DNA of 64,000 nucleotides from Macrostomum lignano. Taxonomy: Eukaryota. The DNA is taken from contig NIVC01002920.1 in the NCBI GenBank assembly GCA_002269645.1, positions 1-64,000 of the forward strand. Reading direction: 5' to 3'. A model generated the notes under the pieces. It did not search any database and was not told the DNA's origin. It worked only from the letters and a program-made list of their open reading frames with translations. The position numbers and the translations under genes were made by a program. Within the stretch, counting starts at the first letter, position 1. Each line of letters begins with the position of its first letter. Positions 1 to 64,000 of the stretch are shown one piece after another.

Positions 1-329
1 ACCAAATTGGACAATTTAAAAGCCCAAACTGCACACACAGTAAGCCACACTATGGAAATAAGATTGAATGAACGCTTTGTGTGCACTTAGCCTACTGAGA
101 GACTACAGACCCTGTAGACTCTCGTCTCTACCCCCATCTCTTGGCAAACACGCGGCTGCTTAGAGAGACACGCCTTTTGTGGCCAAATGCTCTACTGTGC
201 AGGTGAGCGGGGGAGAGACAGGAGGAGACAGCAATGCATTAAAGAAGAACGGCGCAATAGCCAACTGGCAAATGCCACTCACTGGCTACCGCGTCTTTGG
301 AGAGCAAGCTCAGGCCAACAGTAGCAACA

Positions 330-3034
330 ATGTCTGTGAGTAAATTATCCCATTTTCGAAACTATAAATCATAAATCATAAATAAACTATAAATCAAACT
401 ATGAAACTATGCATCGGCATATAAGTATATAAATATTAAATTCTTAAGCATAATTGGATCATAATTAATAATCTCAGCTAAAATAGACACGCTTGTACAG
501 ATGCTTAGGGGCCGTAGCAACTCAGAGCTCGGCCAATCTCCCAGGCTTAAAGCATGGGAGGACATAAGGGGGGACAGAGCCAAAAATGAACATGTAAATT
601 ATTTCAAGACAAATAGTGTTGTTGGTACTCATTTTGGCGCCACAGGCACTCATTTTTGCGCCTCAAGCAGGCACTCATTTTGGCGCCTCAAGAAGGCACT
701 CATTTTGGCGCCTCAAGCAGGCACTCATTTTGGCGCCTCAAGAAGGCACTCATTTTGGCGCCTCAAGCAGGCACTCATTTTGGCGCCGCAGGCAGGCACT
801 CATTTTGGCGCCTCAAGAAGGCACTCATTTGGCGCCTCAAGCAGGCACTCATTTTGGCGCCTCAAGCAGGCACTCATTTTGGCGCCGCAGGCAGGCACTC
901 ATTTTGGCGCCTCAAGCAGGCACTCATTTTGGCGCCGCAGGAAAGCACTCATTTTGGCGCCTCAAGAAGGCACTCATTTTGGCGCCTCAAGCAGGCACTC
1001 ATTTTGGCGCCGCAGGCAGGCACTCATTTTGGCGCCTCAAGAAGGCACTCATTTTGGCGCCTCAAGCAGGCACTCATTTTGGCGCCTCAAGCAGGCACTC
1101 ATTTTGGCGCCTCAAGCAGGCACTCATTTTGGCGCCGCAGGCAGGCACTCAGTTTGGCGCCGCAGGCAGGCACTCAGTTTGGCGCCGCAGGCAGGCACTC
1201 AGTTTGGCGCCGCAAGCAGGCACTCAGTTTGGCGCCGCAGGCAGGCACTCAGTTTGGCGCCGCAGGCAGGCTTTCTTGCTCTCAAAACCAAGGAACTTAA
1301 TTTAAAATTACAGGATGCGGAGGAGGGCAACGCGGAGGAGGTCCTGGAGCTGACTGCAAGAAGAGAAACGTGAGCAATTAACAAAATGATTATCATAACA
1401 TAAGAATGTTAATCAACAACACAGCTACTCAAGCCGATTCCATTCGTTAACCTCTAGTGTTCCGCGAGACCTACAACGCGTTGAGCAAAGGCCGGGCGAC
1501 CTGCCGGTCAACCTGATCGGCCAGGCCCTGCGGATGAACAACCAGTGCCCCACCGAGGCTGAGCTACAGAAAATCATCGAGGATCACCGCGATGAGGATG
1601 CCGTGGATCCAGGTAAAGTTCCTGTGGTTGATTATTGTCAAAACAATCTTAAATCTTAAATGCTCACTTTTTAAACCAAGGGCCGGCTAACTCCCGCCCA
1701 GGGGCCACATGCGGCCCGTGAGGCCTCTCTAACCGGCCTTCGGGTCCTTTGAAACTTCAAATAGGTTTGTGTCTCTTCTCAGCTCTCTCAGCTCTCAGCT
1801 CTCTCTCCTCTCCCCTCTCCTCGCTTTCTTCCTCTCCCCTCTCCTCTCTCCTCTCCTTTCCCCTCTCTTCTCTCCCCTCTGCTCTCTCCCCTCCTCTCCC
1901 CTCTCCTTTCTCCCCTCTGCTCTCTCCCTCCTCTCCCCTCTCCTCTCTCCTCTCTCCCCTCTGCTCTCTCCTCTCCTCTCCCTCTCCTCTCCCCTCTCCT
2001 CTCCCCTCTCCTCTCCCCTCTCCTTTCCCTCTCCTCTCCCCTTTCCTCTCCCTCTCCTCTCCCCTCTCCTCTCTCCCCTCTCCCCTCTCCTTTCTCTCCT
2101 CCTCTCCCCTCTCCTCTCTCCCCTCTCCCTCTCCCTCTCCTTCTCCCCTCCTCTCCCCTCTCCTCTCCCCTCTCTTTTCCTTTCTCCCCTATTCCCTCTA
2201 GTCTCTTCTTCCGTGGAAAATCTGGCCCTTTAAGTTAAAAAAATTTCCAGACCCCAGTTTCAAACCCACGACTTTGTTGCAGGTGTTGACTTTAAATTCC
2301 TAAAAGATTGAAGTACCTTAGTACTTGGCTGAAAATTGAACGTATGCATTTCAAACAGAATGAGTTACTGAAAACCTATGCTATCCTTGTTGAACTCTGC
2401 TTAATAACAGACGAAATGCCCAAAGTGGACTTTGAAGAGTTCTGCACCATCATGAAAGAAAACTGGAAGACGCGCGACCAGCTGGAAGACCAGCTGAAGG
2501 CCGCTTTTGCCACCTTCGACAAGGCTGAGAGCGGCATCATCGAGGCCGAGGACTTCAAGAACTGGATGATGACACTCGGCGAGGTGTTGGAAGAGGGCGA
2601 AATCAATGAACTGCTAAAAGATGCTGGCACTCTCGATGGAAAAGTTCCTTACGATCGTGAGTTTGAAGTATTGTTATTTGATAAGTTATTTGAATCTCAA
2701 TAACTAACAGTGGAGTACTATTGCAATGGGAAGTTACGGGGAGTCATAAGCTGATGTTGTTGACTATTGCAAGGATCTGTCAGGTACGAGCTAGATAATG
2801 ACCGATGAATCATGCAGAATCACGTACTCTCCCCCCTCGTCTCCCCTCTCCTCTCCCCTCTCCTCTCTCCCCTCTTCCCTCTCTTATTTATGAAGAGTTA
2901 TTTTTCAAATCTCTTCAGAATTCGTTCCGCACCTGCTCGACGCCTACGGTCGTCCGGCCTCTAAAAAGCCGAAGGGCTCCGCCAAAAAAGGTGGCAAAAA
3001 GTCAGCTGCAAGTTCCGGCAAAGGAAAAAAGTAG
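330..3034 (+). CDS. Calmodulin/myosin-light-chain-like EF-hand protein, 5 coding exons, Lys-rich C-terminal tail
   Basis: Exons 330-335 (ATG TCT|gtgagt), 1314-1369, 1458-1612, 2411-2656 and 2919-3034 have GT-AG boundaries and consistent phases. The product contains LIGQALRMNNQCPTEAELQKII (cf. calmodulin LGQNPTEAELQDMI), KVDFEEFCTIM, AFATFDKAESGIIEAEDF, LGEVLEEGEINELL and GKVPYDQFV, and ends KKGGKKSAASSGKGKK*. AATAAA at 3162-3167. Confidence 0.8.
624..1270 (+). repeat. 25-bp minisatellite (caggcactcattttggcgcctcaag) in intron of the EF-hand gene
   Basis: About 25 tandem units with variants (cgcag/ctcaag, cagtttgg). It explains the repetitive ORFs at 501-1373, 616-1305 and 656-1300. Confidence 0.95.
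1677..2257. mobile_element. Non-autonomous hAT-like element carrying an expanded polypyrimidine (ctctcc) tract
   Basis: Left end caagggccggctaact followed by gggccacatgcggcccg; right end aaaaatttccagaccccag. Near-identical 8-bp flanks ttttaaac (1669-1676) and tttcaaac (2258-2265) are consistent with an 8-bp TSD. Confidence 0.55.
1770..2210 (+). repeat. Polypyrimidine low-complexity tract (ctctcc/cctct)
   Basis: Almost purely C/T for ~440 bp; a short copy sits at 2830-2882. Confidence 0.95.
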
Positions 3035-3324
3035 CTGTTGCACTGGAGAAAGAACACTTATGTCAATGCATAAGAGCATTGATATGTCTAAGAACTTTCC
3101 CACTTGATGTTTTGTAATTTCAACAAACAATATCCTTGCTAATATTTGCGTACTGCATTCAAATAAACACTGCCGATCAAAAAGTAATATTTTTATAAAC
3201 GTATTTTTGGTCGCCAACGACGAGTACACTACGATATCGAAGCCTCAGTTTTTTTAATGCACCAGAAGATTTTGTTTGACTCAGCGAGTTTCTCAGTCTC
3301 GTAGATTTTATGTAGTCACCAAGT

Positions 3325-3760
3325 TTCCACGGGTTTCAGTGGGTTTCATTGCCGTGGGATTCATTTGGTTTCATTGGGTTTCCGTGGGTTTCAGTGAGTT
3401 TCAGTGTGTTTCATTGGGTTTTCGTGGGATTCCTTGGGTTTCAGTGGGTTTCAGTGAGTTTCAGTGAGCTTCAGTAGATTTCAGTGAGTCTTCAGTGAGT
3501 TTCACTGAGTTTGAGTGAGTTTGAGTGAGTTTGAGTGAGTTTCTGTGAGATTTACAGAGTTTCAGTGAGTTTCGATGAGCTTCAGTGAGTTTCAGAGGGC
3601 ATCAGTGAGTTTCAGAGGGCATCAGTGAGTTTCAGAGGGCATCAGTGAGTTTCAGAGGGCATCAGTGAGTTTCAGAGGGCATCAGTGAGTTTCAGAGGGC
3701 ATCAGTGAGTTTCAGAGGGCATCAGTGAGTTTCAGAGGGCATCAGTGAGTTTCAGAGGAC
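3325..3760 (+). repeat. Degenerate 10-bp repeat grading into a perfect 20-bp tandem (atcagtgagtttcagagggc)
   Basis: Degenerate gtttcagtga units from ~3325; identical 20-mers at ~3581-3760. Confidence 0.9.
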
Positions 3761-3774
3761 ATCCCTGGATTTTA

Positions 3775-3898
3775 CTGACTGGGACTCCACTGCCTGTGAT
3801 GGCATTCCACTGACTGGGATTCTACTGCCTGTGATGGCATTCCACTGACTGGGACTCCACTGCCTGTGATGGCATTCCACTGACTGGGATTCTACTGA
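3775..3898 (+). repeat. 35-bp tandem repeat (actgactgggactccactgcctgtgatggcattcc)
   Basis: About 3.5 copies visible. Confidence 0.85.
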
Positions 3899-4451
3899 GG
3901 TGTCCCGAGCAGCGGTGTGTCACCTTGTTTTTGCATGCAGTCAGAGAGAGCACCGAATCAAGATAGACAGCGGAGTTTTTTTACAACAGTTGCGTCAGTT
4001 GCCTTTCCTATTGGCGGTGAAGCAAGTCATGCATGTGTGCTGATATCACATAGTCAATTTTTTATCCTGTGCAAACATAAACTCATGCACCCTGTTTGCA
4101 CTGCGAGAATGCTGCATCGCTTACACAAGCCGAGTGAGTGCTTCCCTGATCATGTTTGTCCAGCAGGCACTCATGGTCTGATCCGCGCAAGAGGATCACG
4201 CCAGTCAGTGCCAGTGTAGGTGGATGGTGGAATGATTAGACGTACTACTGTTAAAGAACATTTGTCTGGAATGGATCACGCCATATTCTCTCTCATAATT
4301 CTTGCAAAACTCTATAGCTTACAACATTAGCTGCTATGATATAATTTCGAGTGAAGATATATATAATTACTCATTCGTTTGATCAAACTGAAACCAAGCT
4401 ACATATGAGCATAATTCTCTTAAAATTGGTCTATTTTTCAAGACGAAAAAA

Positions 4452-4730
4452 GTTGATTGTAGCCGAGTGGTAAGAGCGTTAGACTCATGACTTGAAAGTT
4501 GGGGGTTCTATTACCGATCCCTCTGGAAAAATTTGTGTCCTTTAGCAAGACACTTAACTCTGCATTGCTTCAGTTCACCCAGCTGTAAAATGGGTGCCAG
4601 CATTAGCTGAGGTAATTGAGGGTGTGTGTGACAATCCCCCAGTCCTTGGACTAAACAACAATAGCTGCGGCTGAGCTGTCGGTTGAACATCTGGCCCAAC
4701 TGGGGCAGGTGTAATCAATTATTAATTATT
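4452..4730 (+). mobile_element. tRNA-derived SINE with CORE-like central domain (family A, copy 1)
   Basis: A-box tagccgagtgg and B-box-like ggttc. The central tgtgtcctttagcaagacacttaactc...cttcagttcacccagctgtaaaatggg resembles the MIR/CORE consensus. Tail ggcaggtgtaatcaattatt. Three further copies in the window. Confidence 0.8.
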
Positions 4731-5059
4731 AAAATTTGTAGATTTGGTGTAACAAGTTTAGAGTTGTGACAAAAATTCAGTGATTGAAAGCGTTCGATAG
4801 ACAGTTTTTTACATTTGTAGTTCAAGCCGAACTTTTAATTAGCCGTAAATACGTGTTACTTTAAAGGCCTGTCTGGTCGCGCCCTCATTGGTCCTTATAA
4901 CCAATCACGTGTGGGGAAGAAGATCACGTTTGCCCAAGATGGAGGAGAAGTCGGGCCAGCGAGTCAACAATGATAGAGTCGTCTGACCAAAAATGATAAA
5001 TTAGGTAGTATCGATGCTTGTTTTAATTCGCTGCAACTTACGACTCGACTACGACTCGT

Positions 5060-6034
5060 ATGGCTATTGAGGATTACTTCCGTTTCGCACTCATTAGCAT
5101 CTTGGGCCTGTCGATGGTGCTCAACTGCGTGTTCATCGCCTTCACTGTGCGAAGAAAGATCGGCACCCGACTTTGCAACATCCTGCTGCGCTCTCAAGCT
5201 TTTATCGACCTACTTCTCATGTGCGCAAACATTTGCGTCATACAGCTGCGGAGCTATCTGCCAGAGTTGAGCCAGTCCTTGCCAGATTTTGTTTGGCATG
5301 TCTATTGCAAGCTGTATATCAGTCATGTTCTATACTGGAGCCTCGTCTGCATGAGCGTTTACAATATTCTCTGCATCTCTATAGAGCGCTGCATCTGCAT
5401 CTGTTGCCCGTTCTGGTACCGAGTGAACAAGCGCAAGCTGCTAGCGATCCTGGCTCTTATCATTGCCGCTGCTCCACTTCTTGTTGAAGGGCCATACTGT
5501 TTGATTTCAGTAAATATTGTCTTAAGTCAAGTAGATAATGACACATTTAAAAAGAAGTGCTTGTACACTTTCTACGACCAGCCAGCAGAAAAACTTGTTG
5601 CCATCGCATATGTGACGCTATTCTATGTCTTGCCATTCTTTATAATCGTTGCGCTGTACTTGTGCATCCTTTGTCGCTTTCGACGATCAGCAAATCTGCG
5701 GGAGACGTCGGCTGGAGGTGGCGGGAGGGGCATCAGCGCTGCGGCAAAAAAATTGACTCTGACTATTGGCGTCACTGCGACAGCTTTTATACTGCTATTT
5801 TCCTTGGATAGTGTCACCTTCTTTCTGTATAACGTTGGAACTGGAATCGATCTGGGACCATTCTTTGGCCAGTTGGATTCATTTTTGGTGAGCATGAATA
5901 GCGCGGTAAATCCACTAATCTACCTGGTCTTCATGCCGGAATTTCGGCGCTTTCTGACGCGTCGGGATTGTCGAAGCTCAGCAGCTCAGAGAAACGGAGG
6001 GAGCGCTCCGGGGATTCCGGAATGTCTAACCTAG
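5060..6034 (+). CDS. Intronless class A (rhodopsin-like) GPCR, copy 1
   Basis: 324-aa ORF with 7 hydrophobic segments, TM3 SIERC (DRY variant) and TM7 NSAVNPLIY (NPxxY). Confidence 0.92.
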   Translation: MAIEDYFRFALISILGLSMVLNCVFIAFTVRRKIGTRLCNILLRSQAFIDLLLMCANICVIQLRSYLPELSQSLPDFVWHVYCKLYISHVLYWSLVCMSVYNILCISIERCICICCPFWYRVNKRKLLAILALIIAAAPLLVEGPYCLISVNIVLSQVDNDTFKKKCLYTFYDQPAEKLVAIAYVTLFYVLPFFIIVALYLCILCRFRRSANLRETSAGGGGRGISAAAKKLTLTIGVTATAFILLFSLDSVTFFLYNVGTGIDLGPFFGQLDSFLVSMNSAVNPLIYLVFMPEFRRFLTRRDCRSSAAQRNGGSAPGIPECLT

Positions 6035-6399
6035 GCTTTGATTTACCGACTGGAAGTGAACTATGCAAAAAGATTATTGTCTTAGAGATTTTTTGGCAAG
6101 TTTTTAAGTTGAACACGAAACTACGGCTTTCTGCGACAAACAAAGTTTATAAAGTGTCTTAGTAAATATTCTGACTAAGAAAATTTTTTTAGCGGAGCTT
6201 GTCTTTTAATTGATCAAGCGTTTAGAAAGTAAAAGTAAGTTCTTATTCTCTTTCAGCTTCTTTTCTCGTTAGATCTTTCTGGTTAGACATTCAATTATTA
6301 TAATATTACTGTACCTGCTATACTGAATATCACGTGTTTGTTAAGTGATAGTTACGAAGTAAATCATTTCTACTTGTAAGTGATAATTACTTCTGCCTG

Positions 6400-7900
6400 A
6401 TATCTACACGTTGTCAGTTTGTTTTACCAGTTTGTATACGTTCGTAAATGAAGGAGATAACCAGCATGTTTTCAATGCCAATGCATTTCATCCACAATGG
6501 ACATCGTCAGGGCTTACTAAATTTATTAAAGGAAGTGAAAGTTTTTGCTCTTATATATTGACTTGAACAATTGTAATATTTGACATAGGATTAAAAACTA
6601 AGTACAAAACTGGGTACACAAGTTTGGGTGAAAGGCTTTTACATATCAAAACAGTCCAGTCCGGTTATTGAGCGAACTAAAAAAAGTTAAAGTTGACGGC
6701 TAGCACCTCCCATGGCAAGCTGATTGTTCAGAGTAGTTTGTTGGGCCTTAATGTGCATAGCGTCTAATAAGCTAAGTTTGTTATCGTTCTTACAAAATTC
6801 TATAGTCAATCATTTCGTATGGTTCAGTGTCACAGCAGCTCTTGCAGGTGAGCAAATGTTCATTAATGGCAGATTTTTTAGCCGGTGTTCTCTAACCCTC
6901 GTGTACAGGTGTCGTTTGGTCTTTCCTATATAGGAAATGCTCTTGTCATCAGAGCAATTAAATTTGTAAACAAAACCTGCAGCGAGAGGTCGGGGAACAC
7001 TGGATTTCAGATTGTTCTGTTTGAGCCATAGAATTCTAGATAATATGGAAGTGAAGGCTTTTAAAAAGGGTTTGAAAATTTTACATAACCGGGCCGACTG
7101 TTTTTTCTTATTCCGTCTGACAAAACTGGGCCGTTGCTTCCCATAAAAGGGGTGTTGAGTGAGGGCCAATGAAATTTGGATGCTTGAATAGGAGCACTGG
7201 GCCGTTGTACATAAGTCCGAAACAATTTTTTAGGGTTATGGGAATGCGCTTTGTAGAGATAGAGATAACTGCCATTTGAGTGCACGGGTGAGGGCTGTAT
7301 AAATGTGCTTAAGGAAGGGGATTCGAAAAGGAACATTTCTATAAATAGTTCACTGTACTCGCTACCCTCTGCAAAAGGAGCACGGGACCATGGTGGGACA
7401 GGATATGATGCGGGTAAGAGAAAGAAACTGTACATTTATATGCGCAAGTCTTTGTTGTGTTGGTAAGATATAAGAAAACTTACAGAGGAGTTGCCAGAGG
7501 AAAAGAGCAGCTCTGCTTTTTCCACAGCAGGTTTCAGTCACACCAAGAGCTTCAAAATCTACCAGGCTTCCTTGCAGATTGCAAACGCTGGTTCGGACGG
7601 TACCGTGGCGTTAAGCCTCCTTGGTTAATTCTTTCGCAGGAACGTAGAAGGGGCTTCGTTCACGTATCGTTCATCGTCAACAGCAACCAGCAGTTCGTCA
7701 CAGGCTCGACAGTTTTTTGCACTAAAATCGACTTGGCGGAACTTGCCTGCGACGTAGAAAGTGACGACGTGATGTCATCAGCATCGCCTATTTCTCCCAC
7801 TGCCTCCAGTTCGAGCTCAGTTTCATTGACTTCTTAATCTAGGCCTCAGGTGCTGCTTGATGATTTCGCTGCAAGGTAATGAATCTCCTGAGGCGCAACT
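6400..7900 (-). mobile_element. Degenerate Penelope-like retroelement (GIY-YIG endonuclease plus RT C-terminal remnants)
   Basis: ORF 6810-7169(-) contains VYKFNC...SYIGKTKRHLYTRVREH, the PLE GIY-YIG signature. The hammerhead motif lies downstream. Confidence 0.8.
6477..6513 (-). ncRNA. Minimal type I hammerhead ribozyme motif associated with a Penelope-like element
   Basis: Minus strand reads gcc-CUGACGA-U-GUCCA-uug-UGGAU-GAA-AUGCAU-U-ggc: core CUGANGA/GAAA, 5-bp stem II, palindromic minimal stem III and 3-bp stem I. It lies just downstream of the GIY-YIG ORF. Confidence 0.65.
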
Positions 7901-8299
7901 GGCTGAACTTCAGAAGCGACACTGAGCGGATGGCTTTCTCGCTTAGGCCCTTTCTTTTACAGATTTTCCAGTCGCGCACGTTTTTTACACCAGTAAGATA
8001 GTAGAGCTGTCAGTCTATTATCCGATCTGAGACTGGATCTCGGCTGCAATCTCTCTTGTGCCTACCGATTGTGCTCGACTGCTCGCCCTCACGCTATGAA
8101 TATGCCAGAGCGGAACAATAGATTGAACAAAAATTCCTGTCTCATTTCACTGCTTGCCCTGATTTTCAGAATTATATTCAAGCGCCCTGGCGGTTTACGA
8201 GCTAGGTGACTTTTTTGAATGCTCTTTGGATCAATCACGCTGAAAGTCAACTTTAAAGCCAGCTTTAAAGGCTTTTGCTTTTCAATGTTCACAGATTAA

Positions 8300-8890
8300 C
8301 CGAGGAGGCTAAAAGGTACAGTCAGAACCAGCGTTTGCAATCTGTAAGAAAGCCTGGCAGATTTTGAAGCTCCAGAGCAGTAGCAGGCTTTTAAATTCAC
8401 AGCACAGGCACACCATTCTGTTTGAGTCAGCATGCTCACTGCTCAGCTATAGCCTATATTCGAAAATCTACCAAAATGCAATTCCAAACGCATTCTTAAA
8501 GATCAGCAAAAGTCAGCATATTATTTTGCAACTGATCTGCCGCAAAATGTTTAACGCAGCTGCTAAAGCTGGACTCGGCGACTATTAAGCCAACCAGCTA
8601 GCTCTACCAGGAAATTATTGCGAAGTGAATTTATTGCTGCTTTTTCTATTGGACTTAATCATCAAAATAGAATTTTAACTATATTAACAAAGTAAAATAA
8701 TTGTAATGATGATTGAATGAATTGAATTTCTTAATTTGAACTCAAATTTATTTCTTGATCAGAAACAGAAAAATCATTGTTGGAATGAGATTCAATGGGA
8801 ATCCTACACTCACGTATTTTCAAGTCGGCCCGGTTATGTAAAGATCCAAAAAGCCTTCACTTCCATATTATCTAGAATTCTATGGTTTGA
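8300..8890 (+). mobile_element. Inverted partial copy of the Penelope-like element
   Basis: 8305-8372 is a reverse-complement match to ~7546-7625, and 8820-8890 to ~7022-7100. Confidence 0.65.
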
Positions 8891-9438
8891 GCTAAGTGAT
8901 TTATACGAGCCATAAAGTTAAAGCCACCAAATGTTAGCTAAAGAAGGGATTTTTTCAGTACAGTTGGAAGAAAAATAGTCAATACAGAAGTCAAAAAGCC
9001 TGCAGTAAGTATAGCTTTTTAGCTGGATAAAGCTCGTTTAACGTTTCTAGAGACAAAGGATTTATTGTAGAGAAAGTTTCAGATGGATCAGATCAAAGGA
9101 CGGCACTTTTGAGTTTATTTACGAAGAAGTCTTTGTTAGGCCCCGGATTTTCGGACCAATCAAAGCAGTTTGGAAATGTTTTTCGATCAAATTCCTAAAC
9201 AGAAACCTATTAAGACACGCTAATTGGCCTCATTTTAGCATTGAGATGCAGAACTGAATTTAAAAAATCATTGCCCACAACTATGAGCTCGTTATTGAAA
9301 GAATTCACAGATCTAAAAGGTCTGCCACGCCCAAAAATCGATCGATTCATTAATTGCACAGCAAACAAAGAACCGGAAATAGGGTATAAAAATCTCAAGT
9401 ATCGCCAAAAATTTTCCCCAGCACTGAAACACTCGAAG

Positions 9439-10447
9439 ATGTCACTCGCAGACGACTTTCGCATCGCCCTCATTGCCATCCTGGCCATGTCTATTGTATT
9501 CAACGCATTATTTGTCGTCTTTACCGTGCGCCGGAAGATCGGGAGTCGACTCTGCACCATCCTGCTGCGCTCTCAAGCGGTCATTGATCTGCTTCTCATG
9601 AGCGCCAACATTCTGGTCATTCAGTTTCGTACATACGTACCTGCGCCTAGCCAGTCAGCGTCTGATGTTGCCTGGCTGATCTACTGCAAACTTTACCCTA
9701 GTCAAGTGATTTACTGGAGCCTGGTCTGCATGAGCGTCTACAACATTCTCTGCGTTTCAATTGAGCGTTGTATTTGTCTTTGCTGCCCATTCTGGTACAG
9801 ATTGAACAAGCGAAGGCTCCTTACCATTCTCGCCATTGTCATTGCAGTTTCCCCATTCCTGGTAGAAGCCCCGTACTGTCTAGTTACGAGAAACGTGGTC
9901 TACACTGACAATGGAAATGGAACAGTATTGAAGAGTTGTATTTACAACTTTATCAATGCGCAAGGAGAAAAAATAGTTGGTATATTGTACGTGACGCTGT
10001 TCTGGATTGTTCCATTCTGCGCTATCGTGGTCCTGTATTTATGCATCATCCACCGAATTCGTCAGTCATCTAGCATGAGAGTGATTTCAGCTGGTGGTAG
10101 TAGCGGCAACGTGAGTACGGCGGCCAAGAAGCTGACCTTGACAACTGGGGTCACGGCAGCAGCTTTTGTGCTGCTATTCGACAGCGTCAGTGGACAGCGT
10201 CACATTTCTGCTGGGCAACATCGAAATTCGAATCGTATTATCCCCCTTCTTTGACCAGCTTGACTCGTTTCTGGTTAGCATGAATAGCGCAGTGAATCCG
10301 CTGATCTACCTGATCTTCATGCCGGAGTTTCGCAACTTTCTTCAATGCTCAAGTCGCTCAACAAAGGCATCCGAGACTGACAAAACCCGAAACAAGCCGG
10401 TGGTTGCAAACTCCGCCACAGAGATGACGCAGATCTCTCCTGGTTGA
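9439..10447 (+). pseudogene. Intronless GPCR copy 2, frameshifted in TM6
   Basis: ATG at 9439 (MSLADDFRIALI) aligns to the paralogue starts. TM1-TM6 lie in ORF 9241-10254; DSVTFLL...NSAVNPLIY continues in another frame (10166-10447). Net +7-nt change at 10181-10190. Confidence 0.85.
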
Positions 10448-11406
10448 TCTAGCTAAGCTGCGTATAACAATTTCTGAACCGAAAGTAGCAACCAAAAGTA
10501 GCACGGATTTTTTATAGTACATAAGTCTTCTTCTATGTACTCGTAGGTTTAGCTGACTAACTATCTGAATACATATTTTTGACTACATTAAACTTGTGTG
10601 TAGCTAGTACTAAATAAAAGATCTCGAACTGGTTTCGAAGGTAACTGACAAAACACTCGTGTAGACATTGTATTTTACTGACTTTGAGACTCTTTTAGAA
10701 GTGATTTTGTAAACTTTAAAAGTTTGTTTGAATTGAGAATCTGTATGCATAACATCAGTGCGATAAATTATGGGAAACCTTTGAGGCAAAACTAACGATA
10801 CTACTGATAAATAGAAACAGCATGCAGCAATAAAGTCAAAATTTTTGGATATTGTAAAAATGGTATCTAGCAAGAACGTAGATTATTGATTTGCCAACTA
10901 AGATATTCTCACCCTCGCCGAATCTTCGTGAAAATTTCCTGTCTATAGAACTGAGTGAGGCCGTGTCTTGACAGCACATGCTCACGATCAGGAGTAGCAT
11001 TGTGAAGTAGAAGTGCAAACATAGCTAGAGTGGATTGTTTGTCACTCTGCCGACATGATATACAAAACTGCAATTCTTCAGGGTAGCCAGTACTACAAAA
11101 CTCTATCAAATATTGAACCTATTCCTCTCATAAGTACAAGCTATGGGTGGATCAGTGGATGATGGATAAGCAAATAGGATCGATTAGAAACAGAAAAGGG
11201 TAACTCAGCAAACATTAAAAATTGCTTCCTTTTGACTTAAGTGGAATATGGAAACGCAAATAAGTATCGCTGTATCCTATAAGTATCCGTTATTAAAGTA
11301 CCTTGAGAACTCACTCTCCCCGCAACAGATACATATATATACGAATATGTACAATTGTATTCATGTACTACCATGAAAACCTAGGAAACAGAAAAAAAAG
11401 TGTACA

Positions 11407-12348
11407 ATGTCAATTGAAAACGGATTTCGCATTGCGTTAGTGACTCTATTGTGCGTTTCATTTCTCCTCAACACCGTATTCGTTGGCTTCACAGTGCGAC
11501 GCAAGATCGGCAGCCGTCTCTGCACCGCCCTGCTGCGCAGTCAGTCAGTCATCGACCTGCTGCTCATGGCGGCAAACTTACTGATCATGCAGTTCAACAG
11601 CTACTTGCCGGAGCTCAGCCAATCGATTGCAGATGTTTGGTGGCAGATCTACTGCAAATTGTTTGCTAGCAGAGTTATTTATTGGAGCCTGGTCAGCATG
11701 AGCGTCTACAATCTTCTCGGCATCGCCGTTGAGCGCTGCGTTTGCCTCTGCTGTCCATTTTTGTACCGCGTGAACAAACGCAAGCTGCTAATAGGGATTT
11801 CAGTCACCATCGCAGTTTCGCCGCTTCTTGTTGAGGCACCTTACTGTCTGCTTTCAACAATGCTTAGTTATCAGGAAGTGAACAATGGAACCAGCCACAA
11901 AAGCTGCATCTATGAACTCGATCGTCAGGCGGAACTAGGCTTCAGTGTTGCCTACGTGACATTGTTCTGGATTCTACCGTTCTGCGCAATCCTGCTGCTC
12001 TACCTGTGCATCATTATTCGAATTCGACGTTCAGTCAGCATGAGAGAGGACTCGGACGCTGGCTGCAGAGTTGGCAGAGCCGCTAGAAAACTTACCTTGA
12101 CGACGGGCGTCACCGCCATTGCTTTCGTTTTCCTGTTTGCAATGGACAGCGTCACCTTTCTGCTTTATACTCTTGGCACCGGCTTTGTTTTACCGAAGTT
12201 TCTGGCCGAACTGGACTCGTTCCTGGTGAGCATGAACAGCGCGGTTAATCCGCTTATCTACCTGATCTTCCTGCCCGAGTTTCGTCACTTTATGCTCTGC
12301 TTTCGAAGTTCAGGAAGTGCAGAAGGTTCAGGTATCCCACGCACCTAA
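11407..12348 (+). CDS. Intronless class A GPCR, copy 3
   Basis: 313-aa ORF with AVERCVCLCCP and NSAVNPLIY; clearly paralogous to copy 1. Confidence 0.92.
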   Translation: MSIENGFRIALVTLLCVSFLLNTVFVGFTVRRKIGSRLCTALLRSQSVIDLLLMAANLLIMQFNSYLPELSQSIADVWWQIYCKLFASRVIYWSLVSMSVYNLLGIAVERCVCLCCPFLYRVNKRKLLIGISVTIAVSPLLVEAPYCLLSTMLSYQEVNNGTSHKSCIYELDRQAELGFSVAYVTLFWILPFCAILLLYLCIIIRIRRSVSMREDSDAGCRVGRAARKLTLTTGVTAIAFVFLFAMDSVTFLLYTLGTGFVLPKFLAELDSFLVSMNSAVNPLIYLIFLPEFRHFMLCFRSSGSAEGSGIPRT

Positions 12349-14569
12349 GTGGAATGCTGAATATGCTTTTTAGTTGCAATCCGATTTTTGTTCGTTGCTT
12401 TTTATTTACGCCTTAAATCGCCTTCAACTAAGCGACTGGAACTTTAGCTGGAACTCTATTTTCCTTGAGTCTGTGCTGAGCTAGAAACACACCAGATTTA
12501 TTGATAAAGCCGTGATATATAACTCTGGTAATGATGATACAACAGTCTTTTATGTATTCAATTATCCCCTTTCACTGTCATGTTAATTTTATTGTACTGC
12601 TTCAATTATTCTTCGCTTGCCATATTCTATTGAAAGAAAACTATTTGGAAATTTCGGAGTTTCGGAGTTTGGTGAATTTTTTTGCAAAAATGATAAAGTC
12701 ATCAAGTTTAGCATCGATAAAACAGAATTTCGAGCGCTAAGAGCAAAGATTAGTAAATATAATCAGCAACATTAAAAAGTCGCCACTCTATGCGCCACTA
12801 CGCCAGTGAGCGATTTCTCTTTGGACTATTCTGAAATAAAGGATGCAATGAAAACTGATCGGGGTAGCTTTAATCCGTCCAATCCTCGCACACCACTTCA
12901 TTCCTCAACTCAAGTCTGCCAACTCTGCAAACTCTCAACTCGATGTTGCTGAGTATATTTTTCTGTCAGCAAAGTGATCTTTGAACTTTTAATCTTTGAA
13001 AACTTCAGTTAATAAATGAAGCAACACTTAAATAAATCTTTATTTATCATTAAATATATTATTAAGCTTTTCTTGATTAGTCTACTATGCCAACATATCC
13101 GTTCCCGACGGCTTGGACCGAAATCGTGCCAAACTCAAACCCAAATTGCTTATAGCTCGTAGGTCACTAGTGATAGCTCAGACTAGATAGAAAGTACTCA
13201 ATAAAAGCTATGCTAGCTGGTACTATGAAACTTAACAAAATATAGGTTAGGAAACGATGAAAATTGAGCCACAGGCACTATAGAGTATCACTTATTAACA
13301 AAATGCTACTATAAGTAGAGTAACGTAAACACTCGCAGTAAAATTGAAAATTTGAATTATGTTAAGCATTATAACGAAAAAATGAATCATTTTACCATTT
13401 ATAACACAAAAATAAACCATGATCCTTCTGTGATGTATGTGTTACGCGTATTTGATTATCGAGAGCAGCGTTGTTATCGGCCGTTATTGATCTATTAATT
13501 TCTGTTGAATTATTGAATTAAAGGCCTCCATATTCCCAAGGGATTGGATTGAATTGTCCTAATCTAAATTTGCTCTCATATACTACCGCCGTCAGAATTG
13601 AAGAGGAAAACAACCAAGCGCGGAAGAACCTACACTACGAGAAGAAGAGCCCGCAACAATACGTGTTTAATAAAGTTACGAGTAGTTTCCAGACTTCAGT
13701 CAGGAAGTGAGAATTCGTGCATTTAGGCACTATACATAATCCTCCCTCGCTAAAGCGAACTCTTCAGAATATTTCTATATTAATTGGTAACAGAAATTTT
13801 TCAGAAAAGCTTCGCTGAACCGACTTTCCCATGCTTATTACCCTAGTACGCTCGTATGCGAATTGACACACATCGGCTAGACTAGGTGAAGCTCATTCTA
13901 ATCACAGATTAACCCTTTCAGCTTTGGAAACGAAAATCTTTGTTTGCCGAAGCGCAGACTAAATCGAGAGGCCGTTTATCAACAATTGTCTCGTACAAAA
14001 ATGGGGGCTACATCGGATTGTTTGCCCATTAGCTTGCACGCATTTTATAGTTTTTTTTCAGCTGATCTGACTAGCAGAGCTGTGAATTATTCGAGTCCCT
14101 AAGCTAATTGGAATTATCCGGAAAGTTGTACAAATAAAGCTTGGCTGACTGCAGTTCAGGATGCGCTCGCTTCTGCATAGGACGCCTAAAATGGCACCAA
14201 AGTAAATACGTCAAAATTATCATTTTCATGCGTTGTATAAAAACGTTTATTGAAAAGCCTCTACAGCCTTTTACGACCATTAAAACATTAAACCTTCACG
14301 ATTGATTTAGCGTGGATCAAAATTTTTTTATTACTAAGGCTTAAAATCTACAGGTATTCGACTAAAACTTTTTGTTCGGACAAGTTTCAGAATGATCATT
14401 TTTTCAAATCTCATAAGTCAGTATAGCTTAAAGGTAAGTATTGAAATAATAAAAGCAACCAAACACTCTGTCAGTCATTTCCCCAAAACATCAGTGTCAC
14501 AGAACGCTTCCAAGAGCCTAAGTGCGAAAATCGCCGCTAATCGAATAATCGCCGAATCGTCGCCGCCGC

Positions 14570-14800
14570 CGGAAAGTCGATAGAATTCCGATTGCGCACC
14601 TGCTCTCTCCGGTAGGGTGCCTGCAGCGTTAGCAGCAGCGCCTTTTTGTACCGTCTGTGGGCAGTACTACTTGGCATGGATGATATGGCCTGCCAGCTGA
14701 AAACAGGTCGCTTGGACGGACCCAGCTAGCGCGGTGATACAGTGCCGCGTCGGAAACTCGCTCGTCGTCGAGTTTAAAGGCGTCGCAAAGCAGGCCACGT
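14570..14800 (-). mobile_element. RTE-clade LINE reverse transcriptase C-terminal fragment
   Basis: Minus-strand translation gives VSDAALYHRASWVRPSDL then, frameshifted, QLAGHIIHAK*YCPQTVQKALLLTLQAPYRR, matching the RTE-type RL.LAGH..R terminal motif. Confidence 0.6.
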
Positions 14801-15499
14801 CAACTTATTATTCGAGAGAATCAGTCGGGATTCAGCTCTCGGCGTTGTAAAGCATGATTCTCTTGAGTACCGCCCGAAACAATGATGCTTTCTGGCGGTC
14901 GGGTAGAGCCCCAGATAGCAGAAATTCCCTCACAGAACGAAAGGCAGCGCAGGCAAGCCCAAGGCGACGCCGCAGATTCTCGCAGATGTCGGAAAACAGA
15001 CCACCGAACTATACAAACTTCTGCTGACATAGCGGTAATTGCCCAGAAGCACCTCGGCACAAATAGCGACCGACGATGTCGGTCAATGATCAATGTCGAC
15101 CGACATGCAGACGATATAAGGCTACTTGTGCATCTTGTGCCGCATTCGTTAGTCGTTAGACCTGCGTGAGGGGGAGCGACGCGGGCCTAGGTTCGATTAC
15201 AAGTGCAGTCACAATAATTTAGAGCTAAATTGGAATCTTGGCTTGAGGCTTGAGTCTGCTCATGCAATTAACGCTTTTATAAGGGTCAACTCCCAAGGCA
15301 CAGTGAAATGTACATGCCTAAATAAAGAATAAACAAAGTTAGGGCCGCTGTACACCTGTGTGTGCCCGTGTGCATGACTGCATACGTATCTGTACGCTTG
15401 TGTGCCTTCTCAGGAAAGTCAGTAAGCCCCCAATTGGAATTGGCAGTAAGCCCCCACAGCCCCCTACCTCTAATAAAAAAGAACTACCTGAGACTTCGA

Positions 15500-15714
15500 T
15501 CGGCAAGTGGCAGCAGAGTAAAATCAGCGCCGCGGCCAAGAAGCTAAAATTGACTTTGGACAGCTGCACCTTTCTGTTGTATGTTGGCGAGGGCATCATC
15601 ACCATGCTTCTATTCTCGGACAAAATGGACTCGTTTTTGGTCAGTCTTAGTAGTGCGGTGAATCCGCTGACATACCTCATTGTTATGAAAACATTTCGAA
15701 AGTTCTTTTCCTGA
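15500..15714 (+). pseudogene. GPCR fragment (ICL3 to TM7, TM6 partly deleted)
   Basis: ISAAAKKLKLTLDSCTFLLY...MDSFLVSLSSAVNPLTYLI matches the 3' end of the neighbouring GPCRs; the 5' two-thirds is missing. Confidence 0.8.
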
Positions 15715-16795
15715 TGAGGTTTAGCAAGACCAGAAACCATGTACCAGTCTGTTTGGGAAGATGGTAGCTCAGTAAACGTGATTCGTATGCAGGACGTGAC
15801 TGTTCCTTGAAATGGAATCGGTTGGCAAGCAAACTTTTAATATTACATGCAACATTATTCAATATTTGCCTACTCTTCACCTGTGAGTTTTTTAAATAAA
15901 CAGAAGAAATATGCTTCTTATCTATGTAGTCTCCTAGGTAAATCCCGTGTGAAAAATTCATGGAGCTGGTTACCTCTCATTTAGTTTATTCTTGCTAATT
16001 GTCTCATGCTAATTGGTTCAGCGACATTGTCTCACAACCAGCGCTGACTCCTGAGTACATTGAAGGGCGCCAATACTGTACGCAGGCACGCACTGATACA
16101 GAGGTGTACACTGGCCCTGACTTTCTAATCATCAGACAGGTACAATATCTGGTGCCTAGTGAGTTGGCTCTCATGGGACTAGCCAATTTTCGTGCACAAG
16201 CTCAAAATTAATGTGGCGCACTCAGTACGCTCGTAGTCTATTTTTGTCACGCGAGGTTTGTTTATATTCGGTATTCGGTTTTTGATGGCCTCTGACGTAG
16301 AGGTTGCGATGACATAACCATTTTGAGTTTTCCAAAAGTTGGATTAGGTTGAGTCTCACGTGATTTTACGGAGTGCCAGATTGCATCGCTCCTCATATTG
16401 GCCTTATTTGCCTGCCTATTCGATGAACTTTTAGCCGCAAAGAGAACGGGGGTAGGAATCTCTCCATACCGACTTTCTGTTCATTAAACTTGGATTGAAA
16501 GGCATTGAGATATACAAGCACGCAAAGCATCAAATATTTAGATGAAGCTTATTACTTTGAACCTAATGCCAATTTGCTTTATGTCTGCTTTGTTTCGAAC
16601 GTCACGTCACTAGTGTTCATCGACAAGCGTCCCCCGAACAAATGAAATGTGTTCTCCGCTGATTGGTCAGTGTTCGACTTCAGAAGTATAGTTTTTTCCT
16701 ACATGTCTCATTCTATACAGCTTCTATAGGCATAAAATTCTGCAATATTTAAGCAGAGTTTGCTGATCAGCTAAGTTTTATTCGAAAAAAATAAC

Positions 16796-17770
16796 ATGGC
16801 CATTGAAAACGACTTCCGCTTTGCCCTAATCGCAATTGTGAGCGTGTCAACAGTCTTCAACGCCCTGTTTCTAATTTTTACAATTCAGAAAAAGATTGGC
16901 ACCCGTCTCTGCACCGTCCTGTTGCGCAGTCAGTCAGCCATCGACCTGCTGCTCATCGGAGCAAACTTGCTGGTTATGCAGTTCAGTAGCTACCTGCCGG
17001 AACTCAGCCAGTCAATGCCAGACTTCATTTGGCAGCTCTACTGCAAACTGTACATGAGCCAGCTCCTCTATTGGGGTCTTGTCTGCATGAGCGTCTACAA
17101 TATCCTGGCCATATCGATTGAGCGCTGCATCTGTCTCTGCTGTCCGTTCTGGTATCGTTTAAACAAGCAAAAGCTGCTGGCAATGCTTGTCATGCTGATC
17201 ATCGTTTCACCGTTTCTGGTTGAGGCACCGTACTGTCTGGCTGCGCGATCCGTTACTTACGTAGACAATGGAAACGGAACATTTGTGACGGCTTGCCCGT
17301 ACAAGTTCGACCCAGAAGACGAAAAAATCATTGGTATTTCCTATGTAACCTTGTTCTGGATTTTTCCTTTCTGTTTGATTGTACTGCTCTACTTGTTCAT
17401 CATTTGCCAAATCCGAAAATCGGTTGGCATGCGGGAGAATGCAGCTGCTGGCAGCAGAAATGCCATCAGTGCCGCCGCAAAAAAGCTGACCCTGACGACT
17501 GGCGTCACAGCGGCAGCCTTCGTGCTTCTATTCGCTATGGACAGCGTCACATTTCTGCTGTACAACATCGAGACAAGAATAGTCCTGCCACCGTTTTTTG
17601 GCGAACTGGACTCATTCCTTGTGAGCATGAACAGCGCGGTAAATCCGCTAATCTACATGATATTCATGCCGGAGTTTCGACGATTCTTGCTTTGCCGACG
17701 ACGAGTTCAAAGCTCAACTGGAAAAAATAGCGGCGCACAGCCAGGAGTCCCCGGTGCTGTGTCTGCTTAA
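16796..17770 (+). CDS. Intronless class A GPCR, copy 5
   Basis: 324-aa ORF with SIERCICLCCP and NSAVNPLIY. Confidence 0.92.
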   Translation: MAIENDFRFALIAIVSVSTVFNALFLIFTIQKKIGTRLCTVLLRSQSAIDLLLIGANLLVMQFSSYLPELSQSMPDFIWQLYCKLYMSQLLYWGLVCMSVYNILAISIERCICLCCPFWYRLNKQKLLAMLVMLIIVSPFLVEAPYCLAARSVTYVDNGNGTFVTACPYKFDPEDEKIIGISYVTLFWIFPFCLIVLLYLFIICQIRKSVGMRENAAAGSRNAISAAAKKLTLTTGVTAAAFVLLFAMDSVTFLLYNIETRIVLPPFFGELDSFLVSMNSAVNPLIYMIFMPEFRRFLLCRRRVQSSTGKNSGAQPGVPGAVSA

Positions 17771-19802
17771 AACTATCTGTGTCTGCAGACCATTACGTTT
17801 GATCTAGACTGGGTTCTTAGAGTTCTTGGAGTAGTGCATGCACATTAGCTCTTTAGAGTCCACTTTTGTCTAATGAAACCAAAAAACAATTTTGTTATAA
17901 CCGAAAAATGCAGTTCGAAGCAAATGAGTTACTTTCTATTTTATGAAATTTTCCACAAATTGCGATCGAGCTAATAAAGCATTGTTCGTTTCTAATATTT
18001 TGTGAAATTTACTTTTTCAGCCTGAAAGCTCTCCGGAATCTTCGACTCGATGCGTCTAAACTTCATGTCCTGAAAAACTGGTAACGAAAATTTGATCTTC
18101 GTGTCAACTGCTACATAGTTATTTAGTTTGGAAATATATATCATTCCATAGCACGTTGTCAATCTACAGGAGCTATTAAGATTTCTGACTAGTAGCGTAA
18201 TTGCTAAATGTTACTAAAATTGGACATTTTTTGGTTCATGAAGCTGTATTAAGATCAATACGTCTTTTAATGCGCTTTTTATTGCAGTAACTTACAGATA
18301 GCTACTGGGAAATAAAAAACTTGTTCCATTAAATGGATCGATGCACAAAAAGGCAATGCATTCGGGCACAAAATAGTCGGACCCGAAACATCAAATATCC
18401 CATCATATTTTCTTTTCTTCTTGTTATTGATTGACTTCTTTACTGATAGACGTTAACTGAGACATCGATCGAAATGGATCTGGCCTAAGAATGAATCCAA
18501 TTTATTTGTCTAGTTGCATCGCTGGACTAACTACGCATTTTCCGGAGAAACTTAGTTGGGAAACAAAAAGGTTTATTTTCTTATTTATTTTCCGGAAATG
18601 AAAAACGCAAATGATTTTTAAAAAATTACGGTTTTTTCTTGTGTATTTTGTTTTTTTCAATAATTTATTGGTTTCCAGCAGCCGAATTTCGATTACTGTA
18701 AATGGGGCATCAATAATCCCGGAAAATTTTATGAAACAAATAACAAAGCATTGTTATTGCATTGGATTGTTCTAACTTTGACATTTCCCGAACTGTCACT
18801 AGGAAGAGAAAAGCAAAGAGCGTTCGGAGGAAATTTCAATTGTTCGTGTATACGAATTTCTACATGGCGAAACCCCATTTATCTTAGTGAGGCGAGAAAA
18901 GCAAAAAATATGAATAAATCTGTTGTGAAGACACAACTGTAGCCATGCTTATAATGTTCACTACCAAGTCTTTAATAATATGAGCTGTTTTTTCAAAGTA
19001 CGAGTATTTTATGGACAAACTTTGCTGCATTTGAAATCCGGAAGTCGAGAAGGCGAGAATCTTCAACAGTGCTGAGAAGCAGACAAATTCCTAACCGACC
19101 TCTGGTGAAACTTCTTCTAACTTAGTTGCCAGTCATGTTCTGCAATATTTCCACATTCTTATTTCAAGTGACGGGTCGAAGTTCTGAAAATAAAAATTCT
19201 AGGCCATGAAGATGAACAACAAAGACCAGGAACAAACCCAAATCGAAGAGTTATAAGTTGATGAAGCTTTATTTAATATTCCTTTAGGGTTAGGTTCTCC
19301 AAAAATTTGTAGCTAAACCAAACTAAAGAAGAAAATCTTGCCCTCAAACTGGAAGAGTTGTACATCTTCCAAAGATTTAAGGGGAGGAGGGCGCTATGGG
19401 AAAAGACAAGGCACGCCTTGAATTTATAGCTCGTACAGTACATTCAAACAAAATAGCCAAAATGGTTCGAAAATATACTTTTGCAGTTAGTTTCTTTAAA
19501 ATCTATGCAATATACAAAAAAGTCAAATATATAGGAGTCTGTTTAATTTACGGTAAAGCCATTTACGCTCGTATGATTACCGCTGATCAACTATGGCTTA
19601 CGTTTGATCATTTAGGGTAGAATTAAGTAATCTGAAAAGTAAAAAAGTACACAAAACAAAAACAATGCGCAGAACGGAAGAGGAATCGATAAAATTCGAT
19701 CTAGCTCATTGATTATTGACTTTTAGAAGCCATATGCAATAAAAAATAGAAAAAAAAGAATTTTGTCGCCATTCACTTCACCAATACGCGGAACAGACGA
19801 AT

Positions 19803-21729
19803 TCAGCCTTCATTCAGAGATGCTTGAACACCAGCGCTACCGGTTGAGAAGTGAGCAACCTCTCGAACTGCACTATTTTGAGCCAAAACGGTGCGCGCAA
19901 CGCTAGGGATATTGGTGCTCAACTTGATTGATCCGAATGTTTGCTTATCCTGCTCCACTGAAATAAGAAAGATAGTGTTATAAAAGAAACTGCCAGTGGT
20001 AGGCCTGTAAAATTTTTGCATTCAATCATTTCATCGTTGTGCTTACGTTTGAAAGTTTTATCCTTGATGTCACCCTGAGCAAAGTGCTCGCCGAGATTTA
20101 TCACAGTATTGCAGAAGGGCACTTTTAATGGTGAACTATCTGAGCAGCACAGCCGAATCGCTACATGCAGCTCTTTGTCGGGCAATTTCTGAAAGCTGTA
20201 GTTAAATGTTGTCATGTAGTTGAACTGGATTTCGATTTCGTCGCCACTGCGCTTGCACTTGCTAGAATTCGACAATTCTACTTTTGGTGAGTCGTTCCAG
20301 TTCCAGTCAGAATTCATTTTAAATCCGACAGAACAGTTAGTTGCATCCGACGGGAGAATTTCCTTTTGAAACTTTACGCTGACAATATTCAGATTGTAAG
20401 TCTTTGTTCGGGCAGCTCGAATGTAGAGCTGCATCATTTCCTCCGTGACGCTAGCAAAGTCGGATTGCAGCCTTGTCGTTTCATGAGCTGCTGGCACAGC
20501 CGCTGCCACCGCTGCCGCATCTTCATATTTGGCAGAGTCAGCAGCCGGCCCCAGCTTCTTTGAGGCCGCCGCAGCAGCTTGAATATCGTCGAAGTCTAGA
20601 GCCGTTTTCAACGCATCGGTATGAGCAGTTATATCGGCCTCTGAGAATTTCGGAGCTAACTCCGATTCAACAAGTTTACAAAGGTTTTCTAACTGCTGAA
20701 GCCGTTCGCCGTAAAACTCGTTCCAATCGGACAGAAGTTTTGCTTTCGTCTTCGCCAACCTTGCCGCCTTGCTTGCGGCTGCCATCAGCGACTCGAATTC
20801 GGCCTAAATGAGAATTTTAGTTCAAGTTTGAATTCTAGCTTCGGGACGCATCATTTTATGTGTAAAATATTTAAATAGCCGTTTAAAGGCTTTTGTCACT
20901 CGTCCGGTAGTAATAATAAAAAAATAATTATTTTTTCTGCAACGATTAAGAAAGCCTATTAATAAAAATTAAAAAAAATGTTTTAAATAAGTAGTTATTG
21001 CATCTAAATGCCTCTAATTTACAGGCATTTGGATGGCGAAATTTCAACTAAATTTCGTTTTAACTAACTGCTTTACCATTGTGGTATTACTTGGAGTACT
21101 AGAAAAACAGCCTTCAAGTTAATTGGAAACCTGTTTACAGATTCCACGTACTAAAAACGGTTTGTCGGTATCTAGGTATGCAATTGATTTCGAAGCAAGC
21201 TTACTTGAAATAGAAGTCGATCGTCGCTATAATGTAAACCGCAAAGATTCCGATCGCAGTGCTCGCAGAAGCGCATCGAAGGTTTCCCGCATGGTCGCTG
21301 TTGAGCACCATTTTCTAAGGCTTCACATGGAGGCTTCTGGCTGTTTGTTTGTCCTGTCACATCCTTTGGCGCAGCCTTGGCCGCCGCAACCAGGATGCGC
21401 AGCTGAGAGTTCTCAACAGGTCTTCGCAAGTTCTCCTTGCACAGCGGGCATTTCGCCTCCCTGGGTCCTGAGCTGCTAACAAAACCTTTGTAGCAGGCCA
21501 GGCACAGTGAATGGTGATTCGCGCACACATAGTGGGGGTTATTAAAGAAGTCGAGACACACCGGACAGGTAACATCGTTCCTGTCGATTTTGGAATTTTG
21601 ACTGCCAGCTGAAAAACAGATAATAAGATAAACTAAAGTTAATCCCACAGAGAATTAATATTATGCTGCAAGCTAAACTGCATTTAAAATTTTGAAACTC
21701 AGTAACTTACCTCCGCCTGAACCGCTCAT
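19803..21729 (-). CDS. TRIM-like RING-HC / B-box-like / coiled-coil protein with C-terminal C2-type domain (~444 aa, 4 exons)
   Basis: Exons (-) 21729-21711, 21608-21205, 20803-20047 and 19957-19803; gtaagt/gtaagc donors, cag/tag acceptors, consistent phases, 1335 nt total. RING CPVC-x10-CANHHSLCLAC...CPLC; B-box-like C..CEHCDRNLCGLH; helical middle; beta-sandwich ending INLGEHF...KTFKLEQDKQTFGSIKLS. Confidence 0.75.
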
Positions 21730-22107
21730 TGCAGTGTCAGTTAACTCAGCTCTTAGGTAAAACACTTCGAAAAAACTGCTTTGCCGGCTCTATATGTATT
21801 ATTCTTGCCGCATGTACATCAAACCTCACACAGCCTACACACAATTTATTTTTAACGCAAGCACTCTTCTCCTTGGGCAAGCTTTTCATTTTAAACACAA
21901 TTGCATTGAGGCATCATTCAGCGCAGACGTGCTTTTCTGCATATTAGGCGCATGCAAATTTGTGCTATTATGCCTTCTTTTTGAGTAAGAATGGCCGTTC
22001 ACATTGATGCGAGACAAACTGAAAATGAAATGGGTTACTGGCATTTAGTAGCTGGCTAAAAATAAACCCGTGCAGTGGTCTGAAAGAACACTAGAAAATT
22101 CAAGAAA

Positions 22108-22155
<48 letters not shown>
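22108..22155. repeat. (TG)n microsatellite
   Basis: Direct reading. Confidence 0.95.
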
Positions 22156-22156
<1 letters not shown>

Positions 22157-22305
22157 ACGAATTAAATTCGGTAATTTAGGCAATGCATTGCAAATTTATT
22201 AAATATTTATTAGACTCATAATTATAATTTCGGATAGCAACCGATATATTGGATACAGATTAAGCAGTAACGAGGCAAATATTACTAAAGTAGCGCTCGA
22301 AATTT

Positions 22306-22471
22306 ATGGAAATGTTTTGAAGGCCACTTTTCGTCAAAAAATACACTACGGAGATAGGAAGTTTTCATTTTTCAATCGGACATTAAAATCTCTTAACTTC
22401 TCTGAAAATGAAAACTTCCTATCTCCGTAGTGTATTTTTCGGCGAAAAGTGGATTTCAAAACTTTTTCCAT
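22306..22471. mobile_element. Long inverted repeat / MITE-like hairpin
   Basis: ~65-bp arms (22306-22371 and 22404-22471) are near-perfect reverse complements, e.g. aaaatacactacggagataggaagttttcatttt. Confidence 0.7.
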
Positions 22472-22693
22472 GAAACGTGAGTGTTGCGTCCTGTGTATAG
22501 GTTGCTTTAGTTGTCCTTGTTACGAGGCTCCAGAGCGAGGGTGAGGAAATTATAATTTCCCCCAACATAAGGAAACTTAAAAATTTTGGAATTTAACATA
22601 AATGTACAAAATAAATACTACTTCAACGCGCATGGTAAGTAGTACGGTATACTGTACGTAATTTGATAAAATTTTAATAACGCCTCACTATTT

Positions 22694-23365
22694 ATCAGTA
22701 TCGTATCGACAGTATCGACAGTATCGACAGTACCGACAGTATGGACAGTACCGACAGTATCGACAGTACCGACAGTACCGACAGTACCGACAGTACCGAC
22801 AGTACCGACAGTATCGACAGTACCGACAGTACCGACAGTACCGACAGTATCGACAGCACCGACAGTATCGACAGTACCGACAGTACCGACAGTATCGACA
22901 GTATCGACAGTATCGACAGTACCGACAGTATCGACAGTATCGACAGTACCGACAGTATCGACAGTACCGACAGTACCGACAGTACCGACAGTATCGACAG
23001 TATCGACAGTACCGACAGTACCGACAGTATCGACAGTACCGACAGTACCGACAGTACCGACAGTACCGACAGTACCGACAGTATCGACAGCACCGACAGT
23101 ATCGACAGTACCGACAGTACCGACAGTATCGACAGTATCGACAGTATCGACAGTACCGACAGTATCGACAGTATCGACAGTACCGACAGTATCGACAGTA
23201 CCGACAGTACCGACAGTACCGACAGTATCGACAGTATCGACAGTACCGACAGTACCGACAGTATCGACAGTATCGACAGTACCGACAGTATCGACAGTAT
23301 CGACAGTACCGACAGTACCGACAGTATCGACAGTATCGACAGTTCTGACAGTACCGACAGTATCT
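22694..23365 (+). repeat. 9-bp minisatellite array 1 (cgacagtat / cgacagtac)
   Basis: About 74 units of two main variants; no stop codons in any frame, giving spurious (CRY)n and (DST/DSI)n ORFs. Confidence 0.97.
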
Positions 23366-23494
23366 AGTAGCTACTTTAATAATACTCATGTTAATACATA
23401 AAAATGCCAGGCGACCGCTATTTTAAAAGCTAAAGCTTTTAAATTACATGTCTGAATTACATGTTCATTTTACACGTTACACGTTTCTGAATTA

Positions 23495-23628
23495 CAGGTT
23501 CCAGGACGCCCTTGGAAACCTTAGAGCTCTTGTAGACATATTTCGCGACAGTAAGATACCATAAAAAAAAATTCTCGCGAACCAGCTCTACAAGAGCTCG
23601 AAGGTTTCCAAGGGCGTCCTGGAACCTG
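23495..23628. mobile_element. MITE-like inverted repeat, 42-bp arms
   Basis: caggttccaggacgcccttggaaaccttagagctcttgtaga (23495-23536) versus its reverse complement at 23587-23628, one mismatch. Confidence 0.75.
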
Positions 23629-24837
23629 CAGTAAGCGTACCATAGTCTTTGTACATTTACTTCTGAATTTCTTTGAATTAGACTCATTCATTGACAGAAT
23701 CTCAGTCGCCACCTGGAGACTAGACCCAGCAAATCTATCGGTCTTTCCGTTAGTCTCTCTCTTATTTACCACCAATCAACAAAAGAAGAGCATGATAACG
23801 ATATACCTATGAAAACGATATCACAACAAATGAAGTTTGTTTGAATGTTTCCCTTCCAGCAATCCGAGTTCAAGCGCCTATTCGCCAGTGGACGTCCTTC
23901 GTGATGTTATATACGTCGGCGAACTATGGAATGTGTCATGGCTAATAAGCTACGAACGCATTCGAACGTAACTAAACGCATCAAGAGAGTGTTCCACAAA
24001 ATATTATTCTAAATAGTTACTTTAGAATTTATAGCAATTTTAAAGATCCTTGGGAGTGAAAAGTCTCAAAACTTCAGTCATAGAATAGAATGATATGCTA
24101 CTCAAAGTAAAAAGTAAACACTGAGGCTGCTGAGTAGCAGAAAGAGCTCTTTTGTCTATTTGAGTTCAGTTAAAAATCGTAAGCTTAAAATAAGCTTGTA
24201 TCCTTAGTGAGCGAAACAACACAATTTCTTGAGTTGTCAAGCAGCAATTTATTGTTCTTGTGTCCCTACATAGTGCGCATAAAATCGCAGTAATAACATA
24301 ACGCTACGGGTCCCTCGGCATGCGAAACGCGTGGAACATTTACACAAGTGTTTTGCAGCTGCTTCGGGTTGGCTGGCATAGTCGCATAGAAACTGTTTGC
24401 TCTGGAATGGCTGGCGACGGCTCAAATTTTGGTCCATTAAGATGTTTGCTCTGCGCCCGACTCAGGAGTTTCTGGTGTTACATATGCATGCCTAAATTGG
24501 TTTACAGCCCACCCAGACTTTTCTGGAATTGGCAATCAAGAAAAGCAGAGAAACCATGTTAGCTTTCTTCTGCGGAATTTCCTGACATTCTCGGTCGCCT
24601 AAGCGATGCTGAATGTTTTTTGCCAGGAAATTCATTTTGCAGCTCACTTACAGGAAAACTTTCTAATGCTGGCAAACCCTTTGGCGGCGTTTTGAGGCTT
24701 TGAAATTTCGACAAACTTGTAATAATTTTCTCACCTTGCAGTCGCTATGGTGATATAAAATTTTTACACAGAAAGCTGTTTTTTCTTTCTAAAGCTGTAT
24801 TAACTTTTTATTAGTATTGATTTTTACGTAGTTTCAA

Positions 24838-25672
24838 CGACAGTACCGACAGTATCGACAGTATCGACAGTATCGACAATACCGACAGTACCGACAGTAT
24901 CGACAGTATCGACAATACCGACAGTATCGACAGTATCGACAGTATCGACAATACCGACAGTACCGACAGTATCGACAGTATCGACAATACCGACAGTATC
25001 GACAGTATCGACAGTATCGACAATACCGACAGTACCGACAGTATCGACAGTATCGACAATACCGACAGTACCGACAGTATCGACAGTATCGACAATACCG
25101 ACAGTATCGACAGTACCGACAGTATCGACAGTATCGACAGTATCGACAGTATCGACAGTACCGACAGTATCGACAGTACCGACAGTACCGACAGTATCGA
25201 CAGTACCGACAGTATCGACAGTACCGACAGTATCGACAGTATCGACAGTACCGACAGTACCGACAGTATCGACAGTACCGACAGTATCGACAGTATCGAC
25301 AGTACCGACAGTATCGACAGTACCGACAGTATCGACAGTACCGACAGTATCGACAGTACCGACAGTACCGACAGTATCGACAGTACCGACAGTACCGACA
25401 GTATCGACAGTACCGACAGTATCGACAGTACCGACAGTATCGACAGTATCGACAGTATCGACAGTATCGACAGTATCGACAGTATCGACAGTATCGACAG
25501 TATCGACAGTATCGACAGTATCGACAATATCGACAGTACCGACAGTATCGACAGTATCGACAGTACCGACAGTACCGACAGTATCGACAGTACCGACAGT
25601 ACCGACAGTATCGACAGTATCGACAGTATCGACAGTATCGACAGTAACGACAGTACCGCCAGTACCGACAGT
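24838..25672 (+). repeat. 9-bp minisatellite array 2 (same unit and orientation as array 1)
   Basis: About 92 units; a third variant, cgacaatac, recurs every 4th unit in the 5' part. Confidence 0.97.
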
Positions 25673-25768
25673 ATAGATACTCAACAGTAGATACTCAACA
25701 GTATTATAGTTTTAGTTCATTAGTCAGAGTACTTCAATTCAGTGTGCAAGCGATGCAGTGGAAGTCCT

Positions 25769-26659
25769 CTACCGGACCAGAATCGCCAGGTAGTCGGCAA
25801 CCCGACCGTGATCTTTCCACGTAGCGTTGATACCCAAATTGTAGAGGATCGTCGGAAAAGTAGTGAAATTAAAAAACGTGCACCAATCGCTGGGGGTGTC
25901 AATGATCACCAAGGAGCCAGTATCTGTCGGGCATAGCTGGGAAAATATGTTTATGAAAAAACGTCGCCTAACTAGGGAGCCAGACACGGAACCTTCGAGG
26001 CTGAAAAAGTTGAACTTTTCGTTTTTCAGATTCGTTATGGGGGCCGTCTCGATAAGTCTCTGACTGGTGAACCAGTTGGTCTGGTTCACTCGCTCAGCAG
26101 CGGTTCCAACATCGAACACCCATCGCATAACAACAGATGAGTTTCTGTAGACCTGCACAATGAACTGCTTGTAGACTAGGCTAGAAATCAATCGCTGCAT
26201 GTCGTTGAGCAGACTCGACCTGAATGCGGCGGGCAGGGTTGCAGCCTCCGGGTGAGCCGGCTGGATCACGTAGTCGAATTCGGCAGCAACAGAATTGAAC
26301 AGCTCCCAGGCTTTTTGACCGCTGCCGCTCTTGATGCTGAAGACGACGTGCTCAAGAGCGATGCGGCTAAGAGGCATTTGCAGAGTGTAGCTGCAGCTGC
26401 TTGAGCAGAGCTTGTATCGAGGGCACAGTGACGCAATCAACTGGCACGACTTTCCGGAGTTCTCGAAAACTATGGCTGAAGGGTCGGTGGACATGGCAGC
26501 CGCGATTGAGCATTGCAGTTTGTCTCCGGTGACCAGGGTGGCAGTCACTGAGCAGTTTGGGTAGAAGGCGTACTGCTTAAACTCGACTCTCTTACTGGGA
26601 CACGTCGGCAAAGCCGAGGCTGCACTCTGTGCCAACAGAAGCAATACAAGCAGAATCAT
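25769..26659 (-). CDS. Secreted ~300-aa protein, PAN/apple-like Cys module plus unidentified C-terminal domain (paralogue 1)
   Basis: Signal peptide MILLVLLLLAQSAASA; C..AA.......S..F.....SCQL pattern; FSLEG...RRFFIN...C..D.G motif shared with the two paralogues; intronless ORF. Confidence 0.85.
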   Translation of the reverse strand: MILLVLLLLAQSAASALPTCPSKRVEFKQYAFYPNCSVTATLVTGDKLQCSIAAAMSTDPSAIVFENSGKSCQLIASLCPRYKLCSSSCSYTLQMPLSRIALEHVVFSIKSGSGQKAWELFNSVAAEFDYVIQPAHPEAATLPAAFRSSLLNDMQRLISSLVYKQFIVQVYRNSSVVMRWVFDVGTAAERVNQTNWFTSQRLIETAPITNLKNEKFNFFSLEGSVSGSLVRRRFFINIFSQLCPTDTGSLVIIDTPSDWCTFFNFTTFPTILYNLGINATWKDHGRVADYLAILVR

Positions 26660-27196
26660 GGGTGTCTTGAAGAGCTTTGAAATTAACTTGAGAAATTTTT
26701 CAATAGCTTGGCTTCGTTGCTGTGAATTGATTTCTGAGAGCGAGATAGCTTAAATATTTCTATCCATAGCCAATCAGATGCCAGAGTCGACAGCCCAGAC
26801 TTCATGCTAATCAATGGCCAATTCGCCATCTAAGTCAAGGACTTTTACTGCATAGGTAATTTTTCCCCCGCTCAATATTTTATCTTGGATTACTCAAAAT
26901 CCTGAAAAATCCTTTCGCTCTACTTTAGTAGGCACAAGTGGGTATGTTGAAAGTAATTACGAAAGAATGCGATATTTTGGACTCAGCTTCTCTACGAAGC
27001 ATGAGACGACGTCTTCCAATAACATGACTAAGTTAGGCTTAGCCAATACGGAGAAGGTAAAGGGAGTAAATATACTTGGAGAACATCGTAAAAGGCTTTT
27101 TAATCCACATACACTGCCGAACAACCGATCGACCAAGCTTTAGGGATCAAAGATAATTTTCAAACAAGTTTTTATACAGACCATTAAACTAAAAAT

Positions 27197-28108
27197 ATGA
27201 ATAACTTTCTCCCACTAATTGTACTGCTCTATAACGTCATCTTCAATTTTCATTTTGCAACATCAACTGCCTGTAGCTCTAAAAGGCTTCAGTACAGAAA
27301 GTATGGCTTCCTGCCCAACTGCTCCGAGTCCCTCACGCTGAGCACCGGACGCGCTCACGATTGCGTTATGGCTGCAGCTTTGTCACCCGCCCTGTCTGCT
27401 GCGATCGTGTCTACTTCCGAGGCCGAATGTCACGTGACCACTGCCCAGTGTCCTCGCTACCTGTTGTGTTCCACCGACTGTCCCTACACCGTGCTCATGC
27501 CTGCCAGTGTACTCAACAGCCTCGAGCACATACGGATGAGCGTGAAGGGCGGCTGTGGTTACAAGATATGGGACGTGCTGACTGGGTCGGCATTGCCACC
27601 TGACCCTGTTGTCCAGCTGGCCCCTCCCAGCGCAGCTGCCCTGCCGAACGTCTTCCGCTCGAGCGTGCTGGACGACATGCAGCGCCTGATCTCCGGCCTG
27701 ACTTTCAAGCAGCTCATCGTGCAGCTGTACAAGAGCTCCGCTGTGGTTGTGAGGCTCGTGTTTGATGTCGGGACGAACTCCGCCAGTGTCGACCTGACGA
27801 ACTGGTTCAGAAAGGAGCGTCTCGTACAGAGCTTTCCGGTCACCAACCTCGCCAACATGAGCACGAACGTCTTCAGCATCAAAGGAGAAAATAGAGGCTC
27901 GTTTCAGAGACGTTTTTTTGTCAACTTTAACTATGGTGGCTGCAATAATGACCGCGGGCTCATGGCAGTCTTGGATTCCAACGATGACTATTGCGCAGCA
28001 TACCAATACTCACAGCCGATTCCTCGAATCGTGTTTAGTTCGGATCCCAGTCGCACAATGGCGACGACAATTCAGGATGCCGAACATTTTGCCATTTTGG
28101 CGCGCTAA
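27197..28108 (+). CDS. Secreted PAN/apple-like protein (paralogue 2), divergently oriented to paralogue 1
   Basis: 303-aa ORF with hydrophobic N-terminus, conserved Cys spacing and RRFFVNFNYGGCNNDRG. Confidence 0.87.
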   Translation: MNNFLPLIVLLYNVIFNFHFATSTACSSKRLQYRKYGFLPNCSESLTLSTGRAHDCVMAAALSPALSAAIVSTSEAECHVTTAQCPRYLLCSTDCPYTVLMPASVLNSLEHIRMSVKGGCGYKIWDVLTGSALPPDPVVQLAPPSAAALPNVFRSSVLDDMQRLISGLTFKQLIVQLYKSSAVVVRLVFDVGTNSASVDLTNWFRKERLVQSFPVTNLANMSTNVFSIKGENRGSFQRRFFVNFNYGGCNNDRGLMAVLDSNDDYCAAYQYSQPIPRIVFSSDPSRTMATTIQDAEHFAILAR

Positions 28109-28309
28109 AGTTGAAAAATTATTAGACTACATATAACCAACGTTGGGATCAATGATACATATTTTTGCATATTACCATTTGTTTGCACGACATTAATTGT
28201 CTAATGGTTTACTCGTAGATATTTTTCGTTATCGAGTTTTGCTATCTTTCAGTGTCATAATTATATAATAGTTAATTAATCTTATTAATCTTTATTGATA
28301 GTAAATAAA

Positions 28310-28602
28310 AATTGATTACACCTGCCCTAATGGGCAGATGCGTAACCGACAGCTCAGCCGCTGCTATTGCCTGGCGCATTTGAAGGCTGCGTACGGCTGT
28401 TCAGTCCAAGGAACGAGGGGTCACCATGCACACACACCCTCAATTACCCCAGCTACATGAAAGGATGGCACCAAATTTACAGATGGGTGAGCTGAAGCAA
28501 TTGCTCAACGACACAAACTGTTTCAAGGGGGTCGAGAATCGAACCCCCAACCTTTCAAACCTGAGTCCGACATTCTTACCACTCAGATACACGAGCCTCA
28601 CA
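28310..28602 (-). mobile_element. SINE family A, copy 2
   Basis: Reverse-complement similarity to 4452-4730 (gattacacctgccc...aaccgacagctcagccgc...caattacccca). Confidence 0.75.
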
Positions 28603-29614
28603 ACCAAAATCCCCAAGATATTGGGTAACTTTTAAAAATGCTGCATTGAACTATTATTGAAAAGGTATACTTTTTAATGCTGTAGGTAGTAAGCCTATAC
28701 ATAATTTGTCAATAAAGTCAAGCGTAATGCATGACTAGTTTGTTGAGCTGCAAATTTTTGTGTCAAATAAAGTAAAAATTGATAGACTAATAAACCGACT
28801 CAATTCATTTACATCTTGTCAAGTTTGGTTTATTTGACTTTGGTTTATTTGACGTTTGGCTTTTGAAATGGAAGTCTTCTTTAACGATCAATGCAGAATT
28901 TTATTCAAACACAAAGGAAATTTCTCTGTATCTTCAATAGGAACACAAATTGCCGGAAACAGTGAGATGCATAGACATGTTATGATAAAATTTGATAGAC
29001 ATTGATAAGCCGATATTCACTGTGTCGTGAATAGGGTCATTGAGCGAGAACCGGCGACCACTTTTAGCAGCAATAAAACACGCTTTTAGTTTTAACTAAG
29101 TGTTGCATTTGACTACATGAGCCCAGCATTGTCAGCCTTTGCCTAAAAGCATTGTAAAACGCATTTATGTATTTACGTTGTTGCATAAAAGCTCCTAACA
29201 CGTCTGTATCTACTCTGGTTTAGAGTCAAATGTCTCTGAGATACAAAGCAAATACTCTATATTAAGCAGTTCACACCTAATGGCTGGCACGACACCGCCA
29301 GTGGTGTTCGCAGATAATTTTGATGGTATTCACAGATACAAGAATTCTAGATAACTCACTAGTAGGGTTCGGAGTTTGTCATTCAGTTAAACTACTTCTA
29401 AATAGCTCGTAAGTAGTGTGATGCGAGAATTATACGTTATTTACGACAAATTGGTTTTGAAAATCTGTTTAGATATAAATAAAATTTATCTTCTTCAGAG
29501 CTGACAAACGTCTTTATTTATCCAGTTTATTATCCGTGCGCTATTTTTGACATGGGATGCCTCCGCTTTCAGGTCATATAAGTAAAAATAAGTCTTGAGT
29601 AAAAATTATCTTTA

Positions 29615-29830
29615 AGCACCAAGGGGCTTTAGCACCAAGGGGCTTTAGCACCAAGGGGCTTTAGCACCAAGGGGCTTTAGCACCAAGGGGCTTTAGCACC
29701 AAGGGGCTTTAGCAAGGGGCTTTAGCACCAAGGGGCTTTAGCACCAAGGGGCTTTAGCACCAAGGGGCTTTAGCACCAAGGGGCTTTAGCACCAAGGGGC
29801 TTTAGCACCAAGGGGCTTTAGCAAGGGGCT
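29615..29830 (+). repeat. 16-bp tandem repeat (agcaccaaggggcttt)
   Basis: About 13 units, some with a 3-nt deletion. Confidence 0.95.
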
Positions 29831-31748
29831 ATCCAAACAAAGATTCTCAGAATATTTGTTGGGATAGCCAATTCAAAAAAACCCGTGTGAATTGCTGGAT
29901 ATTTGCTTGGATGGCATAAAATGCCAGTCATATTTGAGCGCATCGAAGGTGATTGACAGCCAGGTAACGCGAAACCGCCGCGCATGATTGCATCTTAGCT
30001 AATAATTGGTTAAGCACTCTCCGAACGCATCTGGATCCCATTTAGCTCCACTCTGCCACAAGTATTCCATGAGTTTATATGCTATCGTGATATGATTCCG
30101 CTATCTTCCGAACGGAAAGTTGCAAAAGTCAAAATTCCATGTCACCTACATGTAGCTCTTCCTGCCATTCACAAATCCAATTCGAGGATAGCATGGAGGA
30201 TTCGAGGATAAAGCTGGACAGTCAGAAAAAATCATGCAGTTTAGATGGAATTTCTACATCTACCTCATAAATTGTATGCATTGAGAAGTCCCTTATTTAA
30301 TTAAATTCTGTCAGCCATCGCAAATATGTAACAATTGTTTCCAGATTCATTTGCCAGCCCGAAAGATTATTCGGCTCAGGTATAACATTGATTTTTTCAG
30401 AGCGGGGCAGTAGTGCTTGCGCTGGTCTCTTTCCTGTATTTTCTTTTCCGCTCTCCTCATGGGCGCGCTGGATTAAGCGAGAACCGCAGCACGAAAGAAG
30501 ATCTCTAACATTTTTGGTAGCTACAGCTACCAAATCCTCAGTGGCCACCCTTTGTATAACAAAGGAATGTGGAGGGCAGGTGGGTTTAGCAAAAAAGCAT
30601 TCTTGTTTTCCCACCGTGTGTCTGGGCTTCAATGCAGCGAAGTCAAGCAGGTCCAACATGTTCAATGAGGAGGTCCAAAGCTTGGATGAAAAAAATCGAT
30701 ATTACTCGGCTCTGCATGATACAATATCGATTTTTTCAGAGCGGGTGGCTGCAGTAGTGTTTGCCCCGATCTCTTTCCGGCCTTATCTTCTCTCTTTTCT
30801 CCTCGTGGGTACCCTGGAGAGAGCGTCTCCAGCATTTTTCAGCAGTTATCCAGACAGCACAGCTTCAGTGTAGTGGATTTTTTACCTTTGTCAGAAGCCA
30901 GGTCTTGAGACAAGAATTTGGCCTCCAGGGTCTTCAGGTGCATACGCGTAGAATATTTTGAATTTCTATAGAAGCCTTCTAATTTCAGCAAAGTTACTGT
31001 AAATTTAAAGTGCCATGAAATTTATTTATTAGCTACCTTGTACAGTTGATTCAATGTAGTTTATTCGGCATTTTAATTTCGACTTGGGACAGAACTTTTG
31101 CATGCACTGGAGCGCATTCCTTCTGGCAACTGGCACTTGGAGTTCTACGAGCTAATTAGACTCGTGCTGTTTATAATATAAATTTACTGAGACAACTAGG
31201 AACATTTTTATGATACCTTATTTTTTAGGACGGTCAGGACCATGTGCTGATGTTGAATTACGTTGGGCAGCATAAGAGATAAAATACTTCTAATCCTTCT
31301 TTAGAAACAATGAACATGGAATTAATAGGATTATGGTGGCAGGGGAAAATTCTCTTAAGTATTATGTTGGAAGATATTCGAGCTCATTCGATACCCCTAT
31401 ACTACCGATATCTGTGGGAATAACGAATATAGAATCCACGCAATTATGAAGGAAGCGAATTATTCCCCATTATGCTTACCACTTGTCTACCCAATCAAGT
31501 ACCCCAGAATTGAAGCAGGAGTTGATGAGCAGGTTGCAGCAGCCGGAGGCTTCTTGTTAGATTTCCTCATTCGCTGCATCAATCTTCGCCAATGAATGCC
31601 AAGGCATCACAGGAGAGTCTACTGATACAGATAAATACCAAAGTCCACAGTAAGCCACAACATCCCGCGTTTTCGCTCCCACAGCGGCAAAAAGAACGAT
31701 TTCTGTATGTAAAGCTTTGCTGTTTTGCTTATCTAATCGGAAGTAAAA

Positions 31749-32660
31749 ATGGAAACTCTACATCTCATACCGCTAGTATTATATGCGATCGTGAGTACAT
31801 TCTCTTCGGAAGTGATTGCTGATTGCACCCATAAGCAATTGCAGTACAAGCGACACGCATTTCGTCCGAACTGCTCTGACCTGATGACGCTGAGCACAGG
31901 AAGTGCTCAAGATTGCGTTATGGCTGCAGCTGTGTCTCCCGTCCAGTCTGCCGCGGTCGTGTCTACTTCCGAAGCCGAATGTCACGTGACCACCGCCCAG
32001 TGTCCTCGCTACCTGCTATGCTCCACCGACTGTCCCTACACTGTGCTCATGCCTGCCAGTGTACTCAACAGCCTCGAGCACATACGGATGAGCGTGAAGG
32101 GCGGCTGTGGTTACAAGATATGGGACGTGCTGACTGGGTCGGCATTGCCACCTGACCCTGTTGTCCAGCTGGCCCCTCCCAGCGCAGCTGCCCTGCCGAA
32201 CGTCTTCCGCTCAAGCGTGCTGGACGACATGCAGCGCCTGATCTCCGGTCTGACCTTCAAGCATCTCATCGTGCAGCTGTACAAGAGCTCCACCGTGGTT
32301 GTGAGGCTTGTGTTCGATGTCCGGACGAACTCCGCCAGTGTCAACCTGACGAACTGGTTCAGAAAGGAGCGTCTCGTACAGAGCTTGCCTGTTACCAACC
32401 TCGCCAACATGACCACGAACTTCTTCAGCATCGAGGGCGCCACTGACTATACAAACTTGAGAAGATTTTTCATTAACTATAGCTACGGCGGATGCGACAT
32501 TGACAAAGGGTTTATGGCTATTCTAGATTCGAAAATTGACGTTTGCTCCATGTACCAGTTTTCAGAGCCGATTCCTCGCATTGTCTTCAGTTCAGATCCG
32601 ACAAAGTCGATGGCCTCAACACTTCAAATTGCCGACTACATGGCTATTCTAGTGCGCTAG
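31749..32660 (+). CDS. Secreted PAN/apple-like protein (paralogue 3)
   Basis: 303-aa ORF; centre nearly identical to 27197-28108. Confidence 0.87.
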   Translation: METLHLIPLVLYAIVSTFSSEVIADCTHKQLQYKRHAFRPNCSDLMTLSTGSAQDCVMAAAVSPVQSAAVVSTSEAECHVTTAQCPRYLLCSTDCPYTVLMPASVLNSLEHIRMSVKGGCGYKIWDVLTGSALPPDPVVQLAPPSAAALPNVFRSSVLDDMQRLISGLTFKHLIVQLYKSSTVVVRLVFDVRTNSASVNLTNWFRKERLVQSLPVTNLANMTTNFFSIEGATDYTNLRRFFINYSYGGCDIDKGFMAILDSKIDVCSMYQFSEPIPRIVFSSDPTKSMASTLQIADYMAILVR

Positions 32661-33654
32661 TTTGATCTGTGCGTTCAGAATTGGTCACAATGCTGCTTTG
32701 ACGGGCGAGTTATTGACACAAGTGATGTCGTCGGTGATCACTATGTGGCACTACTGAAAACTTTTTACTAAACCTCAAAGCTAACGTAATTTTCATTTTT
32801 GTTGCTGTTAAAGGTCAAAAAGTCTAATTTGGGTGTCAAATTTCTTGTCTCGTATCTATAGTCAAGTATTTTATATAGATTTCTATACTTCTATCATTTT
32901 GTATCTCAAACTTGTTTATTGGGGGATATTAATCGCACGAACACCCCCGGCCCTACCGCGTTGGGAAACACACTAGGGGTCTTGTCGCGAGAGTTATAAG
33001 CTTAGGAGAAAAAAGCTGTGTTTCCAACAAAGAACTAATTTTTGCGTTTTTTGAACAGATCTGTTGTAAGCCGTTTCTATTTTTGTTTATTAGCTACTGA
33101 GAACGATCACATGTAACGTTATATTCGTCCATTGTTAATAAATTTTCTCTGCATTATATTCAGTGACAGCAATTTTAAAGAAGTCCCTTAAAGTAGCTAG
33201 CTTTCCTCTTCAAATACACTTATTGCCTCCCTTTGAGCTCTTTGCAAACAGAAAAGTAACGACTCTAAACTTTTTAAATTCACACCTTTTCAAGGCTTTG
33301 TATTGGAGCTCCTTAAAAAAAGAAAGTAAAGAGGTGCCTCAAACTTATGATTGGCACATAACTTTAAAATTAGCTAAACCTTTTTCACCTGTAAGAAATT
33401 CGTCAAAGAATGAGCAGCCATTTAGCACATATGGATTTAATTGCAATTTGCATCAGCAGATGCTGCAACTTAACAAGAAGATTCAGAATTGAAATCTGAA
33501 GTGCTACAAAAATTCTCATTGCAATTCTACCAGCTGCATAACTCTCATATTCGTATCTGCAATGTTATGATAGTTGCCTATTCTCACTACGTATTGACGA
33601 AGAAAAATATTCTAAGCAAAATTACAGGTGTATATACAATGCCTGTTTGTCTGC

Positions 33655-33656
33655 CC

Positions 33657-33724
<68 letters not shown>

Positions 33725-33726
33725 GC
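33655..33726. repeat. (GTCT)n microsatellite
   Basis: Direct reading. Confidence 0.95.
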
Positions 33727-34777
33727 TTCAGGTCTGAATTTGGTGGCTACTGGTCTTCAGTCAGGCGAAACTCCTGGATTTTCAACAAGTGGCACCAGTT
33801 AACAAAGGACATCTACGAGTAGTTGGGAATTTTTACAGTGCCAATGGCCCAGCATCAACAGTAGGGATTGGTCTCTCACGAATTTATACGTCATCGTGAA
33901 GCTATCGACATCGACGTCTTCAACACGTAGCACCGACACACTGTTGTGAATATGTCAGACTCGTTTTTATCATAGACCCTGTTGTGAACTTTAATGATAT
34001 ATAATACAATTGTCAATTCACCATGCGATACGAGTACCTCAGACGCAAGAAAATATTTTAGACTGAATATTTGTTCACCAAGTGACACAGTCCATGTGGG
34101 TGTGCAACTCCTAAGTGCACACCGCTGACAAAAACCTGCGGATGAATGCCGTGCAGATTTACGCGGACGGGGCAGTACTCAAGCATCCTATTTACCAAAA
34201 TTTGAGCTCATTAGATCGATGAGACCAACAAAGACGGCGGCTTGCACCAGTGCAGTAGGATCAGTGTAGGCCGAATTGAGAGCAAAGCAAAACAGTTTAT
34301 TTGTGAAAATTAATTTGAGTTGGTACGCTAGTAATACAAAATTTGACGTTATTAAAAACAGTTAAACAGTTAAAAACAGATAAATTTGTCTGTTACTATG
34401 TCTGAATGATATTAGCAAAAGCACATTCACATAGTTTAAAACAGTAATAATGTAAATTTATCGATAACAATATTAAAATATTATTTGTTACAATACTTCG
34501 TTCGTTATAACTAAAACACATCCACATTATTACAAATAGCTAGTCATAATTCATAAAATAAAACTGTTTTCTACAATCTACAATACTGGATTTGTAACAA
34601 AACACTGCTTATTTTTCACATTGAGAAACAGCTTGCAGAGATGATTCCGTCTCAAATTTTTTTCAAACGTACTTAGGCTTGAAGAGCCTAAACGATCTAT
34701 GTAGAAGTACTGTTAAGTAATTTATAACGTATGAAAATGTAAAAGTATGGCCAAGTTAAAAACCAACTGCTTCTATG

Positions 34778-36068
34778 TCACTCGCAGACAGCGTACACGT
34801 CGAACTCGTCGTCATAAACGCCGATGAGGTCGTCAATGCCGCCGCAAGTGCCCACCATCGTGCCAACAATGGTATCGATAGCACTTTTCGCCTTGTCAAT
34901 TTCTCTCCTTTGTTCGTCAGTCGGCGGAGGTCCGACATTCTCAAGGCCGAAGGTCGCTTTGGAGGCCTCTACCAGACCCCGCAGCTGGTCAAATTTGGCT
35001 CTGGCGGCTCTCTGGTCATCAGAAGCGAGCGCTGCTTGCAGGGCGGCCGCCTCCGCCCGCTTGCGAACTGCCAAAGCGGCCCAGTCGGCCTTCGGTGTGG
35101 CGGAGTTCAACAGGTCCTGAAGGCGCTTCTTCTCCATGTCGAGAAACTCAATCAGACCCACGATGAGGCTGTTCCAGGGCTGCAGTGAAGCGTTGACTCG
35201 GTCAGCCTCTGCAGTTTGTTGCTGCACCCGATCGACCAGATTCGTACAATCGGCCTTGCGTTGAATTGATTTATTAAAGTTTGAAATATTGTATAAAAAG
35301 TGTAAATAAAGACTACTTCTGAAATTCAAAATTGCTAACTGTTGAGTCGACGTAAAAAATTCCAGTATTTGCAGCGGCAGAATGCTCTCGTACTTGACGT
35401 TTCATGCAAAGCAAGCAGAACAGGGAATAAACGTCAAACATTCCACTAGAGGCAAATTGAAACGACTTTAATGCTGACTTTTACCTCGAACTGCATCCAA
35501 TGAATGCTGAAGTGCCGGCTGCACAGCCGCCTGTCGCAGTGCCTGCACTTGACGAAGACAGGGATGGTGCACTGGCCAGCTTCGTCCTTCCACCGGCAGG
35601 TGGCGCCCTCTTGGGGTATCAGGTGAGAGGAACTGATGAGCCTCTCCATTGTGCTGTTCTGTAGCGGTTTGGTGCTAAGCTGGCTCCTGCATATTGGACA
35701 AGTGCTGGCTTCCCGAAGAAGCCGCTCGTAGCAGGGACGGCAGAGCGTGTGATGACTCGCACACACGTAGAGAGGGTCAGTGAAAGTTCCCAGACACACA
35801 GGGCATTCTAGGTCTTTGTTAGTTTCTTCACCTGATTAAGATTGGATCGAATTGTAGAATGAGCAAGAATCTTTTGAAAAGCACCAATTATTCCACAATA
35901 AAACGACTAATCTTATATATTATATTATAGCAGTGCATTGTAATACATAGTAGGGCCTTAATATAGTGCAAACCAATTTGAAAACTAACAAATCAGCATA
36001 AAAAATTTACCTGCATCGGTTTCATATTGACTGTAACAAAGGTTCAAATATACTCTTGAATCAGCCAT
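34778..36068 (-). CDS. TRIM-like RING / B-box-like / coiled-coil protein, copy 2
   Basis: Exons (-) 36068-36011 (tentative), 35831-35485 and 35254-34778, phases consistent. CPVCLGTFTDPLYVCASHHTLCRPC...CPIC; CRHCDRRLCSRHFSIH; FE|ADC phase-0 junction. Confidence 0.8.
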
Positions 36069-37435
36069 GCCGTAATTTCTCAAACACCAACAAACTGGAG
36101 ATTAAAAAGTCGTTTTCAATTTTTAACCAAAAGTTTAAACGGCCCTAAAACACTTATGTAGGAATAAAAAACAAGCAGTCCACAGGATGTACCGTCTTTA
36201 TTATTCTTGCACTTTGCAGAAGCTTTTTTGCTTTTGATAGATTGTACGTACGAGAAAACAATACTTGGATTTGGAAACTGTTCGTTTCTACTCGTATTTT
36301 AGTTTCTATTTTTAGAGCAGATAAAGTAGCTTAGTTATTAATATTTATTTCGCCACCTCAGTACTTTATGCAGACTGCATGTACATTCAGATTCAGTGGC
36401 TGCAATGCATTGGAAAAATAAAAGAAGCATCCTTAAGCATTTTACCACCATATAACTTCATTGCCAAAGTGGCCTCGAGGTGGCCTCGTGTCAGCCAGCG
36501 ATACGGTTATACCTGCAGTTATCGCTGAAGATGGGTTGGATAGAAAACTGTTTAATGTGAAGTAGAGGCTGTGGTAAAAAATATGCTTGAGAAGGCAGTG
36601 CGACCTTGTTGAGAATTCCGTTTCTTTTAATGCAGTGCTGTTGTCATTTAAAGATATTTTATGCATTCAGAGTACATTTTTGTGCAGCGGAGGGCAGTTG
36701 CAATAGCATCTGTTTTTATCGGAGAGGTACTTTATTTTACATCTGCCTTTTATTCCTACAATTTACGAGCGTATTATCTTAGCCTTGAAGAAACGCTTCT
36801 CATCGTACAATCAAACTCTGTAGCTGCCACTTTTGGCTTTCTGATTTTTGGTGCTAATTACGGAGGAGCAATGCTTTTGGCTTTGCCAAAGCTAGTTCTG
36901 TTTAGCTAATCTCTCCAGTTCACGGTGGGCTCTTCTTTGAGCCTGAAGTTGAACATCAAAAAAGCTTAGTGTCAAAAATAAAAGAAGCGTCCTGTCAAAC
37001 ATAAGACCAACGAATTATTGCTGAGCTGTAAGGGCTCATGGGGGAATATCGGAAATGCCGTGACTTTCAGCAACTTACGGTTAAAGATAGGGTTAAAGTT
37101 AGGATTAGGAACCCTTAGGGTTAAAAAATGAAATGATGTCAAGACTCATGAGGGAATTGCTGAAATGCTGTGGCTCGTAGGGGTTGCTCAGATGCCAAGG
37201 GTCAATTGCGAGTTGATGGTAGGCCAAGCTAAAGGTAGATCAACGGGAGAGTTGGGATGAAGCCATGGCCTTAATGGAGGCTTTGATGCCTTTGGTAAAG
37301 CTGCTTTGATAAATAGGTCGCCTTTTCTGCATTAGAAAGCATACGAGAAGCTTCTGCAAAGCTTCGCTTTTGTGAAATGAAATCAAACGATTAACATAAT
37401 TTATAAGTTAATTTAGACAAGATGTTTTACTTTCT

Positions 37436-37709
37436 AATAATAATAATAATAATTGATTACACCTGCCAGATGTGCAACCGACAGCTCAGCCGCAGCTATT
37501 GCGCGGCGCATCTGAAGGCTGCGTACGGCTGTTCAGTCCAAGGACTGGGGCAGCTAATGCTGGCACCCATTTTACAGCTGGGTAAACTGAAGCAGTGCAG
37601 AGTTAAGTATCTTGCTCAAGGACACAAATTGTTCCAGTGGGATCAGAAATGGAACCCCCGACCTTCAGGTCGTGGGTCCGACGCTCTGACCACTAGGCTA
37701 CTATCCCCT
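37436..37709 (-). mobile_element. SINE family A, copy 3
   Basis: Head ggggatagtagcctagtgg on the minus strand, CORE-like middle, (att)n tail. Confidence 0.8.
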
Positions 37710-39499
37710 TTTTATTGAATATACTTTCAAGAAAAAAGAATATTTAATATCTATTTTTGTATTCTCCACCAGCCTTTATTCTCCACTAGATTTACTTGAT
37801 CTTGATGGAACTTGATCTGGATACTGCAGTTGACACCCATGCAGCTTTACATGTACAGCCAGAATTGTAACGAGAATGTTGCAAATTTTTGTAAGATTTA
37901 TTTGTTTCCTGTTTAAAGCTATAGGCTCGGTTCATTATTTGAATTCAGATTCAGAATCCGGTTGTGAAACTCAAATAAGAAATCTACATGTGGCAGCTGC
38001 TTTACTTGTGAGAGTTTGCATTCGGCATCGGGTTAGTGCGACATGCAAACGTTTATATTAGCAGCTGCTAACTCTGATATTTAACACCGATCCAGACCGG
38101 GCTAACTAAAATTTTTCCCAGCGCGTTCACTTTTTTGTGGATGCTGCAAATGGAGGTTCTATCCTATATTTAGTTTCGATGGGGAGGCGGCTTGCTGAGA
38201 TACCAAGGGCCAATTGGTATTTGTTGTTAGGTCAAGCACAAAGGGAGAGTTATAGGGGAGGGGGCAAAGGGAGGCTTTGATGGCAAAGCTCGCGTGGGTG
38301 ATGCTTTATTGCCCAAAGCATCATTTCCCTAAAATACTAACAATAGCGACTGTACAAGATCATGGGGAAACTTCTAAAATTCTAAAATCCATTCTTTGTT
38401 GCCTCATCAATATAAACGCTGATTGCTAGTATATCTTTCTAATAATTAGCAAGGCCATGCAAAGCTAAATTTAAAGATTTTAATAACCAAAAGAACCAGA
38501 TTTTGTAATGTCTAAAAAATCTGTTACGAATATTGTGAAATGTCTGCCCTGTCTTGACAGAAAGGAGACAGAAAAACTAATAATGGTGCTACTTTCGCAG
38601 ATCCTTGTAAGTAGTATAATAGATATCACTACATTTACGCATCCAAAGCATTAAACTTGAAAGTGGAGCAAATCTTCATTGTCCAGTCAGAGGAAAGATA
38701 GAAGAGGTCAGAGGTGAGAGATGCATTTAATAGAGGTAAGAGAGAGAGAAGAGAGACCGAATGAAATTTATATGCAACATTCAGCTTTTATGATTAGTTT
38801 ATAATTTATAGTTTCACTAAATTAAGAGTTGACGTCACCAAGAACTGATACTGATACCTGCAATAATTTTGCGATTTCAGGGCCGGTTTTACTGGCTCTG
38901 TAATCGGTTTTAGTGACCGGGGCCGGTGCCTCTGCCAAAGCTCATAGAGGTGAGGTTTGGGTGGGGGTGAGGGTGCGGTGTGTGCAGTGTGCGTTGTGTG
39001 GGGTGGTGGGGGTTGGGGTCACGCTGGCCCTTTTATTCGCGCCTTCTGCCCCTCAGTGTTGGCATGCTTGGCTAAATCTTTTTTCTGTGTGCTTGCCTTT
39101 GCATTTATCCTCTGCTTTTATCCCTCTGATTTTACCCGTTTGCTTGTACGAGCTAACACGTTGATTTCGAGTCAAATACACTCGCTTCGCTGGGTTCGTT
39201 TCGCCCGCTTTTTCGTCTTCTCCTTGTTCCTTTCGGCCCGGTTGGCTAAATTTTATCTTTTCACACCTTGACTGTTTTCATCTATCTACGAGCGTACTAT
39301 CGTAGTATCTGAGAATAATCTAATCAAAAAGACGAAACATATACATGTAGGAAAAATAGGCAATGCACGAGGTTAAGACAAGCATATGTAGTTTCTTTGT
39401 CACATGTGAAAACTGCTTTCCATGCGCACACTTACGCTTCTTTTTTCGTCCAGTGTTGCCTAAACGAATCTTAAAACAGAAACGATGCCCCGGTATGAC

Positions 39500-40900
39500 C
39501 ACAGCAGCGCCCTCAACGCGTCCTTGAAGCCGTAGCCGTCCTGCAGGTGCGTCTACAGGCCGACGACTTTCAGTAATGGTTGAAGCGCTCGAATGCAGCG
39601 TTGCCTTGCGGGTGGTAGTGCCGCGACTGGCGGTGCTGGGTGCCGCAGCGCTGGAGGAAGTTTTTGAAATCATCGGGCATGAACTGCGACCCGCCGTCCG
39701 TGCTGATGCTCTTTGGGAGTCCCCAGCGGCTGAACCACGTCGTTGGGGCGTTGATCACATCAGCTGTGGTCCCTGGGGACATGCAGGCTGCTTCTGGCCA
39801 CTTCGAATGCGGGTCGTACAGCACCAGAATGAAGCGACATGAGTTCGGCGCCGAATGCAGCTCCCCGAAGATGTCGAGCTGAAGCTCCTCCCAAGGTCGC
39901 GTCGGCCACTTCGTCGGAGTCATCAGCCAGCACCGTTTTGGATGTCTTGAAGTTTTTCTCGCTGAGCAGGCAGGCCTCGCAGTGCCGCACGAACTCCTCG
40001 ATTTGGCTGTCGATCTGCAGCCACCAGACCGAGTCCCCGCAGTGCTGCTTCATTCTGCTCACTCCGAGGTGCTCAAAGTGGGCCAGCTGCAACGTCGTCT
40101 TTCTCAACAACGCGGGGATCACCGCGCGCAACCCATTCGCCAGGCACTTGCCTTCGTTCCAGACTGTGAGCTGCTCCTTGATCCGCCAGAACGGCTGCAG
40201 CTCCGGCCTAAAGCTGCTTGATGGAACTCGGCCAGCCCTCAAGCGTCATCTCGATCGCCTGGCTGATCACCGGGTCCTGTAGAGATGCCTCAGCCAGTTC
40301 GCTTGGGCTCACGATCTGCAGCGCGCCAGACCGCAGGACGGCGTTCACCTGGAGCTTCGCTGGGTCCTCCTCGCTGCTGTCGTTGCGCGCGCCGTGTTGC
40401 GACAAAAAGTCCGGAACGGTGTTCTTTTCCCCGGAACGTGGCAGACCTGGAAGTCGTACGCGTGCAGGCGGTCGGCCCACCGGTGCAGTCTTAATGGCAG
40501 GTGCCCGCTGCCCTGAGCCGTCAGCGACGTAGTCTGCGCTTGATGGTCCGTGTGCGACTCAAATCTCCGGCCGAACAGGAAATAGTGCCACCTCTCATAA
40601 CTCTCATGCCTCTCGCATGCCAATGCCTCTCTTTCAGACGCGGAGTCGCTGACAGGGTTCGGGATGCAAACGCAACTGGTCTCCGGACGCCGGCGCAGTC
40701 TTCTTGAAGCAAAACTGAGGTCATTGCAGATTCGGATCTTACCGTCAGGATTTGGGACGACCACCAGATTCGAGATCCACTCGGATGCCTGGATCTCCAC
40801 GACGATCCTGTTGAGAGCCCCATCCTCCAGAGCGACGCCTACAGCTGAACCCTGTTGGGAAGCTGCGACCCCCAGGTCCCCAGTAGAGCTCCCGTCCCGT
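39500..40900 (-). mobile_element. Degenerate Ty3/Gypsy pol fragment (RT remnant - RNase H - Zn-binding - integrase)
   Basis: ISNLVVVPNPDGKIRICNDL; FGRRFESHTDHQ; RLHRWADRL; AH..HLGVSRMKQ...VWW...C..C; PWEELQLDIFG...ISTDGGSQF...YHPQGNAAFERFN. Frameshifted, in Gypsy RT-RH-IN order. Confidence 0.9.
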
Positions 40901-42551
40901 GTCCCAGGGAGACGCAGGAAAATGACAGAGCAGAACTCACGAGCTTCCGTGAAAAAGCCGATGCAGTTCGCACTTTGCTATGGTAGACAAGTAAGTTTGT
41001 TTTGAAGTAGCCAACGATAGGACCAAGAAAACGCAAGGCCGCGGCTGCCCAATAGACAGCAAATTTATTATATTATATTAACTGATATATAATATATATA
41101 ATATATTATTAATTAATAATAATATATTATTAATAAATAAGCTCCATAATAATATATTATGGAGCTTATTTATTATATCAGTTATATCAGTTATAATATA
41201 TACTTTCTTTATAATATTATAATATATATATAAGTTATAATATATTTAAGGTACTTTCTAATGTATTTAAAAAGGTAAACTAACTCAGCTAGAGGCTGGA
41301 TGTTTTTAAAGTATCTCACAGTTAAAAATATAAATTTCGGCACCCTTCTCTACTGCAAGTCGTCTCCGCTGCACATACATAAACTCTTACTCTTCTTGAA
41401 CTTTTAAATTTGTCATTTATTCTTACCATTTTGCATCTTTGTCTTGATGAGATGATTTCACCTTACATCATCTAGCCTCTACAAGAGTTATTTTACCTTT
41501 TTAAATTTCATTACAAATTTCGGAGAACTGCTTTTTTGGTTGAGCGTGTGCAGTGTTTGCTATTGCTAGTTCTCCTAGCTAATGCTTCTTTGATAAAGTG
41601 GGCTTTTCTCTGAGCCTGAAGGTAAACGGAGGGAGCTAGTTAATAAACAAGCTGTATCACTTTGTACGCCTGATCTCTCTGGCGCTTTATGCTGGGCCTT
41701 TTCATCTCCTCGCTGCATCCGTCTCTTCAGGGCTACGAGTACTCTAAGATAGATTAAGTTCAACAAAGTTCAACATTGTTTAAGAACAATGGTTAATGCC
41801 TACACAGCCTGGGGATCATCGTTTTACGCACAGACTTTCAAAATCAAGAGAAAAGTACGAATGCTCTTACAAGAAAACATTTAGCTCGTGTTTAGTCTTG
41901 CAATCCATCTTATAGCTACGCTTTTTTGAAACACAGAATAGATAGAAAAAGACAAATAGTGGTTGGTACTTTTGCATATCCTTGTAAGTAGCATGATAGA
42001 TGCTTTCGCTGGGTTTCGTAGTAGATTTGCTCACGTATGCGTGAGGAAAATGTTTTGCTGGAATTTTTATATTTTAGAATTTTACACGTACTAAAAATTG
42101 GATACTCAAACATATATTTCAGCAGTATAGTTAAAATATGGAAGAGCAGGGCAGCTATTGAAACAGTAAACTACACTGGAATAAATAATTTACGGGTTTA
42201 TAATAAGTGTTTTATATGCATAAATTAGTTTTACCTGTGTGCAGTTGCAGCTACACTCATACAAAAACTAGCTACTTAGGAAGTTTACAAGTTAAAATTT
42301 TATTTGCTTCAAAAAGTGAGCTTGAGTTTAGGAACTGAGGAGCCTGGTGCATTTCTAAATGTCACTGAAGTCATTGTGGAAATAGCAGACAAACTGCTAA
42401 ATGGTGCTGGGGTTGGTGATAGTGAGGAAAAAATCTACATTCCTGAAACTCCTCCGACTTCATCGGGAATGCTGTAAGTTGTATGTCCTGAGTTAACTTC
42501 TTGCTTTTTTGTCATGGCTTTGAGACATAGCAATTGTTTGCTGCAATAGGA

Positions 42552-43406
42552 TTATTCTGGGATGCCACCGCAAGTTTTAGTTGCAGTGTCGATTACGGTG
42601 TCCAGCTTTGATTTACAAGCTTCAATTTCCTTTTTCTGCTCACTGGTTGGAGGCGACCCGAAAGCTTTCGATTCCAGCTTGGGCGCTTCAGCAGTAGCAG
42701 CTTTCAGCCGGTCTGAGATGGCTTTGGCTTCCTTTAGTTGGAAAGATTGAAGGGATTTTTTCAGGCCCTCCGTCTCAGCCCCTCGGGAGGACCCGGCAGC
42801 TGCCTGCTCCAGCCTCTGCTCTGTGGCTCTCAGCAGCTTCTCCAGGTGCTCTTTTTTCTTACCGATAAATTCGATAAGATTTTTTATTTGAGCTTTCCAA
42901 GGCTGCAGTTTAGCGCTGACTTGTTCGCATTCCTTTGCGTCCTTCTCCACTGTGCTTAACAGGTTCAGGCATTCAGTCTGAAATATAAGCGTTCCGTTTT
43001 ATTAATTTGAATTTGAATAAATATTAAATATGTTAGCTTCCATTACTTGAAACTTCAACCGATGATCGCTGAAGTGCACATCGCAAAGATTCTTGTCGCA
43101 GTGACCGCAGTTGACAAGGACCGAGTAGGAGCATTGGGTTTCGCCTTCGCCTTCGCCTTCGCAGGTGGCGCCGAGCAGCGCTTTCGAACAGAAAACCTTA
43201 ATGAGCTTGGCCATGGCGGCGTCCTGCTTAGGTGTGATCAGCTTCTCTCGGCATTCCGGACACTTTGCTGCATAAGGGGTTGTCTCTAAAATGCCTCTGT
43301 GGCATTCCCGGCACACGGTGTGGTGGTTCGGGCACACGAAGCAGGGATCAGTAAAAATGGTTTTGCACACTGGGCAGCGCAGGTCTTTTATGTCTACTGA
43401 GCTCAC
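42552..43406 (-). CDS. TRIM-like RING / B-box-like / coiled-coil, copy 3 (start codon not evident; possible pseudogene)
   Basis: Exons (-) ~43406-43047 and 42977-42552 (69-nt intron). The two ATGs of copies 4 and 5 read CTG and GTG here. Confidence 0.7.
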
Positions 43407-43700
43407 GTCTAAAACTTTAGGGGTCAGGTATTGAATAGCGATTTTAAAATCCCAGTTAACGCTGTATTATATTCACATTCACCATAGTATTTAGAAACTA
43501 AAAAGGATAAAGATTAAGATTATTGTGCGGTCCGAAGGTGAGTCCAGTCACAAGAGAGGGACTAAACCAATTAATAAAATGCTGCATTCACATTTTATCT
43601 AAGCTTTGTGTCACAAATTGCGTGCGTGACACGTGATAGAAATCGTCTTGAGGTATCCTTGACCTCGTCGAAAAGCAACCAATTAGTGATGCCAACCGTA

Positions 43701-44067
43701 TTTATTTATTTTTTTATTAGAGGCAGGGGGTTGTGTGCACCCTGGCGCACTTTAAGCGACATAGGCACACAACCGGCGAGAGGCATTACTGCCCATTCCG
43801 CCGACTCCCCTGAGCAGGCATACAAGCGCGCGGATACGTACGCAGGCACACACTCACACAGGAGTGTACAGCGGCCCTAACTTTATATTATCGTTAGGCA
43901 TGTACACTTCACTGCGCCTTGGGGGGTTGGCCCTCAAGGCCGTTAATTGTACGAGCAGAGCCAAGCCGAGATTCCAATTCAGCCCCAAATTAATGTGACT
44001 GCACTTGGAATCGAGCCTGGGTCGCTGGCACACCAGAGCAGCTGCGCTACCGCTGGGCTACGGCCCC
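43701..44067 (-). mobile_element. tRNA-derived SINE, family B, with 14-bp TSD
   Basis: Minus-strand head gggccgtagcccagcggtagcgc...ggctcgattcc (A and B boxes), (TAAA)n tail, TSD tgatgccaaccgta at 43687-43700 and 44068-44081. The paralogous unit near 52500-52570 lacks the insert. Confidence 0.85.
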
Positions 44068-44914
44068 TGATGCCAACCGTAATTGATCATAGAAACTTAG
44101 TGGGGTCAGTAAAAGTATTTGTATTGAGGCGGACAAATGCCTGAGGGCGATTCGCATCAGTCAGTTCAATCTAGGAGGCGGATGTTGTGATTGGTGTAGA
44201 GATTACTCTGAAGTAGACGGAAGTTTGATGGGGCTTGGAGTTCCAGGGTGGAAATCAGTTTCACTCCAGCTCGCATGCATAAAAGCAATAAATCTTTGTT
44301 TGAAACTTTGCCTCATGCACTGACGCAACTCCATGTACGAGTACGAGCAGATGATGGAAATTTAAATGAAGCGCACTTGAAGCATTTCACCACTTTTTAA
44401 CTTCGCTCGCAGGAATGTTTTTTAACTTACCTTTTAAAAGTGACATTGTGTAAGCAAGCCAGTGATACCTTTTTTTCTGCGGCCCAGGTTATCTCTGAAA
44501 ACAGATGGGGTATTTGCTAGAAAAAAATTAGGGCGAAGCAGAGACTGTGGTAAATAAAATGCTTCAGAAAGCGGTGCAACCTTGTTTAGAAATTAGAGCG
44601 GAGAAGAGTTTGCAGAAGTGAAGAGTGACGAAATTTATATTTTTATCTGTGAGGTACTTTATTTTACATCTGTTTATTATTATTTTTATTTAGCAACCCT
44701 TGACCTTGAAGAGATAATTTCACCTTACAACCAACTTCCAGCTGCTACTTTTTGCCTTCTGAACTTTTAGTAAAGTTGCAGATGAGCAATGCTTTTGGTT
44801 GTGCTCGTATTTGGTTTAACTTTCTCGTAGTTCTGTTAGCTAGCTAATTTCTCCACTAATTCAACTAATTTCATTCATAAATATGGAAGCTTTTCGGGAA
44901 GTTTCTATTCAATC

Positions 44915-45413
<499 letters not shown>

Positions 45414-46602
45414 GGCAACTTAATAAGCCGGAATAGGTAAGACTTGTCTCAGAAAAGGACATGTTTAGTAACAATGGTTAATGTCTTCGGCCTTGGAAAG
45501 CATCGTTTCAAATACATGTACAGACTGCTTGAAACCGGTGAATTCTGCCAATTTTTACAGGTACAAGTGCTTTTAAAAGCAGGCATTTAGTCTCTCTTTC
45601 ACCATTTGGCTAGGCTTTTTAGAAACAAAATCGCAGGAGAAGTGGTCTTTCGGATCTCCAAGCTCGAATTTGTATCTAACTAACTAATAGATTGGCAAAA
45701 CAGTAAGGAGTGTTGAGAAAAAGCAAGCGTAGTACATATTATCCTTGTCTAAAATGATTTCAATAATAATTTCAAACATGTTTCATCTCAACCTAAAAAA
45801 CTTGTCGGAAGGCTGTAAGCAACGCCTTCGGTAACATTGTCTCACAAACAGTACCGAGTGCGTCGCAACCTTGGTGACCGCGTTTGGAAACGAACTAGGG
45901 GTCTTGTCGCAAGAGTTAGAAGTTTTTACGCTGAGCTGCTCTGCTCCTTATTTTCCTAAATTTTTGTTACGTTTTAACATACCAAACATATTGAAATAAC
46001 TTTAAGAGAAAGAAGCAGTGTTGCAACAAAGAACTAATTTTCGTGCTTATGAACAGACCTGTTTTGTGTTACAAGCCGTGTCTCTTTTTTATTAGCTATT
46101 GAGAATTTCAGGTACTCTTTATTCGTCATGTAGTAGGGCTCCTTGGATAATACGTACTGACGCCGAATTACTAATAATGAAATAGGTTTTCTAATACATG
46201 CAATTTATTCACAGAAATACTTGTACAGGCGCCGATTATTAATGTACTGGAATTACGCGACGGTTGTACCAATTATTTTGTTAGAATGCACTGAAATATT
46301 TAGTATAAATACTGCTCGCACCAATTTGAAGTTTCGCGCTCGTCGTGGCCCGTTGAAGTTTGGCCCCTCCTTTGTTGCGACGGAACCGCTCTTAGTTGAA
46401 TTGTGCTGGCTCATGTGAAGCCCGGCCTTAGTACATAGTCAGTTTGTAATAGATCTAGTTACTCGTACAAATATTCGACATGAGTACGAGTGATCTCGAA
46501 ATTATGAACTATTGATTGAGAAGAAGTCGTAGATTTTAAGCTGAAACTTAATTGCTTTAATGTCCGGAGCGAAGAGGCGGAGACGGAGTGAGTGGTGATC
46601 GA

Positions 46603-46795
46603 CAGGGGCGGATTTAGCCCCCCCCCATCCAAAGTAGCTTGACCGAACATATTGCGCCCCCCAAAAACCTAAACTTGCGCCCTCTACACTTGATTTTTCG
46701 CCCCCTATACGCATTTTTTGCGCCCCTAGCTTAAAAATTGGCGCCCCAAACTTGGACCGCCCTCCCCCCAAAATGAAAATCTAGATCCGCCACAG
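46603..46795. mobile_element. Non-autonomous hAT-type MITE with perfect 8-bp TSD
   Basis: TIRs caggggcggatttag / ctagatccgccacag; TSD gtgatcga at 46595-46602 and 46796-46803. Confidence 0.85.
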
Positions 46796-47083
46796 GTGAT
46801 CGAGCACAGCAATGCAGGTCCCAAAGCGATTCGGAGGCGCATTATTCGAGTATATTGATTCGAAAATTAAAAAGAAAAAAAATTGAGCGGCAGCAGCGCC
46901 CTCTCGCGCTGAGCAGAGCAACATATAAATAAAGCACACGCACACCTGGGGTTAGAGGTGTTAGTCAGAGCACGTACAGGTACCTACAGCGCCTAAAACA
47001 AGTACAACGCGATAAAAAGGGGAGCAGCGAGGCAGGTCGCTCCGCCATCAACAATGGGTAAAGCCCACTTGCTTCACCCGCCA

Positions 47084-47920
47084 TCAGATCATCTCAGGGT
47101 AAATATCTGTCGCACTCTATCAGATCATCTCAGGGTAATTATCTGTCGCACTCTATCAGATCATCTCAGGGTAATTATCTGTCGCACTCTATCAGATCAT
47201 CTCAGGGTAATTATCTGTCGCACTCTATCAGATCATCTCAGGGTAATTATCTGTCGCACTCTGTCAGATAATCTCAGGGTAATTATCTGTCGCACTCTAT
47301 CAGATCATCTCAGGGTAATTATCTGTCGCACTTCATCAGATAATCTCAGGGTAATTATCTGTCGCACTTCATCAGATAATCTCAGGGTAATTATCTGTCG
47401 CACTCCATCAGATCATCTCAGGGTAAATATCTGTCGCACTCTATCAGATCATCTCAGGGTAATTATCTGTCGCACTTCATCAGATAATCTCAGGGTAATT
47501 ATCTGTCGCACTCCATCAGATCATCTCAGGGTAAATATCTGTCGCACTCTATCAGATCATCTCAGGGTAATTATCTGTCGCACTCTATCAGATCATCTCA
47601 GGGTAATTATCTGTCGCACTCTATCAGATCATCTCAGGGTAATTATCTGTCGCACTCTGTCAGATAATCTCAGGGTAATTATCTGTCGCACTCTATCAGA
47701 TAATCTCAGGATAATTATCTGTCGCACTTCATCAGATAATCTCAGGGTAATTATCTGTCGCACTTCATCAGATAATCTCAGGGTAATTATCTGTCGTACT
47801 CCATCAGATCATCTCAGGGTAAATATCGGACGCACTTCATCAGATAATCTCAGGGTAATTATCTGTCGTACTCCATCAGATCATCTCAGGGTAAATATCG
47901 GACGCACTTCATTAGATCAT
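47084..47920 (+). repeat. 36-bp minisatellite (atcagatcatctcagggtaattatctgtcgcactct)
   Basis: About 23 units; produces the repetitive ORF 47054-47968. Confidence 0.95.
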
Positions 47921-48163
47921 CAGATCATCATCATCTTCGGCTGGTGCAGCATAAACGTCTATCCCTAGGCCCAAGCATCGCAACTACCATTCTTCGAAGT
48001 TATTTATTTTGGGATATTTGTCAGCTGAAATAGAGACCGCTTACTCAGCAAGTTAAGAGTTCGCGGACCGTTAACCCAATTAACCCGAGCCAGACGCTGA
48101 GTAATTACCGGTTTCTAATCAATTTTTCTAAGTTTTTGGGAGCCAAAATATGGCAAAAGTTTT

Positions 48164-49094
48164 CTAATGCGAGTTTGCTTTGGGGCGAATAAACCCGCCC
48201 AAAAAACCGGTAAAAAAAAATATACGAGCTACCGAGCAATTTTCACGTGTAGTCTCGATTATGGTGCTCAGCTTTGCTTTACAAGCTTCAATTTCATTTT
48301 TCTGCTCCTCGGTTGGAGGCAACCCTAATTTTTGCGAGTCCAGCTTTGGCGCTTTAGAAAAAGCAGATTTCAGCCGGTCTCCGATGGCTTTGGCTTCCTT
48401 TAGTTGGTCAGATTGAAGGGCGGTTCGCAGGCCGTCTGCCTCAGCTCGGCGAGAGGACCCGGCAGCTGCCTGCTCCAGCCTCTGCTCTGTGGTTCTCAGC
48501 AGCTCCTCAAGGCTCTTTTTTTTCACATCGATAAATTCGATAAAACTGGCGATCTGAGCTTTCCAAGGCTGCAGTGTAGCGCTGACTTTGTCACATTCCT
48601 TCGCGTCTTTCTCCACAGATTCCAACAGGTTCTCGCATTCAGTCTGGGAAGGAAAGCGTTCTGTTTTATTAGTTTTCGTGTTAATACCTGCTAAATACTT
48701 TAGTTTACATTACCTGAAACTCCAATCGATGCTTGCAGTAGTGAAACTCGCAAAAATACTGATCGCAGTGACCGCAATTTTTGGAGACTGAGTTGGGGCA
48801 CTGGGTTTCGCCTTCGCGTACCTGGCAGGTGGCGTCGGGTGGCGGTTTTGAGTGGAATTCTTTGACGAGCCTGGCCATGGCGGCGTGCTCCGTCGGTGTG
48901 CAAAGCATCTGTCGGCACACCGGACACCTTGCGTGTCCGAAAAGGTGCGTCTCCAAATGGCGTTTGTGACATTCGCGGCACAGAGTGTGGTGGTTCGGGC
49001 ACACGAAGCACGGATCAGTAAAGATGTTTTTGCACACCGGGCACTTCAGGTCTTCGTCCTCTCTTGAGCTCATATCTAAAAGTTCACGGGTCAT
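48164..49094 (-). CDS. TRIM-like RING / B-box-like / coiled-coil protein, copy 4
   Basis: Exons (-) 49094-48714 and 48643-48164 (70-nt intron, FQ|TEC). CPVCKNIFTDPCFVCPNHHTLCREC. Confidence 0.85.
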
Positions 49095-51244
49095 CTGTTA
49101 ACTAAGTATATTAAAATCCATGTTAACATTCTAGAATATGCTAAGCTACTATGTAGAAACGGAGAAGGGCATAGATGAAGAGTATTATTGAGCGGTCTGA
49201 AGGCAAGTCCAGTTCCTAAAGAGGGACCTATCCAGTTAATCGATGTATAGCACGAGTTGAAAAGTGGTTAAAGCCTGCTCCAGCTAATCAGCTTGTATGT
49301 GCCATAAGTAATTTCCAGTACTGTATAGATTTGTCTATCGCTTCGCTTCGCTCGCCTCGAGACCATTATTTGCGACCTCTGACTTTCTGACCACAGAATG
49401 CGCATTATAAAGCTATTATCTTATACTTAAAACTCCCTTGGTTAATGCAACTGCACATGAAGATGCAATGAAGAAAATTAAGAAGCGCACCTAAAGCATT
49501 TCACCACCCTTTTACTTTATCGCCAAGAACATACCGGACTGTATTTTCAATAATTCTGCAGTCAAAATTTCAGACAATACAGCTTGTAGGAGTGTTTTTA
49601 CTACCTTTGGAAAGTGACCTTCCGCATTTCGATTTTGCGTAGTGAGCCATTTAGTTTTTGTCTGCGGTCCAGGTCGTTGCGGAGAGCAACTAAATTTTTT
49701 GCCAGAAAAACTAATGCGAAGCAGAGGCTTTGGTAAATGAAATGCCTGAGAAAGCGGTGCAGCCTTGTTTAGAACTCTGATTCTGCGTCCAGCATTGCTA
49801 TTGTCGCTTCAAGCTATTTTATGCATTCAGAGTTCATGTATGTACAGCAGAGACGAGTTTGAAGCAGAGAAGAGTGACGAAATTTATATTTTTTATATTT
49901 TTATCTTTGAGGTACATTATTTTACATCTGTCTTTTATTCTTACCATTTAGCATCATGGTCCTTGAAGAGACGATTTTCATCTTGAAAGCAACCTCAATA
50001 GCCGCTACCTTCGCTCCCCTGATCTTTAAGTGCAAATTACAGATGAGCAATGCTTTTGATTGTGCTCATGTTTGGTTTAGCTTTCTCGTAGTTCTGATAG
50101 CTAATTTCTCCACTTTAGAGTGGGTTTTCCTCTGAATCTGAAGTTAAATGGTAGAGTTGTTAATATACGAACTACATCCGTCCGTACGCGCGTGATCTCT
50201 CTAACCTTAAATTCTCTATATCTGTCTGGCCCTCCTATTCCCGCTGTATCCGCGTCTCTTCAGGACTTCTCTAGACTGTTAAAGTTTAACAAAAATGAGA
50301 AATTATTTCAAATCAGCCGGACTAGATAAGACCAGTCTAAGAAAAGGATGTGTTTAACAACAATGGTTGATGCCTTCAGCCTGGGAAACATCGTTTCAAG
50401 AGCGGACTGCTTGAATCCTATAAATTCTGCCAATTTTACAGGTACGAGTGCTCTAACAAGCAGACATTTAATCTCTTTGTCCGTCCTGTGGCTAAGTTTC
50501 TTAGAAACACAAAATCGCCGGAGAGGTGGTCTTGCGGCTCTCCAGGCTCGAATTTATATCCATCTATTCTAATAGATAGGCAAAACAGTACGGAGTGTTG
50601 ATAAAAAGCAAGCGTAGCACATATTATCTTTCTGTCATATCTAAAAATATTTGTTACGAATGATTGTGAAATATCTGCTTTTTTGACAGAAAGGAGACAG
50701 ATAAAGACGAGTAGTGGGTGCTACTTTTGCATATCCTTGTAAGTAGTATAAAAATACTGCTACATTTATGCAGCCAGCGCATTTAACTTGAAAGTGGGGC
50801 CAAATGCTCTATTATCTAGCTAACTATGGTGAGAGAAAAATATTTGAGATATGAGAGATGCAATTAAGGGAGGCTGTATGATTTGTTTAAAATATATAGT
50901 TCTGATTGATGAAGAGTTGACGTCACCAATAACAAAAAGTGCAAAGTTGGAACTTTGCAGTAGGTTTTACTCTTTTAAGCTCTTACTCTTTCGTATACGC
51001 TATTATATTCTGTTTACTAATATAAGTGTAACATGTGCATAGCCCTTTACATGAGATGTAATTCGGTGCAGTTACAATGCTTAAAAAACCGGCTACTTGG
51101 TATGAAAAATTCCACTTCAGTTTAGAAACTGAGGAGACTGGTGCATCTCCACATGCGATTGAAGTTATTCAGCTCAAATCATTTCGAATTTCAAAATATA
51201 TTAAGCAGCCCTTAATAGAGGGAAGCTTCTAAAAAGAAAATGGG

Positions 51245-52256
51245 TTAAAACATTGGTGGCACTGGGGAACTTAAACTTGATCTACGGGATCTACGGCATC
51301 CATCGCATTGACAATCCAACTCCGTCCTGAATGCTGTATGTGGTCTAGAAGATCTGGCTGTTTTGCTGTACTTCTTTTGCGGTGCGTGAAATAATTTTTT
51401 GACACCACCGCAAATTCGTGTTGCAGTCCCGATTATGGAGACCAGCTTTGCTTTACAAGCTTCGATTTCTTTCTTCTGCTCATCGGTTTGAGGCAACCCG
51501 AAATCTTGCGACTCCAGCTTCGGCGCTGCAGCAGGAGCAGCTTTCAAGCGGTCTGCGATGGCTTTGGCTTTTTTTAGCTCACCAGATCGAATGGAGGCTT
51601 TCAAGCCGTCTGCCTCAGCTCGACGGGAGGACCCGGCCGCTGCCTGCTCCAGCCTCTGCTCTGTGGTTCTCAGCAGCTCCTCCAGGCGCTTTTTTTCCAC
51701 ATCGATAAATTCGATAAGACTGCCGATCTGAGCTTTCCAAGGTTGCAGTGTAGCGCTGACTTTGTCGCATTCCTTCGCGTCTTTCTCCACAGATTTTAAC
51801 AGGTTGTCGCATTCAGTCTGGCAAGGCAAGCATTCCGTTTTATTAATTTTCGTATTAATACCTGCTAAATACTTCAGCTTAAATTACCTTAAACTGAATC
51901 CGATGTTCACCAAAGTGCAGATCGCAAACATTCAGGTCGCAGTGACCGCACTTGACAAAGACTGAGTTAGGGCACTGTTTTACCCGGCAGGTGGCGCCGG
52001 GCGGCGGTTTTGAGTGGAATTCTTTGACCAGCTTGGCCATGGCGGCGTGCTCCGTCGGTGTAGAAAGCGTCTCTCGGCACACCGGACACTTTGCGGGTCC
52101 GAAAAGGGACGTCTCCAAATGGCGTTTGTGGCATTTGCGGCACAGAGTGTGGTGGTTCGGGCACACGAAGCACGGATCAGTAAAGATTTTCATGCACACC
52201 GGGCACTTCAGGTCTTCGTCGTCTCTTGAGCTCATATCTAAAACTTCAGGGGTCAT
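51245..52256 (-). CDS. TRIM-like RING / B-box-like / coiled-coil protein, copy 5
   Basis: Exons (-) 52256-51888 and 51817-51245 (FK|TEC). Confidence 0.85.
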
Positions 52257-55200
52257 CTGTTAACTAAGTATTTTAAAATCCATGTTAACATTCTAGAATA
52301 TGCTAAGCTACTATGTAGAAACGGAAAAAGACATAGATTATGACTATTATTGAGCGGTCCGAAGGCGAGTCCAGTTCCTAAAGAAGGACCGAGCCAGTTG
52401 ACAGAAACCCTGGAGACACAAATTATCTCGTATCTAAGCTAGGTGCCACACATTACATGCTGACATGTTACATAAAATATTCTTTGATATGAGCTGTCCT
52501 TGACTTCGTCGTCAAGCAACCAAGTGATGATACCTGCCGAACAGTAACATGATTGGTCAAAAAACAGTGGGGTCAGTAGTAGTAGAGGTGAGTCTGTTGT
52601 AGACGAAAGTTGCGAAAGGCTTTGAGTTCTGGGGTTGATGTCTGTTCGAAGCAAACTTGCATGCATAAAAAATAAATTTTGAAGGGAGTTTAAACACAAT
52701 TAAAACTCCCTTCGTTGATGCAAATGTACATGGAGATCCAGTGATTTCAATGCAATGAATGGCACCTTGAGCATTTCAAGACATTTTAACTTCATTGCCA
52801 AGAGCATAACTGTATTGTCACTTATTGGCAAACAAAACTAAGTAACTGCGGTTGATACAGCTTGTAGAAATGTTATAGTTACCTTTTGAGAAGTGACGCT
52901 GTGTATTTGGGAGCAGCTGGGTTATTTGAGAAAAAACTTTAAAGGCGCAGCAGAAGCTGCGGTAAATAAAATATTTGAGAAGGCGAAGCAACCTTGTTAA
53001 GAATTCCGTTTATGCTTTTTTCATTTCAAGCTACTTTATGCATTTAGAGTTCATGAATGCACAGCGGAGACGAGTTGCAGTAGAGAAGTGTGACGAAATT
53101 TTTATTTTTGAGGTATTTTTTACACCTGTCTTTTATTCTTATCATTTAGCATTTTCGCTCCTGAACAAACGATTTTCACCTAACAACCAACCTGTAGCTG
53201 CTACATGTACTCCTCGCCTTCTAATCTTTGAGTGCAAATTACAGAGAAGCAATGCTTTTGATTGTGCTCATGTTTGGTTTATCTAGTTCTTTTAGCTTAT
53301 CTCTCCACTTTAGAATGGGCTCTTCTCTAAGCCTTAAGTTAAACGGGAGAGTTACGAGCTAGTTAATAACCAAGCTGAATTCGTTCGTACATCCGGTCTC
53401 TTCGACGTTTTATGCAGGGCCTCTTCTATTCTATCTATCCCTATCCCTATTCTATCTATACCCTGGTGTATACAGAAGGTTCGTGGAGTTTAGAGTTTTA
53501 GTTTCAAAATCAGTTGAGTGCAAATTGCCTACATACGAGTTGAATAAAAAAAATATGCTTAAAAAACTCCACTTCTAGTGCTTTGGCTTGTAAATTCAGT
53601 TGCAATGCAGATGCAATAAAAGTAATAAAAGAAGCCCTCTTTGGCATTTTACCACCTATAACTTCATTTCGAAGAGCAGTGTGACGTTGCTAGTTTAAGT
53701 GGTCCCGCAAAAGGGCCGTTGGACTATAGTTTCCCTTGCAATTTCTCATATTAATTTCTCCAATAGTTTATTTTAACGTTTACTTATAGTAGCGTGCAAA
53801 TAATCTGTATCAACTGCTAATTCACTGTGTATTTGGTAGGCCTTGCGCTCGTCTGTGAATTTTGGCACGATCGATTATTTCAAATTCTCTCGCCAGCCAA
53901 TGAAAACCGCTCGTGCTTCGCACTACCCCCCCCCCTCTGCGCTCCTTTATTAACCCTCGCCTGGCGGGCTGGGGGCTTCTCTCGTCCCTGTTTTTGTGTT
54001 CGCGTTCTCGTGCCTCTCTCCTCACTGCCTTGTGTGTTTTCTGCCTTGTGTTTTCCGTCTGGTTTGTCCAGCCTTGTCTAGCCTTGTTTTCCTTCTCTCT
54101 GTCTGGCTGCCTCGAGCCTCCTTATCTCACGCCACGGCTGACGCCAACCTCGCCACTGCTACTCACCGCCTCCACTGAGCTCATTGCCATTGCTCATCAC
54201 GTTACGTCGCCATTGCATCATTCGTCTGTCACTTGACTTCATATCCAATTTATCTTCAAAAACCATTGTTGCAGCCGCCAGTGCCCAGAAAGCTATAGTT
54301 TGTGTATTGACAGTAATAACCAAGCCTAATATTGATACTACCAATAAAAACAACTACGGAAGTTCCGGCTTTTATCGCCAAGTGCTCCGCTACAAAATCC
54401 GCTTTACAAGAGTTGACTTCAACTTATTTTGGGACTACGACTCACTACAACACTCGTCAAAACGGCCCTTTTAAGGGTCATAGCCATAGTTAGCCGCTAC
54501 GCCAACATAGTGACAAGCAGTATTGTCACTAAATTCGCAGATCAAATTAAATAATTTTGATTAATGAAGCTCGTAGGAGTTTCTTAACAATCTTTGAGAA
54601 GTAACGCTGTAGGCCAGTGATACACTTATTCCTGCGGCCCAAGTTGGTGCTGAGAGCAGATGGGTTAAATAGCTAGATACTTCTAATGGGAAGCAGAGGC
54701 TGAGGTAATTAAAATTCTTGAGAAGGCGGTGCAACCGTGCTGTTGTCGTTTCAGTTATTTTATGCATTCAGAGTACATGTGTTTACAGTGTGGAGACGAG
54801 TTGCAGCAGTGAAGGGTGACGAAATTTATGTTTTAACTGTGAGCTACTTTGTTTTACATCTGTCTTTTATTCTCACCGTTTAGCAGTTTAGCTTTGAAAA
54901 GACGATTTTACCTTACAACCTCTAGCTGAATGTATAGCTGAATGTATTTTTCCTTTTTATATTTTAGTACAATTTCATGGCAGAGATGCTTTTGGTTCTG
55001 CTTGCGTTTAGGTTAGCCAGTTCTCTTAGCTAATGTCTTCATGTCACGGTCGGGTCTTATCTGAACCTTAAGTTGAACAAGGGATTCAATTAATAAACGA
55101 GCTGCATCCGTCTGTACGCCTGATCAAACTCTTTGTCCTTGAATGCCGGCCCCTCTTGTCTCCTTGCAGCATCCGTCTCTTTAGGGCTATTTTAAGATAA

Positions 55201-56421
55201 CTTAAGTTCAACAAAAACAAGCAATAATGTCAAAGCAGCCAGACTAAAAAATCAGTGTTAGAAAAGGACGTGGATAGCAAACAAGGGTTGAGGATCTTTA
55301 TAAGCCTGAGAAGCCTCGTTTTAAGTACAGACTGCTTGGACCCGGGGAATTCTGTCAATTCTTACAGGTACGGGTGCTCATATATTATCTTTCTGTCATC
55401 TCTAAAAATATACTTTACAAATGATTGTGAAATATCTGCTTTGTCTTATTGACAGAAAGGAGACAGATAAGGATAAATAGTGGTGCTAGTTTCGCAGATC
55501 CTTCTAATTAGTACGTGTATGATTGTTACTACTGTATTTATGCAGCCAGCGCATATGACTCGAAAGTGGAGAAAATGATATGAGAAGTGAGAAATGTATT
55601 GAAGGAAGGTTCTATGGTTTTTATATAATTTATAGTTTTGATTAATGAAGAGTTGACGTCACCAATAAACTGTTGTTGACACCAAGGACTACTTTTGGAA
55701 CTTTGCATAACATTTTACTCTTCTAATATTTTACTGTTTTGTATAGACTATCATATTATCCGTATAGCCAAAACATACGCTCGTACATGTAAGCAAAATA
55801 AGCAAAGTTACTTCAAGGTATGAAGTAAGGACTAACATAAGTAGTGTTTTAGGTTACATGTGCACACTGCATCTCAAGTGCACCCTTACGCAATTCTGCT
55901 TTTGTCCAATGCAGCCTAAAAGAAGCTTAAGACAGAAAAGATTTCGAGATTAGCCTGGGATATAAGAACTTAAATCGAAACTGAAGTGCTTAACATCTGT
56001 CGTGTGAAACTTTGTTTACAAAGAATCATTCATATCGTGTTATATATGAAATATGAAAAATTAACCACCTGAGCATAAATAATTATTTTTCTGATTACTA
56101 TCAGTTCCATAGTAATGCCGATTATTCAAGCTTTTAGTCTCTATGCCACTAAAAAAGCAGTGTTAATCAGCGATAGAAAAAATGTGATACAAGTATTTTT
56201 CATGATACAAGCATTAGCGTTGAAATGAAAAAAGTAACTTTTTATTGTCACATTACGTGAAAACAATAAATAATAAGTTTTACAATACGTGCTGATTTGT
56301 TACTTCTTTTTTTGAAAGAAAAACACTGTTTTTAATCTCTTTTGCTCTCGCCCTTTTGCAACCAATATATCAAGCGCGCTGGACCATCGTGCAGTCGCCG
56401 GACAGCAGTGCATGTTGCCAG

Positions 56422-57335
56422 CTATATTTCATACATAGCCGCTGCATATATCGTATCATCTTCAAAATCATCACGACAGCTCACACCTCCGCAAATTCCT
56501 GTAGCGGTCCCGATTAAAATATCCAGATTTGCTTTACAAGCTTCTATTTCTTTTCTCTGCTCATCGGTTGGAGGCCACCCGAAATCTTGCGAGTCCAGCT
56601 CCGGTGCAGTGGCAGCAACTTTCAGTTGATCTGCGATGGCTTTGGCTTGCTGCAGTTGGCCAGATCGAAGGGAGGCTCGCAGGTCGTCTGCCTCAGCTCG
56701 GCGGGAGGACCCGGCCGCTGCCTGCTCCAGCCTCTGCTCTGTGGCTCTTAGCAGCTCTTTGAGGCGCTCTTTTTCTATATCGATAAATTCGATAAGACTT
56801 TTGATCTGAGCTTTCCAAGGCTGCAATTTAGCGCTGACTTGGTCACATTCCTTTGCATATTTCTCCACAGATTTTAACAGGTTCTCGCATTCAGTCTGGG
56901 GAGAGAATAGTTTCATTTCATTAATTTTCGTGTCAATACCTCCTGTACTTCAGCACAAATTACCTGAAACTTCAATCGATGATCGCAGAAGTGCAGATCG
57001 CAAAAATCCAGGTCGCAGTGACCGCATTTGACAAAGACTGAGTTGGAGCACCGGGATTTGCCTTCAAACACCTGGCAGGTGGCACCGGGCGGCGGTTTCG
57101 ACTTGAAATCCTGGACGAGCTTGGCCCTGATGGCATCCTGCTTAGGTTTGGAAAGCATCTCTCGGCACTCCGGACACTTTGCGGGTCCAAAAAGGGACAT
57201 GTCCGAAATGCGTTTGTAGCATTCGCGGCACAGCGTGTGGTGATTTGGGCACACGAAACACGGATCAGTAAAGATGTATTTGCACACTGGGCACAGCAGG
57301 TCTTCGTCGTCAGGTCGCTTTTGAGCTTCCATCAT
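56422..57335 (-). CDS. TRIM-like RING / B-box-like / coiled-coil protein, copy 6
   Basis: Exons (-) 57335-56964 and 56895-56422 (FQ|TEC); start MMEAQKRPDDEDLLCPVC. Confidence 0.85.
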
Positions 57336-60300
57336 GGACGAATAGCCAAGGGAGCTCACAGTTTCCAATAATAATTGGTGCAATTGCACTTTTTAGCTGT
57401 GCGACGATTACACTGTTAAGAAAAAAAATTTTGAGCTGACTTGTTTTATACCTTACTGTTTTCGTAATCAAAAATGACGTGCGAAATGTTTCGTTACATA
57501 TGAAAACCAGGCCAACCTTTAGTCTGTCAGCCATGCAACTCAGTTTTCTAAAGACTGCTTGAAGTCATATAAGAAAGGACGCTAAACAAAGTACATTTTA
57601 TGAAACCAACCAAAGTATTTTGATGCGAGCTATTAAAACCCCTTGATAATCTTTATTTTAGGACATTTTTCGAATCGCAGATAAGCTCTATCACTCTTCA
57701 ATCCAGAAAAATTCTATAATTAGGACTTTGATTTTTTATTTGTTTCAGAAAAGTAAATAAGAAAATTCTCAGTTTATAAAAAATGCAGCAGTAAGCATAA
57801 TGCAAAATTAGCTATGACAAAATGCCTATTCTTGTCTACACTAAATTTGACGCAGTGTAGCAAACTTTTGAAAATTTTTGCCTTTAGCAACTATTTTTTC
57901 AATAGATCCGCGTTAGTAGTATGTTTTGCTTTAAACTGCTTTTTTATCTAAGTTCAGTTGATGAGGACGCACTTTTTTCCAAATTTCACGCTCGCACATG
58001 GGTTCAAAACTTGCTAGCCTACTAACAGCATGCTATGGGCGTTTTTTTTCTTTTTCTTTTGTATTTTTTCTAGAATTCATCCTAGTAGGACTTCTGTAGC
58101 TATATTAATTTGCCATACTTGTAGTTATGATAACATAGGCGCGGTTTTTTGCTGCTTTTGGGTCATAAATCATTGCTTTTGAGCTGGTCTGACAGCCACC
58201 TGCGCCTCACTCAGTGCTGGGGCTGGCGCCAGATGATCTGAGAGGATGCGAATGGTAGCTTTTTTCTCATCATTTTGACAGTCCATCAAGATTTATGAGG
58301 TTAGGGCCTATTTTTCGTGTTCACTCAAGCGTGTGACAGCTATGCGTTTTACCCATAAAAGTACGTTGGGATTAGCGATTAGCGATTTATCTTCATTATC
58401 TTCACTTTCTACTTAATAAGAGCTTTCTAATGTATATTTTTTCATTAGTTTTTTTTCGATTCTACGCGGAAAGTCATAAATCATTTTGTTGCGATTTTTA
58501 TTGATTTATGGCCGCATCTGTCATATATTTACGACCCCGAGGGAACTGATAGGATCTCTTGGTCACGTGACTTTGGGTGGCAACAAGCTCAGCCGATCAG
58601 AAAATTCGACGTGCGTTGTAACAAATCGGCTCAGCCAATCAGAATGGAGGTGTTCCATTATAACTAATTGCGGTCCAGTTGGCGGCTTTGGCCGGCGTTT
58701 TTGGCCGGCGCGGACCTCAACTGGCTCGGAACTTCCTGCTACTTGCTCGGGCCCAGTACACGACCGTCGTTTCTTGATCCCCGGATTGCGACTTCCCCCA
58801 TCATCATCAAGGACGAGTCCCCCTGGTCGTCAGCAGTAAACATCAAAGTTAAGAGCATCACCTGCTAGCTATCAGCGAGGATTGGGACATCAGCATCATC
58901 CCGGGTCTACAGCTGCGAAGCACTAAGCCGATTCGGTCGCTGTGGATTACCTGGTCTCCGCCTGTTGAGTTTCTGATTGGTTGGGTGAGAGGCTACCTAG
59001 ACTTGCTTGATTTGGTGATTCCTTATCTGTCCCCTATTTCAGTAGCTGGATTAGGCGCACACTTTTGCTCATTTTATTTAGTAGTGCTGTTACTGAGGCA
59101 GAAATCATTCAATAATACTGATAGTAGTCTGAGACTCCAATTCAATCTGAAGTGTGAGAAGATCTAAGGAGAAGGAAGGAGAAGGAGAATCCGACAGTTA
59201 TTTTTATCGGTTTTATTTCTTTGTTCGCCGATGGCTCAGATGAGTAGCTAAGCTAGTAGGCGCCGGTCACAGTGGACCAATGGCAAGGCAGTTCTCAATC
59301 GATCAATCTATCAAATCAGTGAGCAAAACTGCCAGAAGTGCAGAATCGGCGCCAGAGATGTACTTTGTGCACTCTAGGTTCGCCAAGCGGCTCGGGTAAT
59401 GAATCATGCGGTCCCTGAAGTTGGAGTTGGCCTATCATCAGGGCTATGAGAGGCTGGTTGGCGCGTTGAAGGCCAAAAGTACAATTCTTTGTATTTAGCA
59501 ATGTAATAGTACATGTAGCTACCCCATAGTCTCGCCATTGCAAGAATCCCCTGCACAAGTCCCCTCTGTACCTGCATGGCCAATGCGATCTAGTCCCAGC
59601 AGTGTCCCTTAACATCGGCTATGACTTCGAGATTGACAGCAAAAAGACACTAGTTGGCAGGTAAGTGCAAAGCCCCCTCTAATCGGAAGCCCGATTTCGA
59701 GAGTCCCGGTGTGGTGAGCCAGGACGCACGGGCTGGTGGCAGCGAGTTAGCTTAGTCTGCGGATTAGCTAATTTCTACCTTCAAAATTCTCACTGCTTGT
59801 CTCTCGCTGTCCCTCTCTTAGCTATAGGACCTAGACTGCTCGCCACACGATCAAGCTACCATGGGGCTGACCATCTGACAGGAGTGGGGGGCCAGGACTC
59901 TAATTTATTTATTTCTGAGACCTAAGGCCCGAAGGCTTCCCCACAAGGGAGCTGAAAGGCCGAAACCCATCACAGCTAAAAATGTCCAAAAACGATTTTA
60001 TCGAAATGATTAAACCTAATTTTCGGTTAAAACCTAATTGTTCAAGTGAAACAGTGCTGTGCACGAGTTCATGGGCATGAAACTTTAACTTAACTTCTGC
60101 TAGTGTAATAATCTAGGGATTTCAGATATGGACTTATCAGGGACTTAGAATAATACGAGAATAAGGGTTTATGTTAAAACGTATCTAGACAAAAAATTCA
60201 TTGAACTCATAACTCGCTATTGTCATTAACTTTTCTTAGCTCAAGTGTCCCTTTTCGGGGTATCAATGAATGAAATTTCGTCTCAAATTTTCGTAGTCTA

Positions 60301-60494
60301 TGGTAAAACAAGTTCCAACCAAGTATGCTTTTATATTTTAAAAGAAATTATACTTTTATAGGATTATTATGATTTAGTTTTCTTCTACGCTTTCGTACTT
60401 TTATAATTTCGTAACAGTAACGCAACAATTTTCGGCTTGTTATTTTAGTTCATTCAATCAGACGACGTTTTACTTTTTCCAAGCTACTGATTAC

Positions 60495-60808
60495 CTTGTA
60501 TTTTTGGACCATGGACACCAGCATCCGATTGGCAGCGGTAAACACGGGATCTCCGATAATGTTTACCTCCTCACAGCGTCCGCCATCTGTCTTTCAGAGG
60601 ACTTCGGGATTCCTTCTCGTTCAATTTCTTTAAGTTCCTCGAGCGCATCTTCGCTTAGGTCCTGAATCTCTTCAGCGTCTAGTTGTCGAGCGAACTCGCC
60701 ACTCAATTCTTCCACATAGCGGGTTGCTGACTCTGACGACACCCAATGCAACTCCTCTGTTGACAGACCACTGATAAGTTGGTCGGGCAGATTCGCATAG
60801 TTCAACAT
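60495..60808 (-). mobile_element. Possible Crypton / DUF3504-type tyrosine-recombinase N-terminal fragment
   Basis: DLSEDALEELKEIEREGIPKSSERQMADAV, then frameshifted NIIGDPVFTAANRMLVSMVQKYK. These resemble the IPxNT and DPxF..sn motifs of Crypton-type proteins, with the intervening part missing. Recalled pattern only. Confidence 0.4.
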
Positions 60809-61475
60809 TCTTAGTCAGTAGTTGATTCGACAGACAGAACTTTCTAGAATCGTTGCTTCAAAACGCGGCTCCATAGCCCCGTCCTCTCGATTAATCCGAG
60901 TGGTTAGTCTATGGCACAAAGATTTGCCTATCCACCGAAAAAAAGCCTTCGACCATAGACTTTCTCAACTTTCTGCCTATCTCTAACATAGTGCCCGCAA
61001 ATTTCCACATTGTTACCCGCAAATTTCTTGCATTGATTAAGTTAGTGACAATCTTATTGACATAGAATTTTGCTAGTTGTCAATGCGGAATTATATGTTA
61101 ATGTTATATTGTTGCGACGCATGCATCATTCGGGGCTCAAGAATGATCATACAAGAAAAAGATATTATATGTTTTATGCTTTTAAAAAGCTCATTAAAAC
61201 AAATTTTAAAAAGCATCTTGTTCATGCTTTATAGAAGTTATAAATTCCTACTATATTATCAGGTTGAAATGTTGCATAATCATCATATTGGCATTTAATT
61301 TAATCGAACTATATTTTAAGCACGGCCGTGCTGATGCAAATTTCACACTGCAGGTAAAAATAGTTAAATAATTTCTTTCAAGTATTCCCTGGCTGCATTC
61401 GAAATGGCAGTTGTCATATATATCGAAGTTTCATTAGTTCGCATTGCTTTTGTCTTGTCTCTCTAGCCTCCATAG

Positions 61476-64000
61476 TCAGGGTACAAAGCGACGCAGAATC
61501 TGCCTGAACGGCTCCTCAGGATGGCCTCTACCAGCGGCCGAGAACCTTCCAGTCAGTCGAAGGACGCCGCTAGGCGTGAGTATCGTCGAGTCGCCGTGCA
61601 CCGCCTCTAGAAACGGTCGCTCCATCTCGTGTCCCAACTCTGTCGCTTTTAGATCGAATTCCTGACCGGATTTTACCGGCGGAGACACCTTCGGCGTCTT
61701 AGTCAACGAATTCAAGTTGTGAAGTCCTCGACGATTCAGTCTGTTGAAGGCGACACTGGCCACTTTTAAGTCGCCAGTGTCCAGAGCTTCGCGCAACTCG
61801 ACAGCATCGGCAGCCGCGGAAGTTGATAGGGCAGCTCCGCGCGAGGAATCCGCCATCTCGGCGGCCATAGCGGAGAGCGCATCAAATCGCTGCCGCTGAT
61901 GCTCCAGGGCATCGCGACAGTCGGCAAAGAGGCGACTCCACTGCTGCAGAGCCGACTGGCGCTGCTTGGCTGACTGGTTTGCCGACTCTGCCGCTCTAAT
62001 TAAAGTGCTGGACTCCTCCTGAAAGAAAATTTGACAAGTTGACATGTAGAACATGAACACTAATTGCAGCAATATCCGTTGTAAACCGTTGCTTTGTTAA
62101 AATTTGAGCGAAAAATGTTAGTTTTAGTTTTGGAACTTTAGTTTTATGTAATAATAATTAATTACCTCGTGCACCTGCCCAAATAGGCAGATGTGCAACC
62201 GACAGCTCAGCCGCAGCTATTGCGCGGCGCATCTGAAGGCTGCGTACGGCTGTTCAGTCCAAGGACTGGGGGGGGGGGGGGGTCGCCACACGCACCCTCA
62301 ATTACCCCAGCTAATGCTGGCACCCATTTTACAGCTGGGTGAACTGAAGCAATGCAGAGTTAAGTGCCTTGCTCAACGACACAAATTGTTCCGAGTGGGT
62401 TGAGAATCGAATCGAGGATCGACCTTTCAGTCGTGAGTTTCGACGCTGTAACCATTAGGCTACAACCCCTTTGTTGCAGTTTATTAATATTTGTTGTTAC
62501 TTTGGTAAAACAATAGGAATCGGAAATCCTATTATAGTTTAGAATTTATAGCTTTGCATACGAGTATAAGTAGCAAACTACGAGCATAAGGTATAAATAC
62601 GGTATTCCACCCAAATAATTTTTATTGTCAAAGCTGTCAATCAGTTATAATTGTGTTCCCCGTGTAAAGTCAACAGATCATCAAGTACTCCTAAAAAGAT
62701 ATGTAAAGTCAGCTTAATGAAAGCCAATCTTAGATTCATGAAAGGTCTAGAAATGGAGGATCAAGGCTGAAAGCATTGCAGCAAACCTGGGAGAAATCCG
62801 AATGACCATATTTTTTAAGGATTCAAAATGGTCTAGCGCTTATTAAGGTATTCAATCGCTGTTTATTAAAAAAGTGTTTGTTATGCTACTGATTGAGGGA
62901 AATACCAATGAAAGAAAACATACGGCTATTGATACGGATCGAACTGCTACAAACCGATGACTACTTCTACCGATTGATCTGTTACAAACCAATGACTACT
63001 TCTACCGATTGATCTGTTACAAACCAATGACTACTTCTACCGATTGATCTGCTACAAACCAATGACTACTTCTAGCGATTGATCTGCTACAAACCGATGA
63101 CTAATTCTACCGATTGATCTGCTACAAACCAATGACTACTTCTAGCGATTGATCTGCTACAAACCGATGACTAATTCTACCGATTGATCTGCTACAAACC
63201 GATGCCTACGTCTACCGATTGATCTGCTACAAACCAATGACTACTTCTAGCGATTGATCTGCTACAAACCGATGACTAATTCTACCGATTGATCTGCTAC
63301 AAAACAATGACTACTTCTACCGATTGATCTGCTACAAACCGATGACTACTTCTACCGATTGATCTGCTACAAACCGATGACTACTTCTACCGATTGATCT
63401 GCTACAAAACAATGACTACTTCTACCGATTGATCTGCTACAAACCGATGACTACTTCTACCGATTGATCTGCTACAAACCGATGACTACTTCTACCGATT
63501 GATCTGCTACAAAACAATGACTACTTCTACCGATTGATCTGCTACAAATCAATGACTACTTTTATCGATTGATCTGCTACAAACCGATGCCTACATCTAC
63601 CGATCGAGGACTACTAAATTTAAACAACTATAAAAGATTGAACGACCGTACAGCAATCATGCGCTTTCGTTAAACTAACTCTGAACGTTTTAACTTACGA
63701 AGTTACGATTATAACCCACCTTAAATCGCATCTGATCGTTAGCGTAATGCATCTCGCACAGGTTCCGATCGCAGTGCTCGCACCTGGCAAATACCTGCTG
63801 CAGACAGGCACAGTTACCGGCACCCTCTCGAGCGTCGCATTTCGCGTGATGAAGCCACTGCTCCCGCCGACGCCAGCTGTCTACCACGCCGCGGACGTGA
63901 GGATTCTCCAGCGGACGATCGACCAGACGCTCGCGACAAATCGGACAGCGGGCCACCTCGCCAGACGAGTGACATTTGGTTGCGATAGCCTGGTGACAGC
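61476..64000 (-). CDS. TRIM-like RING / B-box-like / coiled-coil protein, copy 7 (5' end beyond window)
   Basis: Exon 64000-63720 reads CHQAIATKCHSSGEVARCPIC...CEHCDRNLCEMHYANDQMRFK|gtgggt; exon 62018-61476 begins after tttctttcag with a helical segment. Confidence 0.75.
62149..62470 (-). mobile_element. SINE family A, copy 4 (intronic)
   Basis: High similarity to 37436-37709; head aggggttgtagcctaatgg on the minus strand. Confidence 0.8.
62945..63605 (+). repeat. 35-bp minisatellite (acaaaccgatgactacttctaccgattgatctgct), intronic
   Basis: About 19 tandem units. Confidence 0.95.

Follow-up and report, generated by a model that had tools for sequence, protein, structure and literature searches.

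A tandem array of TRIM-like genes in Macrostomum lignano whose core probably consists mostly of RING/B-box/coiled-coil-only members

Background

Not every TRIM protein carries a C-terminal domain, and human TRIMs without one exist. Sardiello et al. 2008 (PMC2533329) report that in C. elegans 12 of the 18 TRIM genes consist of the tripartite motif only, that a lone B-box is always of type 2 and that invertebrates lack the fast-evolving TRIM group 2. These TRIMs that have a RING, a B-box and a coiled coil only (RBCC-only) and the flatworm copies described here are both proteins of about 250-320 aa forming invertebrate lineage-specific sets. However, the single B-box of the flatworm copies is type-1-like with a widened first knuckle, whereas that of RBCC-only TRIMs is type 2. 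Unlike them, the flatworm genes sit in a single tight tandem array with a long paralogue on either side, and no orthologues were detected outside M. lignano.

The vertebrate group 2 clusters (mammalian TRIM5/6/22/34, fish finTRIM/btr) share with the flatworm genes the tandem arrays, the birth-and-death turnover, the copy-number differences between related genomes and the relaxed or heterogeneous constraint. Nevertheless, the proteins of these clusters recognise their targets with a PRY/SPRY (B30.2) domain, where the positive selection also falls, whereas the flatworm copies have no such domain. Immune roles have been experimentally shown for the vertebrate clusters, while for the flatworm copies they are conjectural.

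Results and discussion

Layout of the array

The window, that is, the whole stretch of DNA analysed, comprises positions 1-64000 of contig NIVC01002920.1 (Macrostomum lignano, assembly Mlig_3_7). The locus L001 is 100% identical to window positions 38164-59650, and its coordinates in NIVC01002920.1 match. We consider it likely that most of a tandem array of TRIM-like E3 ubiquitin-ligase genes lies in this region, an array so far found only in M. lignano and with a mostly RBCC-only core. This is an ordinary kind of gene-family expansion, a tandem cluster of fast-diverging TRIM-like genes.

A tblastn search with each copy put the number of family members in the window at exactly seven, each of them on the minus strand: c1 (19.8-21.7 kb), c2 (34.8-36.1 kb), c3 (42.6-43.4 kb), c4 (48.2-49.7 kb), c5 (51.2-52.3 kb), c6 (56.4-57.3 kb) and c7 (61.5-64.0 kb). 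The E-values between copies ranged from 1e-7 to 1e-103, therefore their kinship is far beyond chance. The initial annotation had placed the outermost member at 64 kb, but the array runs on with the short copy c8 (P0157, contig positions 66919-69069, minus strand) and then the inverted long copy c9 (like P0154, plus strand), which gives at least nine members on this contig. The window also contains other lineage-specific tandem families, of 7TM receptors and of secreted proteins.

Gene structures

c1 (BOX15_Mlig013468g1; P0004, 444 aa; 19803..21729, minus strand) lies outside the range of the initial finding and is a family member with four exons, 21712-21729, 21205-21609, about 20048-20803 and 19803-19955. 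Both P0004 and the c4 protein P0003 map exactly onto the window. The short RBCC-only gene c2 (34778..36068, minus) has its start codon in the exon 36009-36068, as in the UniProt model P0009, followed by an exon with the RING and the B-box-like module (35485-35829) and by a helical exon with the stop codon (34778-35254). The P0009 model has an extra alternative 3' exon of 28 aa at 33894-33977.

The coding status of c3 (42552..43418, minus) is uncertain. Its RING and B-box-like exon (43047-43418) has no in-frame ATG, since both ATGs present in c4 and c5 are now CTG and GTG, and no in-frame acceptor for a spliced-leader ATG was found; its helical exon (42552-42977) stops 3 aa past a CGG motif. 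It is modelled only within a chimeric protein (P0008) and is absent from the GenBank genes of the locus. c4 (BOX15_Mlig019194g1; P0003, 295 aa; 48164..49650, minus) has three exons (49606-49650, 48714-49076 and 48164-48643) and a divergent tail because the CGG motif has been lost. In c5 (51245..52256, minus; exons 51888-52256 and 51245-51817) the reading frame, the start codon and the splice sites are all intact, and the first B-box loop has only 4 residues; it has no gene model among the GenBank models of the locus.

c6 (56422..57335, minus; exons 56964-57335 and 56422-56895) is annotated as a 281-aa gene with an acidic/aromatic tail, DDFEDDTIYAAAMYEI, and its counterpart in a duplicated locus (P0001) is 95% identical. 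c7 (61476..64000, minus) is clipped by the window end: its RING/B-box-like exon spans 63720 to past 64000, its helical exon occupies 61476-62018 and the intron between them holds a 35-bp tandem repeat (x19). The near-identical copy P0010 (Mlig027655g1) gives the full c7-type protein of 319 aa, in which the missing part of the RING reads CSRHHTLC.

Regarding the features common to the copies, the GT donor directly follows F[Q/K/E] in phase 0 in 7/7 copies, the homologous position has an AG acceptor in frame (with introns of around 70 nt in c3-c6), and a helical exon of about 140-180 aa is common to c1-c7. A C3HC4 RING with the motif C[PAS][NSR]HH[TS][LV]C occurs in every copy. Thus RING motif, intron and helical exon are where the initial annotation had reported them, in a tandem, co-oriented and diverging family as it had proposed, whose profile aligns collinearly with true TRIMs.

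Identity of the RING and of the second zinc module

The zinc ligands are all invariant, and the E2-contact motifs CP[VI]C and CPxC[R/K] are present in all nine members. This RING had been called Sina-type, a label without support, since among solved structures TRIM RINGs come closest to it both in sequence and in fold. The best PDB matches to the family profile were TRIM21, TRIM34, TRIM32, TRIM5, TRIM31, TRIM2 and TRIM69, and TRIM72 aligned collinearly across profile positions 6-198. Foldseek ranked 5olm, a RING-B-box structure of TRIM21, at the top together with the RINGs of TRIM21, TRIM69 and TRIM25. No SIAH structure appeared among the sequence matches listed nor among the best 50 fold matches, and Pfam Sina_RING was under threshold for every copy in the window. 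The best profile and Foldseek matches (TRIM21, TRIM25 and TRIM69; 6fga, 5olm, 5fer, 6yxe) cover the N-terminal 70-130 residues at an identity of only 22-33%. They share with the family the basic residue after the last cysteine and the post-RING helix, where the motif P-x-x-N/D-x(4-5)-L-V aligns with that of TRIM21. The fold likeness comes from a predicted model whose alignment included TRIM sequences, and AlphaFold modelled the RING well only once these had joined.

The second zinc module has seven obvious ligands only, and C, C, C-x-H-C, C, H are invariant across the copies. Its first knuckle is stretched, from C-x4-C in c5 to C-x11-C in c1, therefore the B-box pattern described earlier stands but its first spacing of 6-10 residues was too narrow. 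The last ligand is D instead of H in c1 (HYSDD) and c7 (HYAND), as had been noted for the outer members, and also in c8 beyond the window. Compared by hhalign, the module matched B-box1-type modules with 93.4% probability (E 2.5e-7) and B-box2 with about 1%, the B-box1 set being drawn from the family's own profile-search matches and so not fully independent. The module resembles a derived single B-box of type-1 character, with an unproven two-zinc fold, whereas the B-box of TRIM21 is of type 2. In the helical region AlphaFold2 predicted helices at 117-201, 205-218 and 235-259 with pLDDT 80-90, comparably arranged in c1, within models that are both poor overall (mean pLDDT 54-60); the helical-region model had no PDB match.

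A search of 1.84 billion representative proteins with the family profile gave only 7 matches below 1e-30. Every family member that was looked up proved to be an M. lignano protein, and no relative outside this species was found in that search. The weaker matches were true TRIMs with zf-B_box, TRIM_CC, PRY/SPRY or NHL. Closest outside the cluster were two M. lignano proteins on other contigs, Mlig005321 (P0014, E 1.7e-14) and Mlig032067 (P0037, E 2.7e-8). They have the cluster's order of RING, single B-box1-like module and coiled coil, and P0014 also has the H-x3-D ending and a first knuckle that is stretched, to C-x4-C, P0037 having C-x2-C. However, they are only 17-25% identical to cluster members and end in NHL-like beta-propellers (Pfam NHL at threshold).

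These data bear on whether the genes are TRIM relatives at all, or a separate RING family, SIAH/TRAF-like or other, that acquired its B-box and coiled-coil likeness by convergence. For several copies the best Pfam score is indeed Sina_RING, and c8 passes that threshold (30.1 vs 29.3); Pfam zf-B_box and TRIM_CC match no copy, the first knuckle is not C-x2-C, and the module would be an exception to the type 2 rule for single B-boxes (PMC2533329). Nevertheless, we consider this convergence highly improbable, because TRIM RINGs rank first in the sequence and fold searches, the post-RING helix aligns with that of TRIM21, the part C-x-H-C-[DE]-x3-C-x2-H-x3-H is what matches the B-box1-type modules, and there is no match for the SIAH zinc finger, the SIAH substrate-binding domain or the TRAF-type zinc finger. 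Furthermore, P0014 and P0037 provide intermediate knuckles together with NHL-like C-termini, as in TRIM-NHL proteins.

C-terminal ends

The GenBank transcript-derived models stop at the short reading frames, and we found no C2-like, NHL or other domain exon downstream of the short copies; therefore, these are RING/B-box/coiled-coil-only genes, in agreement with the initial annotation. The members c2-c8, which lie between c1 and c9, encode RBCC-only proteins of 280-320 aa; their tails are short and unconserved and show no homology in the DNA. Copies 2-6 had been said to stop soon after the coiled coil, which is true except for c5, whose frame extends around 50 aa past the conserved end into an unconserved tail. 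c7 is longer, as reported, but by the alignment it reaches only about 30 aa beyond the end of the others instead of 60, the remaining extra length being a linker insertion and a motif common to c8.

The flanking long members c1 and c9 bear an extra C-terminal domain. In c1 this region has about 180 aa and matches no known domain family and no PDB structure; its B9-C2 match is sub-threshold (E 0.16) and its AlphaFold pLDDT is below 35. Thus the description of c1 as a C2-bearing copy is not supported.

Selective constraint and turnover

For the RING core the pN/pS was 0.06-0.17 and for the coiled-coil core 0.13-0.27, but loops and tails came to about 1. Neutral decay, the adverse outcome for which the initial annotation had proposed a dN/dS comparison across paralogues, is therefore excluded for the family. 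The pairwise dN/dS was 0.5-0.7 among c3-c6, which is relaxed constraint, and 0.2-0.35 between c2 and these young copies. Between c7 and its duplicate there are 6 substitutions, of which 5 are synonymous and 1 is not. No region showed clear positive selection, the windows with pN/pS above 1 being short and noisy.

Copy content differs among the three duplicated versions of the locus, in keeping with the birth-and-death claim. In the duplicated locus L002 only about 310 bp of c5 are left and c4 carries two frameshifts, although both lie within homopolymer stretches of a PacBio assembly and might be errors. In a third contig c3 is truncated and an inverted segment carries a different paralogue (P0002).

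Some copies may be dead, namely c3 without a start codon and c5 without a gene model. One could go further and take most short copies for decaying truncated duplicates of a c1/c9-type ancestor, either pseudogenes or transcribed relics. In the tree the long forms have a basal position, dN/dS among c3-c6 comes near 1 in some sub-regions, the tails past the CGG are unrelated, those of c3 and c5 being different frames of homologous DNA, and the damaged duplicates of c3, c4 and c5 would fit as well. However, no copy has lost a zinc ligand or an E2-contact residue although the proteins diverge by 30-75%, all splice sites are intact, and the low RING-core pN/pS, the c2 comparison and the c7 duplicate also argue for constraint. 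Transcript-derived models exist on this contig for c4, c6 and c8, and for the c7 counterpart on a duplicated contig. The GenBank models of this assembly come from RNA-seq and transcript assemblies only (PMC5730564), although reads multi-map between loci 95-98% identical, so the expression of each particular gene copy is unproven. On balance we find widespread decay unlikely.

Growth of the array and possible function

According to the reading that we prefer, a TRIM-like ligase array, each gene would combine a TRIM-type C3HC4 RING with its conserved helix, a derived B-box (first knuckle C-x4-11-C) and a long helical region like those from which TRIM coiled coils are built. c1 and c9 would be the older flanking members between which the array grew, presumably via unequal duplication of units of around 1-1.6 kb, c3-c6 being the youngest (dS about 0.25-0.45), and it still gains, loses and rearranges copies.

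In the initial annotation the array had been read as a cluster for defence, antiviral or innate-immune, whose RBCC-only proteins could form heterodimers with c1 or serve as decoys for it. Tandem arrangement, fast divergence and copy-number differences resemble, by analogy, the vertebrate antiviral TRIM clusters, the variable loops reach a pN/pS of at least 1, and the family is so far confined to one species. Nevertheless, c1 shares only 23-28% identity with the short copies in the coiled coil, which gives little basis for specific mixed coiled coils. No catalytic feature of the RING is missing from the short copies, a completeness superfluous in a decoy, therefore they look like ligases themselves. 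Neither clear positive selection nor, in the published supplements consulted, expression data for these genes was found, and the C2 label of c1 is unsupported. Because other lineage-specific tandem families lie nearby, the fast turnover may belong to the region and not to defence. We thus consider a defence cluster with decoys or heterodimer partners of c1 improbable.

Regarding the function of the array as a ligase family, we infer that the short proteins are RING ligases themselves that would recruit E2~ubiquitin via the CP[VI]C and CPxC[R/K] surface and probably dimerise via the coiled coil. Target choice may depend on the variable loops, the coiled-coil surface, the tails or mixed dimerisation of the young copies, which are closely alike; the coiled coils of c3-c6 are 67-79% identical among themselves.

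Gene copies and exon structure

By six-frame translation and tblastn we found exactly seven members of the TRIM-like family in the window (c1 to c7), all of them on the minus strand and with no extra fragments. The initial annotation had described tandem co-oriented copies carrying a RING, a second zinc module and a helical exon, and these seven genes bear it out. Database proteins gave the exon maps of c1 (21729-19803, minus strand, four exons), c2 (36068-34778, minus strand, three exons and, optionally, a 28-aa exon at the 3' end, 33977-33894) and c4 (49650-48164, minus strand, three exons). In every copy a GT donor in phase 0 lies directly after F[Q/K/E] and closes the first large exon, just where the intron had been placed before, and an in-frame AG precedes the next exon, which starts at the homologous residue; this intron measures around 70 nt in c3-c6. 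M. lignano proteins match the spliced c6 model at 68-95% identity, and P0003 (BOX15_Mlig019194g1) is c4 itself. The contig on which P0003 is encoded, NIVC01002920.1, matches the window at 100% identity over 21.5 kb, with coordinates that agree. A prokaryotic or viral origin of the genes is ruled out by the GT-AG introns and by the identity of the window to a flatworm contig.

The array extends past the window on the same contig, with c8 (P0157, Mlig004532g1, 314 aa), a short copy on the minus strand at contig positions 66919-69069, and c9, a long copy on the plus strand at about 70.0-72.0 kb, which is around 88% identical to P0154/P0011 (Mlig013276, 446 aa). The C-terminal region of c9 can be aligned with that of c1 at 23% identity. 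Since c8 and then the inverted c9 continue the array and c1 stands at its other end, the short genes (c2-c8) lie between two long ones. The neighbour gene at the far end encodes 370 aa with a Pfam RPGR1_C match, the C2-type domain of RPGRIP1-like proteins (565-2405 of the examined locus L004, contig ~76665-78505, minus strand); in the duplicated contig the gene that comes next is one of 1290 aa (C2-C2_1/RPGR1_C). The profile and homologue searches with the c1/c9 C-terminal domain did not return these RPGR1_C genes.

The RING domain

The eight RING ligands are invariant across members, as is the motif C[PAS][NSR]HH[TS][LV]C across copies. The RING had been labelled "Sina-type" from its ligand spacing, a label that comparison with known structures does not favour. 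We searched a profile of nine family members against all PDB sequences, and the top matches were the RINGs of TRIM21, TRIM34, TRIM32, TRIM5, TRIM31, TRIM2 and TRIM69, with an alignment that runs into the post-RING helix (P-x-x-N/D...L-V against LRPNRQLANMV in TRIM21). Furthermore, the RING of c1, modelled by AlphaFold2 with TRIM sequences added to the alignment, reached a pLDDT of 82-95, and the best Foldseek matches of this model were the TRIM21 RING-B-box (5olm) and the RINGs of TRIM21, TRIM69 and TRIM25. No SIAH chain appeared among the PDB sequence matches or among the 50 best fold matches listed, and Pfam gave no Sina-domain or TRAF-type zinc-finger match in any copy. The Pfam Sina_RING model scored 22-27 bits in the window copies against a cut-off of 29.3, only c8 reaching 30.1, and generic RING models were above threshold for c2 (as the database model P0009), c5 and c8 and below it for the other copies. 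Membership of the SIAH/SINA group was rejected on these grounds. Because TRIM RINGs lead both the profile and the Foldseek matches, with no SIAH entry among those listed, the N-terminal C3HC4 RING of the family is, by sequence profile and predicted fold, of the TRIM type. CP[VI]C is retained by all nine members, and so is a basic residue behind the final cysteine pair (CPxC[R/K]); we take these from established RING-E2 structural work to be the E2-contacting and ubiquitin-priming positions.

The second zinc module

The TRIM family is defined by a B-box zinc-binding domain after the RING, and a lone B-box in TRIM proteins is as a rule of type 2 (PMC2533329). The single module of this cluster is type-1-like and departs from that rule. 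Its ligands C, C, C-x-H-C, C and H are invariant and the last one is H or D; D had been noticed in c1 and c7, where it is indeed present, and is also found in c8 and in the more distant TRIM-NHL-like paralogue P0014. Regarding the spacing, the pattern proposed in the initial annotation holds except for the first Cys-Cys gap, given there as 6-10 and actually ranging from 4 (c5) to 11 (c1), so that the first knuckle is C-x4-11-C and not the usual C-x2-C. Intermediates of this knuckle exist among the M. lignano paralogues, namely C-x2-C in P0037, another TRIM-NHL-like protein, and C-x4-C in P0014.

Pfam zf-B_box had no match in any copy, and ANCHR-like_BBOX matched only at E 0.1. In hhalign the module gave a probability of about 1% against the canonical B-box2 and 93.4% (E 2.5e-7) against B-box1-type modules, the latter over only 23 columns and with a comparison set drawn from the family's own profile matches, which is not fully independent. 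These comparison modules were taken from TRIM matches with the pattern C-x2-C-x7-12-C-x2-C-x4-C-x2-[CH]-x3-4-H, and the match spans the C-x-H-C-[DE]-x3-C-x2-H-x3-H part. Only seven ligands are obvious, and they fit the type-1 pattern C-x7-C-x2-C-x4-C-x2-H-x3-H/D, not type 2. With seven evident ligands and a partly dependent comparison, we call the module a putative derived B-box of type-1 character. If this reading is right, a single type-1-like B-box with a stretched first knuckle could stand in for a type-2 B-box, which bears on how strictly the tripartite motif should be defined.

The helical region

In the AlphaFold2 model of P0001, the c6 counterpart, the helical exon forms an 85-residue helix (117-201) directly after the zinc module and two shorter return helices, at a pLDDT of 80-90; the RING part of the same model is unreliable because the alignment had only 9 sequences. 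This first model gave no Foldseek match at E 0.001 or better (best 0.76), and Pfam TRIM_CC had no match in any copy or full model. The family profile is collinear, in one stretch of at least 200 positions, with TRIMs bearing Pfam B-box and TRIM_CC domains (for example P0017, at 3-213), and over positions 6-198 with TRIM72 in the PDB (7xyz). As modelled, the helical exon looks like a TRIM coiled-coil protomer.

C-terminal ends of the short and long copies

The GenBank gene models of this assembly are exclusively RNA-seq-guided transcript assemblies, with boundaries taken from trans-splicing and poly(A) reads (PMC5730564). On the contig itself, c1 (444 aa), c4 (295 aa), c6 (281 aa) and c8 (314 aa) have such models; on the duplicated contigs, so do a c6 counterpart (282 aa), a c7 counterpart (319 aa), a c9 counterpart and an extra paralogue, P0002 (316 aa). 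All the transcript-derived models of short copies end at short reading frames. As tblastn queries for domain exons downstream of the short copies we used the C-terminal parts of c1 and c9, the NHL-like ends of P0014, P0155, P0037 and P0083 and all the known tails; no such exon turned up in the window, the sole extra being the 28-aa alternative 3' exon of c2. Both results agree with the earlier claim that these copies lack a C-terminal domain. In Pfam, no exon or full model matched B-box, TRIM_CC, C2, NHL or SPRY above threshold, generic RING being the only match, and NHL repeats or PRY/SPRY after the coiled coil are absent from all copies.

Beyond a conserved ...CGG motif the copies cannot be aligned at the DNA level, and the downstream DNA common to c3 and c5 is read in different frames; therefore, conservation of the protein stops with the helical region and the tails can vary freely. 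The frame of c5 continues for about 50 unconserved residues. The tail of c7 had been reported as longer than the others and about 60 aa in length; it is longer, but the extra part is around 30 residues by alignment. Acidic/aromatic tails are found in c2, c6 and P0002, and c7 and c8 share a conserved EMERPFLEAVHG motif, with 58% identity over the 36-residue stretch around it against 41% overall.

Regarding the long copies, the "C2" label previously attached to c1 rests on nothing better than a sequence match to Pfam B9-C2 at E 0.16 (12.4 bits, cut-off 27). The PDB profile search with the c1/c9 C-terminal domain gave nothing relevant, the homologue search returned only M. lignano fragments, and the AlphaFold pLDDT is below 35 across c1 residues 263-444.

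Sequence constraint and coding status

Pairwise dN/dS was 0.5-0.7 among the young clade c3-c6 and 0.2-0.35 for c2 against these four. Within the young clade, sliding-window pN/pS fell to 0.06-0.17 across the RING core and to 0.13-0.27 across the central segment of the coiled coil (LRATEQRLEQAAAGSSRR); at the N-terminus, RING loop 2, the linker before the last helix and the tails it was about 1 or above. Between c7 and its duplicate there are six substitutions, one of them protein-changing. Both the RING core and c2 values speak against neutral decay as the only process, the outcome that would have counted against the initial proposal; judged from these substitution patterns, the picture for the family is mixed without amounting to neutral decay.

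In c3, the two start codons present in c4 and c5 are gone. The spliced leader of M. lignano ends in an ATG, but the open frame upstream of c3 contains no AG acceptor in frame through which c3 could borrow it. Neither c3 nor c5 has a GenBank gene model.

History and turnover of the array

In the neighbour-joining tree the deep branches are c1, c9 and the c7/c8 pair; c2 groups as sister of the young clade, c3-c6, whose members are the latest to split. In the simplest history the C-terminal domain would have been lost first, and local duplication would have come afterwards.

The M. lignano genome holds large recent duplications (PMC5730564), and on two other contigs the locus recurs at 94-98% identity. 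Of c5, NIVC01001491.1 retains only a piece of around 310 bp from the helical exon; c4 has two 1-bp gaps there in homopolymer runs, hence an annotated product of 184 aa, and the gaps may be errors of the assembly. On NIVC01000210.1 we see a truncated c3, and the c4-c6 stretch is replaced by an inverted segment, which holds a partial c5-like copy and P0002, 66-70% identical to c3-c6. Thus the recently duplicated copies of this genome already differ in gene content, with one gene deleted, one truncated and one frameshifted, and one segment inverted. The initial annotation had likened the cluster to fast birth-and-death TRIM clusters, and these differences are direct evidence for birth-and-death and for rearrangement. 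As a separate observation, the differences between locus versions (L002 15707-16614 and L007 4600-7650) may serve as a marker of subgenome divergence in M. lignano, or be assembly errors.

A profile search of 1.84 billion representative proteins gave 7 matches below 1e-30 and 16 below 1e-10. The strong matches were cluster members or fragments, and those looked up were all from M. lignano; the nearest proteins outside the cluster were M. lignano TRIM-NHL-like proteins and then ordinary TRIMs. "Species-specific" is an upper bound here, because other Macrostomum protein sets may be missing from the library searched.

Interpretation

The cluster is a real feature, the initial annotation describes it correctly, and its kind is an ordinary one. 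It adds a new member, as yet without a name, to the TRIM-like superfamily; its single B-box-like module is somewhat unusual, its surroundings are a dynamic stretch of a genome that has undergone recent duplication, and it opens no long-standing question. The best-supported reading is that the locus represents a lineage-specific array of putative TRIM-like ligases whose short members would be RBCC-only proteins. Such an architecture is no novelty, since 12 of the 18 TRIM genes of C. elegans code for nothing but the tripartite motif (PMC2533329). If the reading is right, the array is a clear flatworm example of TRIM-like expansion, of which a survey of fly, worm and Ciona found few in invertebrates (PMC2533329).

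It had also been suggested that the short copies act as decoys for c1 or as its heterodimer partners. This is a weak proposal, as they keep a full catalytic RING and their coiled coils share only 23-28% identity with that of c1. Since the coiled coils of c3-c6 are 67-79% identical to each other, mixed dimers are plausible within the young clade and not with c1.

A more far-reaching reading, which we consider improbable, is a flatworm-specific recognition system of fast turnover. RBCC-only ligases, singly or in mixed dimers between young copies, would sense changing targets such as viruses or retroelements. The sensing parts would be the first loop of the B-box, whose length varies from 4 to 11 residues, the variable surface of the coiled coil or the acidic/aromatic tails, and the long copies would add a previously undescribed beta-rich domain. 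Such a system would parallel, in an invertebrate, the antiviral TRIM clusters of vertebrates, with no SPRY domain involved. A defence role had been suggested for the cluster in the initial annotation; searches by gene identifier in full text and in the supplements of M. lignano papers returned no expression data for the cluster genes.

Other elements in and near the window

A frame-broken LTR-retroelement pol fragment lies between c2 and c3 (39320-41005, minus strand; Pfam rve, Integrase_H2C2 and RT_RNaseH), and the UniProt model P0008 (806 aa) wrongly joins c3, this fragment and c2. Between c6 and c7 there is an annotated gene for an 81-aa acidic protein (60563-60808, minus strand) with no Pfam match. 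Three paralogous ORFs of around 300 aa, each with a hydrophobic N-terminus, separate c1 from c2, at 25769-26659 (minus strand), 27197-28108 (plus) and 31749-32660 (plus). They probably encode secreted proteins; the two that were scanned had no Pfam match, and an exact-protein look-up of ORF 27197-28108 found no record.

On the plus strand, intronless ORFs for rhodopsin-type 7TM receptors follow each other in a tandem series at 5060-6034, 11407-12348 and 16796-17770; the two that were scanned match Pfam 7tm_1 at E 1e-16 to 1e-18. The same series includes an apparently frame-broken copy at 9241-10447 and a fragment near 15358-15714, both also on the plus strand, and where the examined locus overlapped them none of these ORFs was among the called genes. 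An EF-hand-pair ORF at 2308-2703 (plus strand; Pfam EF-hand_7, E 2e-7) looks like one exon of a larger gene and is preceded by GC-rich repeat tracts, open in several frames, at 501-2233.

The long simple-repeat tracts at 22688-23389 and 24811-25684, open in several phases (CRY..., SIL/SVL..., DTV/GTV...), are almost certainly non-coding microsatellite or minisatellite DNA. Other tandem repeats are (CTAT)n x125 at 44915-45413, a 35-bp unit x19 inside the c7 intron at 62933-63604, and a 36-bp unit x23 between c3 and c4 at 47083-47921; the last of these arrays gives rise to a spurious 304-aa ORF at 47054-47968.
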